Under the pieces are notes generated by a model. The model saw only the letters and a program-made list of their open reading frames with translations. It did not search any database and had not been told where the DNA came from. From NCBI RefSeq assembly GCF_002113885.1, contig NW_018403450.1, positions 1,347,405 to 1,411,404 of the forward strand: DNA of 64,000 nt, in the 5' to 3' direction. Below are positions 1-64,000 of the stretch, piece after piece; within the stretch, counting starts at the first letter, position 1, and each line of letters begins with the position of its first letter. Both the position numbers and the translations under genes were made by a program. Source of the stretch: Mizuhopecten yessoensis (Eukaryota).

Positions 1-19
1 CCCCCCAAATCCGCGCCTG
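1..19. mobile_element. Probable right terminus of a small non-autonomous DNA element cut by the window edge
   Basis: ccccccaaatccgcgcctg reads CAGGCGCGGATT on the minus strand. It resembles the CAGGGGCG terminus of the element at 61711-61989. Confidence 0.3.
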
Positions 20-693
20 CCTCTGTAGGCACATATACATGCATAGTCTCCATCTGAAATAAGTTACTAAAATAAAGACGGAATATATCATTTTTCCGGA
101 ATAGTTGTTCCGGCATCCCTCCCGGCAGTATTTGATCTCCAACAGCTCCCGCGCACCGGCTCGTCGATCGTATGATTGACGTGTGACACAAATAAATGTC
201 ATGTTTACCTGTACTAAATGCGATGCCACTTACAGGTAACACATGTATATGTGTCTATTACACATGTATTTCTATGACTTACAGGCATGGCATGGTGACT
301 GAATGAAAGCAGATCCTGAGCACGCATTTTATATTTAGCAAACCAATCAGACAGATTTATGTCTGTGTATAGAGTTAATGCCATTTTGAACATACATACA
401 TGCGGATATATTCCTTTTCCGTGTTAAATAACTAGATGTGTATCAACCATAAACTATTTACGTTCTATGGAGTTGGGAAAGGGTGTTTGTGGGAAATAGC
501 GGATAAGAAAAAGGGAACGTTGACATTTTCACTTGACACTTTTCGTAAATATCCCTCTACCATTGTTAAGCCTCTTTATGAAGCGAGAACTTTGCTTAAC
601 GAATAGTGGCAGTATTTCGAGGTTTGTGTAAACAACCTATTTCTACATTTTTACATGGTTTCTAGCTCTGTGCCCCTTTGGATGTTGCGCAGG

Positions 694-978
694 CTAGGGT
701 AGATCCAGATTGGTTTTCTGGGTTTTCAGGAAGGCCCCAACTAATCTCAAACCCACTATCAAGCACCCTCGATCCTCAGTCCCCGACCCAACCCTCGCTT
801 GTGATTCGTCATTCAAGAAATACAGTATGTTTTCCCATTTAGAATCTCTCCAATAAACTTTGAGGATATGATTTTGCAAAGAAGTACTCATATCATGTTC
901 AAGAACAACCTCTGACCCATACAGGCCGATGGTCTTCAACGTTACATCTATGACTTCACAATAAAGATAACGGCACAC
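694..978 (-). mobile_element. Possible decayed RTE-like LINE ORF2 fragment
   Basis: The translation contains GLYGSE and ILKVYWRD, reminiscent of the LLYGSETW...IL.I.W.D region C-terminal to RT in RTE elements. The match is weak and by eye only. Confidence 0.25.
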
Positions 979-1257
979 ACACCGGAATTAAAATGCTAGT
1001 TCATTTATGATACTGTGAATGCAAGGTATCGTTATTTCTTTATGTCCCTTGTATGATCGCTGAACGAATTTTCTCTTTAACACAAACAGTCAGACTTATG
1101 TACACTGTACAATGTACATGTAAACAACAACCTTATACGGCTTTTTCACCTTCTGTCGCCAAGACCGCTTTCAGTAGAGAACAGTGCAATCAATGTTCCT
1201 ATATAACGTGGACGTTCAATACTTTTAGTCATTCAAATTAGGAACAGAATAGGGAAA

Positions 1258-2210
1258 ACCTTTATTAAACACTCAGATAGAAACAAACAGTTCATGAGCA
1301 ACATACGTAATACATAATAGACAGCACTGCATTAGGTAAGTTAGCCTGGAGACTGAAATGTTTGCATAACACATTTCCGAAAGTTACAAAAGTTTTTCAA
1401 CAATTTCATTTTAGTTACATGTATACAAAATAGTTAACGGTACTAAATAGAGTTTTGAAACTGGAAATAATATCCGGGAATATATTTACATCTTCCAGTA
1501 CAAAAAAAAGCTGCATTCAAATACATAGTGGTATTCATCACCAATAACTTGTTGATCACAAAGGGAACATATACGTTCATCCCTAGGATTAATTCCCCAT
1601 CTACCAACTTCAACAGGAAGTCGTTGGTCACATGATAGTGATCTAGCTTTACATTCTTTTAAACATTCCGTTGTATACACTTTTATCAGAATGATACACT
1701 GTAGTATGCCATAGTTGTAAATAACCCGAGTCAGGTTCGTATTATGTAATGGACAACCATACGAAGCTGAAGCCAGTTTCATTGAAAACATTTTTAACAA
1801 AAGTTGACCATTTATGGGTATAAGAACCACTTATATGATCGGTAAATATGGCTTTATACATACGGTAAGATAATTTTTATTCTTACCATTTATATATTTA
1901 AGCCAGAAACCTTTAAAACGATTGTTAATATAAACTGTTAAAGGAAAACGACACAAACCACCTTTTAACATGTGCAAAGGTGTACTTCTTTCAACATTAA
2001 TAATACTTCGAAGAAAATCCGAATGTACTTTTTCAATAATTGAGCAACTTCCATAACCCCAAATCGCACAACCATATAACAGTATTGGTAAGTTTGTCAG
2101 ATCAATAAGTTTAATCTGACAATCAATTGGCAAATTTAAATTCAGGATCCTTGATTTCAATGAAACATCACCGTAGTGGCCTGATCGTTTATAATTATGC
2201 TTCATTGCTG
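1258..2210 (-). mobile_element. 5'-truncated decayed LINE, ORF2 C-terminal region (RTEX-like, clade tentative)
   Basis: The frameshifted ORFs 1831-2205 and 1443-1830 give PILLYGCAIWG, TPLHMLKGGLCRFPL, RLPVEVGRW and ICSLC...GDEYHYVFEC (CCHC-type). AATAAA lies on the minus strand at 1261-1266. Confidence 0.8.
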
Positions 2211-3102
2211 ATGAAAGGGAAAGTTTTAAACTGATAATGATTGCTACATGTCAATTGCTTTTTCAGCAAAGTTATGAACACATCTGTTGTTATCTCGAAA
2301 TGTAAACTATATATACCGATCAAATAGAAATCAAACATGATTACACATCAAAGGGATCAATCTCCGAAAATATAAAACAAAATGTTGGGAGAAAGTGTTG
2401 CATATACGGTTTACATGAGAAGCCAATTTAGGACGTGTTTATCACCTGATCAAGGAACTTTGTAAATGTTTCAAAAACACGTTTGTCAACGTCATCTGAG
2501 TTCTAGAATTACGCTTTATAATGTAAGATTGTTCTTATATGAAGTTAGATAGATGAAACGCTGTGCACAACTTAGGGAAATATATAATGTACCTGACGGA
2601 TTGTTTACGGAACTATCGCCCTTTATATAACTAACGTCCGCGGCTCCTTTTTTTCCAAGGAATTTGTTATATGTGTTTTGAATTATTTTTATTTAATACC
2701 ATTTCTTGCACATTTAAGTGAATTAATATTTTACCATAGTAGCATACATGTTAAGTATAGGCCACTGGCCTGAGACTTGTATGCCCATCATCATGTAGTC
2801 TAATGGCCAGTACAAGCTAGCCTACTGACCGGCACAAGGAGCCCGATATACTTAAGTAAAAAAGGTTGTTCACCATGTATCTTGTCCATTTCGTCTACCA
2901 GTAAATTACCAAATAAACGGCGGAACGGAACAAGAGCAGTGATACTAATAGTTTACCTAGCTCGTCTTGTCCATTTTCCGGAACACCCCTCTTCGACATG
3001 ATATGATCTTGTTAACAAGTTTTTGTTTTTACGTCTTCGAGCTTAATGGCTGTTAATAAGGCATTACCGTTAATTAATCGTTCTAAGCGAACTTTGGAAA
3101 AG

Positions 3103-3214
3103 TATAAATACGGAAACAGGTTCAGATAAGGGTGTACTCTCAAGTTACCAGAATACGGGAAACTAACAAAAGGGCTGTTATTGAGGAACAGTTATAACTG
3201 GAACAAAACGCAAG
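3103..3214 (+). promoter_or_regulatory. TATA box and non-coding exon 1 of glycine-rich gene 1
   Basis: TATAAATA at 3103-3110, donor AAG|gtaaat after 3214, and a matching acceptor tcctttcag ending at 3589, just upstream of ATG 3611. Confidence 0.65.
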
Positions 3215-3610
3215 GTAAATGTGTATTTGTATCTGTTTAATACTTCTGAATAGATCAAGTATCATGTTAATTTTATATAAATGAAACCAGACATCAAATT
3301 GTATTGTGTAGGATCTAATGAACGTATGACTGAGTTTGCTTCATAAATAATACAGATTCGTTGTTATCACAAATACTTTTTGCATTAATTCAGAAAGGAT
3401 TCATTACAGTTATAGTACAATATCTTAGACTGCCTGTTTGTTTTCCTCATTTTCCTGTAATTAAGCTTTAAGATCAGAATCTGTATACATGACTTTAATA
3501 AGATTTCTTTGCACAATAATGTAAATATATTATTCTATCGAACGTTTCTGTGACAATTTACATTTACATGTGTACCGCCATCCTTTCAGAGTACCAAAAC
3601 CACAGCAGAT

Positions 3611-6600
3611 ATGAAGACTTCGCTGATAATTTTGACCGCTTTGTTGGCTGTCACCTTTGGAAATGATCATTTCGGTAAGAATTTATATGAATATTTTTTT
3701 AGATATCAAGGTAAACAATCGCGCATGTTCCGTCTTACTCTAAGAAAATTCATCAAAATCAAAATTCCTGAAAAAAAGACGTACCTTTTAAAAATCATCT
3801 TTTTATATTTTCTCCCGTGTGCAACTGTTCCTAGTTGTGTTCCGGAAAAAAATGTTTAGAATAAGTAACAATTACGCCTGATATTTCTGGAAGCCGAACA
3901 TTCTGGAGTATATTTGTAACATGTATACATTCATACGAGCAAAATACTGCCAAACATTGTTATCATAGACTTGTACACAACGAATATCTCGTCATTTTGA
4001 TTTTTTTATCATTGATTTGAAATTACACGGAAAATAATTAAAGTATTACCTATGTTAATGCCACGACACGTTTGTAATATGCGACGGTAAATACAATTTC
4101 TTGAATCTTAAATCTTGAAACATTGTGAAAGGTGATTCAACTATGGCTTGATATCATTATAAACGGTGCTACACAGACGCAGGTATAAACCTGTTTTTTT
4201 TACATAACGTTTCACTTGTAGACGACAATGGTTTCATTGACGGTGGTCAAATTATCGGTGGAATCGGGGGCATCAGCGATGGCATCGACCATTTCGGCAT
4301 GAACGGTATCGACGATTTTGGTAATGGTGGTTTCATTGGAGGCGGTATAGGTGGACATGGGGGTGGAATAGGTCACGGGGGCATCGGAGGGAGCATTGGC
4401 GGAGGACGAATTATCGGAGGGGGGATAGCAGGAGTCGGAGGAATTAGGGGTATTGGGGTTGGTCATGACGATCTGGGTGGCATGGGAGGTTTCGATGACA
4501 TGGGTTTTGATAATGGACGCGGGGTTGGTATAATTGGAGGCGGAATCCGGGGTATTGGGGGTGGACACGGGGGTGGTATAATTGGAGGAGGAATCGGGGG
4601 TATTGGGGGTGGACATGGGGGTAGTATGATTGGAGGAGGAATCGGGGGTATTGGGGGTGGACATGGGGGTGGTATGATTGGAGGAGGAATCGGGGGTATT
4701 GGGGGTGGACATGGAGGTGGTATAATTGGAGGAGGAATCGGGGGTATTGGTAGTGGACATGGGGGTGGTATAATTGGAGGAGGAATCGGGGGTATTGGAG
4801 GTGGACATGGGGGTGGTATTATTGGAGGAGGAATCGGGGGTATTGGGGGAAGGCATGGGGGTGGTATAATCGGAAGAGGAATCGGGGGTATTGGGGGTAG
4901 ACATGGGGGTGGTGTTATTGGGAGTGGGATGCTCGGCGTCGGTGGCATTCGTGGAGGTATAGGACAGATGGGACCGTACTACGGAGGCTACGGCAGGACA
5001 GGCGGCGTCATGGGAGGAAGTAAGTACTTCGTCTCACCTTATATTATTGTAAAACATATGTGTACATTGTAATATTTGAATTCGAAAAGAGTTGAAGGTG
5101 TCTGAATGTAATTTGCTTGAGATGAAAACTTAATAATTCGAACTGGTACATAAGATGTTTCGGAGTATCAAACTTAATCAATCCAGTGCTTATTTCGATA
5201 ATAATGGGAAGAAAACGAAAAGACTACATTAATGTTGAAAACTTCAGGTATGCTGGCGTCTCCAACTTATTTTGCTTTTGTTATTTTAGTTAATACCAAT
5301 ACCGGAAGGGGCGGAGTAATTGGCGGAGGGGTACGCGGGTTTGGAGTTGGACGAATAAATGGCGGTTTTGATGATATGAGCAAAGGTTACAGCAAAGGGT
5401 ACAGCAAGGGATACAGCAAAGGGAACGGACCTGTAATTAGACAACGTGTTCTTCCCCGAGTTCAGCCAAGGATCCAGTATCAACCACAAATCCGCATGCC
5501 CTCCTACAATAGAGGTAGGGTTTTCTGTATTACTCTGTTTTACTATTGTGTTCGTCAAATTCAGGATCACACTCTTTCTAAAAAAATCTGCCTTTTCAAT
5601 AAATAAAACAATTAAACTGATTTATACTAATTGAAAATATATTAGAAAACATGCATTAGTTAAAGTAATGTTTTGATCCAAAGTGGAAAGTCTAACTAAA
5701 ACAACCGCACTAATACGGTGTAGGATAGCGTATAACTTAAATACCCAATGACTAGGAATAAGAAAGATAATTTTATTTCCCGTTCTAAGATAGATATTTG
5801 ATTTACAAAACCGCTTTGAGTGTAGATATTCAACTAATATGATGTTTTCCTATACTATTTGTTTTTCATAAAAGTGCATTATTGCATAATGTATATATAT
5901 GTAGGTGATGTATTTATTGATGTTCGAACATTTGTTGGCCCTTATGACCGTTGTAATAATAATACTAATAGTAGTATTCATTGATAAAATACTTGACAAT
6001 ATATTAACATTATTTACCTAAAACAAAAAGTCAGGAAAAATACTTTTGCAGAAATTTTTAATATATAATCGCTACCTTTCTTAAAATGTAAATGCAGCCT
6101 TACTAATTAAACACATTATCTATTCTCCTATACTTATCGTACTGTCCTCCTCTTTACGAACAGGAATCGCTGGAATGGGAAGAATGCCATACACCAAGGG
6201 AGTTCCATATCAGTCCCGCTCTCTAGGGATCGGTGGTTTCCGTCGCCCCTCGAAGGGAATGGGAGGAATCGGGATGGGAAGTTTGGGGGTCCCGATGTAT
6301 CCCCAGAGGACCATGACAAGGGGCAGCCTCAGTTTCGGAGCGAACAGACCTAGTTCCAAAGGCTATTCAAAGGGCTACTATTCCAAGGGGTACTCCAAGG
6401 GTGAGGCTTTTATCTTTATATTTTTAATTTGATTTCATTTCATTTTAAAAAATATACGGAGCGTGAAAATATCGCATGGAATCAAACATAAATGTTACAG
6501 CGAATGCTGCAGAATGGATATAATGCGAATGCATTGCTAGTTATTATCCCATTGAATTGATATTTACACAAAAAAATATTCGCCAAAAAGAATGACGGTT

Positions 6601-7907
6601 CATTTTTGTTTGTAATCCTATTGCTTTGTTCTGTTTATGATGTGATTGATAACTGTGGTCCACATTTCATTCCATTGACAACTGTGGTCCACAGTTCATT
6701 CCATTGATAACTGTGGTCTACAGTTCATTCCATTGATAACTGTGGTCCACAGTTCATCCCATTGACAACTGTGGTCCACAGTTCATTCCAGTGATAACTG
6801 TGGTCCTCATTTCATTCCATTGATAACTGTGGTCCACAGCTTATTCCATTGATAACTGTGGTCCACAGCTTATTCCATTGATAACTGTGGTCCACAGCTT
6901 ATTCCATTGATAACTGTGGTCCACACCTCATTCCATTGATAACTGTGGTCCACAGCTTATTCCATTGATAACTGTGGTCCACAGTTCATCCCATTGATAA
7001 CTGTGGTCCACAGTTCATCCCATTGATAACTGTGGTCCACAGTTCATCCCATTGATAACTGTGGTCCACAGTTCATCCCATTGATAACTGTGGTCCACAG
7101 TTCATCCCATTGACCACTGTGGTCCACAGTTCATTCCAGTGAGAACTGTGGTCCACATTTCATTCCATTGACTACTGTGGTCCATAGTTCATTCCATTGA
7201 TAACTGTGGTTCACATTTCATTCCATTGATACCTGTGGTCCACATTTCATCCCATTGGTGACTGTGTCCCCAGTTCATCCCAGTGATGACTGTGGTCCAC
7301 ATTTCATTCCATTGATAACTGTGGTCCACAGCTCATTCCATTGATAACTGTGGTCCACAGTTCATTCCAGTGATAACTTTGGTCCACAGTTCATTCCAGT
7401 GATGACTGACTGTGGTCCACATTTTATCCTATTGGTAACTGTGGTCCACAGTTCATTCCATTGATAACTGTGGTCCACGTTTCGTCAGTGTTTCAGTGTT
7501 TGATTCAACATGTTTGCATCATATCAAAAAGCAAAATTCTACAACAGCGCGCAGTCGTTCAATAACTTACAAATGTATGCCTCTGTGTAGTTAGTTACAT
7601 GTGCGATAACCACAAAACTGAATTTTAAATAAAGCTACGGTTTAGAGTTTTATAATTTAATGCGTGTCACCTTATTAATCTGCCTACAAAGTCACCGGTT
7701 ATAAACTGCGCTGGATAGTGAAAGTTATAATAGAAAAAGACGGGTAATATATATTTATATCCAAATGTGGTCTACATGTTCCGTTTTTGTAATATGTAAT
7801 ATGTGATATGTAAAATGTATATGACAAAACCGATCAAACCAAATCTGTAAGGTCTTTGGACAAGCATCAATCTCTGTCTCTCTTCTGATACAGGTAGAAG
7901 CTATTAG
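3611..7907 (+). CDS. Secreted Gly/Ile/His-rich repeat protein, gene 1 (445 aa; putative shell/periostracum or other extracellular structural protein)
   Basis: join(3611-3674,4222-5019,5290-5514,6164-6400,7894-7907). All introns are GT-AG and phase 1, the frame is continuous, and the total is 1338 nt. Signal peptide MKTSLIILTALLAVTFG, acidic DD-rich N-terminal part, about 8 x GGGHGGGIIGGGIGGI, then a basic tail with YSKG repeats ending GRSY*. AATAAA at 8417-8422. Confidence 0.88.
6645..7478. repeat. 29-bp tandem repeat (~29 copies) in the last intron of gene 1
   Basis: Unit ttcattccattgataactgtggtccacag, with an internal palindrome aactgtgg-t-ccacagtt. Confidence 0.95.
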
Positions 7908-10900
7908 ACATGGTTGACGATGTCCCGCCTCAGGCGGAGCAGACGACAGGAGCAGACGACATCCAGTGTCATGGTGACAATGGCGTATATTTCCATTATG
8001 ACTGGTCACTTCAGGTGATCAGGAGTTCAACGGACAGGACCTAGGTGTTGGATTAACGACACTTTGATTTATGGCTTACCGACACAAATGGGAAATCGTG
8101 GCTGTAAATAAGTTTCTGGAGCACAACTACACGAAACTGTGGCTATATTTACACCGATACTAGACAATACATATAGCAGGATTATCTTATACGAATTATG
8201 ATGTCAGAGGAATTATACGTAAACATTAATTTTGTATGAAAAGCTATGTCTGGAAAATGAATGCATTATTTCTTGTATTTACATTATTATTCAATTTTTA
8301 AGATATATATGGCAATTTTAATCACATAAACACTATTTTTATCAATATACTTTGTTTGTTATTAACAATGTACTCCACCCATATGTATATAAACATTGAT
8401 ATGTATGCATCTTATTAATAAAGGTTAATTGCATTTTATGTATATGAGTGTCTTTTATGTCACTTCACTTGCTACCAAGAAAGAGATTACTGAAATGTTT
8501 TAGTAGACATAACAAGGAACCTGATTGACTCACTGCATGTAGCACTCACGTGATCATCTTCGAAAATTGTTACTGATTAATTATTTTGCACGAAGCTAGA
8601 AAGAAAATTGGTATACTTGAAAAACTTACTCGTTCTTCATTCAAATAAATATTTAGGTTCTTTCCCCTTTATGGAATTCTGAACTGTTTGTTTGAATCAA
8701 GTCTTTCCTCGTATTTGTCCACATAAAACATGGATGGAATTTGCTACACAACGGACGGCCTCTAATGCTGTGTAAAACTCAACTTTATATATTGATGCTG
8801 GCAAAAAGTATCGGTGAATCTCTTATTTCTTATAAAATATGAACATTCTAAATTCTTCTACAAAAAACGCACAGACCTTTCATCACATTTTATTAAAATT
8901 GATGTTTCTATAAGCACAGAGAATAACAAGTATTAACTTATTCCGCGATAAGGTTAAGAAATGCTTTAATGTTCATGTGAATATTAATCCTCAGTAATTG
9001 CGTGAAGTGTCACAACAAATCCGTTTTTCATCAACAACAGGACTTCCTCAAGCCATTTGCTCAGAACGAAAACAACTCTCATTAAGGGGGACATTTTAAA
9101 TGACAACATCGTCTGTTTATCAAAGCGTTCTGCTGCCAAAATGACACGTTGGAATCCTTCTTTGGTGCTAGACCGAAGTGAGTATGAAAATGAAATGATA
9201 AAATAAGATGGAAAGTGGAGTTTGAACGTTGTTAGCGGTAAGACAGGTTGAAATTAAAACAAGGGACAGTAAACACATTCACATAAGTGAATACTCTTAT
9301 AAAAATGCAATGTCTTAGATCGTTTACTAATCAGTTGGTCTTTGTTAATCTTTCTTTAGTTCCTACTTTGCCTCGATGCCATCGCGGTCTGACCATGGGT
9401 TTGTTGTACTAAACATCTTATAGGTAGACATTCATTGACAACTAAACAAAAAGCATTTATCGGACATTTTACACCTGGGATCTAGCTCATGATCTTCAAA
9501 TCAGTTTATATCAATTAGCTTAAAAAAAATCTCTGCTTACTTCAGAAAATAATAACTAAAGTCTAGTGGCAGAATTCTGCAATACACATCACCGTGATAC
9601 ACATATGAAGCGGAGTAACTCTAGTCAAAAGTATATTAGTTCTGGCTTTCCTATAGCACAGCACTATTTTTCTCTGTAGATCAGAAAAATATTACTGTCT
9701 ATTTCTTGAGATGGAATGACACCTCACATGTCCTCCCTTGCCATGGAAATTGCGTCGAAAGCTGAAAAGTGTGCAGTTACTGTGTTAAGTAGCATGTAAA
9801 TGATCGGTGTAGTGAAAACGATAAATCACTCATGCCTGATGCTGACAGAGATATTACCTTGTCTACTTCACAGCGAGCAGACATAGTCTATTAACCTTAT
9901 AACTCTTTCTGTAAGATAGACTCATCCCAAATGATACTCCGGTCATTTGAGGTGGAAGAAATGGCTCTTTCCCATGGTATGACACGAGGGGCGGTTTGCG
10001 CATCCATTTACATTACTTGTTGATAAGTTTTTCCGCCGAGTTACATCATGTTATAAACATGTGATGCCTTGTTCATAATCAGAATGTTACTAACATGTTC
10101 TACGAACACTTCTTAAAATAAGTTTACAGTGTAAATTGTAATTGACTCTATAACATATATTGGCCTAGTATTGCTGCCCCCTGATTTCGCACGCATACAA
10201 TTTAGTGATAGGTCAAAGGAATGCTAACAATGTTTCGCAGAAACTCGTTTAAATTACGAAATTCGTTATGATATCAATAACATATGGAAAAAATGGTTTT
10301 TGTTCTTGCTATGATATCAAATACGTTGAAGTTGAACGCTGTTCTAGGAATGTAGTTTTATTCGGCCAAACAAATACGCTGTTTGCATATACAAAGTAAC
10401 TAATTATATCAGGTTTCACATTCTGTTTTCTTTCGTTTATTGATATATAGCTACATTTGAACTTCGGTAAATTTGACCTAATTGCCGTCGCCGATTAATC
10501 AGTACACCAATCGCTGCATTACATTTTGCACTAAAAATGTTACTGTATTAACTCTTGAAGTGCTCAATAACAACACAGTATTATGTCACGCCACATATCA
10601 CCATCCATTGAGACGTGATACTAATTAACGACGAACATTCAGAAACAAATACCATGTGTTAATCATTGGTATCAAATCACGCTTAAAAGCCTTCATACTT
10701 TCCATCTTGTTAGCCTTTCTTTGAAAACGATTATTTTCTTTTATTGAGAACAGATATCAAGGGGTTTAAAAATAAAGAAATATATATATAATGCGATAGC
10801 TGCATTCTGCTATTTGTAAGCATATTAGTAAGTGTCTCTTCCATTCATTGAATTTACAGTTTGTCCTACATCAAACAACTGTGGCACTTCGTGCAAATAC

Positions 10901-13511
10901 AAAGGTAAATTATTACTGTAGATTTTGATTTCTTTTTATAATTCGCTCTTTGTTTGACTTTATTCAAATGTATATGCAATATTGTTAACACAAAAGTACA
11001 AACTGAGGAGAAACCTAAAGAAAATAGAATGTATCTAGAGCCAGATTACAAAATGAGGAGGAATTGTTAAAACGAGGAGTTAGTTCAACCAAAAACAGTC
11101 TTCCGTTTTTAAAATTCATCTTACCTTATTCAAAATGTTACAACATATTAAGAAAGTATATACATGTTTCATTATTCTGGTCGTGTATTTGATCACCGTA
11201 TATTGTCAGCTTGATATGAGAAGTGTGACATATTACACAACAGTCGTCGAACCTGGACACGGTATCTCCATTCATACAGTCCCGTCTGTCAGACTGCTGT
11301 CAGCCCTACACTCGTACCTTTGTGACGTACACTCGTACCTCTGTGACGTAACGCGACATTACATCCCGTAATGGCTGTGTGAGAATTGCTCATCGAATAT
11401 ATTATTATATGAAAACTAATACTGGAATGGAATTAAAATACACATCTTCCCTGGCAGTATTCCAAAATAAAACAATGTTGTGGGACAATAAAACTAATTA
11501 AAAACAATGTACAAGTATTGTTGAACTTCACTGCTCTTAATATGTACAGTGCTATATTGTATTATTAGAGTGTTTGTGTGATTTGTAAATGTAATGTTCA
11601 TGATATATTGAAAAACTTAACTTCTTATAACATGTATTACTGATTTAAGTAAATATGTTCACTAGTCTTGTATTTGGTGGCTTAAAAAGTATTATGTAAA
11701 TGAAAGGTATTGTAAAGCATACGTATTGAATATTTCACTATAAACTCATACTATTTAGTGATGATTATATCTGTATTGAACATTACGTATGTAATGATTG
11801 TATCGTGTGTAAACAACTTAAAATTGGATAAACATACAAAAAACATACATATTTATATTCATTAAAGTGTAATGAAAGCTGTATTTGTATTAGAGTTTAT
11901 ATGGTTCGATGTGTATGAATTGCGTTATTGAAAAATATTGATTCATTTCGTTTTTCTTTCATTTGTTTTTCAATTTTCGACTGAAATATATTTATATAAG
12001 GTATACGGCACAATTCATGAGAACTTATTGACATCCTAAATTTACCAATACGTGGTACCCTAAGATGACAAATATCTATTTACATGAATGCATAACATAC
12101 TTTATTATAACCAAAATTATAATATAATAATTAAATTGCGGTCCATCGAAAGAAGTGTATTCATTTACATATGTTCTGAATGGAATTAAATATCCAAGAC
12201 ACTCGAACCTTGGAAAAGGATATGCGTTCTATTGATGAAAAATGACACTTGATATTATTATGAAATTTTCACTCAGATATCCAGTAACGGATCTTGACTT
12301 GCTTTGTAATCTAAATTATTTTTGTATGAATTATATTTCATTTAGATGTCTCAGTATTAACAATAGGAAACCAAAACACAGCGTCCTAAATTTTAACTCA
12401 TCTAAATTTCTGTTTCCTATACCCGTACGAATTTTGTTGATAGATATGTTTCATCAGGCCTAGGCTAAAGTAATATTGAGGTATTTTGATAGGAGTGAGG
12501 ACAAAATGTTAATCTGATGAAATTTACTTTTTTTCCCCAAAATATGTATATGAGCATACACAGATGTTATCTTGTCAATTATATTTAATATGCTTATCAC
12601 GTGGACTACCCTATGTTGCGTTAAAATATATCAACTGGTATTAACAAATTCAGACAAATGTATGCCAGTAAGTCTGAATTTTATCTACTTAAGTGTACAT
12701 GCTAACTAAATGAGTACTGTTATGATATGCCGAATTGTTTCCACATCGACAAAAAAGTTTGTATTTGTTTGCTCTTTTTTTAAATATTTTTTCGTGTTTT
12801 AATCAGCTGAAGTATACAAATGAAGTTAACAGGTTTCTATCGTTCATCACAGTTGACCTTAAAACGAATCGGTATTACGGATTTTCATTCATCATTAAGT
12901 CCATCGCTTTAAAGGCCTTTGCTGTTGCTAATAAGTACTACTCTAAGCAGAAAAGCAAAATAAATCTCCCAACATTCATTCAGCCGTTAATGTGGATTTC
13001 CTGATGGAATTCGAAATACCGATATTTAGTATAGCGAGTAATGTTTTGGATCGAGCGTCGCCAACGGGAAACCTTTCATATTTTATTTCAAGGGACCGCC
13101 GACATCGGGCTATCTAACTACTTCGCCGGGCTTTAAACAGTTAATATCGAAAATTAAGAAAAACCCAGATAAATATGAAAAAGATTAATGTTTTCAGCCA
13201 TAAAAATGAAGAGTTCCATTTTATTGCAACAATTCTATCATATTTACATGCAAACCCTACTGAAGAATATGAGGAATGGAGCTTTTTCAGCAAACAAAAT
13301 TGTTGAAATTCAGCAACGTTTCCAAATAATATTAAAGCATATATTCCCTATTTTCAGATAGAATAACATTTACACGAAATATATTCAGCAATAGATGTAA
13401 TAAAGCCATACGTATTTAAATCAACATTTACCAATGTAGAGTGTTCTATCCATTTATCTATGTGCTCCCATTTTTCTACTTTAAAAACATATTAAGTTGT
13501 AAAAACACTGA

Positions 13512-13694
13512 AGAACATCTAACATTACATTCATTGTCTTACAACGCACCTCTGTATTACGTAAACGTTTCACTTAATTCTCTTGCCATTGTCCGGAGGG
13601 GTTGACCAGTGAGAGGTTTGTCTGCTCTGCCCCTATATAAGACAGACACGGACACTGTTGGACATCATTCCCTGACTGGACAACCCCTGAGGAG
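13512..13694 (+). promoter_or_regulatory. Core promoter and non-coding exon 1 of copy A
   Basis: TATATAA 13634-13640, Inr-like TCATTC 13665-13670, donor GAG|gtatgt after 13694. The block is conserved upstream of all three copies. Confidence 0.75.
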
Positions 13695-14808
13695 GTATGT
13701 ACTACTAATCTTGTACCGTTACTTACACATTATCATAGGGACGATATTATCTCTTTTTAGGTTTATGTTTTAACTCTAGTGTTAGATATCTAACACTAAA
13801 ACAGCATTTGTAGACTGTCTATATTGGACTCCACTGAATGCTATATACCATTGACTATATGTAATTGGGAAATGAGTGACTGGATTTTTTATCAAATTGG
13901 TTTTACTAATGCTAGTTACATATATATATTTATTTTTTTAAGAGAAAAAAAATAGTTTGAGCAATTTGTTACAAAATGAAGACATCGCTAGCGCGAGGAG
14001 GATTAGCATGATAAAGAACAGTTAGACAGTTAGGAGCTTGGAACATCTTTCTTCCACATTTGTGTATGATATTGTCGTGTGACTGAGATCGTCAGGTTCA
14101 GGCTGCGTCAGAATTTGTTTAAGTTGGCAAAATATTTTTTTTTACTTTGTTAGAACCGTGAGACTTTATTAAAGCATTAAACTTGAAAGTTATTGAACTG
14201 ATTTATTGTACTATATGAATTTGGCGTTTTTTATTTTGATCAATTATGTTTGGTACTACATCACAAATGTTCGCAAATTCAATGCAGAAGAACAAAGTCG
14301 AAGGAGGCTCATATTCAAACGGTTACGATTAACATTTGAATCCATCAGAATATAGGAAAGTGTTAATCAATCACCATGTTATTGGTCTTATTATTATCGC
14401 GGTAATTAATGGATAGATCTGGAAGTTAACAAATAGTAGCCACTATGGTAAACATGTGTTTAAACATACGCATGTTTCTGTTCATGTAAATAATTTTGGT
14501 GGATATCTCAATTTCTCGACACACGTTATAAGCGATCGCCCTACTTTTGTGACAAAAGTATATTGTAATCTAAAAGACATACACAGGAATTGAGGATATC
14601 CTTACATGCAATGCTCTGTGTAGAGCTGTTTTTTTCTAAACTATTTGTACCGGTATTCTTTTGATAATCAAGTCCAAAAAACCATATGTGGCTGATATTG
14701 CATGTGTTATTATGATGTTAGAGCTTAGTTACACATAAGACATGTGAGTTACAATGTACGTGATGAATTATCATGACACTTTGTCTTTGTTTTCACAGAT
14801 AGATCAGC

Positions 14809-17277
14809 ATGTTTGCCCTTGCTATCCTTGCCTCCCTTGCTTCCGTAACCCTAGCCAACTTTTATGGTAAGTTTATTTAAAATAGTGCATTATCGTATTC
14901 AAATCAGTCAATCGCAGTCAACAACGATACCTAGATCTTTTGAAAGCGAATGAACCCATTGTGATTTTATTTTATCAAAATACTGCGCTGGATTGATTGA
15001 TATTATTTCAATGAACATTTTATAATGATATTTTCTACAAATAAATATCTCTGTTAGCTTTGCTTGACAATATGTTGCGATATACCTAGCAAACCCTTAT
15101 ACATTGAAATTTAAAATTTTATGATATCATGTCTTATTTTAGGCCATTATCCGATGGGGGGCTTCGTCGGTCATAGAATGCATCACGGATATCCCAAAGG
15201 CGGATTTAAGATTGGTGGCGGGTATGGTGGATACAGGAAGGGAGGATACCACAAGGTGATGCACCGTCCAGTGATCGGAGGGTACCCCAAGGGAGGCCAC
15301 ATGGTAGCTATACCAATCATCAAGGGAGGTTACAAAAAGGGGGGACACATCGGAGGATACCCAAAAGGAGGATTCATCGGAGGAAAGGGTGGTATTCTTG
15401 GTGGATACCCTAAGGGTGGAATCATCGGGGGAAAGGGTGGTATTCTTGGTGGATACCCTAAGGGAGGAATCATCGGAGGTCATGGCGGTATGATTGGTGG
15501 ATATCCTAATGGTGGAATCATCGGAGGTCATGGCGGTATGATTGGTGGATACCACAAGGGTGGAATCATTGGAGGTCATGGCGGTATGATTGGCGGATAC
15601 CCCAAGGGTGGAATCATCGGAGGACATGGCAGTATGAGTGGTGGATTTATCGGAGGCAATGTCGGTGGACACATTGGAGGACATATTGCCGGCGGAAGTA
15701 TTGGAGCTGGACATATCGGAGGCAGCTCTGTTGGAGGCGGTTTCAGAGCTACTATCGGTGATGACTTTGGAGTTGTGTCGTCTAATGGAGGAGGAGCGTT
15801 CGTTGGAGACGAGTTTGCAGGCATTTCTGGAAATGGATTCAACGCTATTGCCAGTGACGATTTTGAAGCCATTAACTCCAACGGCGGATCCGGAGCTCTT
15901 ATTGGTGATGATTTTGGAGTTACTTTTGGAGGTAACGGTGGAGCTATCGTAGGCGATGATACAGGCATTGCTTTCGGAGGAAACGGAGGTGCCATTATCA
16001 ACGACGATTTTGGAATTGCTTTTGGAGGAAATGGAGGCGCTATTGCTGATGATGACTTCGGAGTTTCGTTTGGAAATGGAATTGGAGTAGGAGGCGGAAA
16101 CGGAATCAATAATGGAGGCGGATTAGGAGGATTTGTCGGTAGAGCGAGTCACGGATTAGGATCTAATGTTGGACTATCCAGTGGTTTTGTAGGAGGACAC
16201 GGAGGAATCAGTAAGTATGATACCATGAAGATGATAATAGTATTAGCGTTTTTAATGTACAAACATACCATGGAATTACCATTGTAATTATTGCTGTATC
16301 CAGATATTGTTATTGTTATTTTGTACATTTACTTAAATATTGCAACTCCACAGTTTCTCCAAAATAACAATATTTACATCATACACTGTTCTAATAGCAT
16401 CTCTGTATGTTACTATACAAGAGGATCCGTCTCTATCGTTTTTACAATTGTTCCATTTGAAATTTCACAACTTATATAGGATTGATGGTTATGTTCCATT
16501 TTCATTTTGCAGTGCACAAAGGAGGATTTGGAGGCATTCAGAAGAGTGGCTTCATTGGAGGTAATTGTGTATTATGATTATATGTTTACCGTAAACAATA
16601 ATATTATTCATTCATTGTTCACTATTTATAACTTTTCATGTTTTCAGTATATAATCTTGGTCATATCATTATGTATTACTTGCCACTGACGGCATGAGAA
16701 AAGCTAGTAAATTTAATCATATGTACAATAACGAGCCTGCACCCATTATACCTAAATGTTTTATTAATGCCATCACCAAAGTATAATGTTATAAATGAGG
16801 ATTCGATGACTTTAATCAGCTTTGACACATTGTTCAAATTTAATTTCGAATCTAAAAGGACGCCAACAGATATTTTAATGTTTTTTGGTATTGTTGTTTT
16901 GCAGGACATGGAGGATTTGGAGGTTTTAAGAAAGGAAACCTAATCGGAGGTGATTGTTTATTTTAATTATACTTACCAGATGTAAAACATGCTATTGCTA
17001 GTTTAATGAAGTAATGTCCCGTAGCTGAAGCTCTTACATCTACAAAGTGTCGATTGATACACGTATGTGTTGTATACTTAGATATTAAGGTCTAAATGTA
17101 AGCGTCTTTCGTTTATTCCTACTCTCATTCATTTAGAGTTTGAATTGAGGCCTAGTTCACACTTCAATGACCCTGTGTATTTTCTTATTCTATTTGTTTT
17201 CCATGAATTATATTATAAACATTATGCTTAAAAATATTTTAACGTCATTTTGTTTTCCTTTTACAGGTGGATATTAA
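14809..17277 (+). CDS. Secreted Gly-rich basic/acidic block protein, copy A (409 aa)
   Basis: join(14809-14866,15143-16210,16513-16560,16905-16949,17267-17277). All introns are GT-AG and phase 1; 1230 nt. Signal peptide MFALAILASLASVTLA, 6 x GGYPKGGIIGG(K/H)GG(I/M)(L/I), 7 x DD-containing ~16-mers, ending GGY*. AATAAA 17629-17634. Confidence 0.9.
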
Positions 17278-17873
17278 TTCAAGCCAATCCAATTGCATTA
17301 GTCCCGTGCAAAGATGTAAAGGGGAGGGGGCCACGTATGATCACGTGATTATACAAACTTTGTCACATAAATACTGCGGTACCGGCGCCGCTTCTGACAA
17401 GTATTCATATATTTGTTCATGTTCCAGTTTCATGAACGGTTCTTATCTAGTGAGAATTCCTTGACCTTAGCTTTTACCATTGGGAAGTGTTGCTGAACTT
17501 TTAGGGAAAATCTGCAGTCAAGGAAACTTTTTTATTCTAAACAATGATTTACCACGGCAAATCTTAAGTTAATACGTTTCCTTTGGATAAGTAATATTCG
17601 TGAAACTGGGATTAGTTAAGTTATTTGAAATAAAATATTGTTGGTTATTTTATACATGTGTTCTCTGTTCTCTTCACGGTATGTTCAAATGTTTTGACTG
17701 ACAGTGACGATTAAGCATCCATTTAAATGGATACATCATATATGGTGATTTATTAAGACTGGTATCATTAATAATTTACACAACAAGTTATGACTACTAT
17801 ATCATAGTTAGTTGAATAACTTGATTTAAAAAACAGATATCGAGTCAAAGGATAAAAATATATAAAAAAAAAA

Positions 17874-19803
17874 CATGACCTAAACAACCAATGACTTAAC
17901 CAACACATGATTTAACCAACACATGACTCAACCAAGCACATGATTTAACCAACACATGACTAAACCAACATGTGACTCAAACAAAATGTGACTTAATTAA
18001 AACATGATTTAACCAACATATGACCTAACCCACTGATTACTTAACCAACACATTACTCAACCAACATGTGACTTTACCAACACATGACTCAACCAATATA
18101 TGACTTAACCAACACATAACTTAACCAATATATGACTTAACCAACTCATTACTCAACCAACAAATGACTCAACCAACATATTACTTAACCAACTCATGAC
18201 CTAACCCACATGATGCATAACAAACACATTACTTAACCAACATGTGACTTTACCAACACATGATTTAACCAACACATGACTCAACCAATATATGACTTAA
18301 CCAACACATAACTTAACAAATATATGACTTAACCAACTCATTACTCGACCAACAAATGACTCAACCAACATATGACTTAACCAACTCATGACCTAACCCA
18401 CATGATGCTTAACCAACACATTACTTAACCAACATGTGACTTAACCAACAATTGTCTTAACCAACATATGACTTTACCAGTACATGATTCAACCTGCATA
18501 TCACTTAACCAACATGTGATTTAACAAATTAACGTTTTAACCAACACATGACTTAACATACACATCACTTAACCAACATGCGACATAACAAATACATGAT
18601 TTAACCAACACATGACTCAAGCAACATGTGACTTTACCAGTACATGATTTAACCTATACATCACTTAACCAACATGTGACTTAAAAAACACATGATTTAA
18701 CCAAACACATGACTCAACCAACATGTGATTTTACCAGCACATGATTCAACCTACACATCACTTAACCAAAATGTTACTTAACATACACATCACCTAACCA
18801 ACACATGACTTAACCAACACGTGACTTAACATACACATCACTCAACCAACATGTGACTTAACAAATACATGATTTAACCAATACATGACCTAACCAACTT
18901 GTGACTTAACTAATACATGACTTAACCAACATGTGACTTAACCAACACATGACTTAACCAACTTATGACCTAACCAACATTTGACTCAACCAACACGTGA
19001 CTTAACCAACACATGACTTAACCAACACATGACTTAACCAACACATGACTCCGCCAACACATGACTTAACCAACATATGACATGGCCAACATATGACTTA
19101 ACCAACACATGACATAACCAACACATGACTTAACCAACGCATGATTTGACCAACACATGACTTAACCAACATGTGACTTAACCAACACATGACTTAACCA
19201 ATATATGACTTAACCAAAATATGACCTAACCAATATGTGACTTAACATACACATCACTTAACCAACATATGACTCAACCAACACATGACTCAACCAACAC
19301 ATGACTTAACCAACACATGACTTAACCAACATGTGACTTGACCAACACACGACTTATCCAAAACATGACTTAACCAACACATGACTTAACCAACATGTGA
19401 CTTGACTAACACATGACTTAACTAACATATGACCTAACCAATACATGACTCAACCAACACATGACTTAACCAACATGTAACTTTACCAACACATGATTTA
19501 ACCACCATGTGACTTAACATACACATGACTTAACCAACATGTGACTTAACCAACACATGACTTAACCAACATATGACTTAACCAACAGATGACTCAACCA
19601 ACATGTGACGTAACCAACACATGACTTCATCAACATGTGACTTGACCAACACATGATTTTACCAACACATGACTCAACCATAATGTGACTTAACCAACAC
19701 ATGACTTAACCAACACATAACTTAACCAGCATGTGACTTAACCAACACATGCCTTAACCAACATGTGACTTTACCAACACATGATTTAACCAACATGTGA
19801 CTT
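17874..19803. repeat. 16-bp satellite array downstream of copy A (~1.9 kb)
   Basis: Unit aaccaacacatgactt and variants. Confidence 0.95.
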
Positions 19804-20971
19804 AGTGATATGTATGTGTTGCTCTTGGATTATAACATGTGCAGATTGTCTTTTACAGTGGAAACGTGTATACCTAGGTAGAAGTAAACTTACCTTACCT
19901 AATTATTGATGCTCCATCAATTGAATACATACATATATGTATATAGATTATGAACACATAATCTACCAACATTATCTAGGTATCTCAAAATGTAAACACT
20001 GAATATTTGATATACATGTCAATTTATTTTTCCAAAAAATGTATCTTTTTATCATAACCTATACTGTAGAACGTGCATGCCTCATACTACTAGTATAGTT
20101 ATAATATTTACTACAGAACAAGTTGTGTTATCTAAATTGTAATTGTTATCATTCTTGGATTATACCATATGACAATAATATGCCTCTACAAAAGGAAAGA
20201 TATAGCTTATCTAATTAGTGATGTTCTACCAATTGATAATATGTATATATATACAGCCGATATTTTTTTTAATCCATGCGTTATGGAATACTAGATATGC
20301 AAGTTTGTGACAAAACATATTTACAGTATCTTGAAATATGCACCTGTAATACATGTGTACAATGTATATAGTACTCATCGTAAAGGGATATGCATATACA
20401 TGGCCGCACCATGTACAATGTAACCTTTCAATCAAACCCCTGCATTGTGTTTATTTATTGTATGAAGTCTATATATACTATAAAAAGAAGATGTTTTCTG
20501 TATCCATTTATTGCTGGGCCTTTCGAACCACGTGACTATGTAATCGTGCTAAAATGTATATACAAATGTACTTTACAAGTATGCTATTGATTGGTGTAAC
20601 TAACGATATAAACTTCAGTGAAATGGTCATTTGTATGACAATTAATAACAAAAGATAATGTCACATACAGATTTGCATTTCATGCCATAATTTCACATAC
20701 CTGAGTTACAAAATAATACAATCCCAAATACATATTTTACGATCAGCTGGTATCTTGGCCAAATGTAAAAAAAAACACGTGCATACTGTCTTACAAATTG
20801 CATGTTTGTGGTCTACCCCTTCCAATTAGCAGGTCAATATTCTGTATAATTGAATGTTATACTATTCTCAACATAAAAAGAATGACAAGAATTACTTGAG
20901 TCTTAACATTCTACAAGTAATTACTCATGATTATTGTATATGAAAATGTCAAATATAGGACTCTCATTATA

Positions 20972-21948
20972 CAGTTGTGGGATCGCATAACATTACACGA
21001 TGTGCGGTGCGCGCAGGATGTGTGCACGGTGTGTGAACGATGTGTGTACGAAGTGCGAACGATACAAAAATTGGACAATCATTCCTTGCGCACATTTGTA
21101 CGGACGATCGACGAACGTTGGGCGATAACAATCGTGGTTGGTGTAAATTAAGGAATGGCTTGACAATATATACGGTTTCGTGTTTGAACATAAAATTAGA
21201 TTTTTTAGTATGTTTCTATACTCTAGCTACATCTATAAGCTTATCATTCTATCTATACTTCTTAAATTTAGAAACGTTTTTTTGAGGGTTTTTTAAACGA
21301 CCTTAATCGACACGTGTAAATTAACAACACTGTCTCGGCTACACAGGTAATCATTGCCACTTTTTACCTGGACCCTAGTTTGCCCCGCCCGGGGCACTTA
21401 CGTAACTCGCCAAGGTGTGAAAACCAGATGAAGGCGAGCTATAGACCAAAAAGAATGCAAATAACAAATATTAAACGTCCAGTTGAGTTTTCATAACGGT
21501 CATACGGTGTCATATATCAGCTCTATGTGTCAAGTACAGGCCAGGTAAAACTCCGGTCACTCATCAAATTGTTATTTACCTGTTCTGTTACCGACGAACC
21601 AAACCCATTCTTGACAGTCTAACGGTCAGTGTATACTGTATTACACGCATTGTAAACTTGTACAAACTCTTAATTATAGCAGAGACGTATACGTCTCTGA
21701 TTATAGTGATGAGAAATTACAGTGATATATACAGTGTACATAATTGCATACGAGCATTCCGTATTTTTTCCATTCCGTAATTGATCAACAAATTGTACCA
21801 TATCGCACAGCTGTGCGGTGAGAAGCGCACAACGGGGCGAACGATTGTTAAATCGCACAGTTGTGCGCACCATGTGTGGACGATGTGCGGACGGTGTGTG
21901 AACGATGTATGCACGGTATTTTTTGTGCGTTGTGCGTTCCCACACCTG
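20972..21948. mobile_element. Non-autonomous Tc1/mariner-type element (TA TSD)
   Basis: TIRs cagttgtgggatcgcataac / gttgtgcgttcccacacctg, flanked by TA. The paralogous empty site cccattata-attgtattct lies at ~35592-35610. Confidence 0.85.
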
Positions 21949-22145
21949 TAATTATATTCTCAATCAAAATACTCTATGTCAGATATATCTCATGAAATTG
22001 CATATAAATAATGTTGATTGGAAAGGGCGTACACCATAATTGAAGGCAAACCAAATCTTGTTCACTACTATGTTTGTGACGTTAATATCTATATTTAGTC
22101 TTACCATGCTGTTTCTAATCATGTTGATCCCGTATTGCTTGTTAA

Positions 22146-23646
22146 AGGGACATCACGCGAAAAGGCGTTTTTTTTTAATGAATGTATGTATTGTATGCAC
22201 TTCCACTTATGTTACCACGCTATCCCCATATTCATAGTCCGTTCCAAATGTCCAGTTTGACCACTTGAATTGTTCGGGAAAGCCCTGCTAAAAATAGAGC
22301 CGATAACGTCACCTGACAAGGCAGTAAACACAAGTTGTGCGAGCGAGATGAAACGGTTTCCAAAGGGGCCCCCAGAGAGGGGCCGTCAGACAACTGTAAC
22401 TTCTTACCGCACTATGACACCAAGTTATATGATTTCTAAGTCCGTATTCAAACTTATTGAACAGTAATTATTCATCATAAGAAGTTAATTGCACACTTGC
22501 CAATATTCAGAATTTAAATTTATTTAGCTTTAACATAAATGTGTTGCCAATAAAATTAAACAAGGGATGGGGCACAAGTTTTTACAATTTATCACAGCCT
22601 TCTCCCGTCATACAATTACAATTAAATGTCAACAATGATAATAGGCATAAACATAAAGTAGATATATTTAAATATATATTGAATTTAGTACCGGAATGTG
22701 GCCGGTACAGATGGTGCGGGGCTAAACACCTTCCCTACACCAACGGACAAACCTTTCTGATTTTTTTTAATGTTTACGGGGCAGAGGAGGCCGGGTATTC
22801 ATATTAGTACTAATTTAAATCTTGCATGTAAAAACAAAAATAATCGTTTAATTCAGCAATATAATTAAATCATACCATTTTATTGAACCCGGTAATATTA
22901 TAAATTATGTAAATCCACGGACTTCGATAACACGTATCTCGGTGACCCAGAAAATACGCCGTGGGCCATCACAACAGTTATCCCTTGGAGGGCCTCATGG
23001 AAAAATCAAACTAACCAGTCACTTATCCCTTCCTTTCGCATAAACCACTGTATAATTATAGAAACACAAAGTAAACTCTCTCCAATACATGCCCATTAAC
23101 ATATTAAACTAAGTTCATCTGTGTTCAAACTCAGACAAGGATGCTAGCGAGCTTAATAGTTTTAGATATTTATTCATAACATAAACAGCGCTAGCATTTC
23201 TGTCGATTCCATTTCAGCTTAACCGGCTATCCGGAAGAATACATGCACCGTACTAACTGCTATGGCAGTTATTTTCTCCTTTGAATACTGCCCACCTGCA
23301 ATAATGATTCCGTATCGTACTCATTGTGCTATCTTTTGACCATTTGTCAACTTTTCGTTTCGTAGCTGACACGGTACAACACTTTTCTTTCGCTTACTTC
23401 ACACAGCCAGCCATTTTGTTTACAAAGAAATGATGTGCTATGCGCATGCGCTAGTAGAGGGAAATCCCTGAACAAAACGTTGGTCAGACAGGTAGAAATA
23501 CCGATGATTTTCTTAGATTTAATCATTTTTATGAATCTATTTCAGTCAAATCCGATCGTTATTTTCCATAAGGAGTCTCACTTGATATGTTTATGTAGTA
23601 TTTGAAAAAAAGACAAAAAATAAAGTTACTTCACCGTGATGCCCCT
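22146..23646. mobile_element. Non-autonomous Kolobok-like element (TTAA TSD)
   Basis: TTAA-agggacatcacg...cgtgatgcccct-TTAA. The empty site ttgcttgTTAAggtaatg lies at ~35770-35787. Confidence 0.85.
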
Positions 23647-23886
23647 TTAAGGTAATGAATCAGTTTAATGATGTTTATACCTTGCATACGGTCTTTTTAC
23701 TTATTTTCTGTTAAACTCTCCATTTAATGTACTGTTTTACTCTACGCTAAGTCCACTCAGTCCACAGTCGAATTCCAGAGATTGTCATTATGCCTATCGT
23801 AAGTTTGTTTACACCAGAAACCTACTGATGTGTCCGAATGTTTACCAATCGATTGTCTATGATAATGGATAGATATAAGAATATCG

Positions 23887-26800
23887 TTGTTACATTTATT
23901 TGGACACATCTATATTGTGAGGATTATTACTACATTGATCATCCGGGCATTTGTAGGTAAAATTACATACTCTAACTATTACTTTACATATTGTTTACAT
24001 TTTGATAAATCATATATTTTCAAACTTAAAAACATTGAATATCTTTTATGTACCATTAAAAGAATATTATTTCTTTGCAGTGGTATTAAAGTAAATCAAG
24101 GACCCCAATGTAACACAGAAATCTCACATCTTAATGTTAGATCCCTCAGAACCAAACTTGATATCATTGAAGCAGAATTACATGAAAGTGACATATTATG
24201 CCTTCCTGAAACACACCTTACAACAAATATAGCTGATGCTGAAATAACACTTAACTCCCATTCCCATAACATTCACAGACTTGATAGAAAAACTGGACCT
24301 GGGGAGGAGTAAATATTTATCACAAGGATACAGTACATACTGAAAGAAAAATTATTAGAATGTATTTATAGACCTGAATCAAATGTTGAATATTGGGATA
24401 AATTAGACCATGTTCTAGATAATGCATGTAACACATCACTTCACATCATAATAACTGGGGATATAAATGTAAATATGTTGAATATATACTAATCACCATT
24501 TAAATAGACTAATGGTAAAATATAACTTTACAAATCTAATGAATAAATCTACCAGCATAACACAAACTACTGCCACTAGTACTGCTATTGATATTTTATT
24601 CACTAATAATATCAATCTTATAAAACATAATACAGTGAATACACCAATATGCAGTGATCACTCTGTTATTAATTTTACCCGTTCATATTATGTGTTTAAG
24701 CAAAATTCCTACCAGAAAACTATATTAAACCATGACAATGCAGATTTTGATCAAATTAATAGATCTCCAAATGAAATAAATTGGGAAAAACTAATAAATA
24801 ATCTTGACTAGAATGAGTGTAATAAATTCCTAACAGATTCTATTAATTAGAGCATAGCTCTCGGGCGCCTAAGTGCCCGAGCGAAGCTCTTTAATGGTAA
24901 CACATGCGTGCGTAAACAGAGTTGCTTCCCCTTTCTACACCTTGCCTTTAATTTTTTTCGTCCGGAAGTAGACGTCCAGTGGGGAAACCGGAAGTGTATC
25001 ATTGAAGAAAAGACAATTATGTTTCAACCCATATATGAACATCTTCATATAGTGAAAACAATACCCATGTTTTATTACTTGTTTATTTAGATAAAAACCA
25101 ATATACATTCTGAGTGAAAAAAATCGATCACATATATTTTGAAACTAGCGTGACGTCACAACATGCGACACTCCATCGGCCTTCATCGGTTATTTCCGGA
25201 AGGATGAAACACAACCGGAAAATCTTGGAACTGATGGCCGTTGCATTTATCTCTCGGTGCTTCATGACTACCGGAAGATATCTTCAAAAAAGAGATCATT
25301 TAAAATATTACCAGCTTTTGATTTTAATTTGTTGAAAATATGAACGAAATAATTGACATTTTTGAAAGTCTGTATATAGTCTTTCCATTATTTATGCATC
25401 ACCACTCATAAAAGAAGCAATGGAAAATGCATTTATGACGAAATTAACAAAACTTTTCCAGACATCCAACCCAAGTGCAACGACTTTTTTCAGCAGCGTA
25501 TTACTTTTTCACAACGCGTGCCAATTTATACCTAGTTACAGACAGAAACTGTTATTTTATTTGGCATCATTACCTGTCAAACCTCGATGATAGTTACAAC
25601 ATTTGAAATTCAATCCGGTGTTTCAGGATGGAACAGTAATTGAGACTACATATCCATATCAAGACAATTTCAGTAACATCAAAGTATTACAATGTTTTCT
25701 GTATCAAATTGTCTTCCTGCTCTTTTTGAAAATAATAACTTATTAAATCATCCATTTGAAAAAGCAGAATGTCTAAATAACAACTTCAGCTCAATATCAA
25801 CTTCTTCTGAAAATCCTGAACCCCTTACCCCCCATGAAAATACTTTTCCCTTCCTTCTAGACAATACTATTATATCTGAAGAGGACATTAAAGATCAACC
25901 GTGTTTACTTAAAGATAAAAAAATATCCTGGCCCAGATGACATGATACCCAAGATAATAAAGAAATTAGCACCTTCTCTAATATGTCCTCTAACTTTACT
26001 TTGTAATAAGACTATTGAATCTGGTTTATACCTCTTTCTTGGAAAACAGCTAATACTCATGCAATATACATAGATAAGGGTGCTCAAAATGATGTATCTA
26101 ATCATAGGCTAATATCTATTACATCATGTTTTAGCAAAATTGTTGAAAAAGTTATTTTTAAATATGTGTTTAATTATATGAAAGAATGTGATATCATAAC
26201 GAAACACCAATCAGGCTTCTCACCAAGAGACTCGACTGTGAACCAGTTATTATCTATAATTGACACTACAAAATAATGAAATCACATTTGTATTTTGTGA
26301 TGTAAGTAAGGCGTTTGATAGAGTTTGGCATGAGGGTTTACTTTTTAAATTGGAAATGTATGGCATAAAAGGGAAAATATTACAATGGTTTGGTAATTAC
26401 CTTTCTGATAGAAAGCAGAGAGTATCAACAGAGGGGTTTTATTCAACTTTTAAGCATGTCAAAATCGGTGTACCCCAAGGCTCGGTCATTGGTCCATTTC
26501 TTTTCTTAATTTATATTAATGATATAACAGAATGTTTAACAAGTAAAATAAAACTTTTTGCAGATGATACTTCTCTCTATGAAGTAATAGACAACAATCA
26601 AAATTAAATTGCTGTGAAATTAACTGATGATCTAGGTTATATTAATGCATGGGCAAAAAATGGGATATCAAATTTAATTCACTAAAAACTGAATCTGAAA
26701 TCTTCTCGAGGAAACGGGAACAAAATCATCCAGATATCTTATTTGGTAATGAAACTGTAATTAATAGACCAACTCATAAGCATTTTGGTTAAACTTTTAG

Positions 26801-27579
26801 TTGTGTTGGAAAATGGACATATCATGTTTACAATATTTATGAGCTAGCTTATAAAAGAATGAAGATATGGAGAATGCTAAAACACAAATTGGATAGAAAA
26901 AGTTTTACAACAATATATACCTCTTTTATTAGACCAATACTTGAATGTGGGGATGTAGTATGGGATAAATGTAGTAACCAAAATAATAATATTCTTGAGT
27001 CAATCCAGCTAGAGGCATTAAGAATTATTACATGATTGCGGAAAGGGATCTCGCATTGTAAGCTTTATGCAGAAACTGGATTTGAATCACTTTGTTGTTG
27101 GCGAAAAAATCATAAATTAGTGTTTATGTTCAAAATAATGAATCGCCTAAGTACCTAGAAGACATCATTGAACCATACCTTCACAGCAATATAAATGAAA
27201 GAAAATTCAATATCATAACTTGTCAGCTGAGAAATCATGCTAGCAACCTAAATAGTGACTTACATATACGGATCATCTGAATGACACACCAGCATGTCGA
27301 TGTAGACATGCAAATAAAAATGCATTTCATTACATATTTGAATGCCCACTCTATAACACTATTAGAATGCAATTAGTAATAAAAAAATCTCCTTTTGGTA
27401 TAACTGGTACTTATGAACATTTTAATCTAAACATTCTATTAAATGGGTGCTTAATATGCAGCGCTGATACCAACATATCAATTTTACAAAGTATATCTGA
27501 CATTTGTCAAACTAATAGGCTTGATATATACTCTCACACACAGCATAACTTTACATTGAAAGTGATGCTATTATTTATA
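23887..27579 (+). mobile_element. Decayed, near-complete ORF2 of a CR1-group LINE (APE endonuclease + RT)
   Basis: HLNVRSL, DILCLPETHL and SDH (APE); FCDVSKAFDRVWH, GVPQGSVIGPFLFLIYINDI and LFADDT (RT); C-terminal Cys/His motif near 27290-27350. Many stops and frameshifts, and an interruption at 24848-25700. Confidence 0.92.
24848..25700. mobile_element. Insertion replacing ~300 bp of the LINE; Helentron/HINE-like non-autonomous element (tentative)
   Basis: Absent from the homologous LINE segment at ~41660-42000. It starts with a GC-rich hairpin ctcgggcgc-ctaa-gtgcccgag and carries repeated ccggaa motifs. Confidence 0.55.
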
Positions 27580-27581
27580 AT

Positions 27582-27764
27582 AGAACATCTAACATTACAT
27601 TCATTGTCTTACAACGCACCTCTGTATGACGTAAACGTGTCAGTTGATTGTCTTGCCACTGTCCAGAGGGGTTGAGCAGTGAGAGGTTTGTCTGATCTGC
27701 CCCTATATAAGACAGACACGGACACTGTTGGACATCATTCCCTGGCTGGACAACCCCTGAGGAG
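27582..27764 (+). promoter_or_regulatory. Core promoter and non-coding exon 1 of copy B
   Basis: TATATAA 27704-27710, TCATTC 27735-27740, donor after 27764. Confidence 0.75.
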
Positions 27765-27920
27765 GTATGTACTACTAATCTTGTACCGTTACTTACACAT
27801 TATCATAGGGACGATTTTCTCTCTTTTATGTTTAGGTGTTAACTCTAGTGTTAGATATCTAACACTAAAACTGCATGTGTAGACTGTCTATATTGGACGC
27901 CACTGAATGCTATATACCAT

Positions 27921-28594
27921 AAACTATGACAATGCAGATTTTGATAAAATGAATAGAGCTCTAAATGAAATATATTGGGAAATACTTATAATAATCTTGA
28001 CTCGAATGAGTTTAATAATTTTTTAACAGATTCTATGAATAATAAAATAGAAGAATGTATACCATCCAAAATTAGAACTGTTCGCCCTAATGATCAACCT
28101 TGGATGAAGAATATATATATCAATAATATATAGTGCTTTGTTAAATACATTTTAAGAAAATTAACTCCAATAATAGATGATAATAACTACATTTTCCTAT
28201 ATGAATCCATATCATATTCTGAAATTTCACAAAATGTTAATTGCTTGGTAACTAATCCTATATATCCAGTGGGTGGATGGCCAATGCGTTTATACACAGG
28301 GACTTATGGGCCTGTATCCTTTGGATTTTATGTAGGATGGGTTGTCAACAAATATACATGATTATTTAATTGTTAATATCCAAAACATAAACAGAAAATG
28401 ATTGAATAAAAGTTGAAAAATGTTCATTTCACAAGTTAAATTGGATTGATCTCCACTGGACTGTTTGATTAGATTGTTAAGACAGAATATATGTAATGTT
28501 TGTAAATAAATTTGGAAAGGACTTAAGTATGCATAGCCTGATGTTCAATTCAATTTACATATATAAAGTCAATAAAATCTGTTGAAATTGAATT
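27921..28594 (+). mobile_element. 5'-truncated, internally deleted CR1-group LINE in intron 1 of copy B, with a ~17-bp TSD
   Basis: The 5' part matches 24728-24847. The tail is aataaaatctgttgaaattgaa. TSD tgaatg(c/a)tatataccat at 27904-27920 and 28595-28611; the empty site in copy A is at ~13835-13851. Confidence 0.8.
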
Positions 28595-29539
28595 TGAATG
28601 ATATATACCATTGACTATATATAATGGGGAAATGGGTTTTGCTAATGCTAGTTATATATATATAGTATTTAAGAGAGAAAAATAATAGTTTGAGCAATCT
28701 GTTAGTTTCAAATTGAAGACATCACTAGCGCGAGTAAGATAAGCATGATAAACAACAGTTAAGAATTTAGAACACCTTTCTGCCACATTTGTATATGATA
28801 TTGTCGTGTGATTGAGATTGTGAGGTTCAGGCTGCGTCAGAATTTGTTTAAGTTGGCCAAATAGTTTATTGATTTGTGAGAATCGTCAGACTACATTATA
28901 GCATTACACCTGAAAGTTTTTGAACTGATTTATTGTACTACATGAATTTGGCGGTTTTTTATTTTGATCAATTATGTTTGGAACTAAATCACAAATGTTC
29001 GCAAATTGAATGCAGAAGAACAAAGTCGAAGGAGGCTCATATTCAAACGGTTACCATTAACATTTGAATCCATCAGAATATCGGAAAATGTTAATCAATC
29101 ACCATGTTATCGGTCTTATTAGACTACCTCCGCGGCAGTTAATGGATAGATCTTGAAGTTAACAAATAGTAGCCACTATGGTAAAAATGTGTTTAAACAT
29201 ACACATGTTTCTGTTCATGTAAATCATTTTGGCGGATATCTCATTTTCTCGACACACGTTATAAGCGATCGCCCTACGTTTGTATTAAAATATATTGTAA
29301 TCTAAAAGACATACACAGGAATTGAGGATATCCTTACATGCAATGCTCTGTGTAGAGTTGTTTTTTTCTAAACTACTTGACCGGTATTCTTTTGATAATC
29401 AAGTCCAAGTAACCATCTGTGGCTGATATCGCATGTTTTATTATGATGTTAGAGCTTAGTTACTCATAAAATATGTGATTTATAATGTACGTGATGAATT
29501 ATCATGACACTGTGTCTTTGTTTTCACAGATAGATCAGC

Positions 29540-32003
29540 ATGTTTGCCCTTGCTATCCTTGCCTCCCTTGCTACCGTAACCCTAGCCAACTTTTATGGTG
29601 AGTTTATTTAACATAGTGCATTACAGTATTCAAATTATTCAATCGCAGTCAACAACGATATCTAGATCTTTTGAAAGCGAATGAACCCATTGTGCTGGTA
29701 GGCGAGGGTGTGAATCCCAGTTGAACAACTAGTTTCGGTCATTAAGACAAGATGTCCATCAATTGTACAATACACCCAAGTCTTTGTTTTATCAAAATAC
29801 TGCGCTGGTTTGATTGATATTATTTCAATGAATATTTTATAGTGATATTTTCTACAAATAAATCTCTCTGTTAGCTTTTTGCTTGACAATATGTTGCGAT
29901 ACACCTAGCACAGTCTGTATACAATGAAATTAAAAATTTTATGATATCATGTCTTGTTTTAGGCCATTATCCGATGGGTGGCTTCGTCGGCCATAGAATG
30001 CATTACGGATATCCCAAAGGCGGATTTATGATTGGTGGCGGGTATGGTGGATACAGGAAGGGAGGATACCACAAGGTGATGCACCGTCCAGTGATCGGAG
30101 GGTACCCCAAGGGAGGCCACATGGTAGCTATACCAATCATCAAGGGAGGTTACAAAAAGGGGGGACACATCGGAGGATACCCAAAAGGTGGATTTATCGG
30201 AGGAAAGGGCGGTTTTCTCGGTGGATACCCTAAGGGTGGAATCATCGGAGGTCATGGCGGTATGATTGGTGGATACCCTAAGGGGGGAATCATAGGAGGA
30301 AATGGTGGTATTCTTGGTGGATACCCAAAAGGTGGATTCATCGGAGGAAAGGGTGGTATTTTCGGTGGATACCCTAAGGGAGGAATCATCGGAGGACATG
30401 GCGGTATGATTGGTGGATATCCTAATGGTGGAATCATCGGAGGACATGGCGGTATGAGTGGTGGATTTATCGGAGGCAATGTTGGAGGACACATTGGAGG
30501 ACATATTGCCGGCGGAAGTAATGGAGCTGGACATATCGGAGGCAGTTCTGTTGGAGGGGGTTTCCGAGCTACTATCGGTGATGACTTTGGAGTTGTGTCG
30601 TCTAATGGAGGACGAGTTGTCGTTGGAGGCGATTTAGAAGGCATTTCTGGAAATGGATTGAACGTTATTTCCAGTGACGATGATTTTACAGCCATTAACT
30701 TCAACGGCGGATCCGGAGCTATTATAGGTGATGATTTTGGAGTTACTTTTGGAAGTAATGGTGGAGCTATCGTAGGCGACGATACAAGCATTGCTTTCGG
30801 AGGAAACGGAGGTGCCATTGTCAACGACGATTTTGGAATTGCTTTTGGAGGAAATGGAGGCGCTATTGCTGGTGATGACTTCGGAGTTTCGTTTGGAAAT
30901 GGAATTGGAGCAGGAAATGGAAACGGAAACGGAATCAATATTGGAGGTGGAGTAGGAGGATTTAGCGGTGGAGTGAGTCACGGATTAGGATCTAATGTTG
31001 GACTATCCAGTGGTTTTGTAGGAGGACACGGAGGCATCAGTAAGTATGATACTATCAAGATGATAAAAGTATTAGCATTTTTAATATACAAAAATACCAT
31101 AGAATTACCATTGTAATTATTGCTGTATCCAGATATTGTTATTGTTATCTTTTACATTTACTTAAATGTTGCAACTCCACAGTTTCCTCAAAATTACAAT
31201 ATTTACATCATACACTGTTCTAATAGCATCTCTGTCTTTTACTATACAAGAGGATCCGTCTCTCTCGTTTTTACAATTGTTCCATTTGGAATTTCACAAC
31301 TTATATAGGATTGATGGTTATGTCCCATTTTCATTTTGCAGTGCACAAAGGAGGATTTGGAGGCATTCAGAAGAGTGGCTTCATTGGAGGTAATTGTGTA
31401 TTATAATTATATGTTTACCGTAAACAATAATATTATTCATTCATTGTTCACTATTTATAACTTTTCATGTCTTGGTCATATCATTATGTATTACTTGCTA
31501 CTGACGGCATGAGAGAAGCTAGTAAATGTAACCATCTGTACAATAAAGCTTTGAGCCATTGTTCAAATTAGATGTCACAATTAAAAGGACGCTAACACAT
31601 ATTTTCATGTTTTTCGCTATTGATCTTTTGCAGGACATGGAGGATTTGGAGGTTTAAAGAAAGGAAACCTAATCGGAGGTGATTGTTTATTTTAATTATA
31701 CTTACCAGATGTAAAACATGCTAATGCTAGTTTAATGAAGTAATGTCCCGTAGCTGAAGCTCTTACATCTACAAAGTGTCGATTGATACACGTATGGTCT
31801 ACATGTAAACATCGTTCATTTGTTCCTACTTTCAATCATTTAGAGTTTGAATTTAGGTCTTGTTTACTCTTCAATAACCCTGTGTATTTTCTTATTCTAT
31901 TTGTTTTTCCCTGAATTATATCATAAACATTATGCTTTAAAATATTGATGAAATTTAACAAAACCTTATGTCACTTTTGTTTCCTTTTACAGGTGGATAT
32001 TAA
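29540..32003 (+). CDS. Secreted Gly-rich basic/acidic block protein, copy B (412 aa)
   Basis: join(29540-29597,29963-31039,31342-31389,31634-31678,31993-32003). All introns are GT-AG and phase 1; 1239 nt; ends GGY*. AATAAA 32344-32349. Confidence 0.9.
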
Positions 32004-33059
32004 GTCAAGCAAATCCAATTGCATTAGTCCCGTGCAAAGATGTAAAGGGGAGGGGGCTCTCCAGCCACGTATGATCACGTGATTATACTAACCTTGTCAC
32101 ACCGGCGCCGCAGTTGTGACAAGTATATTTGTTGAGGTTCCAGTTTCATGAATGGTTCTTATATAATGAGAATTCATTGTCCTTAGTTTTTACCATTGGA
32201 AAGTGTTGCTGAACTTTTAGGGGGAATATGCAGTCAAGGAAACGTTTTATTCTAAATAATGATTTCCTACGGCAAACCTTAAGTTAATAAGTTTCCTTTG
32301 GATAAGTACCATTCGTGAAACTGGGATTAGTTAAGTTATTCGAAATAAAATATTGTTGGTAATTTTATACATGTTTTGTCGTTCTCTGTTCTCTTCACGG
32401 TACGTTAAAATGTTTTGACTGACAGTGACGATTTAGTATCCATTTCAATGGATACACCATATATGGTTATTTAATAAGACTGGTATCATTAATAACTTAC
32501 ACAACAAGTTATGACTATAGTTATGTGATGATGCTAAAGTGTAAACCCAAAAATAATGAATTTATCATTCAAATTGATCTGAGTTGAATAACTTGTTTTA
32601 AAAAACAGATATCGAGGCAAAGAATAAGAATATTTAAAAAAAAAATGTCAACAATAAATGCAATCAAACATTAAATGAAAGCGTTATCGTATCTGAGAGC
32701 AATAACACCAACAAATCAAAACTGCGTTCTCTCTCTGATTATTTCTATAATTGTTACGGGTTGATGTTGTTTTCAATGTCATAGTTTGCACCAATATTTC
32801 TGTAGACACGACTATGGTTACGTGATCGTGATAAAATAAAATTGAAATTCATGTTACTCGTTTGATTTATAAACAAGTGTACGAATAAATTCGATAACCC
32901 ACCCACTTCACTCGCAACAGACCAAATTAGGGGACACATTTTTTTCTAATTTATTTGTCAAGAATAACCATACAAATTCCTTTCATAGCCTCCTATATTA
33001 AATTGTAAGGGATTTTAAGACGACCTGTCTTTATCATTCAATGACACCAGATTCTACCG

Positions 33060-33916
33060 TAACCTGACTTAACCAACGCATGATTTAACCAACACATGAC
33101 CTAACCAACATGTCACATAACCAACACATGACTTAGCCAACATGTGACATAACCAACACATGACTTAACCAACATGTGACCTAACCAACACATGACTTAA
33201 CCAACATATGACCTAACCAATACATGATTTATTCAACACACGACTCAACCAGCATGTAACTTGACCAACACATGACTTAACCAGCATATGACCTAACCAA
33301 CATATGACTCAGCCAACATGTGACTTAACCAACACATGACTTAAGCAACACGTGACTTAATCAACACATGATTTAACCAACATGTGACCTAACCAATATG
33401 TGACTTCACCAACACATGACTTAACCAACATGTGACGTAACCAACACATGACTTAACCAACACATGACTCTACCAACATATAACTCAGCCAACATGTGAC
33501 CTAACCAACAAGTGATTTGACCAACCTCTGACTTAACCAAGACATGACTTAACCAAGACATGACATAACCAACACATGACTCAACCAACATATGACTCAG
33601 CCAACATGTGACTTAACCAACACATGACTTAACCAACCTATGTCTTAACCAACACATGGCTCAACCAAGACATGACTCAACCAACACATGACTTAACCAA
33701 CACATGACTCAACCAACACATGACTCAACCAGCACATGACTTAACCAACACCTGACTCAACCAACACATGACTTAACCAATACATGACTTAACCAACACA
33801 TGACTCAACCAACACATGGCTCAACCAACGCATGGCTCAACCAACACATGGCTCAACCAACACATGGCTCCACCAACACATGACTTAACCAACATGTGTT
33901 TTAACCAACAAATGAC
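33060..33916. repeat. 16-bp satellite array downstream of copy B (~0.85 kb)
   Basis: Unit aaccaacacatgact(t/c). Confidence 0.95.
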
Positions 33917-34199
33917 TATATCAAAACAGGAATTACTCAATATATACATCACGAGGTTCAAATATGTCTTGCTTCAGTTCCTTACCTTCAAACTTTTAAC
34001 TTTTGCCACACATTTTATTTTGCAATACAACTGTATTCATATCAGCTATACACGTCATTGCCCGATTTGTTTGATATCGCTGGCATATCCTTGAACATGT
34101 CTGTTTTATTTATTAAACAAGCATATTTATTCATCACACACAAATTGTTGAAAGATGAACATTTTACATAACAGGCTGAATTCATAAAGATGTTGTTTT

Positions 34200-34451
34200 A
34201 TGACCACCCCATCCTATAAGCTCAAGGCTCACTTTTTCAAGAAACAGTGTCTCATATCTGGCACCTGGACCCAACACGGTAGGATTGTTATCAGGAATAA
34301 CAGTGGAGAGAAACAACAAGTCACTAAGCTTGAAGAGGATCCTACACCGACCCCTCTCCTAAGAATCAACCAGGCCCAAGGACGCTGGCTTCTAACCGTG
34401 ACAGATCCTACAACAGGCAGCCACATCATAAGTGATCTGATGAATACATAA
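34200..34451 (+). mobile_element. Possible LINE ORF1 C-terminal fragment
   Basis: ISGTWTQHGRIVIR resembles the W-T-x-x-G-(K/R)-I motif at the end of CR1/L2-group ORF1 proteins. The segment is absent downstream of copy C. Confidence 0.35.
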
Positions 34452-35965
34452 ACTGATCATGATTATGTGTCATTTGTTTGTTTTGTTTCTTTTTGCTTTA
34501 TTTATATCAAATAAGTCCAATATGTACCATTACTGTATAAATCTCACCATATGACTATGTGTGTAGAACCAATTATACATATATCATATTAGTAACTTAT
34601 TTGATACAAATATATAACTTATGATTTTGCTATATCATCAATATAATATACAATACTCATATATATCACCAAAGCTTAGTGATATGTATGTGTTGCTCTT
34701 GGATTATAACATTTGCACATTTTCTTTTACAATGGAAACTTTTATACCTAGGTAAAAGTAAACTTACCTTGCCAAATTATTGATGTTCCATCAATTGAAT
34801 ACATACATATATGTATATAGATTATGAACACGTAATCTACCAACATTATCTAGGTATCTCAAAATAATTTAATCTTGCTTGCAATAAGCATTTTCATTGG
34901 CTTAAAAATGTATTTCAGCCCATAACTAATCTTATCTAATTAGTGATGTTCTACTAATTGATAATATGTATATGTATACAGCCGATATATGTTATATCCA
35001 TGCGTTATGGAATAATAGATATGCAAGTTTGTGATAAAACATATTTACAGTATCTTGAAATATGCACCTGTAATACATGTGTACCATGTATATAGTACTC
35101 ATCGTTAAGGGATATGCATAGACATGGCCGCACCATGTACAATGTAACCTTTCAATCAAGCCCCTTCATTTTGTTTATGTATTGTGTGTAGTCTATATAT
35201 ACTATAAAAAGAAGACGTTTTTCTGTATCCATTGACTGCTTGCCTTTCGAACCATCTGACTATGTAATCGTGCTATATACAAATGTGCTATTGATTGGTG
35301 TAACTAACGATATAAACTTCAGTGAAATGGTCACATGTATGACAATTAATAACAAAAGATAATGTCACATATAGATTTGCATTTCATGCCATAATTTCAC
35401 ATACCTGAGTTACAAAATAATACAATCCCAAATACATATTTTACTATCAGCCAGTATCTTGGCCAAATGAAAGAAAAAAAAACACGTGCATACTGTCTTA
35501 CAAATCGCATGTTTTTGGTCTACTCCTTCCAATTAGCAGGTCAATATTCTGTATAATTGAAATTGTACATGAAAATGTCAAATATAGGAATCCCATTATA
35601 ATTGTATTCTCAATCAAAATACTCTATGTCAGATACATATAAATAATGCTGATTGGAAAGGGCGTACACCATAATTGAAGGCAAACCAAATCTTGTTCAC
35701 TACTATGTTTGTGACGTTAAAATCTATATTTAGTCTTACCATGCTGTCTCTAATCATGTTCATCCCGTATTGCTTGTTAAGGTAATGAATCAGTTTAATG
35801 ATGTTTATACCTTGCATACGGTCTTTTTACTTTTTGTTGACACTAAAAACCTATTGACGTGTCCTAATGTTTACCACTTGATTGTCTTTGATAATGGATA
35901 AATATAAGAATATCGTTATTACATTAACTGGGACAAATCTATATTGTGAGGATTATGACTATATC

Positions 35966-37861
35966 AATAATAATAATAATAATAAACTTTATTTATTGAG
36001 GATACAAAACCTGTTTAGCAAAGCTAATCTTCCACAGGGTCCTCTGTTAGTAAAATTGGTTAGTTAAAAGACAAAGTATTATCACAGCAAATAAATGTAC
36101 ATAAAATAAGTGTTGGTCTTACTAAAACAGCAATTCATATCACAGTTATTTCATAATTTAAACGGTCGTTCAATACAATTACAATAAAATTATCACAGAA
36201 GCACGAAATATATTCCGTGCTTAACCCATTATAGTTTTCGTTAAAAGACAAATTGTCTAATTTACATATATGCTAATGTAGCAAAAGCTAAAAATTGACA
36301 GAATACACGCTAATATAGCGAAAATAAAACAAATCAAAGCTGTATCTAAAAAGTATAATAGTAAAAATAAAAGACAATTAAACCGCATTCTTAATGTTAC
36401 CAATCATATTGTGTTTGAATTTTGTCAAGGAGGAAGAGAATCGTACTTCAGCCGGTAAATTATTCCAAATCTGGCTCCCTTGTACCAAAAAGAGTTTGGA
36501 ATAAAATGTGGTACGGTGTTTGGGTACCTTGACAGAGTTTTGGGATGCTGATCTAGTATATCTGTTGTTAGACAAATTAAATTGATTAGAAAGATATCCT
36601 GGAACTAGATTATTTATACATTTGTACACCATAACACCTCTTTTGAATTTCAAATATTCGCCACTGATGGTGTATCAAATGGAGCATCCAACAGTAATCT
36701 TGCAGCTTGTTTCTGCGCTTTTGACAGTTTTTGTAGAAGATTTAAAGAGCATCCGCTCCATACTGTGCTACTGTACATGAAGTAGGGGAAAATACATGCA
36801 TGAAAACATTTAAGTCTAGCTGAAAGTGGTAAATAATGACGGATGCGTCGAAGTAAACCCAAACCACTGTTAATCTTTGAAACAACAGATGCTATGTGAT
36901 CTAACCAAGATAAACTGTTGTCAATTTTTACACCAAGAAGTTTTTCACTCTTTACTTGTTCAATACATTCCTGATCTAATATTAGGCTTAGAGCATCATC
37001 TATTATGTTAAGTTTCTGTTTTGTGGCAATAACCATACATTTCGTGTTATTCCTATTTAGAATCATTTTATTCTCATTACACCAGTCTTGGACTTTATTC
37101 AGATCAGTTTGTAACTCATCCTGTACAATAGAAATATAACTTCCAGATGCACTCAGAGTCGAGTCATCAGCATACATATCTGTACCTGATTTTAGCCCAA
37201 GAGGTAAATCATTGATAAAAATAAGAAACATCAGGGGACCTATTATGGAACCCTGTGGAACACCATGAGTAATTTGATTACTTTTAGAAATATGATTAGA
37301 TACTGTCACTTTTTGAAACCGGTGAGAGAGATAAGATTGAAACCAGCTCAAAGATAATTTGTCACATTGATATATGGCTAACTTTTGAATTAAAACCTCA
37401 TGATCTACCATGTCAAAGGCTTTTTTAAAATCTATAAAAATAACACCATTGACATTTCCTTTGTCAATTTCCTTTGCCCACTTATTAACAATACTGAGTA
37501 AGGCAGTCTCGTAAGAATGATGCTTACGGAACCCTGACTGTGAGGAAACAAGAAGATTATGTTCATTAATATACTTATAAAAACTATTATGAATATGTCT
37601 TTCTAAATTTTTTGATAAAACTGGTAAAATAGACACTGGTCTATAATTAGAAATGTCAGTCATTGCTCCACCTTTATGAAGTGGAATAACTTGAAATTTT
37701 CCACTGACTTGGAAATTGACCTGTGGTGACACTCAAATTTAATATATATGTCAGTGAAATTGAAATTTGAGAGCTTGCTGCCTTCAACAATTTACAACTG
37801 ATATCATCAAGACCAGTGACCTTGTGTACATCTAATGACTTAAGAAAATCTAAGGTAACAG
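35966..37861 (-). mobile_element. 5'-truncated L2/Crack-type LINE with RT domain
   Basis: The 360-aa ORF 36650-37732 has NYRPVSILPVLSK, FIDFKKAFD, GVPQGSIIGP and MYADD, with a frameshifted continuation at 36378-36653. The 3' end has AATAAA and a (TTA)n tail at ~35966-35998. The empty site is at ~23925-23940. Confidence 0.92.
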
Positions 37862-38128
37862 ATTGATCATTCTAGCATTTATAGGTAAAATTACATACCC
37901 TAGCTATTACTTTACATATTGTTTACATTTTGATGAATTTACAATTGTCAATAAATATACATGATTTATTTAATTGTTAATATCTAAAACATTAACAGAA
38001 AATGATTAAATAAAAGTAATAAAATGTTCATTTTACAAATATGTTTGGAAAGGACTTAAATAGGCCTAGCCTGATGTCCAATCCAATTCACATATATAAA
38101 GTCAATAAAATCTGTTGAAATGAAATGA
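37862..38128 (+). mobile_element. Internally deleted relic (5' and 3' ends fused) of the CR1-group LINE seen at 23.9-27.6 kb
   Basis: 37862-37937 matches 23935-24010. 37946-38128 matches the LINE 3' UTR and tail at 28343-28594. Confidence 0.7.
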
Positions 38129-38984
38129 TTGAACAAAATATATAAGTCCGCTGCATTCTTAAACACAGTGAGCAAGTTTAATACCATAGTATAAACTGAA
38201 CTTCAGTGGTAGCTACCAATATTTGTTCAATCCAACTTCTCAAAATACCTTTGATTTATAAGAGTGAAAGAAATTGCTTTATCAGTTAATGATTGTAAAA
38301 CGCAAAAACAAACATTGTCATATACGTATATAACTATCCATCTATATTATTTATATTTCGTCTTTAAACAATTACTATTTGGGGCGTTTCGCATACTTTC
38401 ATGACAATAATAAGATTCTGAGGTACATGTCAAAGGCTTAGCCCGATGAAGAAGTCCATATAACTATATTCATGAGGAAGTTACGGAAGTAAACTCGTGC
38501 AGCATGCAAAGTCCGTAATTATACAAGGCGTGTATCATTTGAATTGTATAGTAAGCCTTCACGAGGCTCAAACCGAAAAACTTTGTTCCATACACATGTA
38601 ACCTTGCTGGAGTTAAGCTCTTTAGACTTTTGCTTTGGTTATATTCAATTAAGTGTAATGCAAACTGTATTTGCATTAGATTTGTTATGTTTCGATGCGT
38701 ATGAATTGCGTTATTGAAAAATGTTGATTCATTTCGTTATTCTTTCATTTTTTTCAATTTTCGATTGAAATATATTTATATAAAGTATACGGTACAATTC
38801 ATGAGAACTTATTAACATCCTAAATTCACCAATACATGGATGAAAAATATCTATTTATATAAATGCATACCATACTTTATTTTAACCAAAATTATAATAT
38901 GAATGTTGGGTTTGACGAAGTGGTGACACAGATTTCTAAAATTAATTAAATTGCGGTCCAGCGAAAGAGGTGTATTAATATACA

Positions 38985-39830
38985 TATGCTCGGAATGTAA
39001 AACAAATGCATATTCTACGTTCTCTAAATATCAAACTCGACCGTAACACATTACAGACTATTTACTTTTCATTTATCGGACCTATTATTGAATATGCTGA
39101 CGTAGTGTGGGATAATATTACCGGTGAATAGAGTGCTAAACTGGAACAAATTAATACTGAGGCAGCTAGGATTGTATATGGTGCAACCAAACTGACAAGC
39201 ATAGCTAAACTGTATATAGAAGTAGGCTGGAACAAACTAATTGAGCGTAGACATCAACACAAACTAATTGTTTTCCAAAATACCCCTATAATACCTCAAC
39301 CGTCTTGTACTACAATCAGTCACTGAAATACATAGCCATAAAACTAGACATTCTGATGTTACAACCATTGCTCCCATTCATTGTCATTCTAATGTGTATC
39401 AAAGATCTTGCTTGTCCTTTGTTATCAATAGCTGGAACTCTATTCAAGTTAACGTTCGGAAAAACCCTTCCATTTATCAATTTAAATCACATAGTAAACG
39501 CAACAACAACAAAAAAACACCAAAACACTACTCATATGGCTCACGTTTAGGACAAATATACCATGCTAGACTACGCATGTCATGCAGCTCTCTTAATGAA
39601 CATTTATGTAGGAAAAACATTGTTAGATCCCCTCTATGCGCATACGGTACCATCGAAAACACTTCTCATTACCTGCTAGATTTTACCTTATACACTGCCA
39701 TCAGACAACTACACATTGAAACCCTTCAGTATCAAATAACTGTCAAACTACTAGTATATGGCGATGAATCGTTATCTGTAGAAGAAAACAAAATGATTGT
39801 CCTCGCTGTTCAGGATTAATATAATAGTAT
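38985..39830 (+). mobile_element. 5'-truncated decayed CR1-group LINE, ORF2 C-terminal region
   Basis: Translates to IYFSFIGPIIEYADVVWDN, EAARIVYGA and YHARLRMSCSSLNEHL...CAYGTIENTSHYLL, with stops and frameshifts. Confidence 0.8.
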
Positions 39831-39901
39831 GATGATATTGTTATTAATGTTTACATGTTGTTTCAAAAAATATTTGAATTATGATTAGCTCAAACCATGG
39901 A

Positions 39902-40125
39902 CGTATGTATGTATGTATGTATGTATGTATGTACGCATGCACCTATGTGTGTATGCATGCATGTGTGAGCGTGTGTGTGTAGGAGTGCATACATTAACGT
40001 ACGTGGGTGCATAACTATGCATGCAGCCATGCACAAGCATGTGCGCAAGTAAATATAATTTATGTATGTATGTAGGTGGGTAGGTATGTATTTACGTACG
40101 TATGTGTGTATATATGTATGTATGA
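39902..40125. repeat. (TATG)n and degenerate TG/TATG microsatellite
   Basis: gtatgtatgtatg run followed by degenerate units. Confidence 0.85.
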
Positions 40126-41233
40126 TATGGGGCAAAGAAGTAATTCCAACAGTGTGGAAAAGTTTAGGTTGTCAAATTTTCGGAGCGATCCGCTCCTTTT
40201 TCAAGACAACCCTAACCCTAACCCTATCATGTATGTATATAGATATATGTGTTTATGATATGTCTGGCGATGCATACATGGAAGTTTGTGGGCGATCATA
40301 TGTTAAAAGAAATAGTGGAGTTGCTAACATAATAATAGATCAATTGACCTCTGATTTATTATCTTATGACGTCTTTGAATAAGATTCTTAATCAATGACC
40401 TTTGTATTCTTATGATAACATATATCATATGTAAAGTAAGTCATGTGGATGGTCTTTCCCCATGCAAACAGTCTAGTGGAAACGGATATACAAGGAGGAA
40501 AAGAATGAACAGGAGAATGACATATTAAGGCACGGGATGTGACGAAAAATTGAGCAGCAATAGTGTATGGAATGCGAACAGTCTATCACAACGACTGTCT
40601 GCGTAGGGAAAAAACATCCACATGATTATGATTATCATAGGGTATATTTTATATTAGCATTCTAATGCAGCTTGTTTATATAGATCTTACTTATATGCAT
40701 ATATATATGCCTTTCTTGAAACAGTATGAAAATCAATCATAAAGTGTATTAACGATGACGCAACAGAAGGATTTTTCTTGACCACAATACACTGATTTTA
40801 TGAATATAAGGTATTTTGTACATGTACCATATTCTACACTGCATTTTCCCAACTCTCTGCTAACTTCCCCAGTAATTTATTCACTTCACTATCCCTAAGC
40901 TATAGTTGATATTGTTCGTTACGATGAAAGGTTACAGATTTATACAAATGTATAAACACCTGTTTCTGTCTCCAATTCATTTATGTTTTATCATATTTGT
41001 ATTATGTATTACATATGTTATGTGAATAAAACAAAGTTTAAACTAAAGAATATTTAAGCGCATTTTCCCTATTTTCAGATAGAATAACAATTACACGAAA
41101 TATATTCAGAAATAGATGCAATAAAGCAATACATATTTAAATCAACATTTACCAATGTAGAGTGTTCTATCTATTTATTTATGTGCTCCCATTTTTCTAC
41201 TTTGAAAAACATATTAAGCTGTTAATACTAGAA

Positions 41234-41416
41234 AGAACATCTAACATTACATTCATTGTCTTACCACGCACCTCTGTATGACGTAAACGTGTCACTTGAT
41301 TGTCTCGCCACTGTCCAGAGGGGTTGAGCAGTGAGAGGTTTGTCTGCTCTGCCCCTATATAAGACAGACACGGACACTGTTGGACATCATTCCCTGGCTG
41401 GACAACCCCTGAGGAG
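41234..41416 (+). promoter_or_regulatory. Core promoter and non-coding exon 1 of copy C
   Basis: TATATAA 41356-41362, TCATTC 41387-41392, donor after 41416. Confidence 0.75.
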
Positions 41417-41572
41417 GTATGTACTACTAATCTTGTACCGTTACTTACACATTAGCATAGGGACGATCTTCTCTCTTTTAGGTTTAGGTTTAAACTCTAG
41501 TGATAGATATCTAACACTAAAACTGCATTTGTAGACTGTCTATATTGGACTCCACTGAATGCTATATACCAT

Positions 41573-43296
41573 AAACTATGACAATGCATATTTTGATAAA
41601 ATGAATAGAGCTCTAAATGAAATATATTGGGAAATACTTATAATAATCTTGACTCGAAATTTCTAACAGATTCTATTAATAATCAATTAGAAGAATGTAT
41701 ACCATCCAAAATTCGAACTGTTCGCCCTAATGATAAACCTTGGATGAATAATATTATACGGCAAAAAGTAAGACAGAGAAACAGAATACATAAAAAAGAT
41801 GTAAATAACAACACTGCAATTAATTGGGAAAATTTCAGAAAGGCTAGAAATGAAATAGTAGACTTTGTTAGCAAAGCTAAAAACACTTATTATGAAAAAT
41901 TACAACAATCAATTAGTGACCAGAATGTGCCTCCTAATAAGTGGTGGAAAATTGCTAGATCTGTCATGAATTCAAATAATGTATCAAATTGTCTTCCTCT
42001 TCTTTCTAAAAATAATAACTTAATAAATCATCCATTTGAAAAAGCAGAATGTCTAAATAACTACTTCAGCTCCATATCAACTTCTTGAACCTCTTACCCA
42101 CATGAAAATACTTTTCCCTTCCTTCAAGACAATATTATTATATCTGAAGAGGACATTAAAGATCAACTGTGTTTACTTAATGATAAAAACCCTCCTGGCC
42201 AAGATGACATGATACCCAAGATAATAGAGAAATTAGCACCTTCTCTAAAATGTCCTCTAACTTTACTTTGTAATAAGACTAATGAATCTGGTATTATACC
42301 TCTTTCTTGGAAAACAGCTAATATTAATGCAATACACAAAGGTAGGGGTGCTCAAAATGATGTCTCTAACCATAGGCTAATATCTATTACATCATGTTTT
42401 CGCAAAATTGTTGCAAAAAATATTTTTAATGTTTAACATGCATTTCATTTTATATTTAAATGCCCACTCTATAACAACATTAGAATGCAATTAGTAATAC
42501 AAAATTCTCAATTTGGTATAACTGATAATCATGATAATTTTAATCTAAAAACTCTATTAAATGGGTGCTTAATATGCAGCACTGATATGAACATATCCAT
42601 TTTACAAAGTATATCTGACTAAATTTGTCAAACTAATACACTTGATATGTAATCTAGCTCACAGCTAAACTTCACATTGAAAGTGATGCTATTATTTATA
42701 GTGTCATGATCACTCTACTAATAAGTATTGATACTGGTGTATATACATTTTGTATATCTATCTTCACAACATCTCTGGTATTCGGCTCGACTGGATGGAA
42801 TTTATGAGTGTACTATTCTATAACCTGTTCTAACTATTTCATAGTAATATGAATATTCTATAGTGCTTTGTTAAATACTTTCTTTTAGAAATTCAACTCG
42901 AATAATAGATAATAATAACTACATTTTCCTATATGAATCCATATCATATTCTGAAATTTTACAAAATGTTTATTTATTGGTAACTTATCCTATATATCCA
43001 GTGGGTGGATGGCCAATGTGTTTATACACAGGGACTTTTGGGCCTATATCCCTTGGATGTTATGTAGGATGGGTTGTCAACAAATATATGATTTATCTAA
43101 TTGTTAATATCCAAAACATAAACAGAAAATGATTGAATAAAAGTTGAAAAATGTTCATTTCACAAGCTAAATTGGATTGATCTCCACTGGACTGTTTGAT
43201 TAGATTGTTAAGACAGAATATATGTAATGTTTGTAAATAAGTTTGGAAAGGACTATCCTGATGTCCAATCCAACTGATATATATAAAGTCAATAAA
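41573..43296 (+). mobile_element. 5'-truncated CR1-group LINE in intron 1 of copy C (same insertion site as in copy B)
   Basis: ORFs 41627-42088 (PNDKPWMNNIIR, PNKWWK) and 42209-42436 (SWKTANI, NHRLISITSC). The 5' junction is identical to copy B; the RT core is deleted and the 3' TSD is lost. Confidence 0.85.
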
Positions 43297-43922
43297 GTTA
43301 TTGAACTGATTTATTGTACTAAATGAATTTGGTGGTTTATTTTTTTATTTTGATCAATTATGTTTGGTACTACATCAGAAATGTTCGCAAATTCAATGCA
43401 GAAGAACAAAGTCGAAGGAGGCTCATATTCAAACGGTTACGATTTACATTTGAATTCATCAGAATATCGGAAAGTGTTAATCAATCACCATGTTATTGGT
43501 CTTATTATTATCGCGGTAGTTAATGGATAGATCTGGAAGTTAACAAATAGTAGCCACTATGGTAAGCATGTGTTTAAACATACGCATGTTTCTGTTCATG
43601 TAAATCATTTTGGCGGATATCTCATTTTCTCGACACACGTTATAAGCGATCGCCCTACTTTTGTGTCAAAAATATATTGTCATCTAAAAGATATACACAG
43701 TATTTGGGGATATCCTTACATGCAATGTTCTGTGTAGAGTTGTTTTTTCTCAAACTATTTGTACACGTATTCTTTTGATGATCAGGTCCAAAGAACCATC
43801 TATGGCTGATATTGCATGTGTTATTATGATGTTAGAGCTTAGTTACACATAAGACATGTGGGTTACAATGTACGTGATGAATTATCATGACACTTTGATT
43901 TTGTTTTCACAGATAGATCAGC

Positions 43923-46396
43923 ATGTTTGCCCTTGCTATCCTTGCCTCCCTTGCTACCGTAACCCTAGCCAACTTTCATGGTAAGTTTATTTAACATAGT
44001 GCATTACAGTATTCAAATCATTCAATCGCAGTCAACAATGATATCTAGATCTTTGGAAAGCGAATGAACCCATTGTGCTGGTAGGCGAGGCTGTTTAACA
44101 ACTAGTGTCGGTCATCAAGACAATATGTTCATAATTGTAAAATACACACAGGTCTTTGTTTTATCAAAATACTGCGCTGGTTTGATTGATATCATTTCAG
44201 TGAACATTTTATAGTGATATTTTCTACAAATAAATCTCTCTGTTAGCTTTGCTTGACAATATGTTGCGATATACCTACCAAAGTCTGTATAAATTGAAAT
44301 TTTATGATATCATGTCTTATTTTAGGCCATTATCCGATGGGTGGCTTCGTCGGCCATAGAATGCATTACGGATATCCCAAAGGCGGATTTATGATTGGTG
44401 GCGGGTATGGTGGATACAGGAAGGGAGGATACCACAAGGTGATGCACCGTCCAGTGATCGGAGGGTACCCCAAGGGAGGCCACATGGTAGCTATACCAAT
44501 CATCAAGGGAGGTTACAAAAAGGTGGGACACATCGGAGGATACCCAAAAGGTGGATTTATCGGAGGAAAGGGTGGTTTTCTCGGTGGATACCCTAAGGGT
44601 GGAATCATCGGAGGTCATGGCGGTATGATTGGTGGATACCCTAAGGGAGGAATCATAGGAGGAAAGGGTGGTATTCTTGGTGGATACCCTAAGGGTGGAA
44701 TCATCGGAGGAAAGGGTGGTATTCTTGGTGGATACCCAAAGGGAGGAATCATCGGAGGTCATGGCGGTATGATTGGTGGATATCCTAATGGTGGAATCAT
44801 CGGAGGACATGGCGGTATGAGTGGTGGATTTATCGGAGGCAATGTTGGAGGACACATTGGAGGACATATTGCCGGCGGAAGTAATGGAGCTGGACATATC
44901 GGAGGCAGTTCTGTTGGAGGTGGTTTCCGAGCTACTATCGGTGATGACTTTGGAGTTGTGTCGTCTAATGGAGGACGAGTTGTCGTTGGAGGCGATTTAG
45001 AAGGCATTTCTGGAAATGGATTGAACGTTATTTCCAGTGACGATGATTTTACAGCCATTCACTCCAACGGCGGATCCGGAGCTATTTTAGGTGATGATTT
45101 TGGAGTTACTTTTGGAAGTAATGGTGGAGCTATCGTAGGCGACGATACAAGCATTGCTTTCGGAAGAAACGGAGGTGCCATTGTCAACGACGATTTTGGA
45201 ATTGCTTTTGGAGGAAATGGAGGCGCTATTGCTGGCGATGACTTCGGAGTTTCGTTTGGAAATGGAATTGGAGTAGGTAGCGGCAACGGAATCAATAATG
45301 GAGGCAGATTTGGAGGATTTGTCGGTAGAGCGAGTCACGGATTAGGATCTATTGTTGGACTATCCAGTAGTTTTGTAGGAGGACACGGAGGCATCAGTAA
45401 GTATGATACCATCAAGATGATAATAGTATTAGCGTTTTTAATGTACAAAAATACCATAGAATTACCATTGTAATTATTGCTGTATCCAGATATTGTTATT
45501 GTTATTTTTTACATTTACCTAAATGTTGCAACTCCACAGTTTCCCCAAAATTACAATATTTACATCATACTCTCTGTATGTTACTATACAAGAGGATCCG
45601 TCTCTCTCAATTTTAAAATTGTTTCATTGAAAAGTCACAACTTATATAGGATTGATGGTTATGTTGCATTGTCATTTTGCAGTGCACAAAGGACGATTTG
45701 GAGGCATTATGAAGGGTATATTTTTCATGTTATGGAAAAAAAACGGAGTGTACTCTCATCATAAACCGTTTCGCGGTTTTTTTAGAGTACACTCCGTTTT
45801 TTGTGTTATATCTCCATAACATGAAAAATATATTCAAGTTAATCCGTCAATAATCTTGGTCATATCATTATTTATTATTTAACACTGACGGCATGAGAGA
45901 AGCTAGTAAATTTAATTTGTCTGTAAAATAAAGCTATGACCCATTGTTCAAATTAGATGTCACAATTAAGAGGACGCTAATACATATTTTCATGTTTTTC
46001 GCTATTGTTGTTTTGCAGGACATGGAGGATTTGGAGGTTTAAAGAAAGGAAACCTTGTCGGAGGTGATTATTTATTCTAAGTATCCTTACCATATGTAAA
46101 ACATGATATTGCTAGTTTAATGAAATACTGTCCCGTAGCTGAAGCTCTTACATCTGTTGATTAATACACGTATGTGTTGTATACTTAGACATTAAGGTCT
46201 AAATGTAAACATCTTTCATTTGTTCCTACTTTCAATCATTTAGAGTTTGAATTTAGGCCTTGTTCACACTTCAATAACCCTGTGTATTTTCTTATTCTAT
46301 TAGTTTTCCCTGAATTCTTTTATAACCATTATGCTTTAAAATATTGATATTGATATCTTAACGTCACTTTTATTTCCTTTTACAGGTGGATATTAA
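43923..46396 (+). CDS. Secreted Gly-rich basic/acidic block protein, copy C (~405 aa; exon 4 shortened)
   Basis: join(43923-43980,44326-45396,45683-45715,46019-46063,46386-46396). The exon-4 donor G|gtatat is inferred; skipping the exon also keeps frame. Ends GGY*. AATAAA 46726-46731. Confidence 0.85.
45717..45848. mobile_element. Small palindromic MITE-like sequence at the exon 4/intron 4 boundary of copy C
   Basis: tatatttttcatgttatgga...aaaaaacggagtgtactct pairs with agagtacactccgtttttt...tccataacatgaaaaatata. Absent from copies A and B. Confidence 0.7.
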
Positions 46397-47519
46397 TTCA
46401 AGCCAATCCAGTTGAATTAGTCCCGTGCAAATATGTAAAGGTGAGAGGGCTGTCCAGCCACGTATGATCACGTGATTATACAAACCTTGCCGCAGTTGTG
46501 ACAAGTATATTTGTTGAGGTTTCAGTTTCATGAATGGTTCTTATATAATGAGAATTCCTTTACCTTATTTTTTACCATTTGAAAGTGTTGCGGAACTTTT
46601 AGGGAAAATCTGCAGTCAAGGAAACTTTTTATTCTAAATAATGATTTCCTACGGCAAACCTTAGGTTAATAAGTTTCTTTTGGATAAGTAACATTCGTGA
46701 AACTGGGATCAGCTAAGTTATTCGAAATAAATATTGTTGGTAATTTTATACATGTTTTGTCGTTCTCTGTTCTCTCACGGTAAGTTAACATGTTTTGACT
46801 GACAGTGACGATTTAGTATCTATTTAAATGGACACACCATATATGGTGATTTATTAAGACTGGTATCATTAATAATTTACACAACAAGTTATGACTGTTA
46901 TATCATAGTTTGTGATGATGCCAAAGTTTTAACACAAAAATAATAAATTTATCATTCAAATCGATCAGAGTTGAATAACATGTTTTATAAAACAGATATC
47001 GAGTCAAAGGATAAAAATGTTTCAAAAAGAAAATGTCAATAGCAAATGCAATCAAATAATAAATGAAAGCGTTATCGTATCTGAGAGCAAAATCCTTTAA
47101 GGCCACCAGATAATGCACCACTGAATATCAAATTCTTTTAACCTGTTTGATTTCACAATAACACCAACAAATCAAAACTGCGTTCTCTCTCTCAGTGGTT
47201 ATTTCTATAATTGTTACGGGTTGATGTTGTTTTCAATGTCATAGTTTGCACCAATATTTCTGTAGATATGACTATTGTTACGTGATCGTGATAAAATAAA
47301 AATGAAATTCATGTTACTCGTTTGATTTATAAACAAATGTACGAATAAATTCGATAACCCACCCACTTCACTCGCAACAGACCAAATTAGGGACACATTT
47401 TCTTCTAATTTATACGTCAAAACTAACCATAAAAAAGTCCTTTCATAGCCCCCTATGTTAAATTGTAAGGAATTTTGAAGACGACCTGTGTTTACTTTCA
47501 ATGAAACCAGATTCTACCG

Positions 47520-47728
47520 TAACCTGACTCAACCAACGCATGACTTATCCAACACATGACTTAACCAACAAATGGCTTAACAAACACATGACTCAACCAT
47601 CATGTGATTTTACCAACATATGACCTAACCAACATACATATGTATGACTTAACCAACACATGACTCAACCAACACATGACTCAACCAACACATAACTCAA
47701 CCAACATGTGACTTAACCAACAAATGAC
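47520..47728. repeat. 16-bp satellite array downstream of copy C (~0.2 kb)
   Basis: Same unit and same flanks as the array at 33060. Confidence 0.9.
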
Positions 47729-48928
47729 TATATCAAAGCAGGAAATACTCGATACACTTCACGAGGTTACAATATGCCTTGCTTCAATGTCTAACCTTCA
47801 ATCTTTTAACTTTTACCACACATGTTCTGTTGCAATACAACTGTATTTATATCACCTATACACGTCATTGCCCAAACTTTTATTATGCTGATTACGGTTG
47901 ATATCGCTGGCATATCCTTGAACATGTCTGTTTTATTTATCAAACAAGCAAATGCATGCATCACACACAAATTATTGACGGAGGAAAGGTTTAGATGACT
48001 GGCTGCATTCATAAAGATGCTGTTTTATGATTGAAAAATCCGTTGCATTCTTAAACACAGTGAGAAAGTTTAATACCATAGTATAAACTAAATTGCAATG
48101 GTAGCTATCAATATTTGTTCGATCCAACTTCTCAAAATAACTTTGATTTGTAAGAGTGAAAGAAATTGCTTTATCAGTTAATGATTGTAAAACGCAAAAA
48201 CAAACATTGTCATATACGTTTATAACTATCCATCTATATTATTTATATTTCGTCTTTAAACAATTATTATTGGGGGCTTTTCGCATCCTTTCATGACAAT
48301 AATAAGATTTTGAGGTGCATGTCAAAGACTTAACCCGATGAAGAAGTCAATATAACTATACTCATGAGGAAGTTAGGGAAATAAACTCGTGCAGCATACC
48401 AAGTCCGTAATTATACAAGGCGTGTATCATTTTATATATAATTAGCCTTCACGAGGCTCAAACCGAAAACCTTTGTTCCATATACATGTAACCTCGCTGG
48501 AGTTTAGCTCTTTAGAATTTTGTTTTGGTATTGTTCCTTGAATTTCCAATGAAACTGAGGATATCTGATATCTACTGACAAGGAGTTTAATAAGGATGAT
48601 GTCAATGGAGAAGGCCACAGTCATCCTATCAAACGCTTGCGCGAGGTAGATCAGTGACGTTTCATTTGAAATAAAAATTATATATTCAGATCACAATGTA
48701 TTATTTCAATTGTCGCAATTACTTTTACTTTTTTATAAATTATTTTCTATAGAAATGACCTACGTAAGTGAAAAGACTCAAATAGTAACGTTTTGCTGCC
48801 CTTTTATTTCATTTATTGACATGGAAAATGACCAAATTTAGACCTACATGTAGCTATTGCAGAATGTATTCGTAACTAAGGAATAACGTTCACCACTCGA
48901 CCGGACCTTGGGCCACTTGGTCCCTTAA

Positions 48929-50203
48929 GGTGGCTCCACACATCGTCATCAGCGTCCATTTTCGTGACATACTTTTCAGGCGAGCCTTGAGAAAGCCTTG
49001 CAAGGCCTGCATACATATTTGCAGGTCCGCCAGGATTTATACCCGAAATTGTTGCATTTATAAACGGTCAAACCGGTTGCTCCGCATAAACAAACAGGCC
49101 CCTGGTAAACAATAGTACACGTGCGTGCCGATGATATGTCAACACCCGATATCGAGATTTTACCGGGAAATGTATAATAGCACGTACTTCAGGAATAAAG
49201 CTTTCCAATTCATAGACATAAACAGACTCACGGGAAGACAGTGACATGAGACCAAACGACCTCAAGAAGGTCATATAGGAAACTCATGGAATGCGGACGT
49301 ACCAACCTCACATGTGCAAGATGAGTTCATAAGCTCGAGGTCGTTACGATTTTCGCTGTTGAGGGAGTTTAGCTCTGTCGATTAAATCGTGTTTACAAAT
49401 GTAGTCTACTTACTCTGTGAAAATAATGTTTTGTAAAATATCAAGATACCTATGAAATGCATGTGTGAGTGCACGTGAGAACGGCATACCATGCGATAGC
49501 CTCTGGTCACATATGTACCTGACATGTACTTATAAATATACCGTGAGTTAGCGGACTGTGGAATGATGTCCAAAGTGTACATGACTGAGGGTAATTTGGT
49601 TCCATTAAAGAACAATAAATTGATAATTTTGATATCATATTTTTGATTTATTTCCATCATTTTTGTTATATGTAAACAGGGACAACTGTCATTGTGTAAA
49701 TGTCACCCCTCTGCAAAAAGTTCCGATTTTTTTCAAGGAAGATAACTCTTACCCGGATCGAAGTGATTGTAAAATGTAAAATAAATTAATTATAAAGCCA
49801 TTGTGTATATTTTGTTCAATTTCCCATTCTATATGTATAGATCTTTGTGTCCTGTTGGCTTTAAGCTTGTAGATAATCACTTTTATCCGTTCAAATTCAA
49901 TAAAAAACACTTTGTGTAACATGTGTTACATATTTTGCGATAAATAAAATATTTGTAGGGTTAATTAGAAATGCTTCTTTTCATTTTATTATTGTTGTTA
50001 TTGTTCCGAACAATGTCACACACACAAAAAACCGGAAAATATTAAAATTGACGAAAATACAGTTTTTAGGTATTTTTTCCAAAAAAGTCCCCAAACTATC
50101 GGAATGTTAAGATTTTCATAAAATCAACTCTACAAAGTTGCATTACCATTTTATGAAAGTTTCAACGAATTTGGCTGGTTAATTGCGAAAGTGTGGAGCC
50201 ACC
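48929..50203. mobile_element. Non-autonomous Kolobok-like element (TTAA TSD)
   Basis: TTAA-ggtggctccacac...gtgtggagccacc-TTAA, a perfect 13-bp TIR. No transposase ORF. Confidence 0.85.
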
Positions 50204-51169
50204 TTAAAAAATAAAAAGTAGTAAGATCAAGCTTTATATATAGACTTTTCTTTAATTTCTACCAACCGACCTTAAAAATCGAGTTAGAAGGTATGATATG
50301 AAGGCAATCACTGATATTCCCGAAATAAATAAACTTCTAGATAAACGCTGTCTGTATCGACATCCAAATCAATTCTCCTTCCACAATAAAACACCCTCCA
50401 TTAATGTGATATGACTATCGTAGCATAAAACACAACGTCAGTGATGTTTGTTTGGCGGATTTTCATATAGATAGACCAAAATAAAACGTCAAATTACCAA
50501 TAGTACATGCATATCCTGTTTTATTTTCCTCGTCATTGTTACAGTGTGTCTAGTTAGTTTGAACACATCCCATGACAAAAAGATTGTGTCTCCTCTCGTG
50601 ATCAGGTTTTGTTTTTTCCATGCGATTTTCTTGCGTGAAAGATGTTTTATCTTCGGTAAACAAACAACTATGTTCCTCTTCTACAAGGATAAGATACGGT
50701 TTTGGAACTTGCTAACTGGAATATTGCTCCTAAAACTCTAGATTAAGAAAGGGTTTAATAAAAAAAGTAGAAGTATCGGAATTCGGAATATATAGATTAA
50801 AACATTAACTATCCCTCACCATATCCCGTGCCCATTCTTTAACTGGAAGTAATTCCCAGAGAAATAGCTCATTAAAGCAGGTTGTTGTTTCAAAACTATA
50901 TCCTTGTCACGACAAGCCAATGAGAAAGTCAAACAAAATCAACAATCTTAATTCAGTATATGATCATTTCGTCTATTTAGGACACACCAGTGCTATTAAA
51001 TGTCAACAGAATAACTATCCATATCTAAAGTAATGATTCTATACATTAGTAACGCTACCTATGCAAACATTGTCAATTTAAAACGATAATAATACTAAAC
51101 AGTATACACTACATATTCTGCATTTGTCAACTTAAATCCCTAATATTTCTGTACAGTAAAGCGTTACAA

Positions 51170-54100
51170 CCGATACCTTTGTCAAGCTAATAACCCTAAT
51201 ATATATGTACCTTATAACGGTCCATCTGCTACCTTTGTCAAGCTAGTAACCCTAATATTGATGTACCTTATAACGCTCAAGTTGATTCCTTTGTCAAGCT
51301 AGTAACCCTAATATATATGTACCTTATAACGGTCCATCTGATACCTTTGTCAAGCTAGTACCCCTTATATTTATGTACATTATAACGTTCTAGCTAATGC
51401 CTTTGTCAAGCTAATAACCCTAATATATATGTCCCTTATAACGGTCCATCTGCTACCTTTGTCGAGCCAGTAACCCTAAACTTTCTGTACCTTATACCGC
51501 TCCAGCTGATACCTTTGTCAAGCGAGTAACCCTAATATTGCTGTACCTTACAAAGCTCCAGTTGATACCTTTGTCAGGCTAGTACCCCTACTATAACTGA
51601 ACCTTCTAACGCTCCATCTGATACCTTTGTCAAGCTAGTAACCCTACTATATCTGTACCTTATAATGCTCTAGCCGATACCTTTGTCAAGCTAGTAACCC
51701 TTATATTTATGTACATTATAACGTTCTAGCTAATGCCTTTGTCAAGCTAATAACCCTAATATTTATGTACCCTATCACGCTCAATATTTTACATTTGTCA
51801 AGCTAGTAACCGTAATATTTATGTACCTTATAACGCTCCATCTGATACCTTTGTCAAGCTAGCAACCCTAATATTTATGTACATTATAACGTTCTAGCTG
51901 ATGCCTTTGTCAAGTTAATAACCTAATATTTATGTACCCTACAACGCTCAATATGATACCTTTGTCAAGCTAGTAACCCTAATATTTATGTACTTTATAA
52001 CGCTCCATTTGATACCTTTGTCAAGCTAGTAACCCTAATATTTCTGCACCCTATAACGCTCCAGTTGATACCTTTGTCAAGCTAGTAACCCTAATATTGA
52101 TGTACCTTATAACGCTCGAGTTGATACCTTTGTCAATCTAATAACCCTAATATTGCTGTACCATATAACGCTCCAGTTGATACCTTTGTCAAGCTAGTAA
52201 CCCTAATATTGATGTACCTTATAACGCTCCAGCTGATACCTTTGTCAAGCTAGCAACCCTAATATTGCTGTCCCCTATAACGCTCCAGTTGATACCTTTG
52301 TCAGGCTAGTAACCCTTCTATATCTGAACCTTATAACGCTCCATCTGATACCTTTGTCACGATAATAACCCTAATATTGCTCTACCTAATAACGCTCCAG
52401 CTGATACCTTTGTCAAGCTAGTAACCGTAAACTTTCTGTACCTTATAACAATCCAGCTGATACCTTTGTCAAGCTAGCAACCCTAATATTGCTGTACCCT
52501 ATAACGCTCCAGTTGATACCTTTGTCAAGCTAGTAACCCTAATATTGCTTTACCTTATAACGCTCCATCTAATACCATTGTCAAGCTAGTAACCCTAATA
52601 TTGATTTACCTTATAACGCTCCATCTAATACCATTGTCAAGCTAGTAACCCTAATATTGCTGTACCCTATAACGCTCCAGTTGACACCTTTGTCAGGCTA
52701 GTAACCCTACTATATCTGTACCTTATAACGCTCTAGCCGATACCTTTGTCAAGCTAGTAACCCTAATATTGCTTTACCTTATAACGCTCCATCTAATACC
52801 TTTGTCAAGCTAGTAACCCTAATATTTATGTACCTTATAACGCTTCAGTTGACACCTTTGTCAAGCTAGTAACCCTAATATTGCTTTACCTTATAACGCC
52901 CCAGATGATACCTTTGTCAAGCTAGCAACCCTAATATTGCTTTACCTTATAACGCTCCATCTAATACCTTTGTCAAGCTAGGAACCCTAATATTTATGTA
53001 CCTTATAACGCTTCAGTTGACACCTTTGTCAAGCTAGTAACCCTAATATTGATGTACCTTATAACGCTCCAGTTGATACCTTTGTCAATCTAGTAACACT
53101 TATATGTATGTTCCCTATAACGCTCAAGTTGATACCTTTGTCAGGCTAGTAACCCTACTATATCTGTACCTTATAACGCTCTAGCCGATACCTATGTCAA
53201 GCTAGTAACCCTTATATTTATGTACATTATAACGTTCTAGCTGATGCCTTTGTCAAGCTTATAACCCTAATATTTATGTACCCTATAACCCTCAATATTT
53301 TACCTTTGTCAAGCTAGTAACCGTAATATTTATGTACCTTATAACGCTCCATCTGATACCTTTGTCAGGCTAGTAACCCTACTATATGTGTACCTTATAA
53401 CGCTCCATCTGCTACCTTTGTCAAGCCAGTAACCCTAAACTTTCTATACCTTATAACGCTCCAGCTGATACCTTTGTCAATCTAGTAACCCTGATATTGC
53501 TGTAACATATAACGCTCCAGTTGATACCTTTGTCAATCTAATAACCCTAATATTGCTGTACCACATAACGCTCCAGTTGATACCTTTGTCAATCTAGTAA
53601 CCCTGATATTGCTGTACCATATAACGCTCCAGATGATACCTTTGTCAATCTAATAACCCTAATATTGCTGTACCACATAACGCTCCAGTTGATACCTTTG
53701 TCAATCTAGTAACACTTATATGTATGTACCCTATAACGCTCAAGTTGATACCTTTGTCAATCTAGTAACCCTAATATGTATGTACCCTATAACGCTCCAT
53801 ATGATACCTTTGTCAAGCTAGTAACCCTAATATTGCTTTACTTTATAACGCCCCAGATGATACCTTTGTCAAGCTAGCAACCCTAATATTTATGTTCATT
53901 ATAACGTTCTAGCTGATGCCTTTGTCAAGCTAGTAACCCTAATATTGATGTACCTTATAACGCTCCAGTTGATACCTTTGTCAATCTAATAACCCTAATA
54001 TTGCTGTACCACATAACGCTCCAGTTGATACCTTTGTCAATCTAGTAACCCTGATATTGCTGTACCATATAACGCTCCAGTTGATACCTTTATAACGTTC

Positions 54101-57100
54101 TAGCTGATGCCTTTGTCAAGCTTATAACCCTAATATTTATGTACCCTATATCCCTCAATATTTTACCTTTGTCAAGCTAGTAACCGTAATATTTATGTCC
54201 CTTATAACGCTCCATCTGATACCTTTGTCAAGCTAGTAACCCTAATATTGCTTTACTTTATAACGCCCCAGATGATACCTTTGTCAAGCTAGCAACCCTA
54301 ATATTTATGTACATTATAACTTTCTAGCTGATGCCTTTGTCAAGTTTATAACCTAATATTTATGTACCCTATAACGCTCAATATGATACCTTTGTCAAGC
54401 TAGTAACCCTAATATTGCTTTACTTTATAACGCCCCAGATGATACCTTTGTCAAGCTAGCAACCCTAATATTTATGTACATTATAACTTTCTAGCTGATG
54501 CCTTTGTCAAGTTTATAACCTAATATTTATGTACCCTATAACGCTCAATATGATACCTTTGTCAAGCTAGTAACCCTAATATTGCTTTACTTTATAACGC
54601 CCCAGATGATACCTTTGTCAAGCTAGCAACCCTAAAATTTATGTACATTATAACGCTTCAACTGATACCTTTGTCAAGCTAGTAACCCTAATATTGCTTT
54701 ACTTTATAACGCCCCAGATGATACCTTTGTCAAGCTAGCAACCCTAATATTTATGTACATTATAACTTTCTAGCTGATGCCTTTGTCAAGTTTATAACCT
54801 AATATTTATGTACCCTATAACGCTCAATATGATACCTTTGTCAAGCTAGTAACCCTAATATTTATGTACCTTATAACGCTTCAGTTGATACCTTTGTCAA
54901 GCTAGTAATCCTAATATTGCTTTACCTTCTAGTAACCCTAATATTGCTTTACTTTATAACGCCCCAGATGATACCTTTGTCAAGCTAGCAACCCTAATAT
55001 TTATGTTCATTATAACGTTCTAGCTGATGCCTTTGTCAAGTTAATAACCTAATATTTATGTACCCTATAACGCTCAATATGGTACCTTTGTCAAGCTAGT
55101 AACCCTAATATTTATGTACCTTATAACGCTTCAGTTGATACCTTTGTCAAGCTAGTAATCCTAATATTGCTTTACCTTCTAGTAACCCTAATATTGCTTT
55201 ACTTTATAACGCCCCAGATGATACCTTTGTCAAGCTAGCAACCCTAATATTTATGTACATTATAACTTTCTAGCTGATGCCTTTGTCAAGTTTATAACCT
55301 AATATTTATGTACCCTATAACGCTCAATATGATACCTTTGTCAAGCTAGTAACCCTAATATTTATGTACCTTATAACGCTTCAGTTGATACCTTTGTCAA
55401 GCTAGTAATCCTAATATTGCTTTACCTTCTAGTAACCCTAATATTGCTTTACTTTATAACGCCCCAGATGATACCTTTGTCAAGCTAGCAACCCTAATAT
55501 TTATGTACATTATAACTTTCTAGCTGATGCCTTTGTCAAGTTTATAACCTAATATTTATGTACCCTATAACGCTCAATATGATACCTTTATCAGGCTAGT
55601 CACCCTACTACATCTGTACCTTATAACGCTCCAGCTGATACCTCTCCAGTTGATACCTTTGTCAGGCTAGTAACCCTACTATATCTGTACCTTATAACGC
55701 TCTAGCCGATACCTATGTCAAGCTAGTAACCCTTATATTTATGTACATTATAACGTTTTAGCTGATGCCCTTGTCAAGCTAATAACCCTGATATTTATGT
55801 ATCCTATAACCCTCAATATTTTACCTTTGTCAAGCTAGTAACCGTAATATTTATGTACCTTATCNACCTTATAACACCCAAGCTGATACCTTTGTCAAGC
55901 TTGCAACCCTAATATTGCTTTACCTTATAACGCTCCATCTGATACCTTTGTCAAGCTAGTAACCCTAATATTTATGTACCTTATAACGCTTCAGTTGATA
56001 CCTTTGTCAAGCTAGTAACCCTAATATTGCTTTACTTTATAACGCCCCAGATGATACCTTTGTCAAGCTAGCAACCCTAAAATTTATGTACATTATAACG
56101 CTTCAACTGATACCTTTGTCAAGCTAGTAACCCTAATATTGCTGTACCACATAACGCTCCAGTTGACACCTTTGTCAAGCTAGTAACCCTGATATTGCTG
56201 TACCATATAATGCTCCAGTTGATACCTTTGTCAATCTAATAACCCTAATATTGCTGTACCTTATAACGCTCCATCTGATACCTTTGTCAGGATAATAACT
56301 AGTAACCCTACTATATCTGAACCATATAACGCTCCAGCTGATACCTTTGTCAGGATAATGACCCTAATATTGCTCTACCTAATAACGGTCCAGCTGATAT
56401 CTTTGTCAAGCTAGTAACCCTGATATTGCTGTACCATATAATGCTCCAGTTTATTCCTTTGTCAATCTAATAACCCTAATATGAATGTACCCTATAACGC
56501 TCAAGTTGATACCTTTGTCAGGCTAGTAACCCTACTATATCTGAACCATATAACGCTCCAGTTGATACCTTTGTCAGGATAATAACCCTAATATTGCTCT
56601 ACCTAATAACGCTCCAGCTGATATCTTTGTCAAGGTAGTAACCTTAATATGTATGTACCCTATAACGCTCCATATGATACCTTTGTCAAGCTAGTAACCC
56701 TACTATATCTGTACCTTATAATGCTCTAGCCGATACCTTTGTCAAGCTAGTAACCCTAATATTGCTTTACCTTATAACACCCAAGCTGATACCTCTGTCA
56801 AGCTTGCAACCCTAGTATTGCTTTCCCTTATAACGCTCCATCTGACACCTTTGTCAAGCTAGTAACCCTAATATTGCATTACCTTATAACACCCAAGCTG
56901 ACACCTTTGTCAAGCTTGCAACCCTAGTATTGCTTTCCCTTATAACGCTCCATCTGACACCTTTGTCAAGCTAGTAACCCTAATATTGCTTTACCTTATA
57001 ACCCCCAAGCTGATACCTTTGTCAAGCTTGCAACCCTAGTATTGCTTTCCCTTATAACGCTCCATCTGATACCTTTGTCAAGCTAGTAACCCTAATATTT

Positions 57101-57646
57101 ATGTACCTTATAACGCTTCAGTTGATACCTTTGTCAAGCTAGTAATCCTAATATTGCTTTACCTTATAACGCCCCAGATGATACCTTTGTCAAGCTAGCA
57201 ACCCTAATATTTATGTACATTATAACGCTTCAGCTGATACCTTTGTCAAGCTAGTAAAACTAATATTTATGTACCGTATAACGCTCAAGCTATTACCTTT
57301 ACCTTTGTCAAGCTAGCAACCCTAATATTTATGTACATTATAACATTCCAGCTGATTCCATTGTCAAGCTAATAACCCTAATATTTATGTACCCTATAAC
57401 GCTCCATATGATACCTTTGTCAAGCTAGTAACCCTAATATCTATGTACCTTATAACGCTCCATCTGATACCTTTGTCAAGCTAGTAACCCTAATATTGCT
57501 CTACCTTATAACGCTCCAGTTGATACCTTTGTCAAGCTAGTAACCCTTATATTTATGTACCTTATAACGCTTCAGTTGATACCTTTGTGAAGCGAGTAAC
57601 CCTAATATTGCTCTACCTTATAACGTTCCAACTGATACCTGTCAAG
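51170..57646. repeat. 56-bp satellite array (~6.5 kb, ~115 units) with local higher-order repeats
   Basis: Unit gatacctttgtcaagctagtaaccctaatattgctgtaccttataacgctccagtt. One N at 55865, and diverged monomers on both flanks. Confidence 0.97.
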
Positions 57647-57829
57647 TTCAGGGCCATAATGAGTATATGCATTATATCGCTACAAATCCTTCGTTTGTCA
57701 ATTTAAAACCCTAATAATTTTACACATCATCACACTACTTTAGAAAAAGGTATCCTTCTTATTTTCGTGTCGTTATTTCCGTATTGTGTATCGGGCATTT
57801 CAATGCCGTAGTGTAAATTAAAGTAAATT

Positions 57830-59185
57830 GTACACGTGCGCGACGATGATGTGTCAACAACCGATGTCGAGACTTGAAAATGTGTAATCACATATATTTC
57901 AGAAATAAAACTTCTGATACAAAGACATACACTGACTCACGGGAAAATACTGACATAAGTCCAGACGACTTTAAGAAGGTCATATTTGAAAAGCGCATGG
58001 ACTGCGGACTGACGTGTTTTGTGTACCGACCTAACCTGTTTATATCACGAGCTTACACCAGTTCACAAGCTGAAGGTCGTTGCGATTATTGCTGCCGAGC
58101 GAGTTACGATCTGTCGAGTAAATCAGTTTTACAAATGTAGTCCACTTACTCTGTGAAAACAGTTTTTTTTTTTATAAAATATCAAGATTGATCCAATGAA
58201 ATGCATGTGCGGGTGCACGTGAGAACAGATGTACATTACATGTGAGTATAGCATGCGCTAGCGGGCGGCGGAGTGATGTTCAAAGTGTATATCATTAAGA
58301 GTAATTTGGTTCCATAAAAGAACAATAAGTTCACAATTGTCATATCATAACTTTAATTTATGTCCATCATTTCTGATACAACTGTCATTGTGTAAATTGC
58401 ATCCCTCTGCAAAAAGTCTCGCATTGTTTTCAAAGAAGACAACTCTCATCAGGATGTAAGTGATCGTAAAATGCAAAAATAAAGCATGTATGCATATTTT
58501 GTTCAATTTGTCACTCCTTTTGTATGAAAACATGTGTCCTGTTTGCTTTTAGCTTTCGCTTTCATCCATACAGTTCCATTAAAAAACACTTTGTATAACG
58601 TGTTTTATATCTTTTGTAATAAATAAAATATGTGTAGGGTTAATAAGCAATACTTCTTTTCACTTTTTTATTGTTGTTATTGTTCCGAACAATGCCACAT
58701 CAAAACAAAATGGAAAATATCAAAATTGACGAGAGGTCAATTTTTGTCTTGCCGTCACGAAGAATCGGAAGCGAGACTAAGGTGTTGCTTTCCCGATATG
58801 AAGTTTTTGCGTTTAAGTTAGTGTCACTGAAAATAAAAATGCTAGACCAAACAAACTTGGGCCATCTTAGGTAGTACATCTCCAACCATGCATCAAATGC
58901 TAGATGCTGCCTACCTTTCATGGTCCATTGACTTATCAACATTAAGTTTTTGCGTTTAAGTTATTTATTTGAAACTATTAGTGTTACACCAACCAAACTT
59001 GAAATGTGCATTGAAGGTCAAAGCGGGGCACAGGCGAGACATCAATCCGAATAGGTTGTTAAATATTTTTTTCCAAACATATCTCAAGTCTATGGGAAAG
59101 CAAAACCATCTCTTTAAAATTACATAACCATTAAGTGAAAGTTTTAACGAATTCTGCTGGTTAATTACGAAAGGGTCGATCCTCC
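57830..59185. mobile_element. Diverged second copy of the 48929-50203 Kolobok-like element, same orientation
   Basis: Colinear similarity from tacacgtgcg (49117 vs 57831) to gctggttaatt(a/g)cgaaag...ccTTAA. The left end is not resolved. Confidence 0.75.
58740..59060. mobile_element. Nested insertion, Helentron/HINE-like fragment (tentative)
   Basis: Not present in the 48929-50203 copy. It starts tttttgtcttgc...gcgagac (hairpin) and has a direct repeat aagtttttgcgtttaagtta at 58801 and 58944. Confidence 0.45.
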
Positions 59186-61234
59186 TTAAGGACCGAAACA
59201 TTTCTATTCATAATAACGCTACAACTGATATCCGTTGTCAGACCGAACACTCGTGATCTAGTGCACGTTTGTAGCGTACTGGATGATGTTCGGGGTGATC
59301 GTACAATGGGTCACTACGTCACTCCATCACATGGCCACTGTATACACACATGGGGGTATGTAACAGTCGCAAGATTATAGGGACGCCCAGGATGGCACTG
59401 CAGTCAACAAACATCATGTAATCAATCAAGACACCGCTCTTTATCATATGTATGTGTTATTGAATAGTCGCCTAGATATTATCAATAAATATAAAAACAT
59501 TATATGTAGCGCGTACATTCTAAATAGTGAAAATATTAGTGCCAACACACATGGGCAAATCGTATCTAAAGCAGGATGCTCAGAGTTTACTTAAATTAAT
59601 TAGCAAGTGTCTATGTATGTATGCCTGTTAATTATGTTTGTTATATATGTATGTCAAGTATGAATGAATGCATGCATGTTTGTGTGTTTGTGTAGACATG
59701 TAACTGTATTACTATGTATTTGTATTACGATAAATTTGTTTTTCAATGTAAAATGTTTATGTTTTGTCTGTGAATAAAAGAAAAGTAATTGAGAAGACAG
59801 GAATAACAACCCTTACTGTCCCATACTGAGATCGTGATAGCTAGAACACTGATGTCTCCATAACAACAATTCAGTTTTAAAAAGTTCGTCAAAATACAAC
59901 AAATACATTCGTATCTTTAGACATGGCTATTTATATATAAGTTTCAGATTATATAAAAATATTTGCTCATCAAAATGGTGATCTTGACCTATACGATGTA
60001 GGTAATGCCGAGATAGAAAATGTTTTTACAAAAACAAGGTTATATTTTAAGTATTCTTCACACTCCTAAAGTTAGATAAATCAATATGGCAAAATCGAAA
60101 AACAACATCAAAAACAAAACAAAACAACCAAAACAAAAATCCCAACCTTTTATATCAATCTAGCTTAAAAACATGTGTACACTGATATAATTACCAACTA
60201 CAATGCTGAAAATCAACAAAATAATACGCCATGTATGCACGGAAATCCAAGCCTGTTCCATCAGACCAACCTGAAATATATTTTCTAAAACATAAATAAA
60301 CTTCCGGATATTCATTTTCTTTCTCTCAGTATCAGTACTGATCAATTAATAATGTTAAGATTAAGGCAAGCACAGATCTTTTATAGTTATATTGAAGTGT
60401 TGAAAACGATCCTAAAAACCCATTTGTTTTTTATAAAAAAAAATAAAAAAAATATAGACAAACATACATGTGTATATTGACTATTACAAAAGATATCAAT
60501 ATAATTATATTTATAATATTTTTTACATGTATACAGTTATACAGCGCGAGACATAAAATATATATAAATAAAAAATAAAAAAATAAAATTCGAAAAGAGA
60601 ATACCGAAGTGCTAACAGAACCGTGATTTGATCTCTAAAGTAATAAACGTATAGTGAAAGTGAACAAGTGGAGGAGCACGTGACACAGCGTCCTCAGCTT
60701 AATCTACGACATCCGTCCAATTAAATCTAGGTCAAATCCAAGTTATTCCATAAGATAATATCACAATCGTGACCAAAAAGCTTGCACATTTTTCTTCAAC
60801 CTGCAGATACTAAAACCCTATATATGCTACAGTTTATGCATTCAAAATGAAATTGGCCAACAATTTGCAACCACTTTCAGTTTATCATTTGTTTTTGTAA
60901 ATTTGCATTGTGTATTTCAGGCCATTAACAACACTAGTTTCCTCCAAACTTAATCATTGACATTCAGAAATATTAAAGGTCATACCATAATCCAAGAGAC
61001 CTTCAATGACTCTATACGTACATGTTCATGGTTTTATCAATGAATTTTTATTATGGAAAATGACGATATTTTGTTTTCGACTCCTGTTTCTGTTTTCATT
61101 CCATTCATTTTTATTTTTATTTTTTTTCATCACGAGACATCAACAGTGTCGTCACCAGTGTTATTCGTGAACCACGTACTTTGTAGCGTGCGTCACCAAC
61201 TCCCGTTCAAGGTCTAGGTCATCAAACATCTCGA

Positions 61235-61241
61235 TATAAAA
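61235..61241 (+). promoter_or_regulatory. Candidate TATA box of the MSP130-like gene
   Basis: TATAAAA starting 58 bp upstream of ATG 61293. Confidence 0.5.
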
Positions 61242-61292
61242 CCTCTGTTGCATCAGTCGAATCGTAGAAGACCACATTTACAAAGCACCATC

Positions 61293-61506
61293 ATGTCAGG
61301 ACTACAAAGTATTGACGTATTCTGTCTAGTAATACTGTGTATTAGCGTAACGACATCTGCCCCAGTAGAAAGGATCCATCTGGAGAAACTGTCCACTATT
61401 TACCTGCCCCATTCTTACGTCGACGGCGTCCCACAGTACAAATACAACTCTCTGGCGGCCACCCAGTCGGCGTACGACGCTAGGCAACACGTGGTTTACG
61501 TCATAG
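61293..61506 (+). CDS. MSP130: First coding exon of a secreted protein, probably MSP130 (mesenchyme-specific cell surface glycoprotein) family; no downstream exon identified in the window
   Basis: Signal peptide MSGLQSIDVFCLVILCISVTTS, then IHLEKLSTIYLPHSY...AATQSAYDARQHVVYVIG. From memory this matches the L-S-T-x-Y-L-P-Y...A-A-E-x-x-A-Y-D...Y-V-x-G N-terminus of MSP130-like proteins. Phase-1 donor AG|gtaaga. Confidence 0.68.
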
Positions 61507-61710
61507 GTAAGATTGTATAGTTGTTAGTTTCTGCCAATTAAGAACTTCCTATCGTGGACACTTTCGTTCTGTGTACGTGATTCAGAAATTAATGATAATA
61601 GAGGTAGACTTATAAATACTTTTATATCCAATAAAACAGTAACAGCTATAATGTTTTTAGACACTTTAGACACGGACTTAACAATCGTTTGAGCCTGTCT
61701 ACCACCGAAG

Positions 61711-61989
61711 CAGGGGCGGGTCCAGGTGAGGGCGTAATGGGCGCTCTTTTCAAAAAGAAATTAAAAATATCGTAATCTGCTAATATTGTATTGAATATGG
61801 CAATTTATCATATTCATTAATTAAACACATAAACACTCTGACACTTTCACTATAAAATATACATACTCCAAGTCAGGAACCGTTACATTAGTGCATTTCA
61901 CAATTATTTTATGTTTTTTAGCAAAAGAAAGGTCCAAAAAAAGTTTTGATTCTACGCCCCCTCTTTCAAATATCCTAGGAACGCCCCTG
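61711..61989. mobile_element. 279-bp MITE with a 5-bp TSD (hAT5-like or unclassified)
   Basis: TIRs caggggcgggtcc / ggaacgcccctg, with cgaag on both sides (61706-61710 and 61990-61994). Confidence 0.8.
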
Positions 61990-62311
61990 CGAAGAGTCTT
62001 TAAATGACAAAATGCCCGTATGATGAAGACAACAATTACTGTTTGGCTTTCTGCTTCTTCATTTCTTTTAGTGATAAACATATACCACCCATACTAGATA
62101 TAACTCCTGTTTTGTATGTACTAATATATATGTTGTTCGATGGTTTAAATGAAATATTAGTTAGAGAGTAAACGCTTTTAACATCTATTTTCATTCTGTT
62201 GATTTCCAGTAGTAGTGCTGTGTCATAAATAGACAAACGTGGCGAAGAGTTGTAATTCTATTTTTGTTTTCTGCATCGATATCCTTAAATACATGTTCAT
62301 GACTCATATTT

Positions 62312-62458
62312 TTTCACGTGGGTTTTCTCCGGGTTCTCCGGTTTCCTCCCACACTAAGACCCCCCTCGCGCTAACATCCGGGCCATCAAGAGTGATTAAT
62401 ATAAGCTGAAATAATTTGTTTCGTAATTATTGTAAATTGAATAAAATTAATATTTAAA
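62312..62458 (+). mobile_element. 5'-truncated V-domain SINE with a 10-bp TSD
   Basis: gtgggttttctccgggttctccggtttcctcccac matches the V-SINE core, followed by an AT-rich tail. TSD actcatattt at 62302-62311 and 62459-62468. Confidence 0.8.
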
Positions 62459-62600
62459 ACTCATATTTCAAGTTGTTACAGTAAAATCCACATGTATAAT
62501 GCAATGCATCTGTGTTTAAGATAATATTTGTGTTTCACGTAATACCCATATATACGTGTTTTATATTTCACTCCCGTGTCTTGTATACCACTTACATTTT

Positions 62601-63884
62601 GTATGTGTTTATATAACACCCATATTGCTGTATATCACTTGTGTGTTTATATAACACCCATATTGTTGTATATCACTTATGTGTTTATATAGCACCCCAA
62701 GTGTTGTATATCACTTATGTGTTTATATAACACCCATATTGCTGTATATCACTTATGGGTTTATATAACACCCATATTGATTTATATCACTTATGTGTTT
62801 ATATACCACCCATATTGCTGTATATCACTTGTGTGTTTATATAACACCCGTATTGTTGTATAACAGTTATGTGTTTATATAGCACCCATAGTGTTGTCTA
62901 TTACGTATGTGTTTATATAGCACCCATAGTGTTGTATATTACGTATGTGTTTATATAGTACCCATAGTGTTGTATTTCACTTATGTGTTTATATAACACC
63001 CATATGGCTGTATATCACTTATGTGTTTATAAAACACCCATATTGCTGTATATCAGTTATGTGTTTATATAGCACCCATAGTGTTCCATATCACTTATGT
63101 GTTTATATAGCCCCCATAGTGTTGTATATTACGTATGTGTTTATATAGCACCCATAGTGTTGCATATCACTTATGTGTTTATATAGCACTCATAGTGTTG
63201 TATATTACGTATGTGTTTATATAGTACCCATAGTGTTGTATTTCACTTATGTGTTTATATAACACCCATATTGATGTATATCACCTATGTGTTTATATAG
63301 CACCCATAGTGTTGTACATCACTCATGTGTTTACATAACACCCATAGTGTTGTATATCACTTATGGGTTTATATAACACCCATAGTGTTGTTTATCACTT
63401 ATGTGTTTATATAACTCCAATATTGATGTATATAACTTATGTGCTTATATAGCACCCATATTGCTGTATATCACTTGTGTGTTTATATAACACCCATATT
63501 GATGTATATCACCTATGTGTTTATATAGCACCCATAGGGTTGTATATTACGTATGTGTTTATATAGTACCCATAGTGTTGTATTTCACTTATGTGTTTAT
63601 ATAACCCCCATAGTGTTGTATATCATTTATGTGTTTATATAACACCCATAGTGTTGTTTATCACTTATGTGTTTATATAACTCCAATATTGATGTATATA
63701 ACTTATGTGCTTATATAGCACCCATATTGCTGTATATTACTTATGTGTTTATATAGCACCCATAGTGTTGTCTATTACGTATGTGTTTATATAGCACCCA
63801 TATTGCTGTATGTCACTTATGTGTTTATATAACACCCATATTGCTGTATATCACTTATGTGGTTATATAACACCCATATTGTTG
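62601..63884. repeat. 38-bp tandem repeat (~34 copies), probably intronic
   Basis: Unit tatataacacccatattgctgtatatcacttatgtgtt and variants. Confidence 0.95.
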
Positions 63885-64000
63885 ATGATGTGTGCCCTGC
63901 ATGGGGACCAAATTACCCCTTCAGCACATATTTTTTTTTATCATCTATCTGACCAATGGTTGAAATACAAAGCCAGAACTACATACAGAATCTGAGGTCA

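What the first reader, a model, noticed from the sequence alone, without database searches (positions are those of the whole stretch)
3103..46731. Four-gene family of secreted, Cys-free glycine-rich block-copolymer proteins sharing one six-exon, all-phase-1 architecture
Seen: gene 1 and copies A-C are very different in sequence but have the same layout. Each has a TATA box, non-coding exon 1, a 58-64 nt signal exon, a large repeat exon, two symmetric exons, and an 11-14 nt last coding exon ending in Tyr. They share the motifs GGHGG(G)(M/I)IGG, DDFG and Y-x-K-G, and contain no Cys or Trp. Known: molluscan shematrins and abductin are secreted Gly-rich proteins with a C-terminal Tyr, and Tyr/Lys pairs are DOPA-quinone cross-linking sites in mussel foot proteins. 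These repeats match neither family as I remember them. Inference: a lineage-specific structural protein family for a tanned extracellular material (periostracum, shell matrix, ligament or byssus).
Basis: partly seen in the sequence, partly recalled or inferred. Interest (0 to 1): 0.8.

Follow-up and report, generated by a model that had tools for sequence, protein, structure and literature searches.

The report
Tandem secreted glycine-rich structural protein genes
Four intact neighbouring genes in what is probably a scallop genome encode secreted, cysteine-free, glycine/isoleucine-rich repeat proteins of the well-known "silk-like / shematrin-like" class that bivalves use to build shell, ligament or byssus, so this is a solid but fairly ordinary find whose tissue and exact role remain untested.

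Summary
Gene 1 (3.6-7.9 kb) and three ~92-97% identical tandem copies A-C (14.8-17.3, 29.5-32.0, 43.9-46.4 kb) each have five coding exons with GT-AG introns. All introns are phase 1. Each gene has a 58-64 nt signal-peptide exon, one large repeat exon, two symmetric exons and an 11-14 nt last coding exon ending in Tyr. The proteins (405-445 aa) have no Cys or Trp, 36-40% Gly and 10-14% Ile. They carry blocks of opposite charge built on a shared 16-residue repeat.

Third-position excess and dN/dS of 0.4-0.5 among A-C support coding on the + strand.

Not confirmed: the non-coding exon 1 and TATA box of A-C (only a conserved TTATAAG), and sequence homology between gene 1 and A-C, which is no better than composition shuffles. 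The "family of four" rests on architecture, adjacency and repeat period.

The proteins meet the published definition of silk-like structural proteins and fail every abductin feature. Shematrin membership could not be tested. Database blanks say little, because a control shows the protein collections lack this species. An MSP130-type gene lies next door.

Best reading: mantle-secreted, cross-linkable framework proteins. This is a new member of a known kind. The scan noted the 16-residue register and the MSP130 neighbour before, on this same window.

The parts
3103..3110 (+). Gene 1 TATA box (TATAAATA)
   Evidence: Regex scan; sequence read. Function as a promoter is inferred.
3133..3215 (+). 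Gene 1 putative non-coding exon 1. The 5' end is approximate; the donor is AAG|GTAAAT at 3216.
   Evidence: Sequence. There is no RNA evidence. It is inferred from the TATA box, the donor and the acceptor in front of exon 2.
3590..3674 (+). Gene 1 exon 2: 21 nt of leader plus 64 nt coding the signal peptide MKTSLIILTALLAVTFGNDHF; ends in phase 1
   Evidence: Hydropathy maximum 2.78 over 11 residues.
4222..5019 (+). Gene 1 exon 3 (798 nt, phase 1-1): acidic N-terminal block, then 8.5 copies of the 48-nt repeat coding GGHGGGIIGGGIGGIG (4514-4921)
5290..5514 (+). Gene 1 exon 4 (225 nt, phase 1-1): basic block with KGYSKGYSKGYSKG
6164..6400 (+). Gene 1 exon 5 (237 nt, phase 1-1): basic Arg/Lys/Tyr/Pro block ending KGYSKGYYSKGYSK
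7894..8422 (+). Gene 1 last exon: 14 coding nt (G-RSY-stop, 7894-7907), then 3' UTR to the AATAAA at 8417-8422
14799..14866 (+). Copy A exon 2: 10 nt of leader plus 58 nt coding the signal peptide MFALAILASLASVTLANFY; ends in phase 1
15143..16210 (+). Copy A exon 3 (1068 nt, phase 1-1), in order: a basic block of Tyr/Lys/His GGYPKGGIIGGHGGMI repeats (48-nt period, 15355-15646), a His/Gly/Ile block, an acidic DDFG block in a 16-residue register, and a neutral Gly-rich end
16513..16560 (+). Copy A exon 4 (48 nt, one 16-residue unit: M-HKGGFGGIQKSGFIG)
16905..16949 (+). Copy A exon 5 (45 nt: G-HGGFGGFKKGNLIG)
17267..17634 (+). Copy A last exon: 11 coding nt (G-GY-stop, 17267-17277), then 3' UTR to the AATAAA at 17629-17634
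29530..32349 (+). Copy B gene body. Coding exons 29540-29597, 29963-31039, 31342-31389, 31634-31678, 31993-32003; AATAAA at 32344.
   Evidence: Exon 3 is 92% identical in nucleotides to A and 97% to C.
43913..46731 (+). Copy C gene body. Coding exons 43923-43980, 44326-45396, 45683-45715 (shortened, GTATAT donor), 46019-46063, 46386-46396; AATAAA at 46726-46731.
14525..14531 (+). TATA-like TTATAAG, conserved upstream of A, B and C (coordinate given for A)
   Evidence: Alignment of the three upstream regions. Promoter function is not shown.

Best explanation
The window holds four intact, same-strand genes: gene 1 plus three recent tandem duplicates on a unit of about 14.5 kb. They encode secreted, Cys/Trp-free, Gly/Ile-rich repetitive low-complexity proteins. 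These belong to the 'silk-like structural protein' class, which also includes the pearl-oyster shematrins.

Most likely mechanism (inferred, not shown):
1. An epithelium that builds extracellular material secretes the proteins. The mantle is the first candidate, making shell framework or periostracum.
2. The uncharged Gly/Ile/His repeats, with their 16-residue period, give a flexible or beta-rich insoluble scaffold.
3. The oppositely charged blocks drive electrostatic self-assembly or coacervation, and the Asp pairs bind Ca2+ or carbonate mineral. The block order is acidic, His, basic in gene 1. In A-C it is basic, His, acidic, then a basic tail.
4. His residues allow pH- or metal-dependent assembly.
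5. The Tyr-x-Lys-Gly motifs and the C-terminal Tyr serve as sites of oxidative (tyrosinase/DOPA-quinone) cross-linking.

Shown: gene structure, secretion signal, composition, block and repeat organisation, and duplication with constraint.
Inferred: tissue, assembly and cross-linking.
For: - Gene models: canonical splice sites, uniform phase 1, signal peptides, stops and AATAAA signals in all four genes.
- Coding constraint among A-C: dN/dS 0.39-0.50 and an excess of third-position differences. B-C exon 3 is 97.0% identical against 89.7-93.6% for their four introns other than intron 4 (75.2%).
- Composition and charge blocks.
- A 48-nt (16-residue) repeat in both gene types.
- All three criteria of the SLSP class of PMC4944945 are met: signal peptide, no TM-like segment, and at least 25% Gly in 80 residues (observed maxima 0.50-0.66).
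- Tandem clustering is typical of shematrin and other shell-matrix genes (PMC4759782).
- The next gene downstream on the same strand carries the choice-of-anchor I domain. From my own knowledge of the families, this is the domain of MSP130 biomineralisation proteins.
- Genome size (987.6 Mb, 82,659 contigs) fits a pectinid assembly. Published scallop assemblies range from 724 to 988 Mb (PMC12121003). From memory it matches the Yesso scallop assembly.
Against: - No transcript, tissue or proteomic evidence could be reached.
- No homologue was found anywhere, so function rests on composition and analogy.
- Gene 1 and A-C show no significant sequence similarity.
- The structure prediction is of low confidence (mean pLDDT 44) with no fold match.
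- A neighbouring MSP130-type gene is weak evidence for shared function.
- Copy C has a shortened exon 4 with a weak donor and may be partly degenerate.
- Byssus, ligament or other secretions fit the composition almost as well as shell does.
Confidence: 0.55

Rival explanations
1. The proteins are components of the hinge ligament (resilium). They would act as elastomers alongside abductin, with the Gly/Ile/Met repeats serving as entropic springs and Tyr/Lys as cross-links.
For: - The genome is probably a scallop's, and scallops have a large protein-rubber resilium.
- Gly-plus-hydrophobic repeats with terminal Tyr and a few Lys resemble the design of abductin (PMC9999432).
- There is no Cys in the mature protein.
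Against: - Every abductin feature tested fails: length 405-445 aa against 136 aa, a 16-residue rather than a 10-residue repeat, no repeated GGFGGMGGG, Met 2.4-3.8% and Gly 36-40% against about 58-60% Gly with high Met.
- Strongly acidic DDFG blocks and a neighbouring MSP130-type gene point to mineral contact rather than rubber.
Confidence: 0.12
2. The proteins are byssal or foot-gland proteins (thread matrix or adhesive) of the juvenile scallop. His-rich Gly blocks would give metal-coordination cross-links, and Tyr/Lys would give DOPA chemistry.
For: - GGHGG-type His/Gly repeats and Y-x-K-G motifs recall the His-rich and Gly-rich flanks of mussel preCols and DOPA/Lys adhesive proteins. This rests on general knowledge and the mention in PMC9999432.
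- The proteins meet the SLSP class definition, and that class includes byssal proteins.
Against: - There is no collagen, EGF, TIMP or other domain known from scallop byssal proteins (Pfam blank).
- Tyr is only 3.6-3.9%.
- Acidic DDFG arrays are not typical of byssal proteins.
- The genomic neighbour is of a biomineralisation type.
Confidence: 0.12
3. Gene 1 and A-C are not one family. They would be two unrelated low-complexity secreted genes that lie side by side and resemble each other by convergence: phase-1 exons are common in secreted proteins and Gly-rich repeats arise easily.
For: - Smith-Waterman scores between them do not exceed composition-matched shuffles (z = 1.6; acidic blocks z = -1.0).
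- Reciprocal genome searches do not connect them.
- Exons 4 and 5 differ fivefold in length (225/237 against 48/45 nt).
- The order of the charge blocks is inverted.
Against: - Both have the same number of coding exons, and every intron is phase 1.
- Both have the same odd terminal micro-exon coding Gly-(x)-Tyr-stop.
- Both have the same 48-nt repeat period with a shared G-H-G-G...I..G..G-G-I..G skeleton; I count 10 of 16 positions by eye from the consensus units.
- Both have DDFG motifs and lack Cys and Trp.
- They lie about 7 kb apart on the same strand.
Confidence: 0.3
4. The real products are read from the minus strand, where Pro-rich or Ser/Thr-rich (mucin-like) open frames overlap the repeat exons. 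Alternatively, the loci are non-functional repeat DNA that happens to be open.
For: - Long minus-strand ORFs exist over every repeat exon (for example 4212-4904, 15139-15714 and 15576-16109).
- One of these frames shares its wobble positions with the + frame, so the codon-position test cannot exclude it.
Against: - The minus-strand ORFs have no signal peptide, and no set of splice sites or polyadenylation signals was looked for or seen on that strand.
- The + strand has all of these, in register, in four genes.
- The frame stays open through about 1.07 kb in three paralogues with dN/dS below 1.
Confidence: 0.03

Closest known systems
Shematrins (Pinctada; glycine-rich shell framework proteins) and 'shematrin-like' proteins of other bivalves, including the published Chlamys farreri shematrin
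   Same: - Secreted, Gly-rich and repetitive low-complexity, with hydrophobic residues spacing the Gly runs, and ending in Tyr.
- Genes in tandem clusters that evolve fast by repeat gain and loss (PMC4759782; PMC4897951).
- 'Shematrin-like' proteins of other genera cannot be aligned to Pinctada shematrins either and are grouped by features alone (PMC9210306).
   Different: - The repeats here are 16-residue GGHGGGIIGGGIGGIG and GGYPKGGIIGGHGGMI units, not G(n)Y arrays.
- They are rich in Ile and His.
- They carry a long acidic DDFG block.
- The C-terminus is GRSY or GGY rather than the strongly basic ...KKY type that I recall for shematrins.
Abductin (scallop hinge-ligament rubber protein)
   Same: A secreted scallop protein made of Gly runs broken by single hydrophobic residues, with few Lys and terminal Tyr proposed as cross-link sites (PMC9999432).
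   Different: Abductin is 136 aa with decapeptide GGFGGMGGGX repeats, about 58-60% Gly, high Met and two N-terminal Cys. The proteins here are 405-445 aa, have 16-residue repeats, 36-40% Gly, 2.4-3.8% Met, no Cys, and charged blocks.
Silk-like structural proteins (SLSPs) as defined by McDougall, Woodcroft and Degnan 2016 (PMC4944945)
   Same: All defining criteria are met: signal peptide, no transmembrane segment, and at least 25% Gly in an 80-residue window. The class is known to arise repeatedly and lineage-specifically.
   Different: SLSP is a functional and compositional class, not a homologous family, so membership says little about tissue or mechanism.
Mussel byssal preCol flanking domains and thread matrix proteins (natural block copolymers)
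   Same: A block-copolymer layout, His-rich Gly-rich segments, and Tyr/Lys available for DOPA-quinone chemistry. This comparison rests on general knowledge; PMC9999432 mentions it.
   Different: No collagen core and no matching repeats; the acidic DDFG arrays are absent from preCols; Pfam finds nothing.

Membership tests
Silk-like structural proteins (SLSP; PMC4944945) | N-terminal signal peptide | tested here: met
   The first coding exon of each gene is a 19-21 residue hydrophobic leader. The Kyte-Doolittle maximum over 11 residues is 2.45-2.78, with small residues before the likely cut (TFG / TLA). SignalP itself was not available.
Silk-like structural proteins (SLSP; PMC4944945) | No transmembrane domain | tested here: met
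   The highest 19-residue hydropathy in the mature parts examined (gene 1 exons 3-5 and copy A exon 3) is 1.13, in a Gly-interrupted segment. TMHMM was not available.
Silk-like structural proteins (SLSP; PMC4944945) | At least 25% Gly within an 80-residue window | tested here: met
   Maxima are 0.66 (gene 1) and 0.50-0.51 (A-C) in exon 3.
Shematrin family | Detectable sequence similarity to Pinctada or Chlamys shematrins | not testable with these tools
   No shematrin sequence could be obtained. Word-index and full HMMER searches returned nothing related. The control shows the collections lack this species. Published 'shematrin-like' proteins of other genera are also unalignable (PMC9210306).
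Shematrin family | Secreted Gly-rich repeats with hydrophobic spacers, and a C-terminal Tyr preceded by basic residues (feature list recalled from Yano et al. 2006, not read here) | tested here: inconclusive
   Gly-rich repeats with Ile/Met/Phe spacers and a terminal Tyr are present. The last residues are GRSY (gene 1) and GGY (A-C). Basic residues lie in the preceding exons rather than directly before the Tyr.
Shematrin family | Mantle-edge expression and presence in the calcitic shell layer | not testable with these tools
   No RNA-seq or proteome data were reachable.
Abductin | Short protein (136 aa precursor) made of GGFGGMGGGX decapeptide repeats | tested here: not met
   The proteins are 405-445 aa with a 48-nt (16-residue) repeat period, and no repeated GGFGGMGGG is visible in the translations. 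Definition taken from PMC9999432.
Abductin | About 58-60% Gly with unusually high Met; Ala-rich N-terminus with two Cys | tested here: not met
   Gly 36-40%, Met 2.4-3.8%, no Cys at all.

The most novel reading that the evidence does not exclude
Gene 1 and A-C may be the two partners of a purpose-built two-component material. All of their blocks (acidic DDFG, neutral His/Ile, basic Tyr/Lys) keep one 16-residue register, but the charge blocks run in opposite order in the two gene types. The proteins could then zip together in register into a beta-solenoid-like or polyglycine-II-like heteropolymer, which is afterwards locked by Tyr/Lys/His cross-links. That would make this a structural protein family of scallops unrelated to shematrin or abductin, with a sequence-encoded assembly code.
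Probability: 0.12. Interest if true: 0.6.

Novelty: new member of a known kind. Interest (0 to 1): 0.35.

Why it matters
If expression confirms it, the locus gives clean, complete gene models for a set of scallop extracellular-material proteins. It shows clear block-copolymer design and a simple evolutionary mechanism: 48-nt repeat units, single-repeat phase-1 exons and a 14.5 kb tandem duplication. This is useful for shell, ligament or byssus proteomics, where such Lys/Arg-poor low-complexity proteins are routinely missed. It is also useful for biomimetic polymer design. It does not open a new kind of biology, because lineage-specific, tandemly duplicated, secreted Gly-rich proteins are a well-described feature of bivalve genomes.

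Tried and rejected
1. Pfam on every large exon: no family.
2. Word-index protein search with exon 3 of A and with exon 3 of gene 1, the latter even at E <= 10: nothing.
3. Full HMMER scan of 1.84 billion representatives with exon 3 of A. There were 13 hits at E <= 1e-3. The seven whose sequences I read are unrelated low-complexity look-alikes, such as a Kazal-repeat protein with a GGIIGGYIGGYPSGG tail, a GPCR with a repeat insertion and insect-like GYG repeats. None reached E <= 1e-30.
4. Control for database coverage. A LINE reverse transcriptase from this window finds at best 59% identity and no molluscan names. The collections therefore do not hold this species, and the blanks cannot support novelty.
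5. ESM Atlas feature search: no usable hit.
6. AlphaFold2 on exon 3 of A with the three paralogues as alignment. Mean pLDDT was 44; there was only a weak regular strand pattern with a 16-residue period, at pLDDT 50-69. Foldseek against the PDB gave nothing (best E = 2.3, TM <= 0.13). The list of left-handed beta-helix, RTX lipase and polyproline-II antifreeze entries is not evidence.
7. Other Gly-rich hits in the same genome (C76725, C5516, C5564, C4526, C3643, C5102). Two are open-frame satellites and the other four show no open frame of 100 aa or more with over 20% Gly. None is a paralogue.
8. The 40 kb on each side of the window: no further family members.
9. Full-text search for six peptide motifs: no paper.
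10. McDougall 2013 and Lin 2014 could not be read.
11. Composition totals were summed exon by exon.
12. N stretches in the window (one N at 55865) and in the flanks were left as they are.
Full report
**What the window is**

The window is G000:C123:1347405-1411404 of a 987.6 Mb assembly in 82,659 contigs. It is AT-rich eukaryotic DNA with LINE-type reverse-transcriptase and endonuclease fragments and several satellites. The assembly size fits the upper end of published scallop assemblies, 724-988 Mb (PMC12121003). From memory it matches the Yesso scallop (Mizuhopecten/Patinopecten yessoensis) assembly. That identification is an inference and was not tested.

**Checking the observation: the gene models**

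Gene 1:
- It has a TATAAATA at 3103.
- A possible leader exon ends at a GTAAAT donor at 3216.
- An acceptor lies 21 nt ahead of the ATG at 3611.
- The coding exons are 3611-3674, 4222-5019, 5290-5514, 6164-6400 and 7894-7907.

Copies A, B and C:
- They lie on a repeat unit of about 14.5 kb that is 86-94% identical between copies.
- Their coding exons are 58, 1068-1077, 48 (33 in C), 45 and 11 nt long.

Features shared by all four genes:
- Every intron is GT-AG and every one is phase 1.
- Exon 3 and the two small exons are symmetric (multiples of three).
- The last coding exon contributes only G-RSY-stop (gene 1) or G-GY-stop (A-C).
- An AATAAA follows each stop within 350-510 nt.

Summed exon by exon, the products are 445, 409, 412 and 405 residues. 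They contain no Cys or Trp, 36-40% Gly and 10-14% Ile.

**Is it more than chance?**

- Open frames of 266-359 codons in DNA of 33-40% GC, kept in three paralogues with all splice sites intact, are not expected by chance.
- Differences between A and B or C fall 23:15:46 and 24:11:45 on codon positions 1:2:3.
- Nei-Gojobori dN/dS is 0.39-0.50, with dS of 0.05 (B-C) to 0.14-0.16 (A against B or C).
- For the B-C pair, exon 3 is 97.0% identical, more conserved than any of the four introns (75.2-93.6%).
- Long antisense ORFs exist over the repeats. They lack signal peptides, and I neither looked for nor saw the splice and polyadenylation framework that the + strand has.

**What is not confirmed**

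- In the 620 bp upstream block conserved among A, B and C there is no canonical TATA box. There is only a conserved TTATAAG (14525 in A) and several alternative donors. Their non-coding exon 1 is therefore a guess until RNA data are seen.
- Copy C is rearranged after 45708. Its exon 4 is 33 nt with a GTATAT donor.

**Anatomy of the proteins**

Tandem Repeats Finder gives a 48-nt period in both gene types:
- gene 1: 8.5 copies coding GGHGGGIIGGGIGGIG;
- A-C: about six copies coding GGYPKGGIIGG(H/K)GG(M/I)(I/L).

The acidic region of A-C is also in a 16-residue register (NGGAI-x-(G/N)DDFG-x-x-FGG). Exons 4 and 5 of A-C are each about one such unit.

The charge blocks are clear:
- Gene 1 runs from an acidic block (DDFG, DDL, FDDMGFD), to a neutral His/Gly/Ile block, to a strongly basic Arg/Lys/Tyr/Pro block containing KGYSKGYSKG.
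- A-C run from a basic Tyr/Lys/His block, to a His/Gly/Ile block, to an acidic block (net charge about -15), to a neutral block, to a short basic tail.

AlphaFold2 gives a low-confidence model (mean pLDDT 44). It shows a weak regular strand pattern of the same period, and no PDB fold match. I draw no structural conclusion from it.

**Are the four genes one family?**

A, B and C are plainly recent duplicates. Gene 1 is a different matter.
- Smith-Waterman scores against A are no better than composition-matched shuffles. The z-score is 1.6 overall, -1.0 for the acidic blocks and 2.7 for the His/Ile repeat block.
- Genome searches with either type do not retrieve the other at E <= 1e-3.
- The link therefore rests on five things: identical exon number and phase, the unusual terminal Tyr micro-exon, the shared repeat period and G-H-G-G...I skeleton, shared motifs, and adjacency on one strand.

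I rate common ancestry at about two in three.

No further members exist within 40 kb on either side. None was detected elsewhere in the genome. The weak genome hits I inspected are open-frame satellites or have no Gly-rich open frame.

**Surroundings**

The next gene downstream on the same strand starts with a signal-peptide exon at 61293-61520 and continues beyond the window. Two of its later exons match the choice-of-anchor I domain: NCBIfam E = 1.5e-10 and 2.1e-14, and Pfam PF22494 E = 1e-7. From established knowledge this is the domain of MSP130 biomineralisation proteins.

**Comparison with what is known**

- Pfam finds nothing in any exon.
- Two word-index searches and a full HMMER scan of 1.84 billion representatives gave nothing related; the seven hits whose sequences I read are low-complexity chance matches.
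- These blanks carry little weight. A LINE reverse transcriptase from this same window, which should have many near-identical copies in the species, finds at best 59% identity and no molluscan names. The collections therefore do not contain this species or its close relatives.
- The published definition of silk-like structural proteins is fully met: signal peptide, no TM segment, and at least 25% Gly in 80 residues (PMC4944945).
- Abductin, as described in PMC9999432, is excluded on length, repeat, composition and Cys content.
- Shematrins are the closest named family. They are Gly-rich, secreted, fast-evolving and arranged in tandem clusters (PMC4759782, PMC4897951). 'Shematrin-like' proteins of other genera are grouped by features alone because they cannot be aligned (PMC9210306).
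- A scallop shematrin has been cloned (Chlamys farreri, Lin et al. 2014, cited in PMC9210306). I could not read it or obtain its sequence, so membership and novelty remain open.

**How it most likely works**

- Shown: the genes are intact, and the proteins are secreted, repetitive and block-charged.
- Inferred: a secretory epithelium, most likely the mantle, exports them.
- Inferred: opposite-charge blocks and Gly/Ile repeats drive self-assembly into an insoluble framework.
- Inferred: Asp pairs contact Ca2+ or mineral, and His tunes assembly by pH or metal.
- Inferred: Tyr/Lys motifs and the terminal Tyr are oxidatively cross-linked.
- Ligament or byssus use is a live alternative.

**Verdict**

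The finding is real and well observed. It belongs to a well-known kind: lineage-specific, tandemly duplicated, secreted Gly-rich structural proteins of bivalves. Interest is moderate to low unless the in-register, inverted-block design proves to be an assembly code.

Noticed in passing
window 61293-61520 (+), continuing in L029:1118-1976 and L030:414-761 (G000:C123:1412522-1422165): The downstream neighbour on the same strand is an MSP130-type gene. It has a signal-peptide first exon, and two of its later exons match the choice-of-anchor I domain (NCBIfam NF038117 E = 1.5e-10 and 2.1e-14; Pfam PF22494 E = 1e-7). The first exon itself matches no family.
   Followed up: partly
window 6645-7478: A 29-bp satellite (ATTGATAACTGTGGTCCACAGTTCATTCC, about 29 copies, 89% matches) fills much of intron 5 of gene 1.
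   Followed up: no
window 17873-19804, 33065-33917, 47540-47728: A 16-bp satellite (ACATGACTTAACCAAC) lies just downstream of each of copies A, B and C. It is therefore part of the duplicated unit. Its length differs greatly between units: about 121, 53 and 12 copies.
   Followed up: no
window 51138-57640: A 6.5 kb array of a 56-bp satellite with higher-order periods of 168 and 250 bp and a strong negative GC skew. It lies between the Gly-rich cluster and the MSP130-type gene.
   Followed up: no
window 62602-63884: A 38-bp satellite (about 34 copies) lies just after the first exon of the MSP130-type gene, presumably in its first intron. A related Tyr/Ile-rich open-frame satellite fills L025:3537-6578, upstream of the window.
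   Followed up: no
window 23887-27675 (+), 36378-37732 (-), 39394-42088 (+), 694-2205 (-): LINE-type retroelement fragments sit between the gene copies. RVT_1 matches at 26260-26604 and 36653-37732 (E = 4e-16 and 1e-30). They account for most of the spacing and for the differences between the duplicated units.
   Followed up: partly
P0004: An unrelated 855-aa protein made of many Kazal-like Cys-rich repeats ends in a GGIIGGYIGGYPSGG repeat tail that is 74% identical to the GGYPKGGIIGG repeat over about 100 residues. This is probably convergence, but it shows the motif recurs attached to protease-inhibitor domains.
   Followed up: no
window 16513-16560 and 16905-16949 (and equivalents in B, C): Exons 4 and 5 of A-C are each about one 16-residue repeat unit (HKGGFGGIQKSGFIG and HGGFGGFKKGNLIG) bounded by phase-1 introns. 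They look like an exon duplication of a single repeat.
   Followed up: no
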